Assembly (NCBI GenBank): GCA_032718475.1
Contig: JAUCBJ010008868.1
Coordinates: 23,248-87,247, forward strand
Length of the DNA: 64,000 bases
Source: Nemertoderma westbladi
Lineage: Eukaryota; Animalia; Xenacoelomorpha
Direction of reading: 5' to 3'
Shown: piece by piece, positions 1-64,000 of the stretch
Position numbering within the stretch: the first letter of the stretch is position 1
Layout: the number at the start of each line of letters is the position of its first letter
Notes under the pieces: model-generated
Told to the model about the DNA's origin: nothing
Databases searched by the model: none
Seen by the model: the letters and a program-made list of their open reading frames with translations, nothing else
Made by a program: the position numbers and the translations under genes

Positions 1-307
1 TTTACATACTTGTGTGTAAAGTAGCACTTTATAGTGTGATAATCCGAGTGGCTTTGTTACAAGAACGAACGTTAGTGAGTGAGTGAAAATAAAGCTACGA
101 GGATCACAAATGTAAATAAATGTAAAAATGACATAAATTATGTTATAAATAAGTTAACTTATATTTATGGTGGCGTTTGGAGCCATGTTAATAATTGAGC
201 TACTGGTTATTAATAGCTCTACCCCGCCTACCGGTAGGTAATGCAGTAGGCCTATCTGGCTGTCATGTAAATTTCCACCTATTGTTTACGTGGTAACCAA
301 TGACGGC

Positions 308-342
308 GTTAAGTAATGTCCCCTTAGTGGACATTACTTAAC
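308..342. repeat. Perfect 14-bp inverted repeat (hairpin) with 7-nt loop
   Basis: GTTAAGTAATGTCC (308-321) and its exact reverse complement GGACATTACTTAAC (329-342). Confidence 0.8.
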
Positions 343-622
343 AATACTAAATGTACAGGCCAATACAATGCTGTAATGTCCTCAAATGTTGTAAAGAGCT
401 AAATAACAACTCGCTGTTAATACTAACGGCGTTGATTAATGTTACAATTTTGGAATAAAATATATAAAAGTTTAATTTTCACAATCACATACCGGAAACA
501 ATATTTTGAATAAACAAAATAATAAATATTACTCGCAACAGGTTATCCAGCACAAATATAAAATCATTGAAGTTACATTAGATAATGAATGCGGTAAGAT
601 GGGTTTAGATAGAGATCTATGT

Positions 623-770
623 GGGTAGTGGCCGAGTGGATACAGCACCTGAACTGCTTTCACAATGTTTTAGCAGCGTCGGTTCAAATCCAACCGAAAG
701 CTTTAAAAACTTAGCGTTGTTGAGTCCCTAAGCAGGAAACTTTAAACATTAGTGTGGCAGTGCTTGTACT
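623..770 (+). mobile_element. tRNA-derived SINE-like relic
   Basis: Pol III A box TGGCCGAGTGG (629-639) and B box GGTTCAAATCC (681-691) at tRNA-like spacing, without a clean cloverleaf. Followed by GTTGAGTCCCTAAGCAGGAAACTTTAAAC, which resembles the central domain of animal SINEs (recalled similarity). 3' end uncertain. Confidence 0.55.
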
Positions 771-1362
771 ATATGATACCGTAACAAAAACAAACTGTTT
801 AAAATGCCTTATTTAATGAGTATATATGTATTTAGAGTTCAATTATTCACAAATGTTGGAAAAAGTAATGTAAAATTATATTTATTCTCAAATGGTTACT
901 TTTTCGATCGAATATACCGCAAAATCGGGAGAAAATTAGTAATTTTTTTCCCTAGGAAATAAAAGTAATCAATAGGATTGCATTGATTTTACTTTTTTCC
1001 CGGCGAAAAAAGTAAAATAAAATATTTTTGGTGGATTGAATATTTTGGGTGGATTTTTGATAGAGCATTGACAAGGTTTGCACGTAATTTGAGCAAAATC
1101 GATTCACACATTGAAAAGTTATTACAACTTTAGTGTCTGTAAGGCGAACTCTAAAACGGAACTCAATATTCAATATTGGTTTATGTTGTTAAGCGGCTCT
1201 CTAGTTACGTAATAAATATTCGAGAACACTAAATTATTTAACATTGAGTAAAGCAACATCGAGAGTTGGAGAGTACAATAATTACAATAGCAGTAACTAT
1301 GGAAGTAATATAGTAAAATACTGCAGTTCAATTTATTTTGTACCACTACCGGTATATCGCTG

Positions 1363-1495
1363 TATTAGATGGGAAAAAAACGTAGAACATTTTTTTTCAT
1401 TATTCTCTCGACCCTTTATTAACCTCGGTGTCGCTCGGTAAATAAAATGCCTCGAGAATAGTGAAAAAAAGTTCTACTTTTTTTCCCATGTAATA
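1363..1495. repeat. Long imperfect palindrome, MITE-like fold-back element
   Basis: TATTAGATGGGAAAAAAACGTAGAACATTTTTTTTCATTATTCTC pairs with GAGAATAGTGAAAAAAAGTTCTACTTTTTTTCCCATGTAATA. Arms are ~42-45 bp with few mismatches around a short centre. Confidence 0.65.
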
Positions 1496-2074
1496 AATAA
1501 TTGTAACAATACCTTTACGAAAAAAATAATTAATACGTGTTAGAACGTGTAATACGTGTAATCAGTTAGAACGTGTAACCTGCGCAATCACAGTTACAAT
1601 CTGTCAATCAAAATATTATGGGTGGTATTACGTCACAATTATTGATACATTATGTTTACATAACGTGATTAGAAAGGGAAATAACAGACAGGACCAAGAA
1701 CATAGACAACACCCGCGTGTGTTCCTGGAAACGTAAATACAAATTATTGTTAAACATTGATATAATCAAATATTGAAAAATGATTTAAAAGAAAAGGTGC
1801 CGCTGCTGGTAACGTTAGAATTCATTGTGCTTTAATCTGATTGGATGTTTCCAAAATACCTTCCATCTATTTCTCTGAATTCTTAATCACAAAACGCTAA
1901 TGAAATATTATTAAAACAATACTGTAACAACACTATTATTATTAATTCATATGTTTCAAAAGTTTTTCTACCTAATTTGTATATATTTAATAATTTAATT
2001 CAATGTAAAATGTTCTTCCTTATCATATAGAAAAGTTTAGACCAAGCAGAACAGTGCTTTAAATGCTGCAGCCT

Positions 2075-2135
2075 AGCCCAACCCAGGCTTTCATCCTTCA
2101 GTGGTCGATAAATGGGAACCAAGGCTACTTGGGAA
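2075..2135 (+). mobile_element. SINE central-domain-like fragment at the left edge of the satellite
   Basis: CCCAACCCAGGCTTTCATCCTTCAGTGGTCGATAAATGGGAACCAAGG resembles the recalled CCAACTCAGCCTTTCATCCTTCCGGGGTCGATAAATGAGTACC domain of metazoan SINEs. No tRNA head is visible immediately upstream. Confidence 0.4.
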
Positions 2136-5100
2136 ACAGAGTATAAGGTTTTACTGTGGAAGATCACCCGTGGTGGTGAACTGGCATTCCGTTAGGAAAC
2201 AGAGTGGAAGTGTTTGATTTACTGTGGAAGATCACCCATGGTGGTGAACAGGCATTACTTTAGGAAACAGAGTAGAAGGGTTTACTGTGGAAGGTCACCC
2301 ATGGTGGTGAACAGGCATTCCTTTAGGAACGAGAGTGGAAGGGTTTACTGTGGAAGATCACCCATGGTGGTGAACAGGCATTCTTTTAGGGAACAGAGTG
2401 GAAGGGTTTACTGTGGAAGATCACCCATGGTGGTGAACAGGCATTCCTTTAGGGAACAGAGTGGAGGGGTTTACTGTGGAAGATCACCCATGGTAGTGAA
2501 CAGGCATTCCTTTAGGAACCAGAGTGGAAGGGTTAACTGTGGAAGATCTCCCATGGTGGTGGACAGGCATTCCTTTAGGAAACAGAGTGGAAGGGTTTAC
2601 TGTGGAAGATCACCAATGGTGGTGAACAGGCATTCCTTTAGGAAACAGAGTGGAAGGGTTTACTGTGGAAGAGATCACCCATGGTGGTGAACAGGCATTC
2701 CTTTAGGAAACAGAGTGGAAGGGTTTACTGTGGAAGATCACCCATAGTGGTGAACAGGCATTCCTTTAGGAACCAGAGTGGAAGGGTTTACTGTGGAAGA
2801 TCACCCATGGTGGTGAACAGGCATTCCTTTGGGAAACCGAGTGGAAGGGTTTACTGTGGAAGAGATCACCCATGGTGGTGAACAGGCATTCCTTTGGGAA
2901 ACAGAGTGGAAGGGTTTACTATGGGAGATCAAGATCACCCATGGTGGTGAACAGGCATTCCTTTGGGAAACAGAGTGGAAGGGTTTACTGTGGAAGAGAT
3001 CACCCATGGTGGTGAACAGGCATTCCTTTGGGAAAAAGGGTGGAAGGGTTTACTGTGGAAGATCACCCATGGTGGTGAACAGGCATTCCTTTAGGAAACA
3101 TAATGGAAGGGTTTACTGTGGAAGAGATCACCCATGGTGGTGAACAGGCATTCCTTTGGGAAACAGAGTGGAAGGGTTTACTGTGGAAGAGATCAACCAT
3201 GGTGGTGAACAGACATTCCTTTGGGAAACAGAGTGGAAGGGTTTACTGTGGAAGATCACCCATGGTGGTGAACAGGCATTCCTTTGGGAAAAAGGGTGGA
3301 AGGGTTTACTGTGGAAGATCACCCATGGTGGTGAACAGGCATTCCTTTAGGAAACAGAGTGGAAGGGTTTACTGTGGAAGAGATCACCCATGGTGGTGAA
3401 CAGACATTCCTTTGGGAAACAGAGTGGAAGGGTTTACTGTGGAAGATCACCCATGGTGGTGAACAGGCATTCCTTTGGGAAACAGAGTGGAAGGGTTTAC
3501 TGTGGAAGATCACCCATGGTGGTGAACAGGCATTCCTTTAGGAAACAGAATGGAAGGGTTTACTGTGGAAGATCACCCATGGTGGTGAACTGGCATTCCT
3601 TTAGGAAACAGAGTGGAAGGGTTTACTGTGGAAGAGATCACCCATGGTGGTGAACAGGCATTCCTTTAGGAAACAGAGTATAAGGGTTTACTGTGGAAGA
3701 TCACCCATGGTGGTGAACAGGCATTCCTTTGGGAAACAGAGTGGAAGGGTTTACTGTGGAAGATCACCCATGGTGGTGAACTGGCATTCCTTTAGGAACG
3801 AGAGTGGAAGGGTTTACTGTGGAAGATCACCCATGGTGGTGAACAGGCATTCCTTTAGGAACGAGAGTGGAAGGGTTTACTGTGGAAGATCACCCATGGT
3901 GGTGAACAGGCATTCCTTTAGGAAACAGAGTTGAAGGCTTTACTGTGGAAGATCACCAATGGTGGTGAACAAGCATTCCTTTAGGAAACAGAGTGGAAGG
4001 GTTTACTGTGGAAGATCACCCATGGTGGTGAACAGGCATTCCTTTGGGAAACAGAGTGGAAGGGTTTACTGTGGAAGATCACCCATGGTGGTGAACTAGC
4101 ATTCCTTTAGGAACGAGAGTGGAAGGGTTTACTGTGGAAGATCACCCATGGTGGTGAACAGGCATTCCTTTAGGAACGAGAGTGGAAGGGTTTACTGTGG
4201 AAGATCACCCATGGTGGTGAACAGGCATTCCTTTAGGAAACAGAGTGGGAGGCTTTACTGTGGAAGATCACCCATGGTGGTGAACAGGCATTCCTTTAGG
4301 AACGAGAGTGGAAGGGTTTACTGTGGAAGATCACCCATGGTGGTGAACAGGCATTCCTTTAGGAAACAGAGTGGAAGGGTTTACTGTGGAAGAGATCACC
4401 CATGGTGGTGAACAGACATTCCTTTGGGAAACAGAGTGGAAGGGTTTACTGTGGAAGATCACCCATGGTGGTGAACAGGCATTCCTTTAGGAAACAGAGT
4501 GGAAGGGTTTACTGAGGAAGATCACTCATGGTGGTGAACAGGCATTCCTTTAGGAAACAGAGTGGAAGGGTTTACTGTGGAAGAGATCACCCATGGTGGT
4601 GAACAGACATTCCTTTGGGAAACAGAGTGGAAGGGTTTACTGTGGAAGATCACCCATGGTGGTGAACAGGCATTCCTTTAGGAAACAGAGTGGAAGGGTT
4701 TACTGAGGAAGATCACTCATGGTGGTGAACAGGCATTCCTTTGGGAAACAGAGTGGAAGGGTTTACTGTGGAAGATCACCCATGGTGGTGAACAGGCATT
4801 CCTTTAGGAAACAGAGTGGAAGGGTTTACTGTGGAAGATCACCCATGGTGGTGAACAGGCATTCCTTTAGGAACGAGAGTGGAAGGGTTTACTGTGGAAG
4901 ATCACCCATGGTGGTGAACAGGCATTCCTTTGGGAAACAGAGTGGAAGGGTTTACTGTGGAAGATCACCCATGGTGGTGAACAGGCATTCCTTTAGGAAA
5001 CAGAGTGGAAGGGTTTACTGTGGAAGATCACCCATGGTGGTGAACAGCCATTCCTTTAGGAAACAGAGTGGAAGGGTTTACTGTGGAAGATCACCAATGG

Positions 5101-8100
5101 TGGTGAACAGGCATTCCTTTAGGAAACAGAGTGGAGGGGAGTACTGTGGAAGATCACCCATGGTAGTGAACAGGCATTCCTTTAGGAACCAGAGTGGAAG
5201 GGTTTACTGTGGAAGATCACCCATGGTGGTGAACAGGCATTCCTTTGGGAAACAGAGTGGAAGGGTTTACTGTGGAAGAGATCACCCATGGTGGTGAACA
5301 GACATTCCTTTGGGAAACAGAGTGGAAGGGTTTACTGTGGAAGATCACCCATGGTGGTGAACAGGCATTCCTTTAGGAACGAGAGTGGAAGGGTTTACTG
5401 TGGAAGATCACCCATGGTGGTGAACAGCCATTCCTTTAGGAAACAGAGTGGAAGGGTTTACTGTGGAAGATCACCAATGGTGGTGAACAGGCATTCCTTT
5501 AGGAAACAGAGTGGAGGGGAGTACTGTGGAAGATCACCCATGGTAGTGAACAGGCATTCCTTTAGGAACCAGAGTGGAAGGGTTTACTGTGGAAGATCAC
5601 CCATGGTGGTGAACAGGCATTCCTTTGGGAAACAGAGTGGAAGGGTTTACTGTGGAAGAGATCACCCATGGTGGTGAACAGACATTCCTTTGGGAAACAG
5701 AGTGGAAGGGTTTACTGTGGAAGATCACCGATGGTGGTGAACAGGCATTCCTTTAGGAAACAGAGTGGAAGGGTTTACTGTGGAAGAGATCACCCATGGT
5801 GGTGAACAGACATTCCTTTGGGAAACAGAGTGGAAGGGTTTACTGTGGAAGATCACCCATGGTGGTGAACAGGCATTCCTTTAGGAAACAGAGTGGAAGG
5901 GTTTACTGTGGAAGATCACCCATGGTGGTGAACAGGCATTCCTTTAGGAACGAGAGTGGAAGGGTTTACTGTGGAAGATCACCCATGGTGGTGAACAGGC
6001 ATTCCTTTGGGAAACAGAATGGAAGGGTTTACTGTGGAAGATCAACCATGGTGGTGAACAGGCATTCCTTTAGGAACCAGAGTGGAAGGGTTTACTGTGG
6101 AAGATCACCCATGGTGGTGAACAGGCATTCCTTTGGGAAACAGAGTGGAAGGGTTTACTGTGGAAGATCACCCATGGTGGTGAACAGGCATTCCTTTGGG
6201 AAACAGAGTGGAAGGCTTTACTGTGGAAGATCACCAATGGTGGTGAACAGGCATTCCTTTAGGAAACAGAGTGGAAGGGTTTACTGTGGAAGAGATCACC
6301 CATGGCGGTGAACAGGCATTCCTTTAGGAAACAGAGTGGAAGGGTTTACTGTGGAAGATCACCCATGGTGGTGAACAGGCATTCCTTTAGGAAACAGAGT
6401 GGAAGGGTTTACTGTGGAAGGAGAACGGGTATTCCTTTAGGAACCAGAGTGGAAGGGTTTACTGTGGAAGAGATCACCCATGGTGGTGAACAGGCATTCC
6501 TTTGGGAAACAGAGTGGAAGGGTTTACTGTGGAAGATCACCCATGGTGGTGAACAGGCATTCCTTTAGGAACGAGAGTGGAAGGGTTTACTGTGGAAGAT
6601 CACCCATGGTGGTGAACAGGCATTCCTTTAGGAACGAGAGTGGAAGGGTTTACTGTGGAAGATCACCCATGGTGGTGAACAGCCATTCCTTTAGGAAACA
6701 GAGTGGAAGGGTCTACTGTGGAAGATCACCAATAGTGGTGAACAGGCATTCCTTTAGGAAACAGAGTGGAGGGGAGTACTGTGGAAGATCACCCATGGTA
6801 GTGAACAGGCATTCCTTTAGGAACCAGAGTGGAAGGGTTTAATGTGGAAGATCACCCATGGTGGTGGACAGGCATTCCTTTAGGAAACAGAGTGGAAGGG
6901 TTTAATGTGGAAGATCACCCATGGTGGTGGACAGGCATTCCTTTAGGAAACATAATGGAAGGGTTTACTGTGGAAGAGATCACCCATGGTGGTGAACAGG
7001 CATTCCTTTAGGAACCAGAGTGGAAGGGTTTACTGTGGAAGATCACCCATGGTGGTGAACAGGCATTCCTTTAGGAAACAGAGTGGAAGGGTTTACTGTG
7101 GAAGAGATCACCCATGGTGGTGAACAGGCATTCCTTTAGGAAACAGAATGGAAGGGTTTACTGTGGAAGATCACCCATGGTGGTGAACATGCATTCCTTT
7201 AGGAACCAGAGTGGAAGGGTTTACTGTGGAAGATCACCCATGGTGGTGAACAGGCATTCCTTTAGGAACGAGAGTGGAAGGGTTTACTGTAGAAGATCAC
7301 CCATGGTGGTGAACAGGCATTCCTTTAGGAAACAGAGTAGAAGGGTTTACTGTGGAAGATCACCCATGCTGGTGAACAGGCATTCCTTTAGGAACGAGAG
7401 TGGAAGGGTTTACTGTGGAAGATCACCCATGGTGGTGAACAGGCATTCCTTTAGGAAACAAATGGAAGGGATTACTGTGGAAGATCACCCATGGTGGTGA
7501 ACAGGCATTCCTTTAGGAACGAGAGTGGAAGGGTTTACTGTGGAAGATCACCAATGGTGGTGAACAGGCATGCCTTTAGGAAACAGAGTGGAGGGGTTTA
7601 CTGTGGAAGATCACCCATGGTAGTGAACAGGCATTCATTTAGGAACCAGAGTGGAAGGGTTAACTGTGGAAGATCTCCCAACGTGGTGGACAGGCATTCC
7701 TTTAGGAAACAGAGTGGAAGGGTTTACTGTTGAAGATCACCCATGGTGGTGAACAGGCATTCCTTTAGGGAACAGAGTGTAAGGGTTTACTGTGGAAGAT
7801 CACCCATGGTGGTGAACAGACATTCCTTTAGGGAACAGAGTGTAAGGGTTTACTGTGGAAGATCACCCATGGTGGTGAACAGACATTCCTTTAGGAACCA
7901 GAGTGGAAGGGTTTACTGTGGAAGATCACCCATGGTGGTGAACAGACATTCCTTTAGGAACCAGAGTGGAAGGGTTTACTGTGGAAGATCACCCATGGTG
8001 GTGAACAGGCATTCCTTTAGGAAACACAATGGAAGGGTTTACTGTGGAAGAGATCACCCATGGTGGTGAACAGGCATTCCTTTAGGAAACATAATGGAAG

Positions 8101-11100
8101 GGTTTACTGTGGAAGAGATCACCCATGGTGGTGAACAGGCATTCCTTTAGGAAACATAATGGAAGGGTTTACTGTGGAAGAGATAACCCATGGTGGTGAA
8201 CAGGCATTCCTTTAGGAACCAGAGTGGAAGGGTTTACTGTGGAAGATCACCCATGGTGGTGAACAGACATTCCTTTAGGAACCAGAGTGGAAGGGTTTAC
8301 TGTGGAAGATCACTCATGGTGGTGAACAGGCATTCCTTTGGGAAACATAATGGAAGGGTTTACTGTGGAAGATCACCCATGGTGGTGAACAGACATTCCT
8401 TTAGGAACCAGAGTGGAAGGGTTTACTGTGGAAGATCACCCATGGTGGTGAACAGACATTCCTTTAGGAACCAGAGTGGAAGGGTTTACTGTGGAAGATC
8501 ACTCATGGTGGTGAACAGGCATTCCTTTGGTAAAACATAATGGAAGGGTTTACTGTGGAAGAGATCACCCATGGTGGTGAACAGGCATTCCTTTAGGAAA
8601 CATAATGGAAGGGTTTACTGTGGAAGAGATCACCCATGGTGGTGAACAGGCATTCCTTTAGGAAACATAATGGAAGGGTTTACTGTGGAAGAGATCACCC
8701 ATGGTGGTGAACAGGCATTCCTTTAGGGAACAGAGTGGAAGGATTTACTGTGGAAGATCACCCATGGTGGTGAACAGGCATTCCTTTAGGAAACAGAGTG
8801 GAAGGGTTTACTGTGGAAGAGATCACCCATGGTGGTGAACAGGCATTCCTTTGGGAAACAGAGTGGAAGGGTTTACTGTGGAAGATCACCCATGGTGGTG
8901 AACAGGCATTCCTTTAGGAACCAGAGTGGAAGGGTTTATTGTGGAAGAGATCACCCATGGTGGTGAACAGGCATTCCTTTAGGAAACATAATGGAAGGGT
9001 TTACTGTGGAAGAGATCACCCATGGTGGTGAACAGGCATTCCTTTGGGAAACAGAGTGGAAGGGTTTACTGCGGAAGATCACCCATGGTGGTGAACAGGC
9101 ATTCCTTTAGGAAACATAATGGAAGGGTTTACTGTGGAAGAGATCACCCATGGTGGTGAACAGGCATTCCTTTAGGAAACAGAGTGGAAGGGTTTACTGT
9201 GGAAGAGATCACCCATGGTGGTGAACAGGCATTCCTTTGGGAAACAGAGTGGAAGGGTTTACTGTGGAAGATCACCCATGGTGGTGAAAAGGCATTCCTT
9301 TAGGAAACAGAGTGGAAGGGTTTACTGTGGAAGAGATCACCCATGGTGGTGAACAGGCATTCCTTTGGGAAACAGAGTGGAAGGGTTTACTGTGGAAGAT
9401 CACCCATGGTGGTGAACAGGCATTCCTTTAGGAAACAGAGTGGAAGGGTTTACTGTGGAAGATCACCCATGGTGGTGAACAGGCATTCCTTTAGGAAACA
9501 GAGTGGAAGGGTTTACTGAGGAAGATCACCCATGGTGGTGAACAGGCATTCCTTTAGGAAACAGAGTGGAAGGGTTTACTGTGGAAGATCACCCATGGTG
9601 GTGAACAGGCATTCCTTTAGGGAACAGAGTGGAATGGTTTACTGTGGAAGAGATCACCCATGGTGGTGAACAGGCATTCCTTTAGGGAACAGAGTGGAAT
9701 GGTTTACTGTGGAAGATCACCCATGGTGGTGAACAGGCATTCCTTTAGGAACCAGAGTGGAAGGGTTTACTGTGGAAGATCACCCATGGTGGTGAACAGG
9801 CATTCCTTTAGGAAACAGAGTGGAAGGGTTTACTGCGGAAGATCACCCATGGTGGTGAACAGGCATTCCTTTAGGAAACAGAGTGGAAGGGTTTACTGCG
9901 GAAGATCACCCATGGTGGTGAACAGGCATTCCTTTAGGAAACAGAGTGGAAGGGTTTACTGAGGAAGATCACCCATGGTGGTGAACAGGCATTCCTTTAG
10001 GAAACAGAGTGGAAGGGTTTACTGTGGAAGATCACCCATGGTGGTGAACAGGCATTCCTTTAGGAACCAGAGTGGAAGGGTTTACTGTGGAAGATCACCC
10101 ATGGTGGTGAACAGGCATTCCTTTAGGAAACAGAGTGGAAGGGTTTACTGCGGAAGATCACCCATGGTGGTGAACAGGCATTCCTTTAGGAACCAGAGTG
10201 GAAGGGTTTATTGTGGAAGAGATCACCCATGGTGGTGAACAGGCATTCCTTTAGGGAACAGAGTGGAATGGTTTACTGTGGAAGAGATCACCCATGGTGG
10301 TGAACAGGCATTCCTTTGGGAAACAGAGTGGAAGGGTTTACTGCGGAAGATCACCCATGGTGGTGAACAGGCATTCCTTTAGGAACCAGAGTGGAAGGGT
10401 TTATTGTGGAAGAGATCACCCATGGTGGTGAACAGGCATTCCTTTAGGGAACAGAGTGGAATGGTTTACTGTGGAAGAGATCACCCATGGTGGTGAACAG
10501 GCATTCCTTTAGGAAACAGAGTGGAAGGGTTAACTGCGGAAGATCACCCATGGTGGTGAACAGGCATTCCTTTAGGAACCAGAGTGGAAGGGTTTATTGT
10601 GGAAGAGATCACCCATGGTGGTGAACAGGCATTCCTTTAGGGAACAGAGTGGAAGGGTTTACTGTGGAAGAGATCACCCATGGTGGTGAACAGGCATTCC
10701 TTTAGGAAACAGAGTGGAAGGGTTTACTGTAGAAGTTCACCCATGGTGGTGAACAGGCATTCCTTTAGGGAACAGAGTGGAAGGGTTTACTGTGGAAGAG
10801 ATCACCCATGGTGGTGAACAGGCATTCCTTTAGGAAACAGAGTGGAAGGGTTTACTGTGGAAGATCACCCATGGTGGTGAACAGACATTCCTTTAGGAAC
10901 CAGAGTGGAAGGGTTTACTGTGGAAGATCACCCATGGTGGTGTACAGGCATTCCTTTAGGAAACAGAGTGGAAGGGTTTACTGTGGAAGATCACCCATGG
11001 TGGTGAACAGGCATTCCTTTAGGGAACAGAGTGGAAGGGTTTACTGTGGAAGATCACCCATGGTGGTGAACAGGCATTCCTTTAGGGAACAGAGTGGAAG

Positions 11101-14100
11101 GGTTTACTGTGGAAGATCACCCATGGTGGTGAACAGGTATTCCTTTAGGAAACACAATGGAAGGGTTTACTGTGGAAGAGATCACCCATGGTGGTGAACA
11201 GGCATTCCTTTGGGAAACAGAGTGGAAGGGTTTACTGCGGAAGATCACCCATGGTGGTGAACAGGCATTCCTTTAGGAACCAGAGTGGAAGGGTTTACTG
11301 TGGAAGAGATCACCCATGGTGGTGAACAGGCATTCCTTTGGGAAACAGAGTGGAAGGGTTTACTGCGGAAGATCACCCATGGTGGTGAACAGGCATTCCT
11401 TTAGGAAACATAATGGAAGGGTTTACTGTGGAAGAGATCACCCATGGTGGTGAACAGGCATTCCTTTGGGAAACAGAGTGGAAGGGTTTACTGCGGAAGA
11501 TCACCCATGGTAGTGAACAGGCATTCCTTTAGGAACCAGAGTGGAAGGGTTTATTGTGGAAGAGATCACCCATGGTGGTGAACAGGCATTCCTTTAGGGA
11601 ACAGAGTGGAAGGGTTTATTGTGGAAGAGATCACCCATGGTGGTGAACAGGCATTCCTTTAGGGAACAGAGTGGAAGGGTTTACTGTGGAAGAGATCACC
11701 CATGGTGGTGAACAGGCATTCCTTTAAGAAACAGAGTGGAAGGGTTTACTGCGGAAGATCACCCATGGTGGTGAACAGGCATTCCTTTAGGAACCAGAGT
11801 GGAAGGGTTTATTGTGGAAGAGATCACCCATGGTGGTGAACAGGCATTCCTTTAGGGAACAGAGTGGAAGGGTTTATTGTTGAAGAGATCACCCATGGTG
11901 GTGAACAGGCATTCCTTTAGGAAACAGAGTGGAAGGGTTTACTGTGGGAGATCACCCATGGTGGTGAACAGTCATTCCTTTAGGAACCAGAGTGGAAGGG
12001 TTTACTGTGGAAGAGATCACCCATGGTGGTGAACAGGCATTCCTTTGGGAAACTGAGTGGAAGGGTTTACTGCGGAAGATCACCCATGGTGGTGAACAGG
12101 CATTCCTTTGGGAAACAGAGTGGAAGGGTTTACTGCGGAAGATCACCCATGGTGGTGAACAGGCATTCCTTTAGGAACCAGAGTGGAAGGGTTTATTGTG
12201 GAAGAGATCACCTATTGTGGTGAACAGGCATTCCTTTAGGGAACAGAGTGGAAGGGTTTACTGTGGAAGAGATCACCCATGGTGGTGAACAGGCATTCCT
12301 TTAGGAAACAGAGTGGAAGGGTTTACTGCGGAAGATCACCCATGGTGGTGAACAGGCATTCCTTTAGGAACCAGAGTGGAAGGGTTTATTGTGGAAGAGA
12401 TCACCCATGGTGGTGAACAGGCATTCCTTTAGGGAACAGAGTGGAAGGGTTTATTGTGGAAGAGATCACCCATGGTGGTGAACAGGCATTCCTTTAGGGA
12501 ACAAAGTGGAAGGGTTTACTGTGGAAGAGATCACCCATGGTGGTGAACAGGCATTCCTTTAGGAAACAGAGTGGAAGGGTTTACTGCGGAAGATCACCCA
12601 TGGTGGTGAACAGGCATTCCTTTGGGAAACATAATGGAAGGGTTTACTGTGGAAGAGATCACCCATGGTGGTGAACAGGCATTCCTTTAGGAAACATAAT
12701 GGAAGGGTTTACTGTGGAAGAGATCACCCATGGTGGTGAACAGGCATTCCTTTAGGAACCAGAGTGGAAGGGTTTATTGTGGAAGAGATCACCCATGGTG
12801 GTGAACAGACATTCCTTTGGGAAACAGAGTGGAAGGGTTTACTGCGGAAGATCACCCATGGTGGTGAACAGGCATTCCTTTAGGAAACAGAGTAGAAGGG
12901 TTTACTGTGGAAGAGATCACCCATGGTGGTGAACAGGCATTCCTCTAGGAACGAGAGTGGAAGGGTTTACTGCGGAAGATCACCCATGGTGGTGAACAGG
13001 CATTCCTTTAGGAACCAGAGTGGAAGGGTTTATTGTGGAAGAGATCACCCATGGTGGTGAACAGGCATTCCTTTAGGAAACAGAGTGGAAGGGTTTATTG
13101 TGGAAGAGATCACCCATGGTGGTGAACAGGCATTCCTTTAGGGAACAGAGTGGAAGGGTTTACTGTGGAAGAGATCACCCATGGTGGTGAACAGGCATTC
13201 CTTTGGGAACAGAGTGGAAGGGTATACTGTGGAAGATCACCCATTGCGGTGAACAGGCATTCCTTTAGGAAACAGAGTGGAAGGGTTTACTGTGGAAGAT
13301 CACCCATGGTGGTGAACCGGCATTCCTTTGGGAAACAGAGTGGAAGGGTTTACTGCGGAAGATCACCCATGGTGGTGAACAGGCATTCCTTTGGGAAACA
13401 GAGTGGAAGGGTTTACTGCGGAAGATCACCCATGGTGGTGAACAGGCATTCCTTTAGGAAACAGAGTGGAAGGGTTTACTGCGGAAGATCACCCATGGTG
13501 GTGAACAGGCATTCCTTTAGGAACCAGAGTGGAAGGGTTTATTGTGGAAGAGATCACCCATGGTGGTGAACAGGCATTCCTTTAGGGAACAGAGTGGAAG
13601 GGTTTACTGTGGAAGAGATCACCCATGGTGGTGAACAGGCATTCCTTTGGGAACAGAGTGGAAGGGTATACTGTGGAAGATCACCCATTGTGGTGAACAG
13701 GCATTCCTTTAGGAAACAGAGTGGAAGGGTTTACTGTGGAAGATCACCCATGGTGGTGAACAGGCATTCCTTTGGGAAACAGAGTGGAAGGGTTTACTGC
13801 GGAAGATCACCCATGGTGGTGAACAGGCATTCCTTTAGGAACCAGAGTGGAAGGGTTTACTGTGGAAGAGATCACCCATGGTGGTGAACAGGCATTCCTT
13901 TGGGAAACAGAGTGGAAGGGTTTACTGCGGAAGATCACCCATGGTGGTGAACAGGCATTCCTTTAGGGAACAGAGTGGAAGGGTTTACTGTGGAAGAGAT
14001 CACCCATGGTGGTGAACAGGCATTCCTTTAGGAAACATAATGGAAGGGTTTACTGTGGAAGATCACCAATGGTGGTGAACAGGCATTCCTTTAGGAAACA

Positions 14101-17100
14101 TAATGGAAGGGTTTACTGTGGAAGAGATCACCCATGGTGGTGAACAGGCATTCCTTTAGGGAACAGAGTGGAAGGGTTTACTGTGGAAGATCACCCATGG
14201 TGGTGAACAGGCATTCCTTTAGGGAACAGAGTGGAAGGGTTTACTGTGGAAGAGATCACCCATGGTGGTGAACAGGCATTCCTTTAGGAAACATAATGGA
14301 AGGGTTTACTGTGGAAGATCACCAATGGTGGTGAACAGGCATTCCTATAGGAAACATAATGGAAGGGTTTACTGTGGAAGAGATCACCCATGGTGGTGAA
14401 CAGGCATTCCTTTGGGAAACAGAGTGGAAGGGTTTACTGCGGAAGATCACCCATGGTGGTGAACAGGCATTCCTTTAGGAACGTGAGTGGAAGGGTTTAC
14501 TGTGGAAGATCACCCATGGTGGTGAACAGGCATTCCTTTAGGGAACAGAGTGGAAGGGTTTACTGTGGAAGAGATCACTCATGGTGGTGAACAGGCATTC
14601 CTTTGGGAAACAGAGTGGAAGGCTTTACTGTGGAAGATCACCAATGGTGGTGAACAGGCATTCCTTTAGGAAACATAATGGAAGGGTTTACTGTGGAAGA
14701 GATCACCCATGGTGGTGAACAGGCATTCCTTTGGGAAACAGAGTGGAAGGCTTTACTGTGGAAGATCACCAATGGTGGTGAACAGGCATTCCTTTAGGAA
14801 ACATAATGGAAGGGTTTACTGTGGAAGATCACCCATGGTGGTGAACAGGCATTCCTTTAGGAAACATAATGGAAGGGTTTACTGTGGAAGAGATCACCCA
14901 TGGTGGTAAACAGGCATTCCTTTAGGAACCAGAGTGGAAGGGTTTACTGTGGAAGATCACCCATTGTGGTGAACAGGCATTCCTTTAGGAAACAGAGTGG
15001 AAGGGTTTACTGTGGAAGAGATCACCCATGGTGGTGAACAGGCATTCCTTTAGGGAACAGAGTGGAAGGGTTTACTGAGGAAGATCACTCATGGTGGTGA
15101 ACAGGCATTCCTTTGGGAAACAGAGTGGAAGGGTTTACTGCGGAAGATCACCCATGGTGGTGAACAGGCATTCCTTTAGGAACCAGAGTGGAAGGGTTTA
15201 TTGTGGAAGAGATCACCCATGGTAGTGAACAGGCATTCCTTTAGGAAACAGAGTGGAAGGGTTTACTGTGGAAGATCACCCATGGTGGTGAACAGGCATT
15301 CCTTTAGGAAACACAATGGAAGGGTTTACTGTGGAAGAGATCACCCATGGTGGTGAACAGGCATTCCTTTAGGAACCAGAGTGGAAGGGTTTACTGTGGA
15401 AGATCACCCATGGTGGTGAACAGGCATTCCTTTGGGAAACAGAGTGGAAGGGTTTACTGTGGAAGATCACCCATGGTGGTGAACAGACATTCCTTTAGGA
15501 ACCAGAGTGGAAGGGTTTACTGTGGAAGATCACCCATGGTGGTGAACAGACATTCCTTTAGGAACCAGAGTGGAAGGGTTTACTGTGGAAGATCACCCAT
15601 GGTGGTGAACAGGCATTCCTTTAGGAAACAGAGTGGAAGGGTTTACTGTGGAAGATCACCCATGGTGGTGAACAGACATTCCTTTAGGAACCAGAGTGGA
15701 AGGGTTTACTGTGGAAGATCACCCATGGTGGTGAACAGACATTCCTTTAGGAACCAGAGTGGAAGGGTTTACTGTGGAAGATCACCCATGGTGGTGAACA
15801 GGCATTCCTTTAGGAAACACAATGGAAGGGTTTACTGTGGAAGAGATCACCCATGGTGGTGAACAGGCATTCCTTTAGGAAACAGAGTGGAAGGGTTTAC
15901 TGTGGAAGATCACCCATGGTGGTGAACAGACATTCCTTTAGGAACCAGAGTGGAAGGGTTTACTGTGGAAGATCACCCATGGTGGTGAACAGGCATTCCT
16001 TTAGGAAACAGATTGGAAGGGTTTACTGTGGAAGATCACCCGTGGTGGTGAACAGGCATTCCTTTAGGAAACACAATGGAAGGGTTTACTGTGGAAGAGA
16101 TCACCCATGGTGGTGAACAGGCATTGCTTTAGGAAACAGAGTGGAAGGGTTTACTGAGGAAGATCACCCATGGTGGTGAACAGGCATTCCTTTAGGAAAC
16201 ACAATGGAAGGGTTTACTGTGGAAGAGATCACCCATGGTGGTGAACAGGCATTCCTTTAGGAAACAGAGTGGAAGGGTTTAATGTGGAAGATCACCCATG
16301 GTGGTGAACAGGCATTCCTTTAGGATACAGAGTGGAAGGGTTTACTGTGGAAGATCACCCATGGTGATGAACAGGCATTCCTTTGGGAAACAGAGTGGAA
16401 GGGTTTACTGCGGAAGATCACCCATGGTGGTGAACAGGCATTCCTTTAGGAACCAGAGTGGAAGGGTTTACTGCGGAAGATCACCCATGGTGGTGAACAG
16501 GCATTCCTTTAGGAACCAGAGTGGAAGGGTTTATTGTGGAAGAGATCACCCATGGTAGTGAACAGGCATTCCTTTAGGAAACAGAGTGGAAGGGTTTACT
16601 GTGGAAGATCACCCATGGTGGTGAACAGGCATTCCTTTAGGAAACACAATGGAAGGGTTTACTGTGGAAGAGATCACCCATGGTGGTGAACAGGCATTCC
16701 TTTAGGAACCAGAGTGGAAGGGATTACTGTGGAAGATCACCCATGGTGGTGAACAGGCATTCCTTTGGGAAACAGAGTGGAAGGGTTTACTGTGGAAGAT
16801 CACCCATAGTGGTGAACAGACATTCCTTTAGGAACCAGAGTGGAAGGGTTTACTGTGGAAGATCACCCATGGTGGTGAACAGACATTCCTTTAGGAACCA
16901 GAGTGGAAGGGTTTACTGTGGAAGATCACCCATGGTGGTGAACAGGCATTCCTTTAGGAAACAGAGTGGAAGGGTTTACTGTGGAAGATCACCCATGGTG
17001 GTGAACAGACATTCCTTTAGGAACCAGAGTGGAAGGGTTTACTGTGGAAGATCACCCATGGTGGTGAACAGACATTCCTTTAGGAACCAGAGTGGAAGGG

Positions 17101-20100
17101 TTTACTGTGGAAGATCACCCATGGTGGTGAACAGGCATTCCTTTAGGAAACACAATGGAAGGGTTTACTGTGGAAGAGATCACCCATGGTGGTGAACAGG
17201 CATTCCTTTAGGAAACAGAGTGGAAGGGTTTACTGTGGAAGATCACCCATGGTGGTGAACAGACATTCCTTTAGGAACCAGAGTGGAAGGGTTTACTGTG
17301 GAAGATCACCCATGGTGGTGAACAGGCATTCCTTTAGGAAACACAATGGAAGGGTTTACTGTGGAAGAGATCACCCATGGTGGTGAACAGGCATTCCTTT
17401 GGGAAACAGAGTGGAAGGGTTTACTGCGGAAGATCACCCATGGTGGTGAACAGGCATTCCTTTAGGAACCAGAGTGGAAGGGTTTACTGTGGAAGATCAC
17501 CCATGGTGGTGAACAGGCATTCCTTTAGGAACCAGAGTGGAAGGGTTTACTGTGGAAGATCACCCATGGTGGTGAACAGGCATTCCTTTAGGAACCAGAG
17601 TGGAAGGGTTTATTGTGGAAGAGATCACCCATGGTGGTGAACAGGCATTCCTTTAGGGAACAGAGTGGAAGGGTTTACTGTGGAAGATCACCCATGGTGG
17701 TGAACAGGCATTCCTTTAGGAAACATAATGGAAGGGTTTACTGTGGAAGATCACCCATGGTGGTGAACAGGCATTCCTTTAGGGAACAGAGTGGAAGGGT
17801 TTACTGTGGAAGATCACCCATGGTGGTGAACAGGCATTCCTTTAGGAAACAGAGTAGAAGGGTTTACTGTGGAAGAGATCACCCATGGTGGTGAACAGGC
17901 ATTCCTTTAGGGAACAGAGTGGAAGGGTTTACTGTGGAAGATCACCCATGGTGGTGAACAGGCATTCCTTTAGGGAACAGAGTGGAAGGGTTTACTGTGG
18001 AAGAGATCACCCATGGTGGTGAACAGGCATTCCTTTAGGGAACAGAGTGGAAGGGTTTACTGTGGAAGATCACCCATGGTGGTGAACAGGCATTCCTTTA
18101 GGAAACAGAGTGGAAGGGTTTACTGTGGAAGAGATCACCCATGGTGGTGAACAGGCATTCCTTTAGGGAACAGAGTGGAAGGGTTTACTGTGGAAGATCA
18201 CCCATGGTGGTGAACAGGCATTCCTTTAGGAAACAGAGTGGAAGGGTTTACTGTGGAAGATCACCCATGGTGGTGAACAGGCATTCCTTTAGGAAACAGA
18301 GTGGAAGGGTTTACTGTGGAAGATCACCCATAGTGGTGAACAGGCATTCCTTTAGGAAGCAGAGTGGAAGGGTTTACTGTGGAAGAGATCACCCATGGTG
18401 GTGAACAGGCATTCCTTTAGGGAACAGAGGGGAAGGGTTTACTGTGGAAGATATCACCCATGGTGGTGAACAGGCATTCCTTTAGGGAACAGAGTGGAAG
18501 GGTTTACTGTGGAAGATCACCCATGGTGGTGAACAGGCATTCCTTTAGGAAACAGAGTGGAAGAGTTTACTGTGGAAGAGATCACCCATGGTGGTGAACA
18601 GGCATTCTTTTAGGGAACAGAGTGGAAGGGTTTACTGTGGAAGATCACCCATGGTGGTGAACAGGCATTCCTTTAGGGAACAGAGTGTAAGGGTTTACTG
18701 TGGAAGATCACCCATGGTGGTGAACAGGCATTCCTTTAAGAAACAGAGTGGAAGGCTTTACTGTGGAAGATCACCCATGGTGGTGAACAGGCATTCCTTT
18801 TGGAAACAGAGTGGAAGGGTTTACTGTGGAAGAGATCACCCATGGTGGTGAACAGGCATTCCTTTAGGGAACAGAGTGGAAGGGTTTACTGTGGAAGATC
18901 ACCCATGGTGGTGAACAGGCATTCCTTTAGGAACCAGAGTGGAAGGGTTTATTGTGGAAGAGATCACCCATGGTGGTGAACAGGCATTCCTTTAGGGAAC
19001 AGAGTGGAAGGGTTTACTGTGGAAGATCACCCATGGTGGTGAACAGGCATTCCTTTAGGAACCAGAGTGGAAGGGTTTATTGTGGAAGAGATCACCCATG
19101 GTGGTGAACAGGCATTCCTTTTGGAAACAGAATGGAAGGGTTTACAGTGGAAGATCACCAATGGTGGTGAACAGGCATTCCTTTTGGAAACAGAATGGAA
19201 GGGTTTACTGTGGAAGAGATCACCCATGGTGGTGAACAGGCATTCCTTTAGGGAACAGAGTGGAAGGGTTTACTGTGGAAGATCACCCATGGTGGTGAAC
19301 AGGCATTCCTTTAGGAAACAGAGTGGAAGAGTTTACTGTGGAAGAGATCACCCATGGTGGTGAACAGGCATTCTTTTAGGGAACAGAGTGGAAGGGTTTA
19401 CTGTGGAAGATCACCCATGGTGGTGAACAGGCATTCCTTTAGGGAACAGAGTGTAAGGGTTTACTGTGGAAGATCACCCATGGTGGTGAACAGGCATTCC
19501 TTTAAGAAACAGAGTGGAAGGCTTTACTGTGGAAGATCACCCATGGTGGTGAACAGGCATTCCTTTTGGAAACAGAGTGGAAGGGTTTACTGTGGAAGAG
19601 ATCACCCATGGTGGTGAACAGGCATTCCTTTAGGGAACAGAGTGGAAGGGTTTACTGTGGAAGATCACCCATGGTGGTGAACAGGCATTCCTTTAGGAAC
19701 CAGAGTGGAAGGGTTTATTGTGGAAGAGATCACCCATGGTGGTGAACAGGCATTCCTTTAGGGAACAGAGTGGAAGGGTTTACTGTGGAAGATCACCCAT
19801 GGTGGTGAACAGGCATTCCTTTAGGAACCAGAGTGGAAGGGTTTATTGTGGAAGAGATCACCCATGGTGGTGAACAGGCATTCCTTTTGGAAACAGAATG
19901 GAAGGGTTTACAGTGGAAGATCACCAATGGTGGTGAACAGGCATTCCTTTTGGAAACAGAATGGAAGGGTTTACTGTGGAAGATCACCCATGGTGGTGAA
20001 CAGGCATTCCTTTAGGAACCAGAGTGGAAGGGTTTATTGTGGAAGAGATCACCCATGGTGGTGAACAGGCATTCCTTTTGGAAACAGAATGGAAGGGTTT

Positions 20101-23100
20101 ACTGTGGAAGATCACCCATGGTGGTGAACAGGCATTCCTTTAGGAACCAGAGTGGAAGGGTTTACTGTGGAAGAGATCACCCATGGTGGTGAACAGGCAT
20201 TCCTTTTGGAAACAGAATGGAAGGGTTTACAGTGGAAGATCACCAATGGTGGTGAACAGGCATTCCTTTGGGAAACAGAGTGGAAGGGTTTACTGTGGAA
20301 GATCACCCATGGTGGTGAACAGGCATTCCTTTAGGAACGAGAGTGGAAGGGTTTACTGTGGAAGATCACCCATGGTTTGTGAACAGGCATTCCTTTAGGA
20401 ACGAGAGTGGAAGGGTTTACTGTGGAAGATCACCCATGGTGGTGAACAGGCATTCCTTTAGGAAACAGAATGGAAGGGTTTACTGTGGAAGATCAACCAT
20501 GGTGGTGAACAGGCATTCCTTTAGGAACCAGAGTGGAAGGGTTTACTGTGGAAGATCACCAATGGTGGTGAACAGGCATTCCTTTAGGAACGAGAGTGGA
20601 AGGGTTTACTGTGGAAGATCACCCATGGTGGTGAACAGGCATTCCTTTAGGAAACAGAGTGGAAGGGTTTACTGTGGAAGATCACCCATGGTGGTGAACA
20701 GGCATTCCTTTTGGAAACAGAATGAAAGGGTTTACAGTGGAAGATCACCAATGGTGGTGAACAGGCATTCCTTTAGGAAACAGAGTGGAAGGGTTTACTG
20801 TGGAAGAGATCACCCATGGCGGTGAACAGACATTCCTTTGGGAAACAGAGTGGAAGGGTTTACTGTGGAAGATCACCCATGGTGGTGAACAGGCATTCCT
20901 TTAAGAAACAGAGTGGAAGGGTTTACTGTGGAAGATCACCAATGGTGGTGAACAGGCATTCCTTTAGGAACGAGAGTGGAAGGGTTTACTGTGGAAGATC
21001 ACCCATGGTGGTGAACAGGCATTCCTTTTGGAAACAGAATGAAAGGGTTTACAGTGGAAGATCACCAATGGTGGTGAACAGGCATTCCTTTGGGAAACAG
21101 AGTGGAAGGGTTTACTGTGGAAGATCACCCATGGTGGTGAACAGGCATTCCTTTAGGGAACAGAGTGGAAGGATTTACTGTGGAAGATCACCAATGGTGG
21201 TGAACAGGCATTCCTTTGGGAAACAGAGTGGAAGGGTTTACTGTGGAAGATCACCAATGGTGGTGAACAGGCATTCCTTTAGGAACGAGAGTGGAAGGGT
21301 TTACTGTGGAAGATCACCAATGGTGGTGAACAGGCATTCCTTTAGGAACGAGAGTGGAAGGGTTTACTGTGGAAGATCACCCATGGTGGTGAACAGGCAT
21401 TCCTTTTGGAAACAGAATGAAAGGGTTTACAGTGGAAGATCACCAATGGTGGTGAACAGGCATTCCTTTGGGAAACAGAGTGGAGGGGAGTACTGTGGAA
21501 GATCACCCATGGTAGTGAACAGGCATTCCTTTAGGAACCAGAGTGGAAGGGTTTACTGTGGAAGATCACCCATGGTGGTGAACAGGCATTCCTTTTGGAA
21601 ACAGAATGAAAGGGTTTACAGTGGAAGATCACCAATGGTGGTGAACAGGCATTCCTTTGGGAAACAGAGTGGAAGGGTTTACTGTGGAAGATCACCCATG
21701 GTGGTGAACAGGCATTCCTTTTGGAAACAGAATGAAAGGGTTTACAGTGGAAGATCACCAATGGTGGTGAACAGGCATTCCTTTGGGAAACAGAGTGGAA
21801 GGGTTTACTGTGGAAGATCACCCATGGTGGTGAACAGGCATTCCTTTAGGAACGAGAGTGGAAGGGTTTACTGTGGAAGATCACCCATGGTGGTGAACAG
21901 CCATTCCTTTAGGAAACAGAGTGGAAGGGTTTACTGTGGAAGATCACCCATGGTGGTGAACAGGCATTCCTTTAGGAAACAGAGTGGAAGGGTTTACTGT
22001 GGAAGAGATCACCCATGGTGGTGAACAGGCATTCCTTTAGGAAACAGAATGGAAGGGTTTACTGTGGAAGATCACCCATGGTGGTGAACAGGCATTCCTT
22101 TAGGAACCAGAGTGGAAGGGTTTACTGTGGAAGATCACCCATGGTGGTGAACAGGCATTCCTTTAGGAACGAGAGTGGAAGGGTTTACTGTAGAAGATCA
22201 CCCATGGTGGTGAACAGGCATTCCTTTAGGAAACAGAGTAGAAGGGTTTACTGTGGAAGATCACCCATGCTGGTGAACAGGCATTCCTTTAGGAACGAGA
22301 GTGGAAGGGTTTACTGTGGAAGATCACCCATGGTGGTGAACAGGCATTCCTTTAGGAAACAAATGGAAGGGATTACTGTGGAAGATCACCCATGGTGGTG
22401 AACAGGCATTCCTTTAGGAACGAGAGTGGAAGGGTTTACTGTGGAAGATCACCAATGGTGGTGAACAGGCATGCCTTTAGGAAACAGAGTGGAGGGGTTT
22501 ACTGTGGAAGATCACCCATGGTAGTGAACAGGCATTCCTTTAGGAACCAGAGTGGAAGGGTTAACTGTGGAAGATCTCCCAACGTGGTGGACAGGCATTC
22601 CTTTAGGAAACAGAGTGGAAGGGTTTACTGTTGAAGATCACCCATGGTGGTGAACAGACATTCCTTTAGGAACCAGAGTGGAAGGGTTTACTGTGGAAGA
22701 TCACCCATGGTGGTGAACAGGCATTCCTTTAGGAAACACAATGGAAGGGTTTACTGTGGAAGAGATCACCCATGGTGGTGAACAGGCATTCCTTTAGGAA
22801 ACATAATGGAAGGGTTTACTGTGGAAGAGATCACCCATGGTGGTGAACAGGCATTCCTTTGGGAAACAGAGTGGAAGGGTTTACTGCGGAAGATCACCCA
22901 TGGTGGTGAACAGGCATTCCTTTAGGAACCAGAGTGGAAGGGTTTATTGTGGAAGAGATCACCCATGGTGGTAAACAGGCATTCCTTTAGGAAACAGAGT
23001 GGAAGGGTTTACTGTGGAAGATCACCCATAGTGGTGAACAGGCATTCCTTTAGGAACCAGAGTGGAAGGGTTTATTGTGGAAGAGATCACCCATGGTGGT

Positions 23101-26100
23101 GAACAGGCATTCCTTTAGGGAACAGAGTGGAAGGGTTTACTGTGGAAGATCACCCATGGTGGTGAACAGGCATTCCTTTAGGAACCAGAGTGGAAGGGTT
23201 TATTGTGGAAGAGATCACCCATGGTGGTGAACAGGCATTCCTTTAGGGAACAGAGTGGAAGGGTTTACTGTGGAAGATCACCCATGGTGGTGAACAGGCA
23301 TTCCTTTAGGGAACAGAGTGGAAGGGTTTACTGTGGAAGATCACCCATAGTGGTGAACAGGCATTCCTTTAGGGAACAGAGTGGAAGGGTTTACTGTGGA
23401 AGATCACCCATGGTGGTGAACAGGCATTCCTTTAGGAACCAGAGTGGAAGGGTTTATTGTGGAAGAGATCACCCATGGTGGTGAACAGGCATTCCTTTAG
23501 GGAACAGAGTGGAAGGGTTTACTGTGGAAGATCACCCATGGTGGTGAACAGGCATTCCTTTAGGGAACAGAGTGGAAGGGTTTACTGTGGAAGAGATCAC
23601 CCATGGTGGTGAACAGGCATTCCTTTAGGGAACAGAGTGGAAGGGTTTACTGTGGAAGATCACCCATGGTGGTGAACAGGCATTCCTTTAGGGAACAGAG
23701 TGGAAGGGTTTACTGTGGAAGATCACCAATGGTGATGGACAGGCATTCCTTTAGGAAACAGAGTGGAAGGGTTTACTGTGGAAGAGATCACCCATGGTGG
23801 TGAACAGGCATTCCGTTAGGAAACAGAGTGGAAGGGTTTACTGTGGAAGATCACCCATGGTGGTGAACAGGCATTCCTTTAGGAACCAGAGTGGAAGGGT
23901 TTACTGTGGAAGATCACCCATGGTGGTGAACAGGCATTCCTTTAGGGAACAGAGTGGAAGGGTTTACTGTGGAAGATCACCCATGGTGGTGAACAGGCAT
24001 TCCTTTTGGAAACAGAGTGGAAGGGTTTACTGTGGAAGAGATCACCCATGGTGGTGAACAGGCATTCCTTTAGGGAACAGAGTGGAAGGGTTTACTGTGG
24101 AAGATCACCCATGGTGGTGAACAGGCATTCCTTTAGGAACCAGAGTGGAAGGGTTTACTGTGGAAGATCACCCATGGTGGTGAACAGGCATTCCTTTAGG
24201 GAACAGAGTGGAAGGCTTTACTGTGGAAGATCACCCATGGTGGTGAACAGGCATTCCTTTAGGGAACAGAGTGGAAGGGTTTACTGTGGAAGATCACCCA
24301 TGGTGGTGAACAGGCATTCCTTTAGGAACCAGAGTGGAAGGGTTTACTGTGGAAGATCACCCATGGTGGTGAACAGGCATTCCTTTAAGAAACAGAGTGG
24401 AAGGCTTTACTGTGGAAGATCACCCATGGTGGTGAACAGGCATTCCTTTAGGAAACAGAGTGTAAGGGTTTACTGTGGAAGATCACCCATGGTGGTGAAC
24501 AGGCATTCCTTTAGGGAACAGAGTGGAAGGGTTTACTGTGGAAGATCACCCATGGTGGTGAACAGGCATTCCTTTAGGGAACAGAGTGTAAGGGTTTACC
24601 GTGGAAGATCACCCATGGTGGTGAACAGGCATTCCTTTAAGAAACAGAGTGGAAGGCTTTACTGTGGAAGATCACCCATGGTGGTGAACAGGCATTCCTT
24701 TAGGGAACAGAGTGGAAGGGTTTACTGTGGAAGATCACCCATGGTGGTGAACAGGCATTCCTTTAGGGAACAGAGTGGAAGGGTTTACTGTGGAAGAGAT
24801 CACCCATGGTGGTGAACAGGCATTCCTTTAGGGAACAGAGTGGAAGGGTTTACTGTGGAAGATCACCCATGGTGGTGAACAGGCATTCCTTTAGGAACCA
24901 GAGTGGAAGGGTTTACTGTGGAAGATCACCCATGGTGGTGAACAGGCATTCCTTTAGGGAACAGAGTGTAAGGGTTTACTGTGGAAGATCACCCATGGTG
25001 GTGAACAGGCATTCCTTTAAGAAACAGAGATGAAGGCTTTACTGTGGAAGATCACCCATGGTGGTGAACAGGCATTCCTTTAGGGAACAGAGTGGAAGGG
25101 TTTACTGTGGAAGATCACCCATGGTGGTGAACAGGCATTCCTTTAGGAACCAGAGTGGAAGGGTTTACTGTGGAAGATCACCCATGGTGGTGAACAGGCA
25201 TTCCTTTAGGAACCAGAGTGGAAGGGTTTATTGTGGAAGAGATCACCCATGGTGGTGAACAGGCATTCCTTTTGGAAACAGAATGGAAGGGTTTACAGTG
25301 GAAGATCACCAATGGTGGTGAACAGGCATTCCTTTAGGAACCAGAGTGGAAGGGTTTACTGTGGAAGAGATCACCCATGGTGGTGAACAGGCATTCCTTT
25401 TGGAAACAGAATGGAAGGGTTTACAGTGGAAGATCACCAATGGTGGTGAACAGGCATTCCTTTGGGAAACAGAGTGGAAGGGTTTACTGTGGAAGATCAC
25501 CCATGGTGGTGAACAGGCATTCCTTTAGGAACGAGAGTGGAAGGGTTTACTGTGGAAGATCACCCATGGTGGTGAACAGGCATTCCTTTAGGAACGAGAG
25601 TGGAAGGGTTTACTGAGGAAGATCACCCATGGTGGTGAACAGCCATTCCTTTAGGAAACAGAGGGAAGGGTTTACTGTGGAAGATCACCAATGGTGGTGA
25701 ACAGGCATTCCTTTAGGAAACAGAGTGGAGGGGTGTACTGTGGAAGATCACCCATGGTAGTGAACAGGCATTCCTTTGGGAACCAGAGTGGAAGGGTTTA
25801 ATGTGGAAGACCAGCCATGGTGGTGGACAGGCATTCCTTTAGGAAACAGAGTGGAAGGGTTTACTGTGGAAGATCACCCATGGTGGTGAACAGGCATTCC
25901 TTTAGGAACCAGACTGGAAGGGTTTACTGTGGAAGATCACCCATGGTGGTGAACAGGCATTCCTTTAGGAACCAGAGTGGAAGGGTTAACTGTGGAAGAT
26001 CACCCATGGTGGTGAACAGGCATTCCTTTAGGAAACAGAGTGGAAGGGTTTACTGAGGAAGAGATCACCCATGGTGGTGAAAAGGCATTCCTTTAGGAAA

Positions 26101-29100
26101 CAGAATGGAAGGGTTTACTGTGGAAGATCACCCATGGTAGTGAACAGGCATTCCTTCAGGAACCAGAGTGGAAGGGTTTACTGTGGAAGATCACCCATGG
26201 TGGTGAACCGACATTCCTTTAGGAACGAGAGTGGAAGGGTTTACTGTAGAAGTTCACCCGTGGTGGTGAACAGGCATTCCTTTAGGAAACAGAGTGGAAG
26301 GGTTTACTGAGGAAGAGATCACCCATGGTGGTGAAAAGGCATTCCTTTAGGAAACAGAATGGAAGGGTTTACTGTGGAAGATCACCCATGGTGGTGAACA
26401 GGCATTCCTTTAGGAACCAGAGTGGAAGGGTTTACTGTGGAAGATCACCCATGGTGGTGAACAGACATTCCTTTAGGAACGAGAGTGGAAGGGTTTACTG
26501 TAGAAGTTCACCCATGGTGGTGAACAGGCATTCCTTTAGGAAACAGAGTGGAAGGGTTTACTGAGGAAGAGATCACCCATGGTGGTGAAAAGGCATTCCT
26601 TTAGGAAACAGAATGGAAGGGTTTACTGTGGAAGATCACCCATGGTGGTGAACAGGCATTCCTTTAGGAACCAGAGTGGAAGGGTTTACTGTGGAAGATC
26701 ACCCATGGTGGTGAACAGGCATTCCTTTAGGAAACAGAGTGGAAGGGTTTACTGTGGAAGATCACCAATGGCGGAGAACAGGCATTCCTTTAGGAAACAG
26801 AGTGGAAGGGTTTACTGTGGAAGATCACCCATGGTGGTGAACAGGCATTCCTTTAGGAACCAGAGTGGAAGGGTTTATTGTGGAAGAGATCACCCATGGT
26901 GGTGAACAGGCATTCCTTTAGGAACCAGAGTGGAAGGGTTTATTGTGGAAGAGATCACCCATGGTGGTGAACAGGCATTCCTTTAGGGAACAGAGTGGAA
27001 GGGTTTACTGTGGAAGATCACCCATGGTGGTGAACAGGCATTCCTTTAGGAACCAGAGTGGAAGGGTTTATTGTGGAAGAGATCACCCATGGTGGTGAAC
27101 AGGCATTCCTTTAGGGAACAGAGTGGAAGGGTTTACTGTGGAAGATCACCCATGGTGGTGAACAGGCATTCCTTTAGGGAACAGAGTGGAAGGGTTTACG
27201 GTGGAAGATCACCCATAGTGGTGAACAGGCATTCCTTTAGGGAACAGAGTGGAAGGGTTTACTGTGGAAGATCACCCATGGTGGTGAACAGGCATTCCTT
27301 TAGGAACCAGAGTGGAAGGGTTTATTGTGGAAGAGATCACCCATGGTGGTGAACAGGCATTCCTTTAGGGAACAGAGTGGAAGGGTTTACTGTGGAAGAT
27401 CACCCATGGTGGTGAACAGGCATTCCTTTAGGGAACAGAGTGGAAGGGTTTACTGTGGAAGAGATCACCCATGGTGGTGAACAGGCATTCCTTTAGGGAA
27501 CAGAGTGGAAGGGTTTACTGTGGAAGATCACCCATGGTGGTGAACAGGCATTCCTTTAGGGAACAGAGTGGAAGGGTTTACTGTGGAAGATCACCAATGG
27601 TGATGGACAGGCATTCCTTTAGGAAACAGAGTGGAAGGGTTTACTGTGGAAGAGATCACCCATGGTGGTGAACAGGCATTCCGTTAGGAAACAGAGTGGA
27701 AGGGTTTACTGTGGAAGATCACCCATGGTGGTGAACAGGCATTCCTTTAGGAACCAGAGTGGAAGGGTTTACTGTGGAAGATCACCCATGGTGGTGAACA
27801 GGCATTCCTTTGGGAAACAGAGTGGAAGGGTTTACTGTGGAAGATCACCCATGGTGGTGAACAGGCATTCCTTTAGGAACGAGAGTGGAAGGGTTTACTG
27901 TGGAAGATCACCCATGGTGGTGAACAGGCATTCCTTTAGGAACGAGAGTGGAAGGGTTTACTGAGGAAGATCACCCATGGTGGTGAACAGCCATTCCTTT
28001 AGGAAACAGAGTGGAAGGGTTTACTGTGGAAGATCACCAATGGTGGTGAACAGGCATTCCTTTAGGAAACAGAGTGGAGGGGTGTACTGTGGAAGATCAC
28101 CCATGGTAGTGAACAGGCATTCCTTTGGGAACCAGAGTGGAAGGGTTTAATGTGGAAGACCACCCATGGTGGTGGACAGGCATTCCTTTAGGAAACAGAG
28201 TGGAAGGGTTTACTGTGGAAGATCACCCATGGTGGTGAACAGGCATTCCTTTAGGAACCAGACTGGAAGGGTTTACTGTGGAAGATCACCCATGGTGGTG
28301 AACAGGCATTCCTTTAGGAACCAGAGTGGAAGGGTTAACTGTGGAAGATCACCCATGGTGGTGAACAGGCATTCCTTTAGGAAACAGAGTGGAAGGGTTT
28401 ACTGAGGAAGAGATCACCCATGGTGGTGAAAAGGCATTCCTTTAGGAAACAGAATGGAAGGGTTTACTGTGGAAGATCACCCATGGTAGTGAACAGGCAT
28501 TCCTTCAGGAACCAGAGTGGAAGGGTTTACTGTGGAAGATCACCCATGGTGGTGAACCGACATTCCTTTAGGAACGAGAGTGGAAGGGTTTACTGTAGAA
28601 GTTCACCCGTGGTGGTGAACAGGCATTCCTTTAGGAAACAGAGTGGAAGGGTTTACTGAGGAAGAGATCACCCATGGTGGTGAAAAGGCATTCCTTTAGG
28701 AAACAGAATGGAAGGGTTTACTGTGGAAGATCACCCATGGTGGTGAACAGGCATTCCTTTAGGAACCAGAGTGGAAGGGTTTACTGTGGAAGATCACCCA
28801 TGGTGGTGAACAGACATTCCTTTAGGAACGAGAGTGGAAGGGTTTACTGTAGAAGTTCACCCATGGTGGTGAACAGGCATTCCTTTAGGAAACAGAGTGG
28901 AAGGGTTTACTGAGGAAGAGATCACCCATGGTGGTGAAAAGGCATTCCTTTAGGAAACAGAATGGAAGGGTTTACTGTGGAAGATCACCCATGGTGGTGA
29001 ACAGGCATTCCTTTAGGAACCAGAGTGGAAGGGTTTACTGTGGAAGATCACCCATGGTGGTGAACAGGCATTCCTTTAGGAAACAGAGTGGAAGGGTTTA

Positions 29101-32100
29101 CTGTGGAAGATCACCCATGGCGGTGAACAGGCATTCCTTTAGGAAACAGAGTGGAAGGGTTTACTGTGGAAGATCACCCATGGTGGTGAACAGGCATTCC
29201 TTTAGGAACCAGAGTGGAAGGGTTTACTGTGGAAGAGATCACCCATGGTGGTGAACAGGCATTCCTTTAGGAACCAGAGTGGAAGGGTTTACTGTGGAAG
29301 AGATCACCCATGGTGGTGAACAGGCATTCCTTTAGGGAACAGAGTGGAAGGGTTTACTGTGGAAGATCACCCATGGTGGTGAACAGGCATTCCTTTAGGA
29401 ACCAGAGTGGAAGGGTTTACTGTGGAAGATCACCCATGGTGGTGAACAGGCATTCCTTTAGGGAACAGAGTGGAAGGGTTTACTGTGGAAGATCACCCAT
29501 GGTGGTGAACAGGCATTCCTTTAGGAAACAGAGTGGAAGGGTTTACTGTGGAAGATCACCCATGGTGGTGAACAGGCATTCCTTTAGGAACAGAGTGGAA
29601 GGGTTTACTGTGGAAGATCACCCATGGTGGTGAACAGGCATTCCTTTAGGAACCAGAGTGGAAGGGTTTACTGTGGAAGATCACCCATGGTGGTGAACAG
29701 GCATTCCTTTAGGGAACAGAGTGGAAGGGTTTACTGTGGAAGATCACCCATGGTGGTGAACAGGCATTCCTTTAGGGAACAGAGTGGAAGGGTTTACTGT
29801 GGAAGGATCACCCATGGTGGTGAACAGGCATTCCTTTAGGAACCAGAGTGGAAGGGTTTACTGTGGAAGATCACCCATGGTGGTGAACAGGCATTCCTTT
29901 AGGGAACAGAGTGGAAGGGTTTACTGTGGAAGATCACCCATGGTGGTGAACAGGCATTCCTTTAGGAAACAGAGTGGAAGGGTTTACTGTGGAAGAGATC
30001 ACCCATGGTGGTGAACAGGCATTCCTTTGGGAAACAGAGTGGAAGGGTTTACTGCGGAAGATCACCCATGGTGGTGAACAGGCATTCCTTTAGGAACCAG
30101 AGTGGAAGGGTTTATTGTGGAAGAGATCACCCATGGTGGTAAACAGGCATTCCTTTAGGAAACAGAGTGGAAGGGTTTACTGTGGAAGATCACCCATGGT
30201 GGTGAACAGGCATTCCTTTAGGAACCAGAGTGGAAGGGTTTATTGTGGAAGAGATCACCCATGGTGGTGAACAGGCATTCCTTTAGGGAACAGAGTGGAA
30301 GGGTTTACTGTGGAAGATCACCCATGGTGGTGAACAGGCATTCCTTTAGGAACCAGAGTGGAAGGGTTTATTGTGGAAGAGATCACCCATGGTGGTGAAC
30401 AGGCATTCCTTTAGGGAACAGAGTGGAAGGGTTTACTGTGGAAGATCACCCATGGTGGTGAACAGGCATTCCTTTAGGGAACAGAGTGGAAGGGTTTACT
30501 GTGGAAGATCACCCATAGTGGTGAACAGGCATTCCTTTAGGGAACAGAGTGGAAGGGTTTACTGTGGAAGATCACCCATGGTGGTGAACAGGCATTCCTT
30601 TAGGAACCAGAGTGGAAGGGTTTATTGTGGAAGAGATCACCCATGGTGGTGAACAGGCATTCCTTTAGGGAACAGAGTGGAAAGGTTTACTGTGGAAGAT
30701 CACCCATGGTGGTGAACAGGCATTCCTTTAGGGAACAGAGTGGAAGGGTTTACTGTGGAAGAGATCACCCATGGTGGTGAACAGGCATTCCTTTAGGGAA
30801 CAGAGTGGAAGGGTTTACTATGGAAGATCATCCATGGTGGTGAACAGGCATTCCTTTGGGAAACAGAGTGGAAGGGTTTACTGTGGAAGATCACCCATGG
30901 TGGTGAACAGGCATTCCTTTAGGAAACAGAGTGGAAGGGTTTACTGTGGAAGATCACGAATGGTGGTGAACAGGCATTCCTTTAGGGAACAGAGTGGAAG
31001 GGTTTACTGTGGAAGAGATCACCCATGGTGGTGAACAGGCATTCCTTTAGGGAACAGAGTGGAAGGGTTTACTATGGAAGATCATCCATGGTGGTGAACA
31101 GGCATTCCTTTGGGAAACAGAGTGGAAGGGTTTACTGTGGAAGATCACCCATGGTGGTGAACAGGCATTCCTTTAGGAAACAGAGTGGAAGGGTTTACTG
31201 TGGAAGATCACCCATGGTGGTGAACAGGCATTCCTTTAGGAAACAGAGTGGAAGGGTTTACTGTGGAAGATCACCCATGGTGGTGAACAGGCATTCCTTT
31301 AGGGAACAGAGTGGAAGGGTTTACTGTGGAAGATCACCCATGGTGGTGAACAGGCATTCCTTTAGGGAACAGAGTGGAAGGGTTTACTGTGGAAGATCAC
31401 CAATGGTGATGGACAGGCATTCCTTTAGGAAACAGAGTGGAAGGGTTTACTGTGGAAGAGATCACCCATGGTGGTGAACAGGCATTCCGTTAGGAAACAG
31501 AGTGGAAGGGTTTACTGTGGAAGATCACCCATGGTGGTGAACAGGCATTCCTTTAGGAACCAGAGTGGAAGGGTTTACTGTGGAAGATCACCCATGGTGG
31601 TGAACAGGCATTCCTTTAGGGAACAGAGTGGAAGGGTTTACTGTGGAAGATCACCCATGGTGGTGAACAGGCATTCCTTTTGGAAACAGAGTGGAAGGGT
31701 TTACTGTGGAAGAGATCACCCATGGTGGTGAACAGGCATTCCTTTAGGGAACAGAGTGGAAGGGTTTACTGTGGAAGATCACCCATGGTGGTGAACAGGC
31801 ATTCCTTTAGGAACCAGAGTGGAAGGGTTTACTGTGGAAGATCACCCATGGTGGTGAACAGGCATTCCTTTAGGGAACAGAGTGGAAGGGTTTACTGTGG
31901 AAGATCACCCATGGTGGTGAACAGGCATTCCTTTAGGAAACAGAGTGGAAGGGTTTACTGTGGAAGATCACCCATGGTGGTGAACAGGCATTCCTTTAGG
32001 AACCAGAGTGGAAGGGTTTACTGTGGAAGATCACCCATGGTGGTGAACAGGCATTCCTTTAGGAAACAGAGTGGAAGGGTTTACTGTGGAAGATCACCCA

Positions 32101-35100
32101 TGGTGGTGAACAGGCATTCCTTTAGGAAACAGAGTGGAAGGGTTTACTGTGGAAGATCACCCATGGTGGTGAACAGGCATTCCTTTAGGGAACAGAGTGG
32201 AAGGGTTTACTGTGGAAGATCACCCATGGTGGTGAACAGGCATTCCTTTAGGGAACAGAGTGGAAGGGTTTACTGTGGAAGATCACCCATGGTGGTGAAC
32301 AGGCATTCCTTTAGGGAACAGAGTGGAAGGGTTTACTGTGGAAGATCACCCATGGTGGTGAACAGGCATTCCTTTAGGGAACAGAGTGGAAGGGTTTACT
32401 GTGGAAGATCACCCATGGTGGTGAACAGGCATTCCTTTAGGGAACAGAGTGGAAGGGTTTACTGTGGAAGATCACCAATGGTGGTGAACAGGCATTCCTT
32501 TAGGAAACAGAGTGGAAGGGTTTACTGTGGAAGATCACCCATGGTGGTGAACAGGCATTCCTTTAGGAACCAGAGTGGAAGGGTTTACTGTGGAAGATCA
32601 CCCATGGTGGTGAACAGGCATTCCTTTAGGGAACAGAGTGGAAGGGTTTACTGTGGAAGATCACCCATGGTGGTGAACAGGCATTCCTTTAGGGAACAGA
32701 GTGGAAGGGTTTACTGTGGAAGATCACCCATGGTGGTGAACAGGCATTCCTTTAGGAAACAGAGTGGAAGGGTTTACTGTGGAAGAGATCACCCATGGTG
32801 GTGAACAGGCATTCCGTTAGGAAACAGAGTGGAAGGGTTTACTGTGGAAGATCACCCATGGTGGTGAACAGGCATTCCTTTAGGAAACAGAGTGGAAGGG
32901 TTTACTGTGGAAGATCACCCATGGTGGTGAACAGGCATTCCTTTAGGAAACAGAGTGGAAGGGTTTACTGTGGAAGATCACCCATGGTGGTGAACAGGCA
33001 TTCCTTTAGGAAACAGAGTGGAAGGGTTTACTGTGGAGAGATCACCCATGGTGGTGAACAGGCATTCCTTTAGGGAACAGAGTGGAAGGGTTTACTGTGG
33101 AAGATCACCCATGGTGGTGAACAGGCATTCCTTTAGGAACCAGAGTGGAAGGGTTTACTGTGGAAGATCACCCATGGTGGTGAACAGGCATTCCTTTAGG
33201 GAACAGAGTGGAAGGGTTTACTGTGGAAGATCACCCATGGTGGTGAACAGGCATTCCTTTAGGGAACAGAGTGGAAGGGTTTACTGTGGAAGATCACCCA
33301 TGGTGGTGAACAGGCATTCCTTTAGGGAACAGAGTGGAAGGGTTTACTGTGGAAGATCACCCATGGTGGTGAACAGGCATTCCTTTAGGAAACAGAGTGG
33401 AAGGGTTTACTGTGGAAGATCACCCATGGTGGTGAACAGGCATTCCTTTAGGGAACAGAGTGGAAGGGTTTACTGTGGAAGATCACCCATGGTGGTGAAC
33501 AGGCATTCCTTTAGGGAACAGAGTGGAAGGGTTTACTGTGGAAGATCACCCATGGTGGTGAACAGGCATTCCTTTAGGGAACAGAGTGGAAGGGTTTACT
33601 GTGGAAGAGATCACCCATGGTGGTGAACAGGCATTCCTTTAGGGAACAGAGTGGAAGGGTTTACTGTGGAAGATCACCCATGGTGGTGAACAGGCATTCC
33701 TTTAGGGAACAGAGTGGAAGGGTTTACTGTGGAAGATCACCAATGGTGATGGACAGGCATTCCTTTAGGAAACAGAGTGGAAGGGTTTACTGTGGAAGAG
33801 ATCACCCATGGTGGTGAACAGGCATTCCGTTAGGAAACAGAGTGGAAGGGTTTACTGTGGAAGATCACCCATGGTGGTGAACAGGCATTCCTTTAGGAAC
33901 CAGAGTGGAAGGGTTTACTGTGGAAGATCACCCATGGTGGTGAACAGGCATTCCTTTAGGGAACAGAGTGGAAGGGTTTACTGTGGAAGATCACCCATGG
34001 TGGTGAACAGGCATTCCTTTTGGAAACAGAGTGGAAGGGTTTACTGTGGAAGAGATCACCCATGGTGGTGAACAGGCATTCCTTTAGGGAACAGAGTGGA
34101 AGGGTTTACTGTGGAAGATCACCCATGGTGGTGAACAGGCATTCCTTTAGGAACCAGAGTGGAAGGGTTTACTGTGGAAGATCACCCATGGTGGTGAACA
34201 GGCATTCCTTTAGGGAACAGAGTGGAAGGCTTTACTGTGGAAGATCACCCATGGTGGTGAACAGGCATTCCTTTAGGGAACAGAGTGGAAGGGTTTACTG
34301 TGGAAGATCACCCATGGTGGTGAACAGGCATTCCTTTAGGAACCAGAGTGGAAGGGTTTACTGTGGAAGATCACCCATGGTGGTGAACAGGCATTCCTTT
34401 AAGAAACAGAGTGGAAGGCTTTACTGTGGAAGATCACCCATGGTGGTGAACAGGCATTCCTTTAGGAAACAGAGTGTAAGGGTTTACTGTGGAAGATCAC
34501 CCATGGTGGTGAACAGGCATTCCTTTAGGGAACAGAGTGGAAGGGTTTACTGTGGAAGATCACCCATGGTGGTGAACAGGCATTCCTTTAGGGAACAGAG
34601 TGTAAGGGTTTACTGTGGAAGATCACCCATGGTGGTGAACAGGCATTCCTTTAAGAAACAGAGTGGAAGGCTTTACTGTGGAAGATCACCCATGGTGGTG
34701 AACAGGCATTCCTTTAGGGAACAGAGTGGAAGGGTTTACTGTGGAAGATCACCCATGGTGGTGAACAGGCATTCCTTTAGGGAACAGAGTGGAAGGGTTT
34801 ACTGTGGAAGAGATCACCCATGGTGGTGAACAGGCATTCCTTTAGGGAACAGAGTGGAAGGGTTTACTGTGGAAGATCACCCATGGTGGTGAACAGGCAT
34901 TCCTTTAGGAACCAGAGTGGAAGGGTTTACTGTGGAAGATCACCCATGGTGGTGAACAGGCATTCCTTTAGGGAACAGAGTGTAAGGGTTTACTGTGGAA
35001 GATCACCCATGGTGGTGAACAGGCATTCCTTTAAGAAACAGAGATGAAGGCTTTACTGTGGAAGATCACCCATGGTGGTGAACAGGCATTCCTTTAGGGA

Positions 35101-38100
35101 ACAGAGTGGAAGGGTTTACTGTGGAAGATCACCCATGGTGGTGAACAGGCATTCCTTTAGGAACCAGAGTGGAAGGGTTTACTGTGGAAGATCACCCATG
35201 GTGGTGAACAGGCATTCCTTTAGGAACCAGAGTGGAAGGGTTTATTGTGGAAGAGATCACCCATGGTGGTGAACAGGCATTCCTTTTGGAAACAGAATGG
35301 AAGGGTTTACAGTGGAAGATCACCAATGGTGGTGAACAGGCATTCCTTTAGGAACCAGAGTGGAAGGGTTTACTGTGGAAGAGATCACCCATGGTGGTGA
35401 ACAGGCATTCCTTTTGGAAACAGAATGGAAGGGTTTACAGTGGAAGATCACCAATGGTGGTGAACAGGCATTCCTTTGGGAAACAGAGTGGAAGGGTTTA
35501 CTGTGGAAGATCACCCATGGTGGTGAACAGGCATTCCTTTAGGAACGAGAGTGGAAGGGTTTACTGTGGAAGATCACCCATGGTGGTGAACAGGCATTCC
35601 TTTAGGAACCAGAGTGGAAGGGTTTACTGTGGAAGATCACCCATGGTGGTGAACAGGCATTCCTTTAGGAAACAGAGTGGAAGGGTTTACTGTGGAAGAT
35701 CACCAATGGTGGTGAACAGGCATTCCTTTAGGAAACAGAGTGGAAGGGTTTACTGTGGAAGATCACCCATGGTGGTGAACAGGCATTCCTTTAGGAACCA
35801 GAGTGGAAGGGTTTATTGTGGAAGATCACCCATGGTGGTGAACAGGCATTCCTTTAGGAACCAGAGTGGAAGGGTTTATTGTGGAAGAGATCACCCATGG
35901 TGGTGAACAGGCATTCCTTTAGGGAACAGAGTGGAAGGGTTTACTGTGGAAGATCACCCATGGTGGTGAACAGGCATTCCTTTAGGAACCAGAGTGGAAG
36001 GGTTTATTGTGGAAGAGATCACCCATGGTGGTGAACAGGCATTCCTTTAGGGAACAGAGTGGAAGGGTTTACTGTGGAAGATCACCCATGGTGGTGAACA
36101 GGCATTCCTTTAGGGAACAGAGTGGAAGGGTTTACTGTGGAAGATCACCCATAGTGGTGAACAGGCATTCCTTTAGGGAACAGAGTGGAAGGGTTTACTG
36201 TGGAAGATCACCCATGGTGGTGAACAGGCATTCCTTTAGGAACCAGAGTGGAAGGGTTTATTGTGGAAGAGATCACCCATGGTGGTGAACAGGCATTCCT
36301 TTAGGGAACAGAGTGGAAGGGTTTACTGTGGAAGATCACCCATGGTGGTGAACAGGCATTCCTTTAGGGAACAGAGTGGAAGGGTTTACTGTGGAAGAGA
36401 TCACCCATGGTGGTGAACAGGCATTCCTTTAGGGAACAGAGTGGAAGGGTTTACTGTGGAAGATCACCCATGGTGGTGAACAGGCATTCCTTTAGGGAAC
36501 AGAGTGGAAGGGTTTACTGTGGAAGATCACCAATGGTGATGGACAGGCATTCCTTTAGGAAACAGAGTGGAAGGGTTTACTGTGGAAGAGATCACCCATG
36601 GTGGTGAACAGGCATTCCGTTAGGAAACAGAGTGGAAGGGTTTACTGTGGAAGATCACCCATGGTGGTGAACAGGCATTCCTTTAGGAACCAGAGTGGAA
36701 GGGTTTACTGTGGAAGATCACCCATGGTGGTGAACAGGCATTCCTTTAGGGAACAGAGTGGAAGGGTTTACTGTGGAAGATCACCCATGGTGGTGAACAG
36801 GCATTCCTTTTGGAAACAGAGTGGAAGGGTTTACTGTGGAAGAGATCACCCATGGTGGTGAACAGGCATTCCTTTAGGGAACAGAGTGGAAGGGTTTACT
36901 GTGGAAGATCACCCATGGTGGTGAACAGGCATTCCTTTAGGAACCAGAGTGGAAGGGTTTACTGTGGAAGATCACCCATGGTGGTGAACAGGCATTCCTT
37001 TAGGGAACAGAGTGGAAGGCTTTACTGTGGAAGATCACCCATGGTGGTGAACAGGCATTCCTTTAGGGAACAGAGTGGAAGGGTTTACTGTGGAAGATCA
37101 CCCATGGTGGTGAACAGGCATTCCTTTAGGAACCAGAGTGGAAGGGTTTACTGTGGAAGATCACCCATGGTGGTGAACAGGCATTCCTTTAAGAAACAGA
37201 GTGGAAGGCTTTACTGTGGAAGATCACCCATGGTGGTGAACAGGCATTCCTTTAGGAAACAGAGTGTAAGGGTTTACTGTGGAAGATCACCCATGGTGGT
37301 GAACAGGCATTCCTTTAGGGAACAGAGTGGAAGGGTTTACTGTGGAAGATCACCCATGGTGGTGAACAGGCATTCCTTTAGGGAACAGAGTGTAAGGGTT
37401 TACTGTGGAAGATCACCCATGGTGGTGAACAGGCATTCCTTTAAGAAACAGAGTGGAAGGCTTTACTGTGGAAGATCACCCATGGTGGTGAACAGGCATT
37501 CCTTTAGGGAACAGAGTGGAAGGGTTTACTGTGGAAGATCACCCATGGTGGTGAACAGGCATTCCTTTAGGGAACAGAGTGGAAGGGTTTACTGTGGAAG
37601 AGATCACCCATGGTGGTGAACAGGCATTCCTTTAGGGAACAGAGTGGAAGGGTTTACTGTGGAAGATCACCCATGGTGGTGAACAGGCATTCCTTTAGGA
37701 ACCAGAGTGGAAGGGTTTACTGTGGAAGATCACCCATGGTGGTGAACAGGCATTCCTTTAGGGAACAGAGTGTAAGGGTTTACTGTGGAAGATCACCCAT
37801 GGTGGTGAACAGGCATTCCTTTAAGAAACAGAGATGAAGGCTTTACTGTGGAAGATCACCCATGGTGGTGAACAGGCATTCCTTTAGGGAACAGAGTGGA
37901 AGGGTTTACTGTGGAAGATCACCCATGGTGGTGAACAGGCATTCCTTTAGGAACCAGAGTGGAAGGGTTTACTGTGGAAGATCACCCATGGTGGTGAACA
38001 GGCATTCCTTTAGGAACCAGAGTGGAAGGGTTTATTGTGGAAGAGATCACCCATGGTGGTGAACAGGCATTCCTTTTGGAAACAGAATGGAAGGGTTTAC

Positions 38101-39723
38101 AGTGGAAGATCACCAATGGTGGTGAACAGGCATTCCTTTAGGAACCAGAGTGGAAGGGTTTACTGTGGAAGAGATCACCCATGGTGGTGAACAGGCATTC
38201 CTTTTGGAAACAGAATGGAAGGGTTTACAGTGGAAGATCACCAATGGTGGTGAACAGGCATTCCTTTGGGAAACAGAGTGGAAGGGTTTACTGTGGAAGA
38301 TCACCCATGGTGGTGAACAGGCATTCCTTTAGGAACGAGAGTGGAAGGGTTTACTGTGGAAGATCACCCATGGTGGTGAACAGGCATTCCTTTAGGAACG
38401 AGAGTGGAAGGGTTTACTGAGGAAGATCACCCATGGTGGTGAACAGCCATTCCTTTAGGAAACAGAGTGGAAGGGTTTACTGTGGAAGATCACCAATGGT
38501 GGTGAACAGGCATTCCTTTAGGAAACAGAGTGGAGGGGTGTACTGTGGAAGATCACCCATGGTAGTGAACAGGCATTCCTTTGGGAACCAGAGTGGAAGG
38601 GTTTAATGTGGAAGACCACCCATGGTGGTGGACAGGCATTCCTTTAGGAAACAGAGTGGAAGGGTTTACTGTGGAAGATCACCCATGGTGGTGAACAGGC
38701 ATTCCTTTAGGAACCAGAGTGGAAGGGTTTACTGTGGAAGATCACCCATGGTGGTGAACAGGCATTCCTTTAGGAACCAGAGTGGAAGGGTTAACTGTGG
38801 AAGATCACCCATGGTGGTGAACAGGCATTCCTTTAGGAAACAGAGTGGAAGGGTTTACTGAGGAAGAGATCACCCATGGTGGTGAAAAGGCATTCCTTTA
38901 GGAAACAGAATGGAAGGGTTTACTGTGGAAGATCACCCATGGTAGTGAACAGGCATTCCTTTAGGAACCAGAGTGGAAGGGTTTACTGTGGAAGATCACC
39001 CATGGTGGTGAACAGACATTCCTTTAGGAACGAGAGTGGAAGGGTTTACTGTAGAAGTTCACCCGTGGTGGTGAACAGGCATTCCTTTAGGAAACAGAGT
39101 GGAAGGGTTTACTGAGGAAGAGATCACCCATGGTGGTGAAAAGGCATTCCTTTAGGAAACAGAATGGAAGGGTTTACTGTGGAAGATCACCCATGGTGGT
39201 GAACAGGCATTCCTTTAGGAACCAGAGTGGAAGGGTTTACTGTGGAAGATCACCCATGGTGGTGAACAGACATTCCTTTAGGAACGAGAGTGGAAGGGTT
39301 TACTGTAGAAGTTCACCCATGGTGGTGAACAGGCATTCCTTTAGGAAACAGAGTGGAAGGGTTTACTGAGGAAGAGATCACCCATGGTGGTGAAAAGGCA
39401 TTCCTTTAGGAAACAGAATGGAAGGGTTTACTGTGGAAGATCACCCATGGTGGTGAACAGGCATTCCTTTAGGAACCAGAGTGGAAGGGTTTACTGTGGA
39501 AGATCACCCATGGTGGTGAACAGGCATTCCTTTAGGAAACAGAGTGGAAGGGTTTACTGTGGAAGATCACCAATGGCGGAGAACAGGCATTCCTTTAGGA
39601 AACAGAGTGGAAGGGTTTACTGTGGAAGATCACCCATGGTGGTGAACAGGCATTCCTTTAGGAACCAGAGTGGAAGGGTTTACTGTGGAAGATCACCCAT
39701 GGTGGTGAACAGGCATTCCTTTA
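2130..39723. repeat. Tandem satellite array, 63-bp monomer (65-bp variant with extra GA), roughly 590 copies
   Basis: Consensus GATCACCCATGGTGGTGAACAGGCATTCCTTTAGGAAACAGAGTGGAAGGGTTTACTGTGGAA repeated head-to-tail for ~37.6 kb. Left-edge copies are more diverged. Copy number estimated from length. Confidence 0.98.
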
Positions 39724-41852
39724 GTCTGTCCTTCACTGAACTCCAATTATATTATCTGATACGAGGTCTGTCCTTCACTGAACTCCATTTATATTACCTG
39801 ATACGAGGTCTGTCCTTCACTGAACTCCATTTATATTACCTGATACGAGGTCTGTCCTTCACTGAACTCCATTTATATTACCTGATACCAGTTCTGTTCT
39901 TCACTGAACTCCATTTATATTACCTGATACGAGGTCTGTCCTTCACTGAGCTCCATTTATATTACCTGATACGAGGTCTGTCCTTCACTGAACTCCATTT
40001 ATATTACCTGATACGAGGTCTGTCCTTCACTGAACTCCATTTATATTACCGGATACGAGGTCTGTCCTTCACTGAGCTCCATTTATATTACCTGATACGA
40101 GGTCTGTCCTTCACTGAACTCCATTTATATTACCTGATACGAGGTCTGTCCTTCACTGAACTCCATTTATATTACCTGATACGAGGTCTGTCCTTCACTG
40201 AACTCCATTTATATTACCTGATACGAGGTCTGTCCTTCACTGAACTCCATTTATATTACCTGATACGAGGTCTGTCCTTCACTGAACTCCATTTATATTA
40301 CCTGATACGAGGTCTGTCCTTCACTGAACTCCATTTATATTACCTGATACGAGGTCTGTCCTTCACTGAACTCCATTTATATTACCTGATACGAGGTCTG
40401 TCCTTCACTGAACTCCATTTATATTACCTGATACGAGGTCTGTCCTTCACTGAACTCCATTTATATTACCTGATACGAGGTCTGTCCTTCACTGAACTAC
40501 ATTTATATTACCTGATACGAGGTCTGTCCTTCACTGAACTACATTTATATTACCTGATACGAGGTCTGTCCTTCACTGAACTCCATTTATATTACCTGAT
40601 ACGAGGTCTGTCCTTCACTGAACTCCATTTATATTACCTGATACGAGGTCTGTCCTTCACTGAACTCCATTTATATTACCTGATACGAGGTCTGTCCTTC
40701 ACTGAACTCCATTTATATTACCTGATACGAGGTCTGTCCTTCACTGAACTCCATTTATATTACCTGATACGAGGTCTGTCCTTCACTGAACTCCATTTAT
40801 ATTACCTGATACGAGGTCTGTCCTTCACTGAACTCCATTTATATTACCTGATACGAGGTCTGTCCTTCACTGAACTCCATTTATATTACCTGATACGAGG
40901 TCTGTCCTTCACTGAACTCCATTTATATTACCTGATACGAGGTCTGTCCTTCACTGAACTCAATTTATATTACCTGATACGAGGTCTGTCCTTCACTGAA
41001 CTCCATTTATATTACCTGATACGAGGTCTGTCCTTCACTGAACTCCATTTATATTACCTGATACGAGGTCTGTCCTTCACTGAACTCCATTTATATTACC
41101 TGATACGAGGTCTGTCCTTCACTGAACTCAATTTATATTACCTGATACGAGGTCTGTCCTTCACTGAACTCAATTTATATTACCTGATACGAGGTCTGTC
41201 CTTCACTGAACTCAATTTATATTACCTGATACGAGGTCTGTCCTTCACTGAACTCCATTTATATTACCTGATACGAGGTCTGTCCTTCACTGAACTCCAT
41301 TTATATTACCTGATACGAGGTCTGTCCTTCACTGAACTCAATTTATATTACCTGATACGAGGTCTGTCCTTCACTGAACTCAATTTATATTACCTGATAC
41401 GAGGTCTGTCCTTCACTGAACTCCATTTATATTACCTGATACGAGGTCTGTCCTTCACTGAACTCCATTTATATTACCTGATACGAGGTCTGTCCTTCAC
41501 TGAACTCAATTTATATTACCTGATACGAGGTCTGTCCTTCACTGAACTCCATTTATATTACCTGATACGAGGTCTGTCCTTCACTGAACTCCATTTATAT
41601 TACCTGATACGAGGTCTGTCCTTCACTGAACTCCATTTATATTACCTGATACGAGGTCTGTCCTTCACTGAGCTCCATTTATATTACCTGATACGAGGTC
41701 TGTCCTTCACTGAACTCCATTTATATTACCTGATACGAGGTCTGTCCTTCACTGAACTCCATTTATATTACCTGATACGAGGTCTGTCCTTCACTGAACT
41801 CCATTTATATTACCTGATACGAGGTCTGTCCTTCACTGAACTCCGTTTATAT
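39724..41852. repeat. Tandem minisatellite, 42-bp monomer, 50 full copies plus a partial
   Basis: Consensus GTCTGTCCTTCACTGAACTCCATTTATATTACCTGATACGAG. Register is exact from 39724 to 41824 (50x42), so there is no net indel, and substitutions are few. Confidence 0.98.
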
Positions 41853-43762
41853 AAGTTTTGTGATTCTGTGGTTCTTTTGAGGGACCCCTGCCACGCACTG
41901 GTCCCGTTGCCATCGTTACCATTAGTACTCGTAGGTCCATTATGGTAGACCGAATGTTTATTTGGATCCAGTTTTCTGTTCCCGCGCCTGTAGAAAACAT
42001 TTAGTAGTCAGCAGATATATCATTATTGCATTAACTACCAATGAGAGCCAATCTCCATTAAATTCAGCTCATGATAGAATAAAAACGTTTTTGTCAATTT
42101 CCAAAATAGGGAGGTGCCCCCCCCCCCCCCCCCCCCCCCCCTTAAATTACCCTAGACCTCACGAAGATATATGCCAGGTATTAATCAGCTCAGGATTATG
42201 AACAAGGAAATGGCAGGTTTTGTTTTCATTTGGCGCGCAGCATAATTATTATATTCGGGAGAAGTCCTACTTCACTAATTCATTATCAACGTTAAAACAA
42301 TCTGTTTTTTTTTAATAGCCGCTTATTATGTAATAAATTAACAGATTTTAACAATATTTTATGTGCGATACTGCGATATTATAAGAGTGACACAGAGACG
42401 GCTGAATGAAACTGTGGCAGATCAAATGCTCGCTGGTACATGAGTAATAATTATACTAGCAATAGTTTTGCGGTAATTTGCAATGACAGAACAACGCGCG
42501 GAGGTTGCGTGGAAAATTTTGTAAGAAAGAGTGTGTCAGTACAGTTAGCTGAAAATTTTTTGAATATAGAAGTAGTCTTTTATGCAATACACATACTGTA
42601 CATGTGCGAACAGAGTGGTCCCTTTATGGAATTCTTTACCAGGAGAAGTAGTCGATTCACGTACCTAAAAAATGTTTTGTACAAATCTGAAAAACGTTGA
42701 TCTACTAAGTAAGGTTTTGCAAGTTTAATCGTTTTGATGAATAATATTATATTACAGTACATTGATTTATCTTATATTACATTAATATACAATGGTGCTT
42801 TTTTTCGTTGTAATTTTAAAAGTGTTGATTTACATTAATTACATGTGGCAACAGTTACGTTTATGGTAAATACTGTCATACTCTATGTAAAAATCATCGC
42901 GGCCTCCATAGTGCTATGCCTGGACGGTCTTCTCACATGCATACTGAAACATACTAACCTGCGTTTGTTTAATACTAATAATAATAAATAGAAAAGGAAA
43001 ATATGTCGACGCAGTACTGCAGTACTGTACAGTACCGGTAATGTTTAATAAAGACGCATGGAACCAGAAAATGTGCTAATATATTGTTGTACCAGTATGT
43101 ATATCATTTATTGAAGCCCATTTCTGCATTTAGTTCAGCCAACAATAAACAGCGGATATGTGAATCAAAATATTAAAATTATAGATGTCAGGATCTCAAT
43201 GATATATTTAATTGATGAATGAATATATACAGTATATGTTGAATATTTTTATAGGTGGTAAATACCACCACTACCACCCCCTTCGGTACGCCCTTGTCTA
43301 TAGCGGCAGTTTGGAAAACCCCACGTGGTTAAAAAAAATGGCGTAAAGAAATGGGGATTTTGTAGAGAAATCGGAGGGCGTTTATTGTTTTTCCATATTT
43401 CGAGTCTAGTGTTTAGTAGACATTCATTAATTTCTACAAATTTTCATCTCGCATATTTAAGAATCCGCCAACAACGTGGCTCGCTCCCATTGTGTAGCCT
43501 ATGATGAAGAGTGAAGTTTCCCATACTGAGGTAAAATGTATACTATTGCTGAAAAAAAATGGTTTTATATAGCAGATAGGGAGGCTGTTAATCCCTCACC
43601 AGCTGTATCTAAAAACATTGATGAATTATTTCACTATAAGGTAGCATTTGTAGTTTAACTTTAACGTAAAAACTTTCGAAAATCCGACGCATTTTGATTA
43701 AGTTACAGTAATGTATTATGCCTATTCATATTTGTACACATAAAACCCTTAGGTACTCTCGT

Positions 43763-43833
43763 GGCGTAGTGGTCAGATGGTTAAGGCGTTGGTTACATTA
43801 CAGATAGGTTACGAGTTCGAATCCCGGTCGGGA
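43763..43833 (+). promoter_or_regulatory. tRNA-like Pol III internal promoter module within 5' LTR
   Basis: A-box-like GTAGTGGTCAGATGGTTAAGGCG and B box GAGTTCGAATCCC at tRNA spacing. Stems are imperfect, so not a functional tRNA. Confidence 0.65.
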
Positions 43834-43881
43834 AATTTGTATTTTGGGGCCATTTATTTTCATTTGGTGCTAATTGGTGGA

Positions 43882-44193
43882 CCAATGAGAAGCGTACAAC
43901 GTAGCGAAAGATGAGCCAGGCCAATCATGGGGCATAAATTATCTTATTGCTCAAATGTGAGGCTATGGAAAATTCTGTTAGGATTCCATGTCCCAGATTA
44001 GTGTAAGGGCCGGATTGCGTTGAACGATGAGCTGGACCAATCATAGGGCACAAAGCACTTTATTGCTCAAATGTGAAGCTGTGGAAAATTCTGTTTGGTT
44101 TCCATGTGCGATATTTAGTATAAAAGGCCGGTTTGCCTTCGGTTATCACTTCTTACTGCCTCGTTACCCCTTCTTAGTACGTTATTAATTAAA
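43882..44193 (+). promoter_or_regulatory. LTR Pol II promoter: CCAAT boxes, TATA, Inr and candidate poly(A) signal
   Basis: CCAAT at 43882, 43921 and 44037. TATAAAA at 44119-44125. Inr-like TCACTT at 44146-44151, with the A 29 nt after the TATA start. ATTAAA at 44188-44193 followed by a GT/T-rich tract. Confidence 0.6.
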
Positions 44194-46894
44194 TTGTTAT
44201 TTAGTTTATTTGGTTTCTTGTTGAAACTTTGTTTGATAAATCCTTTGTAAAACTGTAAATATACTGCAAATTCCTGAACATGTTTTCTTTTGGTCCAACT
44301 TTGGGACAGCCAAACATCGGGAAGATGGCAGCCTAGACCGTTAGGCCGTCAGCAACGCAGGGAAAAGATGTCCACAACACGCTAGCACCCATATTGGTTC
44401 GACCGCGCACCCCCTTTGCCCTTCGAAATACTCCACTTGCCATGCAGCGCCCGCTTCGTGAGAAAGGTAAGACTTTGTTCGACGCCCTTGCCCGCCGTAA
44501 GACCTATAAATCAGGGTAAGCGTGACGCCGTCCTGGACGCCGCAAATTTAGGATCAAATAGTTATATTTAGACAGGACCCCCCCCTTTGTTATGTCCTAC
44601 GAACCCCTGGGTTAACCTGTACTTCCTACAGGTGCGAACTATTGCCATTCGTCAGTACGTGAGTACATAGGTACGGACAGCATATGTTCCATAATTTAGT
44701 GATTCGTAGTACTGACTGTTTGGTACCGGTTCGCTTTGTAGAACGTACATTAGTACCCCCCCCCCCCCCCCCCCCTGTCTGGAGTTAGCTATTTGATCAG
44801 GCAAGGAGTATTTCTGCTACCGGCACACTGCTTGGCCTAGGGAGGTTTATTAATATCCTATCGCGCCTTGCCACGTACTGATAGGTATTGCTGCTAACTA
44901 CCGCAGCAACAAAGTTCTAGAATTAAATTAGTATACCAGATCAGCTAACGTACGGTAGCGATTAACCCCTATTTCTTATCTTACAACCAGAATCTGGTAT
45001 TTGTGCCGATCACGGGTGTAGTTACTAACACCGTGGTTGCCCATTGGGTTGTGGATAGGAAGGAGAGAGCTTTGACGTCATTTGTGAGTATAAAGTTCTA
45101 CAAAACGCGACTAGTTTATTTTAGTAGCTAGCGCACGGTATCATTTCGGTCAGAAAATCACTAAAACCTAGTAAAAGGAAATACACGAAATTGTTTTATT
45201 TGTAACACACCCACATACACACGCCCTAAAACATATTCGCCCTTAGAGTTCTACTAGCTATAGCGCACTATATATTACTTTAGGCAGAATTTATCTGTAT
45301 TTGTAAATTAGGATCTGATATTTAGTTGCGGTAAGAGAGAGTATTTCATTTTCGTTATTAAACTGTTGGTTCCTGTTCAGCAGTATTGTTACATTTAGGC
45401 CTGACCCTTTAGACTGATTTCGTACAGGGGGATCAGTTATCGTTACATTTAGGCACGACCCCTTCTCGACTGATTTAGGACTGAATCAGTGTTGTTACGC
45501 TAGGTCTGTTAACCCACTAGCTCGTATATAAACCATATAAATCACACCGTGGCAAGTTACTGTATTTAGGACTGTCAGTGATAGTTAGGATTCGCTGCGC
45601 GGGGATTGTTTTCCCGTGAGTTTGGTCTGTTACTGTAACTGTACATCTGCCTCACCGGTTAGAGGACAGGTATCCTTTTGTCTAGTTTTGTAGGCATTAG
45701 ACCCGCTCACGTACATAGAATAGATACTAGGCTCTGTTCCAGTAGTCGTTTGTGTATTGTATCTGTTTGTTTAGATATCCTGGACTGGGATTTGTTGTCA
45801 GATACTGTATGAGCCCGTATACATTACTAGAGTCTCATAGTAAGATACATCGTTACTAGGATCTGGTAAGCGGTATACTACTGGACCTTACAGTAGGAAG
45901 TACTATATAAATTAGTGTATAGTATTGTTTAGATCTGTACGCTTTGTAGTGCGTGCGCACAGTAGGAAGTACTATATAAATTAGTGTATAGTATTATTTC
46001 GATCTGTTAGCTATTGAAAGTAGGAGATATTTAAAATTTAAGGTTAGTAAATTTAGTAATTTAGAACGTCCCCTGCTTCAGTAGGCTTTTAGGGTAGCTA
46101 GTACTTTTGTATTTAATATTTGACTAGCTAACAGTTAGTTTGTAGTACTTTGTTTTACGCCGTGTGTGTGCGGTGTTACTTTCGGTACTTGAAAAGGTAC
46201 ATAGGGTTTAAAGACCAATTTGTATCGGTACCTAGGAAGATTTTTCGTAAGCGTAGAAGTAAAACTCTCACCTTCGACTTTTCAGGACTCAAGGACTCAT
46301 TTCTGGACCGCTTCGAGGATTAGACCGCTTTTCGCAAAGTTTGGGAGACAATAAATTCGTCCGCGCCGCCGAAAAACGGAACGACCCACGTCCGGTTTGT
46401 ATTTGGGAATTTGCATGACTGGAAGATCAAAGGAACATAAGTTTTACGACTCGCGTCGTTCAAACTTAAGAAAGCACAGTAGTACTCAAAATTTGTGGGT
46501 TTCCTGTCTATTAGTAGTGTTGTTGGTACTTATTTTCCCGTTAGACGTTGCTGTTTTGCCTATTATTCGTACTTGTTGATCTATATTTTGGTAACGTATA
46601 CCGTTATCTCATTTATTCGTACAAATTTAGCCGGTAGGCTAGATTATTACTTATTTTATTGTATACTTTGTTAGTTTATTTGTACCGGTTAGGGTATATA
46701 TATGATATATATATATATCAAGGTAAGTTTGACATTTGTACATTTCGACATTTTGACATTTCGACATTCTGACTTGTTGATTTATTTGTACCGGTTAGGG
46801 TATATATATACTATATATACCAAGGTAAGTTAGACACTTCAACATCCAGACACTTTGACATTTTATTACCCGTACTTGACGTATATAATAAGAC

Positions 46895-49800
46895 ATGAGT
46901 GACACACCCCATTCAACGAGATACCCACCTACCGACTATGACTCGTGCGACCCGGACAGATCGACAGTAGACGAACCGAGAAGGAGAACCCGAGATTCCA
47001 CCGATGTCACACCGCTTGCGTCGCCGGTACCCAGAACGGAAATACCGGAAGCCGCAATGCGTGGCGACGGCAGAATCGAAGATTTCCTTACCGTCCCGCA
47101 GACTAGATCGCGGGAACCGGACATGGTAAGTTCGACTGGAAGCCAGGAGAACGTTATTAGAAGTATAGGAGGACACATGGCCCAGATTACTCGGAACCTC
47201 GGAGAAGGTTTTCGCGTTTTACGCGAGTTAACCACCCCGATGTCGAGATACGAGTTCTACACCTTACAGGTAAGGATAGAAAGTAGGGTACATGCTTCCG
47301 TAGATAAACTTAGAGGTTTACACGAACTTGCAGAGTTGCGTGGCGACAACTTTACTCAGGTAAAGATAATAGATAAATTAGTAAGTGCGAGAGAAAGCAT
47401 TATCCAGTTTAAGTCAGTAATAAGATTGTCTCAACAGGAGCAGTTTGACCAACTGCTAGGTGAGTCAGTTTCGGACGCGTTGTTACAACCCGAAGAGGAA
47501 GAAGAACTCTACTGCCTGGATGGAAGGTTGGAAACGCTCACCAATTTTCTTCGTAGATGCGGCGTACCGATCGACGAACCGGAAGTCGAATCGCGAGGGA
47601 CGACGGAAGTTCTTACTACGGAAGGCTCGCGAGCCTACCAGCATCCACCTCTGGATAGATCGTTCGTTAGCATACAGAGCGACGTTGGCAACGTTGGCGA
47701 CGTTAGTAGAACAGCGTCTGTAATTACTCGACAACAACAGGAGGTTGCACGCTGACAACAAGTCGCCGAGGAAGAAGCGCAACACCAGATGGCACAGATC
47801 GCCATCGAAGGAGAGAAACAACATAGAGAGGACGAGGCGAGAATTGCGCAACTCAAGGCGCAAGCCGAATTCGAAGCTTCGGAAATGCGCAGATTGGAGG
47901 AAAACTTAGCGCAAGAAGCAGCCGCGGCGGCGGCAGCCGACGAGCTAGTACGAGTTGCGGCGGTAAACGCAGCTGAGTTAGCACGGAAGAAGGCAGCGTC
48001 TGACGCTCGTGCTAAGTTGGAGGCACGACAAATAAACGCTCAATTAGCTATACAGGAAGCGGAGTTAGCGGCACAACAACAAGTAGCAGATCGACGCGAA
48101 AGGGAGATGCAACTACAGTTCGAACTGAATCGTAGATCGCGCGAGGCAGCGAACGCGCAAGCGGACCTCGAACTCGACGCGAGAGATAGATCTATAAGAT
48201 CGCGAGCTGGACACGACTTGTCTGCCCTGGATCGCATGGAAGCTCGATATCGCGGAATACAGAAGCGGATCGAGGAAGGAAGTGTGGGAGCGATAGATCG
48301 AGGAGAGGAGTTCGTCGAGGATTACTATAAACGTTTTCCCCAAGTTATTCCTATGCTCAAGCCCACGACTTCGATAAAACCGGTCTTTGTTACGAAACCT
48401 AAGGAAATAACGCCTGTGCGTTCGACGCAAGGCAACAGGTTTGTTGTGACGGAAATACCGCAACCTAGGGCGACCTCATCGCCAATTTTAGCAGGTAACA
48501 TAACTAGTCCACCTACAGTAAGTCGTAGTCTACTTGTAGGAAGAGAGGAACCTGCGTTTATGACCATTAAACAGGTGAGTAAACCATTACAAGTTAAACC
48601 TGTGACGTGCTGTGCAAATCCAGTTATTTATAGACCGACTACGGAACCCGACTATTTCACTCGACCGTTGACACAATGTTCGATGCAACCTACGACTTCG
48701 TGGAAGGCTTGCGAGCCTACCGAACTACGGAGGATGGATGTGGGTAGTACCCACGGGATCGGACAACGTATAACGAGACCTACGACTTCGTGGAAGGCTT
48801 GCGAGCCTACCGAACAACGGAGAGCCGTAGATTCTGGACCACAACGGACGAGACCAAGAATAATACGCCGGACACGAACCCGCCAGCCACCTTATCCGGA
48901 TGACAGCGACTCATCTAGTGACTCGGAGTCGACGGAACGGGAAATTCTCTGTTCTCTGGCAACGCGAAACACTGGCGCACACTGGTAGACTACGTAGAGT
49001 CCCAGATCGCTAAGTGTGCTTTCACCTCGACGGAGAAGTTTAATTACTTGCTCCAAGTTCTGTCTGGTGAGCCGAAACGATTAGCGGAAACCTTCATAGG
49101 TGTTCCCGATGCCTTTGAGTTGGCGTACAACCGTTTATATTCGATTTACGGAGGTAACGTCGCCATGGCTAAATCCATTATTGAAGACCTCTGCAGAGGA
49201 GGCAACATTTCGAAACCGATCGACCTTTTACAACTCGCGGACGAAATCAAGAACGCTATAGGGACTTTACGATCTATTGGACAACTCGAGTACGCTAACG
49301 CACCGACGGTTCTCATTCGAATAATCGGTCGACTTCACCATCGACTCCGACGAGAATGGCGACGCATCGAGTACCAGCGTGAAGAGGCCGGAGGGTTATT
49401 AAAACTCACCGATGTCTATCAACTGATTTCACGGGAGGCCATGATCGAGACTCGATCGAACTATACCGATCACCATATCGCGGCGGAAGGGATAGCTATT
49501 TCTGCGCCGAATCGGACCAAACCACTTCCGACGAACGCGAAAGCCGTTACTTACGCCACCCCTACTGAGACTTCTAAAGTTCTGACGCCTATCGGCACCA
49601 CGCAGCCACGACAACAGTTGCCGGCGGACTTTGTGGGATGCTCATACTGCGAGCGGAACGGCAGAAACCACGTGGATACATAAACTACGTGGATGTCGCG
49701 CTTTTAAAGAGTTAGGGATCGAGGAGAGGAGACTCCAAATCCGATCTCTAGATTCCTGTTGGAGATGTATGAAGCCAGGACACGTCCGGAAGGATTGCCC

Positions 49801-50026
49801 GAGCGACGATACATGTTCTCTGTGTGGACGTAACCATGACGCGTTGCTTCACACAACTAGTCATACTCCGACCAGACGCTTTCGACGAGAGCATCCAGAT
49901 AAAGCGGCTAGATGCGACACGCTTTATAAGGAGCGTGCGCCGCGCGAGATCCGTACCTTTTATACAGACTGTATGGATCAGTCAGGATCATCGGACGAGG
50001 ACGGGGAGGAAGACGACACTTTCTAG
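46895..50026 (+). pseudogene. gag: BEL/Pao gag, disrupted (ORF pieces 46895-47755, 47789-48988, ~48950-49683, ~49670-50026)
   Basis: Ala/Glu-rich coiled coil; capsid-like FSGNAKHW...EKFNYLLQVLSG in a shifted frame; Zn motifs CSYC..HKLRGC, CWRCMKPGHVRKDC and the BEL-typical CSLCGRNHDALLH. In-frame TGA at 47753, frameshifts near 48945 and 49670, TAG at 50024. Confidence 0.85.
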
Positions 50027-51241
50027 GTGCATGCAGGTGAGGAACAGCCATCGATAACGCTCCTCACACAGAACCAACTGAAAGGGTTTAGCGTGATTCC
50101 TATAAAGATTACCGGAACCCGAGGGAGCAAGCGTATATACGCCATCTTAGACTCTGCGTCATCGCATAGCTATGTCGACGAACAAGTAGCCGACGTAGTT
50201 ACGGACATGAGTCAAGGTAAGACTGCTCAGTATACTGTAAGTAGCATGCATGGTAAGAGAGCGATCCCTGTGACGAGAGTAAAACTAACTTTAGACACTC
50301 TTCTTTCCAAAGCAGAACACAGCAAGGAGGAGCGCTCATTACTTCTGGTAAGAAATTTGACCTTTGCAGCTACGAAGGACTTTAGTAACTTGCTCGGCCC
50401 TGTGCCAGAGCAATCACCGGAAGATCGTAAGTATTTCCGACACCTTGGAATACCGGAATGTCCTGTTAATTATCGTTCCATTGCGATGTTAATTGGGACA
50501 GACCAGTTTAACTTACATCAGGTATGGGAGACACGCCCATCTGTTATTACAGCGGGCAACCCCTACGCATGTAGAACTCCCATAGGTTGGTATACTAGAG
50601 CACCAATACGTTCACTAGAGGTAAGTGACCAGGAGGACGACGTTTTGAGTACGTGTAGTTTATTGACTAACACGATAGATAATTCTCCTTCACACTCCTG
50701 TGGTCCAATTGTACGGACGGCACTACGACAGACTTGCGTCACTAACGCAGACGCCACCGATACTGACGTAACCGATTTGGACACGACCACACGGACCTCT
50801 GACTTACAACTACTTGCAGTAGACCAGGTTGTATTGACTACTGAAGACCAAAGGGTTGTTGCCGTGGATGACTCGATGAATGAGGATTTTGGAAGGCTTG
50901 CGAGCCTACCGAAAAATCTGAAGGTCATTGACCCCACCCACCAGGCTTCGACACCGGTCGTTGATCTTGGAAGGCTTGCGAGCCTACCGACAGATCAAGA
51001 AGTTGTCAAACCGCCGCACGACGATTCGACGCCGACTAGTGACACCGGAAGGCTTGTGAGCCTACCAGACGCATTGACACTAGCCACCGCAGCGGACGAG
51101 GACGTGGACGAGGACCATGGCGCAGTGCAAGCAGCGCTTGACCGACTGCTGACTGAACGGACCATACAATGGTTGGAACAGGACTCAGCAGAACCCGGTA
51201 GTTACGAGACCGCTATGTCAGAACAGGAAAAACGGTCATAA
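50027..51241 (+). pseudogene. pol: Aspartic protease region of BEL/Pao polyprotein
   Basis: YAILDSASSHSY active-site motif (GAC at 50150), MLIGTD and RTPIGW motifs. In frame with the preceding and following ORFs, separated by single stops. Confidence 0.85.
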
Positions 51242-51247
51242 AATATT

Positions 51248-53830
51248 ATGAGAGATACCATTCGCCAGACCGCGAATGGCCACTATGAGGTTGGTATGTT
51301 GTGGCGCAATGGACAACCTAAGCTCGTTAACAATTACCCGCTTGCTTTGAGGCGACTCAAATCAATAAGGCAGCGATTGTTGCGAGACGAGACGGCCCAT
51401 ATGCAATACAATGCACAACTTCAGACGTATCTCCAAAAGGGATACGCCATTAGGATGTTAAATCCCGAGGTAACCACAGACCAGACATATTACCTGCCAC
51501 ATCATTTTGTTCGACACCCGGACAAACCTGGCAAGGTGCGTGTAGTCAACGACTGCGCCGCGCTTTACCAATGGATGTCTATGAATAGCGAACTGATGGA
51601 CGGGCCGAATATGAACAATAACCTCATGGGAGTCCTAATGCGTTTTAGACAACGCAAAGTGGCTTTCACCTGTGACGTAGAGGCCATGTTTCACCAGGTT
51701 AAGGCTTTGGAGCGGGACAGGGACAGCTTGAGGTTTCTTTGGTATCCGGACGGAAACTTACAACTTCCGCCAGAAACTTACCAAATGCAGGTAAGAGTAT
51801 TCGGAGCCAGGGACAGCCCCAACTGCACCATGTACGCATTAAAGCAGACCGCATTAGACAGACGAGACCAATTTGACCCAGAAATAGTTCGGACCGTGGA
51901 ACGAGATTTCTACGTGGATGACGGCCTCAAGAGTTGTGACACCTTGGAGCGCGCTACAACCGTAGCACACCAACTCCAGGATTGTCTCGCTGAGGGCGGA
52001 TTTCACCTGACGAAGTTCGCTTCCAACGAACCCGAACTGGTGAACTCATTTGACCCGACGGATCGCAGTGGAGGAGACTTAGACTTAGACCTAGAACCTC
52101 TGCCGACGACTAAAGTATTAGGACTTAGTTGGGACCCTAACACCGACAATTTTAGGGTACGTGTAAGGTCCAATGACCAGACTAGACCTCTCACAAAGAG
52201 GACTTGCTTATCGACCATGAGTCGATTGTATGACCCATTGTGTTTCATTAGTCCAGTGATCCTACATGCTAGGATCATACTCCACAGCATTTGGCAAGCC
52301 GGACTGGAATGGGACGACCCCATCCCAGAAAAGTTAGCTGAGCAATGGAGGGACTGGGAAGCCCAGCTGACGTTCCTACAAGACTATACCATACCGAGGG
52401 TATACTTTCTTTTGCAAACCACCTTTCCTGCCGATTTAGAGCTTCACAGCTTTAGTGACGCTAGCAAGGATGGATTGGGGGTTACTTTATACCTTAGACG
52501 ACAAGTGACATCGGACAGCTACGATGTATCTCTCGTTACTTCAAGGGCTAGAACAATGCCATTGAAGTATATGACTGTACCTCGTGGGGAGCTGCAAGCC
52601 GGGACGATATCCACCGATATTGTCAGTCTAGTTCAACGCGAGCTGGAGGCTAACTTGAAGGTCACATATTGGACGGATGCGACGTTGGTACTTTGGTACA
52701 TAAACAACGAAGCGTTTGAGTTCAAGACTTTCGTAGCCAACAGACGGGCTGAAATATTAGACCGGTCGCTCAAACAAGATTGGCGTCACTGTCCAGGGAA
52801 GCTGAACCCAGCTGACATCGCGTCACGGGGGATGCAACCGCTTGACTTTTGTAAACCGGACAATAAATCCTTTTGGTTTAGAGGACCCGACTTCCTACAG
52901 CGACCATCAGACGAATGGCCACCGTTATTCGACGCGACAACCAACACCATACCAGAGGGTGCCGAGATAAAAATCGACAAGGTTGTCAAGTCTAAAGCGA
53001 AAGCCAACGCCAAGGTCAAGAGGAAAAAAGGACGGACGAAATCTGATGACCTGGACGCTAGACCTGACATTACGCCAGACGTCTCACCAGACATTCGACC
53101 AGACGCTTGTACGAATCCTTCGCCGGATGTTCCGCGGGAGATTTCACCAGACGTTTCGCCAGATTGTTCACCAGATTACTCGCCAGATTATTCACCAGAA
53201 GCGACACCAGATTGTTCTCCGGACTGTTCGCCAGATTGTTTGATGGAACTCTCAACAGAATGTCTACCGGACGTCTCACCAGACTTTCCACCAGACATCT
53301 CGACAGACTGTCCACCAGACTGTCTACCAGACTTTGAACCAGACTTTCTGACAGAAGTTACGCCAGACAGACTTTGGGACAGACGACAAGACATTTCGCT
53401 GGATGTTCCGCGCTATGTCTTACCAGACGTCTCACCAGACTGTTCACCGGACGCTTCACCAGACTGTCTATTAGACACTCCATTAGAAGACCCATTGGAG
53501 CGGACCTTTAGAGACTTACCAAATTTGACTTCTTTGGACGACAGAGGTGTGGCCACAGGGATTACACTCCGCTCGAAGAAGGTACTTGACTTACCCCCTA
53601 CAGGTAAGCGTGTGACTAAGGTTAGGAAGCTTACAGGCTCACAGGAACACACTGACACTGTAGAGTTGAAACCGTTACTGCCAGTCGACACATTAGGTGC
53701 GGACGGTAAAGGTAAGACCGTAGAGATTGACGTACTTGGGAACTCAGACAAACCTACCGGAAGGCCCGTGGGCCTACCAAGTCCAGACAAGTATCCACAC
53801 TACGACTACACCTTACCTGATGTACGTTGA
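51248..53830 (+). pseudogene. pol: Reverse transcriptase + RNase H of BEL/Pao pol, with PDxS-repeat linker
   Basis: RT motifs CDVEAMFHQV, FGARDSP and YVDD (51911-51922). RNase H motifs HSFSDASKDG, PRGEL, YWTDAT and NPADIASRG. Frameshift near 53800. Confidence 0.93.
53062..53470 (+). repeat. Degenerate 12-bp coding repeat (CCAGAYNNNTCN; PDxS) in RNase H-integrase linker
   Basis: Translates as PDITPDVSPDIRPDAC...SPDVSPDCSPDYSPDYSPEATPDCSPDCSPDC... Confidence 0.85.
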
Positions 53831-54273
53831 CAGGATAGTGAACCTAACTAGATCATGGACTGACGCGTGCCGCAAGTTAGCATGGCTCAAACGTTTGAGA
53901 CAATATGCCAGAGGCAAACGCGACTTTCCTAGAAGACTTACCTTAAAGGAAGTTGGCCACTGTGAAGTTGATATCATTAGACATTATCAATTGCGATATT
54001 TCGCACGAGAATTCACAGCGATCAAACAAGGTAAACAGATTAAGTCTTCACCGATTTTGAGTTGGAGTCCGATTATTTACCGGGGCTTACTTTGTCACAA
54101 GTCCAGACTCCAAAACATTGACTTTGCACTTGACTTTAGGTATCCTATCATCATACCGCAACACCATGAATTACAGCGCGCTATGATACTGGACGCACAT
54201 GTACAACTCAAACACGTAGGTAGACACCACTGTCTATCACACTTACGCTCGAGGTTTGTACTGATTAGACCTA

Positions 54274-55708
54274 CTACTACTACTACTAGGATCGGCATGC
54301 TGCATTGCAGCTGCATTTTTAAGAATGCTGTGCCGGCTTGTCAACAAAATTGCACCGCCACAACTCCCTATCACCCATGACATTTGCTAGATCATCTGCA
54401 TCTTTAAGGCCAGTGTCCTTTAAGATGCGTCTCAAGAAAGTCACGGGCTGTCCACCATGCTTATTCACTCCATGAGGCTGCCAAAGTACAAGATTATGCA
54501 CTGGCTGGTCCTCACGGCGAAAGCAATGTCCTGCAAAGCGGAGGCGATTTTGTTCTAGTGTCAAGCTTGGGGGAACCAATGAGACACCTCCAATGTTATA
54601 TAGTGTCTGGTTGGAGATGTGTGCATTGTACTTGACACAATAAACTCGGCGTAGCATTCTTGTGAATGTGCCATCCAGAGATTTGGTGTCCTCAGCAGTT
54701 AGAGCCCAGCATGGACTCCCGTAGAGGAGTACTGGAACTACTGCTGCTCTAAATAATCGGACCTTAAGTTTCCGATTAATTCTAGGTGACTTCCAAATCC
54801 TGGAAAGCCTATTCAAGGCTGCCCATGCCTTTCCCTTACGTATTTGAAGGTCCTCACCTGACTTCCGGATCCATGATCCCAGGTAACAGAAGTCGTCCAC
54901 ATGCTCAAGCATACCATCCTTTGAGCTTATGCTCATCCGATCAGAGACTTGCTGAGGACTTTCAAAGTTAACTGTCAGAATTTTGGTCTTTCTGGAGTTA
55001 ATAAAAAGACCAACACTAGAAGCAGCATGTTCTAATGAGCTGAGGAGCCGTTGGGCTCCCTCTAATGATTCTGAGAGTACTCCTAAGTCATCAGCAAAGT
55101 CTAGATCAGTTAGGTACTTGGCAGGATTTCCTCGACTTCTGGAGCCAGTAGGTGGAGCTATCATCACCCCATCATCATTATGATGATCTAAGGACATGCG
55201 TAGAACATAGTCAACCACAATAATGAACAAGAATGGTGCAAGTGTGTCTCCTTGGAGGACGCCCCATAACACTTCAAATGGTTCTGTGTCACCGTCAACA
55301 GTAGACACAAATGTTGTCGAACCATCGTATACTGATCTGATTGCTGCAATAATTTCATCAGGAATCCCATATAATGAAAGTATGCTGAACATACGTGACC
55401 GAGAGACTGAATCAAAGGCCTTGAAGAAGTCAACAAAGATAACAGCCAGATGCCTGTCTTTCTTTTTTGACAATTCTTCAATTATCCTTCTAAGTGCCAA
55501 AATGGGCTCCATGGTCCCACGACCTTTACGGAACCCATTCTGATTTCCACGGAGCAGTCTCTCAATGGGATCCCTGATGCGATTTAATAGAATCCTATTG
55601 TATAGCTTTGCAGCAATCGAGATCAATGAGATTCCCCGAAAAGAACCATAGAGTGTTAGGTTGCCCTTCTTGGGAACTGGCACCAACTTATTTGTTTTCA
55701 TTTCATTT
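54274..55708 (-). mobile_element. 5'-truncated RTE-like non-LTR retrotransposon inserted antisense in the integrase
   Basis: 13-bp TSD CTGATTAGACCTA (54261-54273, 55709-55721), (TAG)6 tail on the minus strand and a ~30-bp 3' UTR. Confidence 0.92.
54319..55690 (-). CDS. Non-LTR reverse transcriptase, N-terminally truncated (no endonuclease)
   Basis: PVPKKGNL, FRGISL, QNGFRKGR, FVDFFKAFDSV, GVLQGDTLAPFLF, LDFADD and FCYLGS motifs; open to the stop at 54319. Confidence 0.9.
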
Positions 55709-56566
55709 CTGATTAGACCTAGTAAGGCACTGAGTTCGGTAACACGGAACTGTATTATTTGTAAGAAGGTGCACGCGAGGATAGGACACCAAGAAATGAG
55801 TGAACTACCACTAGCTAGATTACAGGCGTTTAGACCCCCTTTCACTGAGACAGGGATAGACTGTTTTGGACCCATAATCGCGAAACGCGGAAGGGTACAG
55901 GTAAAACGTTGGGGATTGATCTTCACTTGCATGGCCAGCAGAGCTGTCCATATAGAGCGAGTGACAGACTTGACCACCAATGCCTTTATCCTAGCCTTAC
56001 GGCGATTTATCGCTAGACGTGGATTGGTCAAATCCATATACTGCGACCAAGGGATAAACTTTGTGGGTGCACGGAACGAAATAACCAGAGCTTTGAGAAA
56101 ATTGGACCAAAACCAGATTTCCGAGGAACTACGTCCTCACCGTATTGTTTGGTATTTCAATACTCCAGACAGTCCGTGGAGAGGCGGCGTTTGGGAAAGG
56201 CTGATTGGCTCAATAAAGACAGCTATGGCTAAAGTCGTACCGACGCAACACATCTTGACAGACGACCAACTGACGACGTTACTAATAGAAATCGAAGCAA
56301 TCTTAAATACTAGACCGATCGCTTTGATCCCAGACAATAACGACGTACAGTTTGCCTTGACACCAGCGCACCTGCTTATGCAGGCGCCGACGACATTGTT
56401 GCCCATTTCGGTACCCGTTGATAGTGACGGATACGGCAACAAAGCTTGGAAAATCACTCAATTGCTTGCAAATAAATTCTGGGAAATATGGCAGAAATAT
56501 TATTTGCCCTCTATTTCGACCAGAACCTCTTGGTATCTAAATACCCGATGTTTAAGACGTGGTGAC

Positions 56567-57743
56567 CATACCTAAAGAGGTGAGGTCTCTATAAGGGTGT
56601 GGTCAACAGGCGGCGGCGGACTCGTGAGGGTCTGGAGGCACGTTAAAGTACCACGTAAGTGCAAGGGAGATACTTAAGGCCCTTGTGTCTAACGAACCAT
56701 GAATCGACATGGTGCCGTGATCCGTCTAGTCGGCCTGTTGCCGTATTGCCAGTCCTGTACACAGTAGGGGTGGTGGCATGGTGTGATTTGTGGTTCATGT
56801 GGCGTGAACTATGTTTTGTATGTGGGCGATCAGTGGCAGTTTGCTTGGGGCTTGGATGGGTTCTTTTGGCCATCAGCTGTTCCGTTTTTTTGATACTATA
56901 TGTTATTGTCTCCATGTTCAGCTGATTGGTCTTTGGGATTTGTTCGGGTCTTTAAGCTTTCTGTTGCTGTGGGTACGTGAGTACACGTGATTGTATGTGT
57001 GGCCACTGCGAGTGAGTATGGGAACCCTTGCCAGTTGGACCAGACGCCGCTGGTATTAGTAGGACCATATCTCTACTGCGCCCCAGCATACTTTGTGCAC
57101 ACAAAGTTATTTTGCCCTGACGGCAAAATAAGGTACTCTCGACTCTTTATGAGTTGATACAATTTTGTCCCCTCTGATTTGACCCCGATTTTGTCTTTCA
57201 TGATTATGTCTTCTGTGTGTGCATGGTATGTGTTCGATTTTGTGCTTACCATTGTGTACTTGATTTTGTGAACATCTGTTGAGTACACGTGTACAGTAAA
57301 CTGGTAAGTGGTTACTTGTTCAGTAGCTTTTGAGCTACAGACAGTATTGTCTTTTCAATATTGCCGGCGAGGCAGGTGAAAACGAGTCAAAATTCCATGT
57401 TGGGTAGCGCAAGCCCACGTGGGACAAGACCGTCGGTTAGGCCCAAGGGCGACCTTGGTGCTCGATCGCTATCGACTGGTCCACCTGCCGGTTGACTCTT
57501 TGTTATACTTTTGAGTTGGCTCAATGTACAGTCAGGCCACAGTAAGTTGACAGTAGCCGCCCATCTGGCTACACGTTCGACGAGCTGTGCCGGTGTGATC
57601 GGGGGACCGAAAACAGAACCCGGGAAGCATCGGGCCACCCTCCGGCCCGGTCTGATAATAACATCAGTCAGACTGGCCCCAGGGGTGGTGGAAACACGTC
57701 CGCCTCGTGGGTGCGCCTCCAGGAGGAGCCCATAAGGACGAAA
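56567..57743. mobile_element. ~1.18 kb non-coding insertion of unknown type in the integrase C-terminus
   Basis: Interrupts LRRGD|AVLLAE. No long ORF and no obvious TSD or terminal repeats. GC-rich ends are reminiscent of LINE 5' UTRs (inference). Confidence 0.7.
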
Positions 57744-58451
57744 GCGGTTTTATTGGCTGAAGCTAATCTGAAAAGACGGTTTTGGCTGACTGGAGTCATT
57801 TTGACCACGCACCATACATCTGGTGTAGTGAGGACTGTTACTGTAAGGACTATCGACGGACGTACCGTAGACAGACCTGTACAACGTCTCGTGCTCCTTG
57901 AGGAGACTAGAAACGAGACAGGAGACTACAAATCTCTACCCAATATTGGTAAATAGATGTGGGACCTTGATTGGCCGCCACATAGACCTACTGTATTTTA
58001 GTTATTTGTATTTGTATTACTGTACGTGCATTTGTAATCCTCTTCACTGTAGATAGAGACAGCGGTGGAATTCCATTGTCTTTATACGTGAACATGGAGG
58101 GTAGTACCCTTATGTATCACATAGGTGCGGGATTGTGTGTACAGTAGGAATGGAATTCCACTTGGAACCCACAAGTGAGACAATTTTTCAAAAATTATTA
58201 GACAAATCCATTTATTTGGATTTAAATTTGAGAAAAACGATTCTCCAGTGAAAGCAAATTCTAGAATACAGCTAGATAAAAATTAAAATTAGGGAGGACA
58301 AGAGCGGATGGAAGGCTTGCGAGCCTACCGATAAATTTTTTTTGGAAAAAGAAAATCGGCCTTGTTCTACGTAGTCGTGTCTACTATTATTTAGACCAAT
58401 TAATTCTCGACTGCACTATTTTTCTTGGGAAATGTAGCATGGGAAATTAAA

Positions 58452-58653
58452 AGGTGAGTATTTTAGACTCGCGGCTAGTTTACCCGGAATTCGTTTTTTA
58501 TCGGCACATTTTTTGGATTAGGAGCCAGTGCGAAATCACGCGAACCCGAAATCATTAGGCAAATGGGTTGGGGTTTAGAGCAGAGTTGAGCCAAAAGCCG
58601 ACAAACTCTAAGTCACCACCTCACATCTAACCTCTATTTTGTGCTTCATCTAG
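58452..58653 (+). promoter_or_regulatory. Candidate splice signals upstream of the accessory ORF
   Basis: Donor AG|GTGAGT at 58452-58459. Branch point CTAAC at 58627-58631, pyrimidine tract, and TAG acceptor at 58651-58653, 42 nt before the ATG. Confidence 0.5.
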
Positions 58654-58695
58654 TAGAAACGTAATGATATGTAACCACATATATATTCGTATACG

Positions 58696-61600
58696 ATGGA
58701 GAAGATGTATAAAGAGTTACGTCAAGGGTTTACGCAAGAACAAGAGCACCAGGCGCCATTCAATCGTTATGGAGCTAAAAACTTTAGTGTGTTTGGAGTG
58801 GAGAGTATGGCTAGGAGTACGGCCAAGCTCGCTAAATCCAAGGTGGACCCGAATGTTACGCGACAGCGGTTGGACGCATACAACAAAAGAACGGAGGAAT
58901 TACGCGCGGAGTTCAATGCGTTATATCCCTACGATGCGTTATGCGACGCTAGCGACATTTGCGAGGATCCAGACACCGAAATACGCCGATTGTATCATAC
59001 GCTGCAATATTTGACGGTAAACGAACCCTTACCTGCAGCTAGAGACGAATTTGAAGGAATGCATCTTTATAGACGCGCTCGAGGAGCGGATCCAGAGACC
59101 AAGGACGCGTTCTCCATATACAAACTGTTTTATAAATGTGGAGCGTGTATGCGCGAGCAAGACAACGCGATTCCTATGCAGTTGAACTCGGAGAACCCCG
59201 AGCCGATATTAGCGCGATGTTCACACCACCAAAGTCTATGTTACCAAGAAGGCGGATACCCTTTGACAAATCCGTATCATACGTTTAAAATGAGTGGACT
59301 GAACGCGGGTGAGATCGTTATTTACGAACCCAAATTAGTCGAACCAGACGTCTACAGCATGGTAGTGGACGAGTCTAATAAGTCGACACAGGAGAAACGG
59401 GAAGCTTTGAGCCTCTACAGGGCGTACAAGGCGTACGAGAAAGGCAAGATCGAGGAGTTCGGCGGAAGGCTCGCGAGCCTACCATTCTATTGGATATCCC
59501 ATGATCAAACCGAACCCAAGGAGATGACACCAGAGCTCTTCGATAGTATCACCTTTGCTCAGCGTTTGTCGCAGAGACTACAGATACCTCATGTCGAGAT
59601 GACGCGAGAACCTCAGCCCCATTCTACTGGAGCGATAGTACCGGTTGCGAGACCAACTAGTTTTCCTATTAGTATACCGACCCGGAAGGAGACAACTTAC
59701 GAGATCCCTATAGTTGAACACCCGGAGATCATCTCGAACCTGGATTTCCTCCCATCGGTTACCTTCGGTGATGTGTTAGAGTCAGCTGAGTTGCGTAAAG
59801 TAATAGTTCAAAAAATCGTACGCAATGTGCCTCCACATATTACGGACTTTAAGGAAGTGGATCGCGCGGGGACGGATATCGCACCTTGTATCTTGCGAGG
59901 ATACCTGACGAAGTCGATTCGATTATGGATCGGAGTTGGAACGTTTGAGACCGACACCGATATCGCGACCAATTGGACCGGTAAACCTATTAGTTTCGAT
60001 GATGAAAAGTCGATTGGGAGAATTTGGAACCCTACCGACGATTTACTCGACGATTGGGACGTGACTAGCCGATCTCTAAAAGAGAATGGTTATATGTTTT
60101 ACGATAATGAAGGAGGAAGCCATCAGCAAAGCCTCACTTCAAAGACTATACAGATTAGAGCACCCGATGGCGTGTTACATGTCTTCAGCCGACAGAGGAG
60201 TGATAGGAAGATGCCTATGCCGGAAGGAACGACGCAAAGACACGCGATGATAAAACGGATAGTTAAATCCATGGACCTGGCTTGTAGCATAGAAGCTAGG
60301 ATGTTGCCAAAGGCCGTGCGAGACGTTGTGTTGGATAAGAGCATCGTCAAGATCGGATCCGGTGTACGGGATGACCTTATTAGCGACTTTGCAGGGATGC
60401 CCACGGAAGAGGACCGATTGCCTACGCCATACGTGGATACTAGACCATTGTTGCTTTGGGCTATTGAGCAAGGATATTTTAGGGAGTATAACACGCTAAA
60501 AACTGGGACGGGTTATATCTCATATCTAATGTTCAGTTGGGATTACAAGGAGAGTAAGAGGAACAAATACACGGACGTATACGGAGAGGGAGATACCCCC
60601 GGCGTAAACGAGTTCGAGTCACAGTTGAAGTGGCGAGGTTGCGTGTATTGGGCGATTACTTCACCACCGCGGATAATCTTGCAATACTATTTAGCGATAG
60701 AATCTTCGGTTAACGTTTGTTTCATCGCGGACGTAGTATCCAGAACCCTAAAGCGACACCCGTTATGTCTTGGCGAAGGACATACCTTTTACGATGGAGG
60801 AAGGACGCATACTGATGTATTCCGACGATTTCTCCAACCCTTTTATAACACCGATGCGCACTGCGAAGTTTTCACGCGAGCGGGACTTAGCGTTTTCAGG
60901 GACGTCTATCTCACTCACGCGGGAAGTCTAGTCGACAGACCGTCGATGTTAACGTTAGTACCCTATGACGGGGAACGCCACGCGGAATTCGAACACCCGG
61001 AAGGATCCTGGAAGGCTCGCGAGCCTACCGCCCATCACGACGATGTGGATCCGACCGAGTTGGCGCTAATAGACGAACCGTTACGGCAACTCATAGAGAT
61101 AGAGGAGAACCTTCCGAGGAAGACGCGAACTGAGATACGCAAGTTGGAGAAAAGCGATGCCATGGTTTGTGTACAACCTACGGAGACGAACATACCGACT
61201 GACCCGGATGATGAGAATTATCATGTGGACGGTAGCGCTCGCCCCATCGGAGATCTCATCTATGAGCGAGTTTGGTATCCTGCCAACACTATTTGTGGCA
61301 GATGCGGAGCAACTGGCCATCACGCAAAGAAGTGCGGAGCGAAGCACATATCTCTACCGGATTTAGTATGCAACTGGTGCGGGGATCAGCATTCGCACAC
61401 TTTCTACACTTGCTGGCGTTTCGTGGCGCAGTGTACTTATTGTAATATTAAGGGCCAGAGGGCATCCGAATGTCAACTTAGAGACGTCCCCTATGAGCAC
61501 ATGTCAGTTAAAATCGTTCGACAATTATTCGACCATTGGGAGGACTTAGCAGACGAGCATGTATCGACGCAGCGACGCCGCTTCCCTATGAGAGCACATT

Positions 61601-62448
61601 TGGGATTTTGGGCCGTAAACCCTCTCATAATGTCAAAGGAAGGATATGTATCGGCTATGCCTCAGTATGATGAATTGTTGGAGGTATTGGATATATTGCC
61701 GTTGGACAGTGGATTCAAAGTTGTGCGGGACTATTTCTTACAAGTGCACCCCGACAACAAGAATACTTGGAACTTTCAAACTGTGGTGAACAAGATTACC
61801 GCCGGAGAATTCGATAAACTGCGAGTTGAACAGCGGAATCGAGGAGCCTGGCATTCGATAGCTTGGGCATACCGGAGCGCTTTTTATCACAAACGCGTAA
61901 CCTCGTGCATTCTGGACGAGACCGACGTTTTGCGTGAGACTGGCTTCAAAGCCACGCCGTTAGCAGAGAAGACGCGTCACCCACAGGATGATCAGCAATT
62001 TCGTATACTCAAAGCCCAGAAGGCCGGACAAGAGATTAAGAAGATAGTAAATGTCGCCGAGAGGACGACATCGAAGTCGCAAATCCGGATGACTCGGGGC
62101 ACGGTTTCCCTTGCTAGAGAACCACGCGGAGGGACAGGATACGCTTTGACTGAACCCATTAGGATTCAAACGACGTCAGAGAGTGAGGTGTCAATGGACG
62201 GAACGGTCCTACCCTTTCGACTTCCTCCTAGCGTTGTAGAGACTCGATCCGATGTTAAGCCGACAGTTGGAATCGGACGAGGATTTAGAGGATTGAGCGC
62301 ACGACGGATGTGCGAAACTCCCGTCGTCCCCTTTCCTAGCGTTTTGGAACCACCGACGACTCGACGCCGAAGTCCGAGCCCAGTTCGACCTCGACCACCC
62401 CCCAATCGCACTAGAGGACGTGGACGAGCCCGCTCAGCGAAGGAATAG
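58696..62448 (+). CDS. Accessory ORF of the LTR element: 1250 aa, putative DEDDy 3'-5' exonuclease domain + CCHC zinc knuckles
   Basis: Uninterrupted 3753-bp ORF between integrase and 3' LTR. Motifs YMFYDNEG (ExoI), TIQI, LPKAVRDVVLDKSIVKIGSGVRDDL (ExoII), YVDT and W...QYYLAIE (ExoIII-like). CGRCGATGHHAKKC plus two variant knuckles, and a basic R/P-rich tail. The ORF is certain; the domain call is by motif recognition. Confidence 0.8.
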   Translation: MEKMYKELRQGFTQEQEHQAPFNRYGAKNFSVFGVESMARSTAKLAKSKVDPNVTRQRLDAYNKRTEELRAEFNALYPYDALCDASDICEDPDTEIRRLYHTLQYLTVNEPLPAARDEFEGMHLYRRARGADPETKDAFSIYKLFYKCGACMREQDNAIPMQLNSENPEPILARCSHHQSLCYQEGGYPLTNPYHTFKMSGLNAGEIVIYEPKLVEPDVYSMVVDESNKSTQEKREALSLYRAYKAYEKGKIEEFGGRLASLPFYWISHDQTEPKEMTPELFDSITFAQRLSQRLQIPHVEMTREPQPHSTGAIVPVARPTSFPISIPTRKETTYEIPIVEHPEIISNLDFLPSVTFGDVLESAELRKVIVQKIVRNVPPHITDFKEVDRAGTDIAPCILRGYLTKSIRLWIGVGTFETDTDIATNWTGKPISFDDEKSIGRIWNPTDDLLDDWDVTSRSLKENGYMFYDNEGGSHQQSLTSKTIQIRAPDGVLHVFSRQRSDRKMPMPEGTTQRHAMIKRIVKSMDLACSIEARMLPKAVRDVVLDKSIVKIGSGVRDDLISDFAGMPTEEDRLPTPYVDTRPLLLWAIEQGYFREYNTLKTGTGYISYLMFSWDYKESKRNKYTDVYGEGDTPGVNEFESQLKWRGCVYWAITSPPRIILQYYLAIESSVNVCFIADVVSRTLKRHPLCLGEGHTFYDGGRTHTDVFRRFLQPFYNTDAHCEVFTRAGLSVFRDVYLTHAGSLVDRPSMLTLVPYDGERHAEFEHPEGSWKAREPTAHHDDVDPTELALIDEPLRQLIEIEENLPRKTRTEIRKLEKSDAMVCVQPTETNIPTDPDDENYHVDGSARPIGDLIYERVWYPANTICGRCGATGHHAKKCGAKHISLPDLVCNWCGDQHSHTFYTCWRFVAQCTYCNIKGQRASECQLRDVPYEHMSVKIVRQLFDHWEDLADEHVSTQRRRFPMRAHLGFWAVNPLIMSKEGYVSAMPQYDELLEVLDILPLDSGFKVVRDYFLQVHPDNKNTWNFQTVVNKITAGEFDKLRVEQRNRGAWHSIAWAYRSAFYHKRVTSCILDETDVLRETGFKATPLAEKTRHPQDDQQFRILKAQKAGQEIKKIVNVAERTTSKSQIRMTRGTVSLAREPRGGTGYALTEPIRIQTTSESEVSMDGTVLPFRLPPSVVETRSDVKPTVGIGRGFRGLSARRMCETPVVPFPSVLEPPTTRRRSPSPVRPRPPPNRTRGRGRARSAKE

Positions 62449-62482
62449 AAAGCGAGTGGAAGGAAGGCTTGCGAGCCTACCG

Positions 62483-62561
62483 ATTTGGATATTATATTTG
62501 GATATTATATTTGGATATTATATTTGGATATTATATTTGGATATTTATATTGGACATTATG
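62483..62561. repeat. 13-bp tandem repeat (ATTTGGATATTAT), about 6 copies
   Basis: Directly visible in the 3' UTR between hairpin copies at 62462 and 62598. Confidence 0.85.
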
Positions 62562-63095
62562 TTTGAATGTTGGGTTTGGAGGAGCGAGATATGGAAAGGA
62601 AGGCTTGCGAGCCTACCGTTAACAATTAGTGCTCAGGAGAAGATATCCAGACCAGCAGGACGAACTTTTAAGATCGTCAGGAGGACTCTTTAAGACTTAT
62701 TTGAAAGTTATTAGCGCATTGTGTTTATATTATATTTGAACTGATTTAATTTGGTGAAGGTTTATTATGTATATTTACAATATATAAAGATTTATCGAAA
62801 GAGTTACAATTATTTGTTCGATTTGTTTTGATTTATTTGTTCTGATTTGTTTAATTTGTTTATCTTGATAACCGAAAGCCTTTTTTGTATTTTAGGCACT
62901 AAAGTTAATTAGTAAATTTGTATTTGTATGTACGATCGATTGTATTTACGCCGTATCTGCAATATTAAGTATGCAATAATTAGATAGTGATTATATTTTA
63001 TATTTTAGGCCCTACCAGTAGATTTAGAAGTAGCTTGTAAATATTTTATATTTCGATTGGTGAAAACAGTCTTACTTACTGTTTTCATGGAGCGG

Positions 63096-64000
63096 TGATG
63101 AATTATTTCACTATAAGGTAGCATTTGTAGTTTAACTTTAACGTAAAAACTTTCGAAAATCCGACGCATTTTGATTAAGTTACAGTAATGTAATATGCCT
63201 ATTCATATTTGTACACATAAAACCCTTAGGTACTCTCGTGGCGTAGTGGTCAGATGGTTAAGGCGTTGGTTACATTACAGATAGGTTACGAGTTCGAATC
63301 CCAGTCGGGAAATTTGTATTTTGGGGCCATTTATTTTCATTTGGTGCTAATTGGTGGACCAATGAGAAGCGTACAACATAGCGAAAGATGAGCCAGGCCA
63401 ATCATGGGGCATAAATTATCTTATTGCTCAAATGTGAGGCTATGGAAAATTCTGTTAGGATTCCATGTCCCAGATTAGTGAAAGGGCCGGATTGCGTTGA
63501 ACGATGAGCTGGGCCAATCATAGGGCACAAAGCACTTTATTGCTCAAATGTGAAGCTGTGGAAAATTCTGTTTGGTTTCCATGTGCGATATTTAGTATAA
63601 AAGGCCGGTTTGCCTTCGGTTATCACTTCTTACTGCCTCGTTACCCCTTCTTAGTACGTTATTAATTAAATTGTTATTTAGTTTATTTGGTTTCTTGTTG
63701 AAACTTTGTTTGATAAATCCTTTGTAAAACTGTAAATATACTGCAAATTCCTGAACATGTTTTCTTTTGGTCCAACTTTGGGACAGCCAAACATCGGGAA
63801 GATGGCAGCCTAGACCGTTAGGCCGTCAGCAACGCAGGGAAAAGATGTCCACAACACGCTAGCACCCACATTGGATCGACCGCGCACCCCCTTTGCCCTT
63901 CGAAATACTCCACTTGCCATGCAGCGCCCGCTTCGTGAGAAAGGTAAGACTTTGTTCGACGCCCTTGCCCGCCGTAAGACCTACCGTATAGATCAGGGTA
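63096..64000 (+). repeat. 3' LTR (truncated by window end)
   Basis: Second copy at offset 19477, preceded by a short purine-rich tract GGAGCGG (weak PPT candidate). Confidence 0.9.
63240..63310 (+). promoter_or_regulatory. tRNA-like Pol III internal promoter module within 3' LTR
   Basis: Same module as 43763-43833 with one substitution. Confidence 0.65.

Follow-up and report, generated by a model that had tools for sequence, protein, structure and literature searches.

A 20-nt quasi-palindrome is present twelve times, always in the same orientation, in a BEL/Pao retrotransposon of Nemertoderma westbladi, which also has an accessory open reading frame (ORF3). The hairpin motif is under nucleotide-level constraint, and its array was multiplied by local duplication. 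Judging from its variation, the motif is likely read as RNA, and ORF3 likely encodes a protein that is predicted to be RNA-binding and exonuclease-like. That ORF3 reads the hairpins and so marks the element's own RNA is put forward tentatively, as a possible reading. The window, i.e. the whole stretch of DNA that was analysed, comprises 64,000 nt (GCA_032718475.1, JAUCBJ010008868.1, positions 23,248-87,247 of the forward strand).

Host element and hairpin array

By its sequence, the host element of the hairpins and ORF3 is a BEL/Pao retrotransposon (Belpaoviridae) that spans 43619 to at least 63757 (Table 1). The terminal repeats are identical at 892 of 900 aligned positions and the LTR begins with TG. 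Past a T-run after the likely 5' LTR end, TGGTCC is a putative PBS candidate; the polypurine tract position before 63096 holds a short purine run only. Pfam domains in the element are DUF1759 (E-value 3.5e-10), zf-CCHC, Peptidase_A17 (8.7e-40), RVT_1 and Integrase_H2C2 (both weak), and DUF5641 (1.8e-7). The pol product is 37-43% identical to BEL/Pao proteins of invertebrates and fish, and PF05380 is found on all 120 homologs listed for pol, one of which was placed on a tree. The element is a member of a high-copy family. In the present copy, gag has stops or frame breaks near 47753, 48922-48988, 49586-49683 and 50024, and pol is broken near 51239 and 53724-53830 as well as by two insertions. 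The nested non-LTR fragment lies outside the hairpin/ORF3 system.

LTRs, gag (DUF1759, CCHC), the order PR-RT-RH-IN, Peptidase_A17 and DUF5641 are common to the present element and the ICTV profile of BEL/Pao (PMC8742986). In contrast to the length of 4.2-10 kb given there, the present element measures ~19-20 kb. Its third ORF has no transmembrane segment and is not env-like, unlike in the profile, from which a dispersed hairpin array is also absent.

Table 1 Coordinates of the annotated features in the window
Feature	Coordinates	Strand	Remarks
5' LTR	43619..44280	+	TG start; likely CA end at 44280, end uncertain; repeat reaches at least 44519
gag region	46892..50026	+	DUF1759, zf-CCHC
Hairpin copy 1	47620..47639	+	loop CGCG; gag, codon phase 2
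Hairpin copies 2, 3 (48702, 48792)	48702..48811	+	loop TGCG; 90-bp duplication in gag, phase 1
pol region	50027..57956	+	protease, RT, Peptidase_A17/RNase H, integrase, DUF5641
Hairpin copies 4-6 (50891, 50969, 51047)	50891..51066	+	decayed 78-bp tandem, protease-RT linker, phase 0
Hairpin copy 7	53759..53778	+	C-G replaces U-A in the stem (compensatory); loop CGTG; linker between RNase H and integrase
Nested non-LTR retrotransposon fragment	54274..55708	-	RVT_1, DUF6451; 13-bp target duplication
1.18-kb insert	56569..57747		interrupts DUF5641; missing from some family copies
Hairpin copy 8	58310..58329	+	non-coding, 5' of ORF3
Predicted intron	58453..58652	+	GTGAGT donor; CTAAC, pyrimidine tract, AG acceptor; 5' of ORF3 start
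ORF3	58675..62448	+	1257 codons stop to stop, first ATG 58696; Arg/Pro-rich tail
Hairpin copy 9	59464..59483	+	loop CGCG; ORF3, phase 0
WRN/EXD2-like DEDDy region of ORF3 (aa 473-677)	60091..60705	+	weak; clear around Exo II only
Hairpin copy 10	61010..61029	+	loop CGCG; ORF3, phase 1
Three zinc-knuckle-type motifs in ORF3	61294..61473	+	zf-CCHC look-alikes
Hairpin copies 11, 12 (62462, 62598)	62462..62617	+	non-coding, 3' of ORF3; flank 13-bp tandem repeat
3' LTR	63096..64000	+	ends 63757 if LTR = 662 bp; repeat extends to window end

The original prediction had assigned a hairpin set and an accessory ORF to one element and named five hairpins, all of which were recovered where it had placed them (58310, 59464, 61010, 62462 and 62598). 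The last letter of the ORF3 stop codon is at 62448, and the hairpin at 62462 begins 13 nt past this codon. The same element indeed bears twelve hairpins and ORF3, an intact frame of 1257 codons (58675-62448, first ATG at 58696). The twelve sites compare with a mean of 0.00 and a maximum of 0 in 100 dinucleotide shuffles, and a relaxed scan of the window (≤6 mismatches) added just two unrelated sites with 6 mismatches each. The hairpins at 51047 and 53759 have 1 and 3 mismatches, respectively. Seven of the copies are located in gag-pol and five on the ORF3 unit; nine are in coding DNA, across all three codon phases. Positions 1-47619, which include the 5' leader, are free of copies, as are the LTR portions within the window; 4 kb separate the element start from the first copy. 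The local duplications that carry hairpins have spacings of 90, 78, 78 and 136 bp. Some copies lie within low-complexity linkers.

A motif scan of viral contigs gave no match. Two single matches in metagenome contigs, with no similarity outside the motif, and two in 596 Gb of prokaryote genomes, where ~2 are expected, were rejected as chance. None of the 120 BEL/Pao relatives listed for pol contains the peptides that the motif encodes; these relatives are only 37-43% identical and were compared as proteins only. No Rfam family matches the hairpin, a snoRNA match (E 0.14) being rejected as weak. The literature searched contained neither a DEDDy ORF3 in BEL/Pao nor a comparable dispersed hairpin array.

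Constraint and variation of the hairpin motif

Across the 12 copies, 16 of the 20 motif columns are invariant and conservation ends sharply at the 20-nt motif edge. Within the 78-bp tandem, the three motifs are identical at 19-20 of 20 positions, compared with 20-27 of 58 in the flanks. Since the copies lie in three codon phases, a protein-level cause of this conservation is ruled out. Among the 40 listed of 1236 family differences none falls in a hairpin, which is uninformative on family-wide hairpin conservation because only ~0.5 would be expected there by chance.

All variation in the motif preserves RNA pairing. Each of the 96 stem cells is paired, with one compensatory pair and one C-G/U-G pair, and this pattern favours the motif as an RNA signal. 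The covariation amounts to one event and is matched in 40 of 500 shuffles; the folding energy is equal on both strands. In local context, the predicted stem probability is 0.86-0.96 for nine copies and 0.48-0.66 for the other three. The shared orientation was dropped as proof of RNA reading, since VANC motifs are likewise in one orientation according to the available text of PMC5735166.

The sequence is fixed beyond the needs of pairing: six of the eight stem pairs are without any variation and an A.A mismatch stays uncorrected in 12 of 12 copies, which suggests a protein reader. All twelve loops fit YNMG or YNUG, the classes which, according to the available part of PMC5633025, are tolerated by domain d of the enterovirus oriL, a protein-bound site. 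However, loop position 2 is invariably G and position 3 is C or T only, a pattern that a self-duplex would explain better than a YNMG loop.

ORF3 and its predicted domains

ORF3 is a feature of the element family and is found in many copies. Third codon positions account for 8 of the 12 listed ORF3 differences among family copies (p 0.019, with a biased choice of rows). Two of four sequencing runs contain contigs in which 3062 bp of ORF3 are skipped, and therefore copies without most of ORF3 have spread, which is neutral for a role of ORF3 if these copies are complemented in trans. The predicted splicing of the ORF3 message is based on the sequence signals at 58453 and 58652 only, and run X6, which is RNA only by guess, has no cover over 59222-61024.

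In database searches, ORF3 is an orphan with no detectable relatives. A phmmer search with aa 8-1137 gave no match among 1.84 billion representatives, a word search with aa 330-800 no homolog among 6331 candidates, and none was found among PDB sequences, plasmids (tblastn) or viral contigs. The whole ORF3 has no match in Pfam, and its parts gave sub-threshold knuckle matches only.

A DEDDy-like exonuclease region is weakly indicated. With a WRN-like profile, ORF3 ranked top of 622 sequences (6.6 bits vs 2.2 for the best of 500 shuffles), and hhalign gave an E-value of 0.0011 over 98 columns. The Exo II motif (K.G....D) with D567 is aligned without gaps by hmmsearch, hhalign and MAFFT. Candidates for Exo I (D477/E479, D-x-E) and Exo III (Y672/E676, Y-x3-D) were placed by eye, whereas the automatic alignments, MAFFT included, set both elsewhere, without acidic residues. 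In the Atlas, ORF3 scored 0.91 to the 'Werner syndrome-like exonuclease' cluster set (24 of 30 hits), which carries PF01612 on 38% of its members; scores of 0.9 also occur in 4-10% of shuffles, and the 154 shared features are below the 170 typical for family members. As regards an RNase H-like fold, a single-sequence structure model was uninformative (pLDDT 31); a second model, for which WRN-like rows served as seed, reached pLDDT 54 with EXD2 as its best Foldseek match (E 0.036) but is circular. Three zinc-knuckle-type motifs follow, of which aa 874-887 is a canonical CX2CX4HX4C, the second covers aa 899-913 and the third (aa 920-933) is without His in the present copy. The earlier description of ORF3 as an accessory RNA-binding nuclease stands as far as RNA-binding-type modules (exonuclease-like region, knuckles) are concerned, while objective alignment is confined to Exo II and 'nuclease' is to be read as a fold prediction.

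DEDDy ORF3s are known from the bdelloid rotifer LTR elements Vesta and Juno, and DEDDy exonuclease ORFs from Athena/Terminon; as far as the available text of PMC5408684 describes them, the rotifer ORF3s have a putative activity and lie behind pol, usually as a separate spliced unit. An extra DEDDy-type ORF3 behind pol is common to Vesta/Juno and the present element, although the rotifer clades are not BEL/Pao and the comparison is by description only. The rotifer motif is DEED, compared with D-E-D-E at best, by eye, in the present ORF3, which also differs in having 1257 aa and knuckles; a rotifer cis repeat is not reported in that text.

Candidate readers of the hairpin

Tagging of element RNA by ORF3 and the hairpins is plausible by analogy. 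The hairpin would fold in the RNA, and the source of ORF3 would be a transcript that is either spliced or internal. The G-rich loop may be bound by the knuckles and the stem by the DEDDy-like domain, in the manner of the Egalitarian EXO domain. With many sites occupied, the protein would cover the genomic RNA (~19 kb) as well as the ORF3 message. Such coating would protect or export the element RNAs, Rev/RRE-like in logic. Doubtful in its full form is a two-part self-recognition system owned by an animal LTR retrotransposon, the parts of which would be a DEDDy-exonuclease/zinc-knuckle protein acquired by capture and an RNA tag of 20 nt, spread in twelve copies over the coding genes. Tagged RNA would be shielded or exported in such a system, and untagged RNA (host silencing RNAs, rival elements) given over to the nuclease or trimmed by it.

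Five copies on the ORF3 unit and none in the 5' leader argue for ORF3 as the reader, as a packaging signal should avoid the ORF3 unit, and so may the presence of two rare traits in one lineage. A precedent by analogy is Egalitarian, whose DEDDy domain binds stem-loops (K10, I-factor) without need for catalysis according to the available text of 10.1101/2025.08.03.668247; in TbRND, a DEDD-type RNA-binding domain is joined to a zinc finger (PMC7797062, available text). Both are host proteins, likened to ORF3 by description, and the Egl targets described there are longer and sequence-diverse. Against ORF3 as the reader, the element has its own Gag knuckle, the loop is better explained by a self-duplex, the covariation is a single event and the exonuclease call is weak. 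Rev/RRE pairs a small protein with a single large, structured element. Its proposed likeness to the present system lies in an element-encoded protein, a subgenomic message, a cis RNA signal and the Arg-rich tail of ORF3. In contrast to a single response element on unspliced RNA only, however, twelve 20-nt hairpins are dispersed here beside a large protein, five of them on the ORF3 unit, and therefore the system at most 'works like' Rev/RRE.

It is somewhat unlikely that the motif is a multi-copy palindrome for RNA dimer linkage or packaging and ORF3 an independent passenger. Chaperoned by Gag, which has a CCHC knuckle, the hairpins would refold into an extended duplex on a second genome or on the same RNA, and the unusually long genome would be compacted and dimerised without need of an accessory protein. 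The original prediction had overlooked this strong rival. As a duplex, each variant pairs with itself completely, bar two A.A mismatches. Predicted energies are -22.6 to -34.9 kcal/mol for the self-duplexes vs -15.2 to -19.2 for two hairpins, but long palindromes always score better as a duplex and the energies alone therefore do not discriminate. The observed C-to-U loop variants (-30.7, -28.2) are cheaper than the unobserved mirror-image variants (-24.7, -22.9). An extended intermolecular duplex of self-complementary sites, predicted here too, is formed by the Ty1 SL1 hairpin (PAL1/PAL2) and by retroviral dimer-linkage palindromes; in the available text of PMC6844567, these are one or two sites acting from the 5' UTR, whereas here the twelve are dispersed, the first 4 kb in, and the leader is empty. 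Five copies are borne by the ORF3 unit, and pairing alone would permit stem drift, yet 6 of 8 pairs are invariant.

Quasi-palindromes are typical sites for dimeric proteins. The form of the motif would thus suit a dsDNA site for a dimeric protein, either ORF3 or a host factor, in VANC-like anti-silencing, a reading that is unlikely. Mirror-equivalent positions differ, with positions 9 and 11 varying between C and T (10 cells) and their partners 12 and 10 being G in 12 of 12 copies, and no DNA-binding domain is recognised in ORF3. The element is without CpG depletion (o/e 1.0-1.3) and the nested LINE is depleted (0.46), but the host flank is likewise undepleted (0.90). With VANC/VANDAL, the present system shares a transposon-encoded orphan protein and a motif spread by tandem duplication in one orientation, as for VANC21 (PMC5735166, available text). 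The analogy that had been drawn to VANC holds in this respect and fails in others: the same text describes a plant DNA transposon with a short (9-bp), non-palindromic, mainly non-coding dsDNA motif, whereas the present motif has 20 nt, is self-complementary, lies mostly in coding DNA (9/12) and shows RNA-like variation.

Recruitment of a host RNA-binding protein by the hairpin, as an export or germline transport adaptor, is quite unlikely. Its models are constitutive transport elements and the I-factor localisation signal, and ORF3 would act separately, e.g. in countering small-RNA silencing or in 3'-end processing. The latter is proposed for the rotifer DEDDy ORF3s, with no cis partner reported in the available text of PMC5408684. 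A reader unable to co-evolve would account for the frozen sequence, and retrotransposon RNA does exploit host Egalitarian through a stem-loop, but the Egl signals have 40-65 nt and are sequence-diverse (10.1101/2025.08.03.668247, available text), unlike the 20-mer. The lack of a matching Rfam family also speaks against a host reader. Highly improbable is a motif without a reader, one that would act in reverse transcription as a hot spot of template switching or conversion and so multiply itself and keep its copies uniform: quasi-palindromes are able to self-correct and the copies lie in local duplications (90, 78, 78 and 136 bp) and low-complexity linkers, but homogeneity stops exactly at the 20-nt edge, in none of the 12 copies has the A.A mismatch been repaired to give a perfect palindrome, and nine insertions into coding frames without benefit are unlikely.

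It is poorly known by what means animal retrotransposons distinguish self RNA from that of the host and counter small-RNA silencing. BEL/Pao replication is called poorly understood (PMC8742986), and the function of the DEDDy third ORF has been open since the rotifer report (PMC5408684, available text). With its 20-mer, the present element supplies a defined candidate ligand that has natural variants and lies beside a DEDDy-like ORF3. Even if Gag or a host protein reads the motif, a 20-mer frozen in coding DNA across three frames is unusual among the cis signals of LTR elements.

Structure and family of the element

By domain content and order, the element is assigned to BEL/Pao: gag (DUF1759, zf-CCHC) precedes pol between the LTRs, and pol carries Peptidase_A17 (Pfam, E 8.7e-40), weak RVT_1 and Integrase_H2C2 matches and DUF5641. 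At 19-20 kb it is about twice the size range of the ICTV profile (PMC8742986). The best 120 of 494 pol relatives at E <=1e-30 are 37-43% identical, and those with a named source come from marine invertebrates and fish. The terminal repeats, both starting with TG, are identical at 892 of 900 aligned positions (~99%), with one 5-nt indel. A true LTR of 662 bp, ending at 44280 and 63757, is suggested by TATA-like, T-rich and CA-end features; in that case another copy's leader would come next after the 3' LTR, as in a tandem array. No target-site duplication of the element is visible. A tRNA-like stretch in each repeat, seen by eye, is called by neither ARAGORN nor Rfam.

Features of the element and its surroundings
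Feature	Position	Length	Remark
63-bp repeat array, with the ORF it runs into	2100-41948	roughly 37 kb	~550 copies, upstream of the element
ORF at array end	39345-41948	867 codons	array runs into it
Terminal repeats	43619-44519 and 63096-64000	at least 900 bp
tRNA-like stretch	43757-43830 and 63234-63307
gag-pol	46892-57956
RNase H-integrase linker	53060-53460		lengthened by in-frame 12-bp tandem (x-S-P-D-like units)
Insert	56569-57747	1.18 kb	inside integrase C-terminus; without Pfam match
Splice signals	flanking 58453-58652		upstream of ORF3
ORF3	58675-62448	1257 codons	downstream of pol
Skipped segment	58963-59190	228 bp	X3 and X4
Cys/His cluster	59137-59241		ORF3 aa 155-158, 182-189
Skipped segment	59256-62317	3062 bp	X3 and X4

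Despite the 99% identical repeats, gag-pol of this copy is disrupted by no fewer than six breaks and by two insertions; ORF3, the accessory third ORF, is open across 3.77 kb in the same copy. Nested in pol is a LINE fragment that has a target duplication of 13 bp. The 1.18-kb insert holds a broken, Cys/aromatic-rich minus-strand reading frame; its depth about equals that of the rest of the element, yet some contigs skip it. CpG observed/expected ratios of 1.0-1.3 across the element (43619-63095) compare with 0.46 for the nested LINE and 0.90 for the flank, so the element bears no sign of long-term methylation decay. Pfam matches of the ORF at the end of the upstream array are weak and repeat-driven (zf-nanos E 1.7e-5, no passing stretch).

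Contigs of four sequencing runs were aligned to 46000-64000 and their depth, which is not copy number, was summed. It reaches 33-66 thousand (run X1) and 26-48 thousand (X4) across 46000-53812, and 23-31 and 19-25 thousand, respectively, across the ORF3 interior. The element belongs to a high-copy family whose contigs reach down to about 86% identity, and ORF3 is clearly one of the family's regular components. Contigs lacking 3062 bp of ORF3, found in two of the four runs (X3 and X4), represent an amplified deletion derivative; a second segment is likewise skipped.

The ORF3 protein

The accessory ORF of the original prediction is borne out; an RNA-binding nuclease is a putative reading of its product. 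No ORF3 homologs were found by word search, phmmer against 1.84 billion representatives, PDB sequences or Pfam. In an Atlas comparison, unnamed fungal clusters give residues 340-790 a score of 0.92; WRN-like exonuclease clusters, which supply 24 of 30 matches (154 shared features), give 0.91, and 0.9 is attained by 4-10% of shuffles. A profile was built from 121 bacterial WRN/EXD2-like proteins on a seed that WRN and EXD2 structures confirmed. It places ORF3 at the top of 622 sequences at 6.6 bits (best of 500 shuffles, 2.2), and hhalign gives E 0.0011 at a probability of only 20%. The similarity is concentrated around Exo II, where D567 falls in register. For Exo I (D477, E479) and Exo III (Y672, E676), MAFFT does not recover the placement made by eye; the DEDDy-like domain may therefore be active or else dead, as in EXD1 and Maelstrom (PMC5408684). 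Structure models were uninformative.

Three knuckle-type motifs lie at aa 874-933. The third lacks its His in this copy; other members of the family have a different codon there. The N-terminal Cys/His cluster is possibly a zinc site. Among family copies, third codon positions account for 8 of 12 listed ORF3 differences (p 0.019; the list covers 40 of 1236 differences). The upstream splice signals fit a separate ORF3 message. DEDDy third ORFs are described for the rotifer elements Vesta and Juno (PMC5408684), so that ORF3 would be a further instance of a type of capture already on record.

The hairpin motif

The pattern GGAAGGCTYGCGAGCCTACC has 12 sites at <=3 mismatches and none in 100 shuffles; the five predicted around ORF3 (58310, 59464, 61010, 62462, 62598) are all correct. 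Nine of the 12 copies lie in coding frames, across all three codon phases, so the constraint acts on nucleotides. Of the 20 columns, 16 never vary, and just outside the motif conservation falls to 4-8 of 12. Three copies at 78-bp spacing form a decayed tandem, 19-20/20 identical inside and 20-27/58 outside; this contrast is the best evidence of selection, although short-tract conversion may also explain it. Hairpin-encoded peptides occur in 0 of the best 120 of 494 pol relatives, which at 37-43% identity are too distant to bear on co-occurrence of hairpin and ORF3.

The predicted fold has two pairs, an A.A mismatch, five pairs and a YGYG loop, with the same energy on both strands. Pairing is kept in 96/96 cells, one copy having a compensatory pair; covariation alone is not significant, as 40 of 500 shuffles equal it. 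Since the copies are related by duplication, the variants represent few independent events. Every loop is of the YNMG or YNUG class, the types that a protein-bound hairpin of enteroviruses tolerates (PMC5633025). Rfam returned no family match, and public contigs match the pattern only at chance level.

Candidate readers of the hairpin

ORF3 is the favoured but tentative candidate, from sequence features and analogy: it would bind the hairpins and tag all element transcripts. Two rare traits within one lineage, RNA-binding-type modules in ORF3 and a hairpin sequence frozen beyond the needs of pairing argue for it, as do the precedents of Egalitarian (10.1101/2025.08.03.668247) and TbRND (PMC7797062). 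Five copies lie on the ORF3 unit (ORF3 plus flanks) and the leader has none, a layout more in keeping with tagging of all transcripts than with packaging. Against ORF3, derivatives without 3 kb of it spread in two of four runs; trans-complementation would permit that.

Linkage of RNA dimers by Gag is rather unlikely. Gag has a zinc knuckle of its own, and every hairpin variant is predicted to stay self-complementary as an extended duplex, like the Ty1 dimerisation hairpin (PMC6844567), a model that accounts for the loop pattern without an accessory protein; the distribution of copies fits packaging less well. A DNA site is unlikely: positions 9 and 11 vary C/T while the positions that mirror them, 12 and 10, are G in every copy, an asymmetry allowed by G-U wobble and unexpected for a symmetric site, which favours RNA. 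Reading by a host protein is improbable, and a hairpin without any reader highly improbable.

The hairpin/ORF3 pair belongs neither to Rev/RRE, which has a single element against 12 dispersed hairpins here, nor to VANC/VANDAL (PMC5735166), from whose motif the hairpin differs in lying mostly in coding DNA. It may nevertheless work like either. A search of the openly accessible literature found neither an exonuclease ORF in BEL/Pao nor an LTR element with an array of identical, scattered hairpins, though subscription papers, Repbase entries and supplements may describe one; the accessible part of a BEL/Pao survey (PMC3118150) mentions env as the sole extra gene. No direct tie between hairpin and ORF3 shows in the data, as the original prediction had already said of the sequence. 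Array and ORF3 are real and unusual; the link between them is putative, and it is directly testable.

Follow-up and report, generated by a model that had tools for sequence, protein, structure and literature searches.

Twelve copies of a self-complementary hairpin along a BEL/Pao retrotransposon of Nemertoderma westbladi as candidate RNA recognition signals

A self-complementary motif of 20 nucleotides is present in twelve copies in a long BEL/Pao retrotransposon of Nemertoderma westbladi. All copies lie on the + strand, which is the sense strand of the element, in a 64-kb stretch of DNA (the window) whose numbering is used throughout. The evidence supports selection on these hairpins at the nucleotide level. 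We give an even chance to the reading that they are RNA tags, read by a protein, by which the long genome of the element is recognised and packed. A literature search found no published description of such dispersed hairpins. RNA selection, dimerisation and packing in long LTR retrotransposons are known for a few models only, and a 20-22-nt motif in twelve copies, with candidate readers encoded alongside, is testable with oligonucleotides and isolated domains. A compact, orthogonal hairpin-protein pair would serve as an RNA tag.

The host element

The domain order (Gag knuckle, RT, Pao-type Peptidase_A17 region, integrase with DUF5641) and the closely matching direct terminal repeats, which begin with TG, identify the host as a BEL/Pao LTR retrotransposon (Table 1). 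The element is over 20 kb in size and sits on a long, unsampled BEL/Pao branch. It has 1294 homologs, the best being 46% identical, and a query with its RT against viral and metagenome contigs returned no related locus. In the window copy gag-pol is not intact: it has in-frame stops and changes of frame, and two nested inserts split it. The aligned depth, a crude measure, is about twofold up to ~45.9 kb, in keeping with a 5' LTR that runs on past its matched part. An assembly artefact was ruled out, as the family, hairpins included, is present in contigs of independent studies.

Table 1. Positions in the window of the element's parts and of the hairpin copies (loop; flanking pair; location)
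Feature	Position	Strand	Remarks
5' LTR, part matched to 3' LTR	43619..44506	+	99.2% over 888 nt; true end lies further on; no hairpin before 47620
BEL/Pao gag-pol	46892..57956	+	DUF1759, zinc knuckle, RT, Peptidase_A17, integrase, DUF5641
Hairpin 1	47620..47639	+	CGCG; C/A; gag N-terminal region, codon phase 2
Hairpin 2	48702..48721	+	TGCG; T/G; gag linker, phase 1; unit 1 of 90-nt duplication
Hairpin 3	48792..48811	+	TGCG; T/G; unit 2 of 90-nt duplication
Hairpin 4	50891..50910	+	TGCG; T/G; linker before RT, phase 0; 78-nt unit 1
Hairpin 5	50969..50988	+	TGCG; T/G; 78-nt unit 2
Hairpin 6	51047..51066	+	TGTG, private to this copy; C/A; 78-nt unit 3
Hairpin 7	53759..53778	+	CGTG; closing pair C-G, not T-A; C/A; linker between RNase H and integrase
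Nested non-LTR reverse-transcriptase element	54264..55711	-	RVT_1, DUF6451; very high copy; without hairpin
Second nested insert	56569..57746		splits DUF5641; without hairpin
Hairpin 8	58310..58329	+	TGCG; T/G; non-coding, past integrase end and ahead of third ORF
Splice-acceptor-like site (candidate)	58627..58656	+	branch-point-like pentamer, pyrimidine run, tandem AG; 40 nt before third ORF
Third ORF, intact orphan	58696..62448	+	1250 aa, downstream of pol
Hairpin 9	59464..59483	+	CGCG; C/A; third ORF residue 257, phase 0
Hairpin 10	61010..61029	+	CGCG; T/G; third ORF residue 772, phase 1
Hairpin 11	62462..62481	+	TGCG; A/G; 14 nt past third ORF stop
Hairpin 12	62598..62617	+	TGCG; A/G; 3' untranslated region
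Short purine-rich tract before 3' LTR	63085..63095	+	polypurine-tract position; putative role
3' LTR	63096..64000	+	cut by window end; no hairpin in this part

The hairpin motif and its copies

The twelve same-strand copies listed in the first-pass annotation of this DNA were all recovered at their positions and with the loops given there: TGCG in seven copies, CGCG in three, TGTG in one and CGTG with a C8-G13 pair in one (53759). A scan of the 64 kb allowing up to two mismatches matched only these copies and their own reverse complements, while 100 shuffles gave a mean of 0.06 matches and a maximum of 1. Downstream of 41.85 kb every occurrence of the 7-mers GGAAGGC and GCCTACC (12 of 12 each) belongs to a hairpin copy. 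A covariance model, run with filters off, scored the copies at 37-46 bits and the next best match in the window at 10 bits. Neither the 7-mer count nor the model found half-sites or decayed copies. Given this gap in score, degenerate copies are absent from the flanks, the nested inserts, the 5' LTR and the 905 nt of 3' LTR that the window covers, in agreement with what had been noticed by eye.

The copies are separated by intervals of 0.1-2.7 kb and are spread fairly evenly (taken as 8 clusters, their largest gap has a post hoc P of about 0.03). Five of the twelve are parts of tandem-duplication units (48702/48792 and 50891/50969/51047), so that there are only 8-9 independent hairpin sites. 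The base 3' of the motif is a purine in all twelve copies and covaries with the base 5' of it; the motif is probably 22 nt long rather than 20. The 22-nt unit occurs as two haplotypes, with recombinants.

Scans of other DNA with 16 variants of the motif matched 37 loci each in prokaryote genomes and metagenomes and 4 in viral contigs. As each of these 78 loci has a single copy and none resembles the element, they were treated as chance or unrelated matches. A likeness to bacterial REP or Helitron hairpins was dropped, since a nuclease of that kind did not turn up and there is no insertion signature in the flanks.

Constraint on nucleotides

The hairpin is read in phase 0 in five copies, in phase 1 in three and in phase 2 in one, and the remaining three are non-coding, which bears out the earlier description of three codon phases and non-coding copies. 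The conclusion drawn from it, that the constraint is on nucleotides and not on protein, is supported both by the three frames and by a comparison of the 78-nt tandem units, in which the hairpins are identical at 20 of 20 positions and the spacers at 31 of 58 (shuffled spacer mean 15 of 58; Fisher p=4e-5). Codon third positions are common to the copies despite the three reading frames. Selection at the protein level was rejected on these grounds: three frames, non-coding copies and shared third positions.

The hairpins are placed outside the conserved enzyme cores. Of the seven copies in gag-pol, one is at the edge of a domain, and the other six fall in stretches to which no sequence in a set of 120 BEL/Pao homologs aligns. 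As half of gag-pol is unaligned to homologs, however, placement in linkers is by itself a weak argument. The peptide footprints of the hairpin occur in none of the 120 homologs. Repeated 6-mers are present in 12 of them, and the SRVSxLP repeats of three homologs (P0014, P0023, P0031) were rejected as a lead because they vary at the positions where the stem would be.

Structure of the hairpin

Six of the seven stem pairs never vary among the copies. In the seventh, U-A is replaced by C-G on both sides at 53759, at the cost of two amino-acid changes. The compensatory change described earlier is a single event and all the covariation that the stem offers, and 38 of 500 shuffles give as much. The A·A mismatch below the stem is invariant. 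The pair under the stem is T/G in six copies, C/A in four and A/G in two, and is never Watson-Crick. It is the best of 144 flank pairs for covariation, with a p value of 0.002 that is uncorrected and found post hoc and that becomes 0.017 once tandem partners are removed. U·G and C·A pairs are isosteric. The flank pair also tracks loop position 9, and shared descent can therefore explain its covariation.

In folding calculations the hairpin is part of the centroid fold of all nine copies folded with 15-nt flanks. As a group these local folds show no unusual stability (z falls below -2 for two of the nine), and with 100-nt flanks the hairpin is lost in 3 of 12 copies. The first-pass annotation had left the choice between an RNA stem-loop and a DNA site; the sense-strand RNA stem-loop is now favoured, on thin evidence, as most of the stem is invariant and the one compensatory event is matched by shuffles. 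Support for structure in the sense-strand RNA is modest and comes from the single compensatory pair, the U·G/C·A covariation and C-to-U changes that occur only opposite G.

The common orientation of the copies cannot separate RNA from DNA, because the VANC DNA motifs of Arabidopsis VANDAL elements also form arrays of one orientation (PMC5735166); copying within one RNA would keep the orientation anyway. It is unlikely that the motif is a site in double-stranded DNA. As such it would be an imperfect palindrome to which a dimeric protein of the element binds (the third ORF product being the likely one), with integrated copies thereby protected from silencing in the way that VANC proteins protect VANDAL transposons. 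The motif does consist of 8-bp inverted arms separated by a CpG/TpG spacer of 4 bp, and the insertion adjoins 40 kb of satellite. VANC motifs are family-specific (PMC5735166); like the copies here they are numerous, of one orientation and partly spread in tandem, and belong to an element with an extra ORF. They are, however, 8-9 bp long, mainly non-coding and carried by a DNA transposon, whereas the motif here is a 20-nt imperfect palindrome with hairpin-type variation, 9 of its 12 copies are coding and none is near a promoter. A symmetric DNA site needs neither the two-arm change at 53759 nor the U·G/C·A covariation, and it would not restrict T-for-C to the sense strand.

Pairing between copies

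The loops are self-complementary on the sense RNA, a property absent from the earlier description, and this makes the unit a palindrome like those of dimer-initiation sites. On the sense strand each of the four loop variants is fully complementary to the loop of a second copy, while on the antisense strand this holds for CGCG only. As a consequence, two copies are predicted to form a two-fold symmetric duplex of 18 bp that contains two A·A mismatches. For the three inherited variants the predicted homoduplex energy is -31 to -35 kcal/mol, compared with -15 to -19 for two hairpins, and the duplex is the more stable form in 10 of 10 pairings. The palindrome argument is nevertheless weak, because 36 of 256 tetraloops pair with themselves and CpG decay alone yields C-to-T half the time.

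Dimer-initiation palindromes are known from retroviruses (HIV-1 DIS, MuLV SL-A/SL-B, the 19-nt L3 hairpin of ASLV and the Pal SL of MPMV; PMC5874298), and Ty1 has PAL/kissing loops (PMC5454406). These are likewise short, wholly self-complementary hairpins, in principle convertible to an extended duplex. As far as the available parts of these sources describe them, they number one to about five and lie in the 5' region, whereas here one sequence is present in 12 copies, the first at 47620 and none in an LTR or the leader. It is quite improbable that RNA-RNA pairing alone accounts for the motif, with distributed dimer-linkage palindromes zipping two genomes together or folding one and with proteins acting only as chaperones. 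All-to-all pairing would explain the identity of distant copies, all sense-strand variants do cross-pair, and the retroviral and Ty1 precedents are palindromic hairpins. The invariant A·A mismatch, however, points to a reader and makes the duplex less stable, loops of four bases would be short for kissing, the 53759 variant is predicted to pair less well with other copies (-20 to -27 kcal/mol), and such calculations favour the duplex for the arms of any hairpin.

The third ORF and candidate readers

Gag encodes CCHC-type zinc knuckles, and zinc-knuckle-like Cys/His motifs are present in the third ORF at residues 867-880 and 892-906. A homolog of the third ORF turned up neither among 1.84 billion representatives nor in two word searches, one covering lengths of 687-2188 and the other 366-1166, and the ORF matched nothing in Pfam, NCBIfam or PDB. 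A language-model comparison (Atlas) gave scores of 0.85 and 0.91 to PF01612 clusters, and 24 of the 30 matches listed in one query were of the PF01612 type, in both cases with low shared-feature counts. A DEDDy 3'-5' exonuclease may be regarded as a lead from these comparisons; a profile built from 8 bacterial domains did not find the third ORF. Single-sequence models had pLDDT of 34 and 32, too low for a fold search.

Extra ORFs with a possible role in RNA handling are also found in other LTR retrotransposons, namely ORF3 of bdelloid Juno/Vesta, a DEDDy exonuclease (PMC5408684), and CERV of Cer1 (PMC10309623). Those elements are not BEL/Pao and the available portions of the two reports mention no repeated RNA hairpin; the ORF here, also downstream of pol, is 1250 residues long and lacks a detectable homolog, and its assignment to the DEDDy type is no more than a lead. 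Also unlikely is an RNA element that promotes elongation, export or stability of all transcripts, not packaging, and whose reader is a host factor or, in the manner of Rev or CERV, the third ORF product. The copies are spread fairly evenly through gag-pol and beyond, and part of them would be retained by spliced RNA. Splice-like sites are present in the leader, and the pattern before the third ORF is one that we take to be a candidate acceptor. The exonuclease-like lead would suit such a role, and export of Cer1 genomic RNA requires CERV (PMC10309623). Against this, no match at the motif was found in Rfam and tRNA scans, the exonuclease call failed the profile test, and the export elements described in the available part of that source are single structured regions (PMC10309623).

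A possible packing signal

In the reading that we prefer, protein-read tags, the twelve copies would be kept as a nucleotide-level signal along the element and would act in the sense RNA as small hairpins, as the predicted fold suggests. A zinc-knuckle protein of the element, either the Gag nucleocapsid or the orphan third ORF product, is the candidate reader. Such a reader may recognise, condense and pack the unusually long genome. Pairs of copies could swap from hairpins to the predicted 18-bp duplex, cross-linking two genomes or folding one. Two observations count against packaging: 4 of the 12 copies lie downstream of the splice-acceptor-like site, so that spliced RNA would carry hairpins too, and the LTRs and leader, which in retroviruses house the packaging and dimer signals (PMC5874298), contain no copy.

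An elaborated form is doubtful: a giant BEL/Pao lineage with lock-and-key self-recognition, in which an identical self-complementary hairpin barcode runs through the genes, is read by the element's own orphan exonuclease-like zinc-knuckle protein and zips into symmetric duplexes genome-wide. If true, it would amount to a distributed dimerisation and condensation code, with which an LTR retrotransposon could carry about 17 kb of RNA and tell its own RNA from that of the host. Dispersed packaging signals of viruses are usually degenerate. Those of RNA viruses, as described in the available part of one report (bioRxiv 10.64898/2026.06.18.733228), are several short RNA structures that act together over a long genome, coding regions included, and many short predicted stem-loops lie along the genomic RNA here in the same way; the present candidate signals differ in that they are 20-22-mers of nearly the same sequence, all with the A·A mismatch, and in that they belong to an LTR retrotransposon integrated in a chromosome. 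Transcript length and packaging capacity have been named as limits on element size (PMC6431247).

Variation among family copies

Tandem duplication and template switching may have multiplied the copies, which selection then retained. It is very unlikely that the motif is functionless, a hot spot of template switching or gene conversion that homogenises its own copies. The two 22-nt haplotypes and their recombinants do suggest copying among sites. Family contigs differ from the window copy at 1753 counted positions, and those with flanks that are no longer alignable start, stop or jump at hairpin edges, so that contig joints cluster there; this pattern counts for the preferred reading as well. 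Conservation above background among family members, proposed earlier as a check, was not significant: 18 differences are listed over 261 nt, 2 of them in the three hairpins (60 of the 261 nt; p=0.12-0.17). A hot spot does not, however, account for the sharp boundaries and the lack of decayed or half copies, for a two-sided change retained at a cost to the protein, or for enzyme cores in which no copy is left. Both of the listed differences inside the hairpins are C/T changes opposite a G. At 51057 nearly all of the aligned depth shows the TGCG loop in three of four runs, the fourth having no aligned sequence, and the TGTG loop of 51047 is private to the window copy.

Distribution of the hairpin

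The 20-nt hairpin is a real and strongly conserved feature of a divergent, giant BEL/Pao lineage, in which it is probably an RNA signal. All twelve copies lie on the forward strand, at exactly the positions and in the single orientation given by the first-pass annotation. Allowing up to two mismatches, the only matches in the 64-kb window are these copies and their own reverse complements; the chance expectation is a mean of 0.06 (100 shuffles). Downstream of 41.85 kb each GGAAGGC and GCCTACC 7-mer is part of a copy, and a covariance model built from the twelve copies scores them at 37-46 bits, the next best site in the window reaching 10 bits. Thus there is no fringe of decayed copies. The model and the mismatch scan also agree with the earlier observation that the LTRs (the 3' LTR up to the window end), nested inserts and flanks lack the motif.

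Nine copies are coding, occupying the three codon phases 5, 3 and 1 times, and three are non-coding, as had been described. When tandem units are merged, 8-9 independent sites remain. The largest gap between copies is 2.8 kb with the nested inserts subtracted (P about 0.03 for 8 random clusters, a post hoc statistic in which the LTR end was assumed). Of the seven gag-pol copies, six are situated where none of 120 homologs aligns and one is at the edge of a domain; as evidence on placement this is weak, because the homologs leave half of gag-pol unaligned and the copies form just four clusters.

Coordinates of the hairpins, the retrotransposon and its surroundings in the window
Feature	Position	Description
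Satellites	2100-41852	About 37 kb of 63-nt satellite, then directly 51 copies of a 42-nt satellite
5' LTR	from 43619	Direct repeat
A-box and B-box tRNA-like sequence	43755-43835, 63232-63312	In both LTRs, by eye
94-nt direct repeats	43906-44115	Two, diverged, 116 nt apart, with CCAAT boxes
TATA-like box	near 44119	Just downstream of the 94-nt repeats
gag-pol	46892-57956	
Hairpins	47620-62617	Twelve copies
In-frame TAG	50024-50026	Single, between the gag knuckle region and the next same-frame open stretch
Hairpins in 78-nt tandem units	50891, 50969, 51047	
12-nt repeat	53054-53469	Lies between RNase H and integrase; codes tetrapeptides rich in Pro and Asp
Hairpin with altered loop-closing pair	53759	
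First nested insert	54264-55711	Non-LTR RT element; contig joints 54263-55712
Second nested insert	56569-57746	Contig joints 56568-57747
Primer-binding-site-like stretch	near 56712	In second nested insert
Third ORF	58696-62448	1250 aa, after pol
Third-ORF deletion	59255-62318	3062 nt
3' LTR	from 63096	Direct repeat

Predicted fold and pairing between copies

The predicted fold has GG/CC pairs, an A·A mismatch and five further pairs closed by a loop of four bases; its energy is -7.6 kcal/mol for each strand. With short flanks the hairpin appears in the centroid fold of 9/9 copies, being exceptional in 2 only, and with 100-nt flanks it is lost in 3/12. Six of seven stem pairs are invariant. The change at copy 53759, from T-A to C-G and previously called compensatory, is indeed two-sided and costs two amino-acid changes, but it is matched by 38/500 shuffles. 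The bases flanking the motif are T/G in six copies, C/A in four, A/G in two and Watson-Crick in none; the wobbles U·G and C·A are isosteric. Among 144 flank pairs this outer pair comes first (p=0.002), and second when the three tandem partners are dropped (p 0.017). It tracks loop position 9, so that descent from two haplotypes may explain the covariation.

The YGYG loops are exactly those CGCG-derived loops in which, on the sense strand, G·U pairs keep the pairing with another copy complete; of their antisense counterparts, CGCG alone retains full self-pairing. Two copies are predicted to form a symmetric 18-bp duplex with two A·A mismatches, with energies of -30.7 (UGCG), -34.9 (CGCG) and -32.4 (53759 variant), whereas a pair of hairpins has -15 to -19. 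In a ranking of the 256 loops possible in the common stem these take places 15, 4 and 20, respectively. Retention of the loop set for sense-strand pairing between copies is suggestive only, because the chance of tetraloop self-pairing is 36/256 and independent changes are few. The outer flank pair and loop self-pairing extend the original description.

Selection on the motif

Apart from the loop and copy 53759, the phase-0 copies agree in their codons, third positions included, so selection on protein does not explain the motif. The strongest test lies within the 78-nt array, where the hairpins of units 1 and 2 are 20/20 identical and their homologous spacers 31/58 (shuffled mean 15; Fisher p=4e-5). 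Both results uphold the proposed constraint on nucleotides. Family contigs were compared over 50850-51110 in four runs, one of them without any aligned contig. Of 18 differences that reach 3%, two fall within the 60 hairpin bases, which is not significant (p=0.12-0.17). In nearly all aligned family depth copy 51047 has a TGCG loop, so its TGTG is private to the window copy; the second hairpin difference, a C-to-T change of the last base, accounts for 1-4% of depth. Neutral homogenisation of the copies appears very improbable. Contigs with unalignable flanks begin or end at 50910, 50963-50965 and 50987, with jumps to 50890-50892 and 50968-50970, all hairpin edges. These joints fit intact hairpins in diverged contexts, although an aligner would favour such seeds anyway.

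Possible function and parallels

Distant copies are identical, including the invariant mismatch, which would imply a reader or all-to-all pairing, not structure alone. We give an even chance to a sense-RNA tag read by a zinc-knuckle protein of the element, which would recognise and condense the RNA of about 17 kb, likely with swapping from hairpins to duplexes. Selection of genomic RNA would then rest on avidity, with 12 copies against 4. The closest system in working to the predicted role of the motif is that of packaging signals dispersed along the genomes of RNA viruses (bioRxiv 10.64898/2026.06.18.733228). Against a purely packaging role, no copy is in an LTR or the leader, and four are downstream of a splice-acceptor-like site preceding the third ORF. 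An element for export, elongation or stability is rather unlikely.

The motif looks like the dimer-initiation palindromes of retroviruses (PMC5874298) and Ty1 (PMC5454406), but it does not share the 5' location typical of them; dimer linkage without protein is quite improbable. A DNA site for an element-encoded factor, as in VANDAL/VANC, a partial parallel, is unlikely. VANC DNA motifs, too, occur in arrays of a single orientation (PMC5735166), so orientation cannot decide between RNA and DNA. Cer1 CERV (PMC10309623) and giant elements (PMC6431247) are further partial parallels.

A 16-variant pattern gave 78 single, unrelated matches in phage, prokaryote and metagenome collections; 26 of these are one identical variant, perhaps from a bacterial repeat or a conserved segment of a gene. 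No related loci were found by an RT query in viral and metagenome contigs, and peptide footprints of the hairpin occur in 0/120 BEL/Pao homologs. In line with the first-pass annotation for BEL/Pao, no account of near-identical hairpins recurring along the genes of these or other LTR retrotransposons is apparent from the titles and abstract openings of papers matched in a full-text collection of mostly non-subscription papers; TE catalogues in supplements could mention one.

Third open reading frame

The third ORF is intact and open although the gag-pol of the window copy is broken. Neither two word searches nor 1.84 billion representatives yielded a homolog. A protein atlas points to DEDDy exonucleases for residues 340-1000 (0.85; top cluster PF01612 plus zf-CCHC) and likewise for residues 400-760 (0.91; PF01612 in 24/30 matches). 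Confirmation came neither from Pfam, NCBIfam and PDB nor from a small profile made of 8 bacterial domains, and the putative exonuclease identity is a lead. The DEDDy ORF3s of rotifers are a partial parallel (PMC5408684). Acidic motifs are visible by eye at residues 468-473, 556-561 and 664-669, followed by zinc-knuckle-like motifs. Contigs of two runs bridge the deletion in this ORF, probably a non-autonomous derivative, which lacks two of the hairpins but retains the final two.

Host element

The LTRs are 99.2% identical over 888 nt and enclose Pfam domains in BEL/Pao order: DUF1759, zinc knuckle, RT, Peptidase_A17, an integrase zinc-finger hint and DUF5641. The closest of 1294 homologs has 46% identity, the nearest named proteins belonging to animals, mussels and corals among them. 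In a quick RT-region tree of the element and the top 45 of 120 homolog matches, its end branch measures 1.7, the median being 0.31. Across three studies, contigs of one organism contain the family in abundance. The window copy's gag-pol is disrupted by stops, frame changes and the two nested inserts, whose ends are set by contig joints.

The in-frame TAG is possibly no lesion but a site of programmed readthrough. None of 120 homologs aligns at the 12-nt repeat. The second nested insert, with no Pfam match among the long ORFs scanned and with what we take to resemble a primer-binding site, is possibly a small LTR-type element. The LTR stretch that we take to contain an A-box and B-box, where ARAGORN found no tRNA, is possibly a polymerase III promoter or a SINE that was captured. 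The LTR also carries the 94-nt repeats and TATA-like box, and the satellites lie upstream of the element.

Follow-up and report, generated by a model that had tools for sequence, protein, structure and literature searches.

A decayed BEL/Pao retrotransposon of Nemertoderma westbladi with a non-envelope third gene kept by purifying selection and encoding a probable DEDDy exonuclease-like domain and zinc knuckles

The host element

The window, that is the whole stretch of DNA analysed (64,000 nucleotides of Nemertoderma westbladi, assembly GCA_032718475.1, contig JAUCBJ010008868.1, positions 23,248 to 87,247 of the forward strand), contains a decayed, multi-copy and unusually long BEL/Pao retrotransposon. 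All features named below lie on the + strand unless stated otherwise. The element comprises at least 20.4 kb, or about 17.8 kb or more without its two insertions. It is enclosed by a direct repeat of at least 888 nt with 99.2% identity: the 5' LTR (traced over 43619..44506, 888 nt) starts with TG and shows seven mismatches to the 3' LTR (63096..64000), whose similarity to it continues up to the window end. A short purine-rich stretch immediately 5' of the 3' LTR (63089..63095) is a candidate PPT, and a scan for a PBS, in which the tRNA-Arg or tRNA-Gly type was expected, gave TGG candidates near 44291 that are present in both LTR repeats.

The gag gene (46895..50057; DUF1759 E 3.5e-10, zf-CCHC E 5e-4) is no longer intact in this copy: it has an in-frame stop near 47753, and its frame changes near 48950 and 49650. 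It is followed by pol with the protease region and the RT and RNase H region (50027..53830; Peptidase_A17 E 8.7e-40, RVT_1 E 0.017), where an in-frame stop is located near 51240, and by the integrase region (53724..57956; Integrase_H2C2 E 0.08), which is left in three pieces with two insertions between them. One insertion is a nested non-LTR (LINE-type) RT fragment of 1448 nt on the - strand (54264..55711; RVT_1 E 7e-29), and the other, of 1178 nt (56569..57746, no strand assigned), splits DUF5641, found as halves with E 3.5e-5 and 1.8e-7. Both are missing from other copies of the element in three of four runs, as evidenced by the joints 54263-55712 (with 8 shared letters) and 56568-57747.

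The first-pass annotation had placed the element in BEL/Pao, and this assignment is borne out by Peptidase_A17, DUF1759 and DUF5641, all above Pfam cut-offs, next to the weak RVT_1 match; DUF1759 and DUF5641 are families typical of BEL/Pao. The Belpaoviridae features present are the LTRs, a gag with knuckles and the pol order PR-RT-RH-IN. According to ICTV, members of the Belpaoviridae measure 4.2-10 kb and their third gene is solely env-like (PMC8742986). The element shares with them the LTRs, gag, PR-RT-RH-IN pol, Pao-specific Pfam families and a third gene in the env slot, but its length is roughly double the range given by ICTV, its ORF3 is not a membrane protein and twelve hairpins are dispersed along it (PMC8742986).

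The third open reading frame

Between the integrase region and the 3' LTR lies ORF3 (58696..62448), an intact frame of 1250 aa without a stop, in sense orientation and in the env position, as described on first reading. No convincing transmembrane helix or signal peptide can be recognised in it because the top 19-residue Kyte-Doolittle mean is just 1.48, which agrees with the earlier description; its N-terminus is charged, and the signal peptide and transmembrane anchor of a retroelement envelope protein were not found. Two AAG/GTAAGT sequences revealed by a sequence scan directly upstream of gag (46720..46830) are candidate splice donors for an ORF3 mRNA, and a stretch with 16 pyrimidines in 20 positions followed by AG (58633..58656), some 43 nt upstream of the start codon of ORF3, could serve as the acceptor; the predicted splice would join 46720 or 46822 to 58654.

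ORF3 is not a one-off insertion, since contigs of four runs from three studies carry diverged copies and cover all 30 bins of the ORF3 region. The contig records of this region number 4677, 3174, 142 and 2240 per run, hundreds of them less than 90% alike, and these figures are not copy numbers. Part of the copies is without most of ORF3 (joint 59255-62318, three of four runs). Of 564 difference rows the 40 with the best support were analysed, and 39 fell within ORF3; 27 of these are synonymous, with 12.1 expected (P ~5e-6), and none creates a stop, while for aa 408-766 all seven difference rows among the best 40 are synonymous. This synonymous excess marks ORF3 as a family-wide, non-env accessory gene that purifying selection has kept. 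One possible RNA run gave no cover over 59222-61024, an observation with no bearing on expression.

Outside the exonuclease-like region, the N-terminal part (aa 1-424, 58696..59967) comprises a cluster of Cys and His residues (aa 148-195) and, at about aa 260-345, a linker rich in Pro. It received no assignment from Pfam, NCBIfam, PHROG or ESM Atlas, and a query of the latter with aa 1-300 gave no usable match. Three zinc-knuckle motifs occupy aa 867-926 (61294..61473; weak zf-CCHC matches, E 0.12-0.57): the CX2CX4HX4C knuckle noticed earlier at aa 867 and the two variant knuckles after it, at aa 892 and 913, are indeed present, the third being imperfect in this copy, and nearly all other copies differ from it there. 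The ORF3 knuckles weakly resemble those of Gag (33% over 39 aa, E 0.021). Judged by its composition, the basic (net +18), low-complexity tail (aa 1100-1250, 61993..62445) is likely disordered.

Searches for relatives of ORF3 were blank in all collections used. Among 5.8 billion proteins none of 3938 candidates was retained for aa 1-1100, and aa 430-720 gave 0 of 777 among the shorter proteins of this set at E 10; no homolog was present among 1.84 billion representative proteins, no PDB sequence matched at E 10, and an exact look-up returned 0 of 2. Pattern matches in metagenome, viral and prokaryote contigs contained no homologs (0/36, 0/4 and 0/31 respectively). Phages gave nothing, plasmids a single match at E 9 attributed to chance, and NCBIfam with PHROG weak matches alone (best E 0.004, against a cut-off of 112 bits). 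These results do not prove ORF3 unique because the collections hold few animal transposon proteins.

The exonuclease-like region

Residues 425-690 of ORF3 (59968..60765) form a probable DEDDy 3'-5' exonuclease domain. Such a domain had been proposed on first pass, and the proposal was supported by an ESM Atlas match to PF01612, by a strong motif II and by a motif I in the right order, while no Pfam threshold was reached and our own profiles were of marginal significance. In ESM Atlas, 24 of 30 matches of aa 400-760 belong to the PF01612 set (score 0.91), with 160 shared features against 170 typical of true members, and two unnamed clusters outrank this match. The reference profile used had the WRN exonuclease, EXD2 and Mut-7 as its top PDB matches, and ORF3 has in common with these PF01612 proteins the motif II context and the motif order. 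It is unlike them in the missing Pfam-level score, in 30 extra residues inserted between motif I and motif II, in its uncertain motif III and in being borne by a retrotransposon. Pfam searches with the whole ORF3 and three sub-regions gave no exonuclease-domain match even at E 10; as no gathering score was reached, ORF3 is not a formal member of PF01612, just a probable distant relative.

The best motif is motif II (K-x-G-x-G-x3-D), in which D560 (60373) scores 17.6 bits and ranks first of 1230, the runner-up having 5.9. The putative motif I D-x-E at D470/E472 (60103-60111) reaches 0.4 bits when scored as a short block, where it ranks 22 of 1242, and 6.3 bits when the helix before it is included, and it was aligned to motif I in every full-length MAFFT run. 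An alternative pair, D435/E437, has the top short-block score; it was rejected because the ordered chain assigns it to the upstream strand and because its distance from Q486 is 51 residues.

All five residues listed in the first-pass annotation (D470, E472, D560, Y665 and E669) sit where they had been placed, but the last motif, read there as Y665-x3-E669 (60688-60702) with Glu in place of Asp, had to be revised. In 42 reference exonucleases the distance from motif II to motif III is 69-76 residues; D560 and D633 are 73 residues apart, whereas the 109 residues to E669 are at least 33 too many, and Y629-x3-D633 (60580-60594) is the likelier motif III for this reason. MAFFT also picked Y629/D633: in the alignment of 43 rows D470, E472, D560, D581, Y629 and D633 occupy all six invariant columns. 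A canonical DEDDy site is therefore predicted to be likelier than a replacement of Asp by Glu at E669. The Y629-D633 stretch is rich in Gly, has negative scores (-3.9 and -1.0 bits) and carries Tyr where Trp is conserved.

A model guided by family rows reached pLDDT 70-88 in several blocks of the core and aligned to EXD2 with Z 10.5 and rmsd 2.7 over 95 positions; this comparison is circular, as the family rows guided the model. Y629-D633 is a coil in it with pLDDT below 50, Y665/E669 is helical, and the C-terminal helices are docked without confidence; it favours neither motif III candidate.

It may be asked if the likeness has arisen by chance from one good motif, ORF3 being in that case a knuckle protein without relatives and with a different fold. 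The profiles and chains are marginal: the score of our own HMM profiles was reached by 0, 6 and 64 of 1000 shuffles and the ordered-motif chain score by 18-59 of 500 and 30-84 of 1000. The chain score loses its significance when motif II is left out (213-377 of 1000 shuffles reach it), no Pfam, PDB or database match exists, and an unguided AlphaFold model of aa 341-770 failed (pLDDT 31.7, uninformative). Against coincidence speak the independent ESM Atlas match to a family named beforehand, a motif order and spacing that fit the references and, partly circular as it is, the guided model core, and chance is considered an improbable explanation. A fold of the WRN/EXD2/Mut-7 exonuclease type is very probable in ORF3, and the complete site D470/E472/D560/Y629/D633 together with catalysis is favoured with some reserve.

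The twelve-copy hairpin

A 20-nt hairpin motif occurs twelve times through the element (47620..62617), with starts at 47620, 48702, 48792, 50891, 50969, 51047, 53759, 58310, 59464, 61010, 62462 and 62598, where 0.01 sites are expected. The sites are confined to the sense strand, where each of the three reading frames is represented, and share the same predicted fold (12 of 12). Their core is 94% identical, in comparison with 27% for the flanks; in the loop the Gs are invariant and changes are C/T only, and one pair is compensatory. Two hairpins are inside ORF3, which implies that this gene has long belonged to the element. Rfam gave a single weak match (E 0.14), and viral contigs contained no exact match. 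Two single matches in metagenome contigs were treated as chance; one of them, when examined, was surrounded by closely spaced ORFs and occurred there a single time. Most simply, the twelve hairpins would be binding sites for Gag nucleocapsid.

ORF3 itself could be the reader, as a binder with an exonuclease fold which, by way of its knuckles and exonuclease-like surface, recognises the hairpins of its own element and exports, localises or protects its RNA like Egalitarian or Rev. Egalitarian is a host dynein adaptor with LOTUS-like domains that binds stem-loops without catalytic residues, and the likeness consists in an exonuclease-homology domain within a large RNA-binding protein recognising stem-loops (available part of PMC13186709); LOTUS-like domains were not detected in ORF3. 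Such a role agrees with twelve sense-only hairpins that occur in three frames, keep their loop Gs unchanged and include a compensatory pair, five of them in or beside ORF3, with the binding of loop G-x-G by zinc knuckles described in the available part of PMC7599994, and with the ambiguity of motif III; the register set by W652 puts I668 at the Asp position. Nevertheless, Gag's own knuckles are a simpler reader of the hairpins and three or four acidic residues are kept in ORF3; pure binding is considered rather unlikely.

The hairpins could also be DNA sites, and ORF3 a VANC-like protein that recognises a specific sequence and counters silencing or acts as an activator; VANC targets form tandem repeats (PMC5735166, in the part available). 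The motif is near-palindromic and owes some of its copies to tandem duplication in place (spacings of 90, 78, 78 and 136), and the CpG observed/expected ratio is 1.29-1.39 in ORF3 and gag versus 0.46 in the nested LINE. Nonetheless, 12 of 12 motif copies are on one strand, C/T-only loop changes with invariant Gs are more readily reconciled with a loop in RNA than with a symmetric site in DNA, and no recognised DNA-binding domain is found in ORF3; this explanation is highly improbable.

Relation to known systems

DEDDy-type ORF3s are described in Juno and Vesta, LTR retrotransposons of bdelloid rotifers, and in Terminons (PMC5408684, in part), so that the rotifer precedent mentioned in the first-pass annotation is real. 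The ORF3s of Juno and Vesta and the one described here are alike in being non-env, located after pol, with a DEDDy-type domain and without a TM segment (PMC5408684), a likeness of domain and position. Their carriers belong to other LTR lineages, BEL/Pao being unmentioned in the available text of PMC5408684, whereas the present carrier is BEL/Pao. The rotifer motif is changed to DEED, which was not found in our ORF3, where the motif II Asp (D560) is retained; the rotifer domain has strong HHpred homology, in contrast to a barely detectable domain in a 1250-aa knuckle protein; and the resequenced rotifer ORF3s (env and GDSL) showed neutral variation, in contrast to purifying selection here (same portion of PMC5408684).

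The architecture had been suspected of having no precedent, a suspicion weakened by TbRND, a trypanosome mitochondrial RNase D with four CCHC fingers after a 28-residue linker, which boost RNA binding and cleavage (PMC7797062, as far as available). An exonuclease joined to CCHC knuckles is therefore already known, and the order of a DEDD exonuclease followed by a run of knuckles is common to both proteins (PMC7797062). TbRND is a cellular enzyme with four fingers, while ORF3 has three knuckles about 180 residues downstream and long extra regions.

Possible function and significance

The closest cellular relatives of the ORF3 domain act on small-RNA ends. Counter-silencing was chosen as the role of ORF3 because of these relatives and not from the results presented here. 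A role at small-RNA ends has also been raised for such exonucleases in the available part of PMC5408684. In the reading preferred, which is put forward tentatively, ORF3 would be an active RNA 3'-5' exonuclease with knuckles. It would be expressed from a spliced RNA; its knuckles, by analogy with TbRND, might hold single-stranded RNA and feed it to the exonuclease site, and it would trim or destroy host silencing RNAs directed against the element. Counter-silencing is the least supported step, and taken overall it is a still more tentative proposal.

ORF3 may instead be a replication nuclease, either trimming the 3' ends of element RNA, of the primer or of cDNA, or serving as a proofreader during reverse transcription. 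Either activity would benefit an 18-kb genome, roughly double the ICTV size range (PMC8742986), the DEDDy group includes DNA-acting WRN and polymerase proofreading domains (PMC5408684, in part), and the weak likeness of the ORF3 and Gag knuckles could putatively bring ORF3 into the particle. Yet Burro and other LTR elements of greater length have no domain of this kind in their description in the available part of PMC6431247, a separate protein of 1250 aa makes an odd proofreading subunit, and this role is judged unlikely. Quite doubtful is a combination in which ORF3 reads the twelve hairpin tags spread over all genes of the element, protects or transports its own RNA and degrades competing or silencing RNAs; if true, self-recognition by hairpin tags coupled with a counter-silencing module would be undescribed in any LTR retrotransposon.

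No published DEDDy ORF3 was found for BEL/Pao; in the available text of PMC5408684 DEDDy third genes are reported for rotifer LTR elements only, without selection or activity evidence. The present case widens such genes to the BEL/Pao superfamily and adds purifying selection. Should small RNAs prove to be its target, ORF3 would be a silencing suppressor encoded by an animal retrotransposon, a long-open question. In addition, a testable pair is offered, namely a candidate knuckle nuclease and an RNA hairpin of 20 nt that is precisely delimited. BEL/Pao replication is poorly understood according to ICTV (PMC8742986), and the hairpin is useful even if read by Gag because BEL/Pao packaging signals are poorly known. 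The main survey of BEL/Pao assumed an upper length bound of 15 kb; the element is longer than that, therefore such families may have been missed.

ORF3, a third gene of the element

ORF3, the third gene of the element, is open over all 1250 codons on the sense strand (58696-62448), with the integrase region before it and the 3' LTR after it, as the first-pass annotation had described. Its product is not an envelope protein, again as claimed, since no hydrophobic segment of it exceeds a 19-residue mean of 1.48. Public contigs from 4 runs of 3 studies (one of these runs may be the source of the window itself) were aligned to 58500-62700 in 30 bins. All bins were covered in every run (4677, 3174, 142 and 2240 records), including 575, 508, 28 and 507 records less than 90% alike, so ORF3 is carried by diverged contigs and is not a one-off insertion. 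Among the best-supported 40 of 564 difference rows, 39 fall inside ORF3; 27 of these 39 are synonymous, where random placement of identical base changes would give 12.1 (P ~5e-6), none introduces a stop, all seven in aa 408-766 are synonymous and the omega-like ratio, which is not a codon-model estimate, is 0.2. Ranking of the rows by support should not bias them toward synonymous sites. Three indels among the 12 listed of 32 touch ORF3: one in-frame at the start, a minor frameshift and one at the stop codon. In other copies a deletion variant (59255-62318; 3 of the 4 runs) has lost 3062 nt, most of ORF3. ORF3 is a real, selected, non-env third gene of an oversized BEL/Pao family. Two consensus splice donors precede gag, and a candidate acceptor rich in pyrimidines sits 43 nt 5' of the ORF3 ATG, which suggests that ORF3 may have a spliced mRNA.

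A probable exonuclease domain

Direct searches of ORF3 against Pfam, protein collections, PDB sequences and metagenome, viral and prokaryote contigs returned no match, and AlphaFold run on the single sequence of the putative exonuclease region gave no usable model (pLDDT 31.7). ESM Atlas feature matching of aa 400-760 gave PF01612 in 24 of 30 matches (0.91, 160 shared features), placed below two unnamed clusters; 4-10 of 100 shuffled proteins reach 0.9, and PF01612 had been named beforehand. A profile built from bacterial WRN-type and RNase D domains, with WRN, Mut-7 and EXD2 as its top PDB matches, aligned weakly with ORF3 (hhalign E 0.01). The HMM score was reached by 0, 6 and 64 of 1000 shuffles for three profiles, and the ordered-block score by 18-59 of 500 and 30-84 of 1000. 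The block of motif II, the second DEDDy active-site motif, scores 17.6 bits at D560 (rank 1 of 1230), and the exonuclease signal rests on it; the ordered chain without motif II is not significant. The flanking elements are in order: a strand at 426, a helix with D470/E472, the Q486 strand, D560 and D581. Of the DEDDy-like domain proposed earlier, D560 is thus strong and D470/E472 are in order, while the profile scores are weak. A resemblance by chance is improbable; an exonuclease fold is likely, and ORF3 probably encodes a DEDDy exonuclease that has diverged strongly and carries knuckles.

The first-pass annotation had put motif III at Y665/E669, a placement that the distance disfavours: E669 is 109 residues from D560, against 69-76 between motifs II and III in 42 reference exonucleases, whereas D633 of Y629-x3-D633 is at 73. 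Y629 and D633 were independently set on invariant columns by MAFFT, and their register ranks higher than that of Y665/E669 in both block scores (25 vs 153 of 1231; 8 vs 65 of 1234). Owing to this spacing, these columns and these ranks, a canonical DEDDy site with Y629/D633 appears to be the best reading, and the D-to-E variant with E669 the least supported. Also in favour of Y629/D633, the D581-Y617 spacing of 36 is the commonest reference spacing to the conserved Trp column. Against it, the Y629/D633 stretch has negative values in both block scores, is Gly-rich and holds Tyr instead of the conserved Trp. In a register starting from W652, with the W-x11-Y spacing of 49/49 references, the Asp position is I668 and the site would be dead. 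Also against Y629/D633, a model guided by reference rows that ended before motif III forms coil at this stretch and a helix over aa 659-670, with pLDDT <50 throughout. The guided model resembles EXD2 (E 7.6e-4 in Foldseek; Z 10.5 with an rmsd of 2.7 across 95 aligned residues), a circular test that indicates compatibility only. Catalysis at the putative ORF3 site is somewhat more likely than not.

Other regions of ORF3

Three zinc-knuckle motifs lie within aa 867-926, in agreement with the knuckle from aa 867 and two variants noticed earlier. In this copy the third motif is imperfect, and the sequence there departs from that of nearly all other copies. Their likeness to the Gag knuckles of the element is weak (33% over 39 aa, E 0.021). 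The C-terminal 150 residues are basic and of low complexity. No assignment was obtained for aa 1-424 in Pfam, NCBIfam, PHROG or Atlas. A Cys/His cluster at aa 148-195 (59137-59280; C148, C151, C175, H177, H178, C183, H195), without a family match, could bind zinc.

Possible function and known relatives

ORF3 is likely expressed through a spliced RNA, giving a cytoplasmic protein in which the knuckles and the basic tail would hold RNA and pass it to a putative 3'-5' exonuclease site. Mut-7/Nibbler and EXD1 act in small-RNA silencing, and on this ground the likeliest use is tentatively taken to be counter-silencing, in which ORF3 would trim or remove small RNAs of the host. The same idea is raised in a passage of PMC5408684, and knuckle-aided feeding of RNA to a 3'-5' exonuclease site is shown for TbRND in part of PMC7797062. 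End processing or proofreading by such a site is unlikely, and a VANC-like DNA binder (compare a section of PMC5735166) would be very improbable. DEDDy ORFs with a DEED motif are described for the rotifer elements Juno and Vesta and for Terminons in passages of PMC5408684 and PMC6431247, which upholds the rotifer precedent named in the annotation, and part of PMC3706591 places a DEDDy domain on some Dada transposases. No DEDDy ORF on BEL/Pao was found in the literature searched, earlier annotation in supplements or Repbase being possible; the word "exonuclease" is absent from main-text portions of three surveys, two covering BEL/Pao and one covering envelope-carrying elements (PMC3118150, PMC6238403, PMC13524379).

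A predicted 12-copy RNA hairpin

A previously unnoticed 20-nt motif has 12 copies (47620-62617) against 0.01 expected, and a relaxed structural pattern finds the identical 12 sites on the plus strand and 0 on the minus strand. GG, an A.A mismatch, a 5-bp stem and a YGYG loop are common to 12/12 folds, the stability of single hairpins being modest (z 0.1 to -4.2). The sites are found in non-coding sequence as well as in gag, pol and ORF3, and in all three frames; their cores are 94% identical vs 27% for the flanks, and variation is confined to the loop, where the Gs are invariant, and to one compensatory pair in one copy. Such a sense-only, frame-independent and conserved set, with its invariant Gs and compensatory pair, points to an RNA signal, a candidate for packaging or protein binding. 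Loop Gs of this kind are bound by retroviral knuckles, according to a passage of PMC7599994. Gag would be the simplest putative reader and ORF3 the more novel one. ORF3 might also bind hairpins without catalysis in the manner of Egalitarian, for which part of PMC13186709 describes stem-loop binding; this is rather doubtful, counter-silencing being preferred. Two copies lie inside ORF3 and show it to have belonged to the element for a long time.

The element and its surroundings

The predicted domains, namely a Gag knuckle, Peptidase_A17, DUF1759, DUF5641 and RVT_1, follow the order PR-RT-RH-IN and assign the element to BEL/Pao, the carrier named at first. Its LTR repeats (43619-44506 and 63096-63983) differ at 7/888 positions. 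In this copy gag-pol (46895-57956) is no longer intact: it has stops and frame changes and is interrupted by a LINE fragment of 1448 nt in antisense orientation and by an insertion of 1178 nt. Contigs from other copies bridge both insertions. The element is at least 20.4 kb long, and at ~17.8 kb without the insertions it is oversized in comparison to the 4.2-10 kb of Belpaoviridae in the ICTV profile (PMC8742986). The nested LINE fragment (54264-55711) is CpG-depleted (0.46), and gag (1.39) and ORF3 (1.29) are not. In pol, a 12-bp tandem repeat (53035-53470) encodes a Pro/Asp-rich (PD)n linker joining RNase H and integrase.

Inspection by eye picked out a tRNA-like stretch in both LTRs (43755-43835 and 63232-63312), with resemblances to an A-box and a B-box; ARAGORN called no tRNA there. 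The stretch is possibly a SINE head or a Pol III promoter captured by the LTR. CA at 44279-44280, matched in the 3' repeat, is a possible LTR end. The 3' repeat runs beyond this possible end and a PBS-like TGG to the end of the window (63757-64000), so that either the LTR is long or a second copy follows head to tail. The element is inserted beside satellite DNA: directly upstream lie ~550 copies of a 63-bp satellite (2100-39720), followed by a 42-bp satellite (39720-41850).
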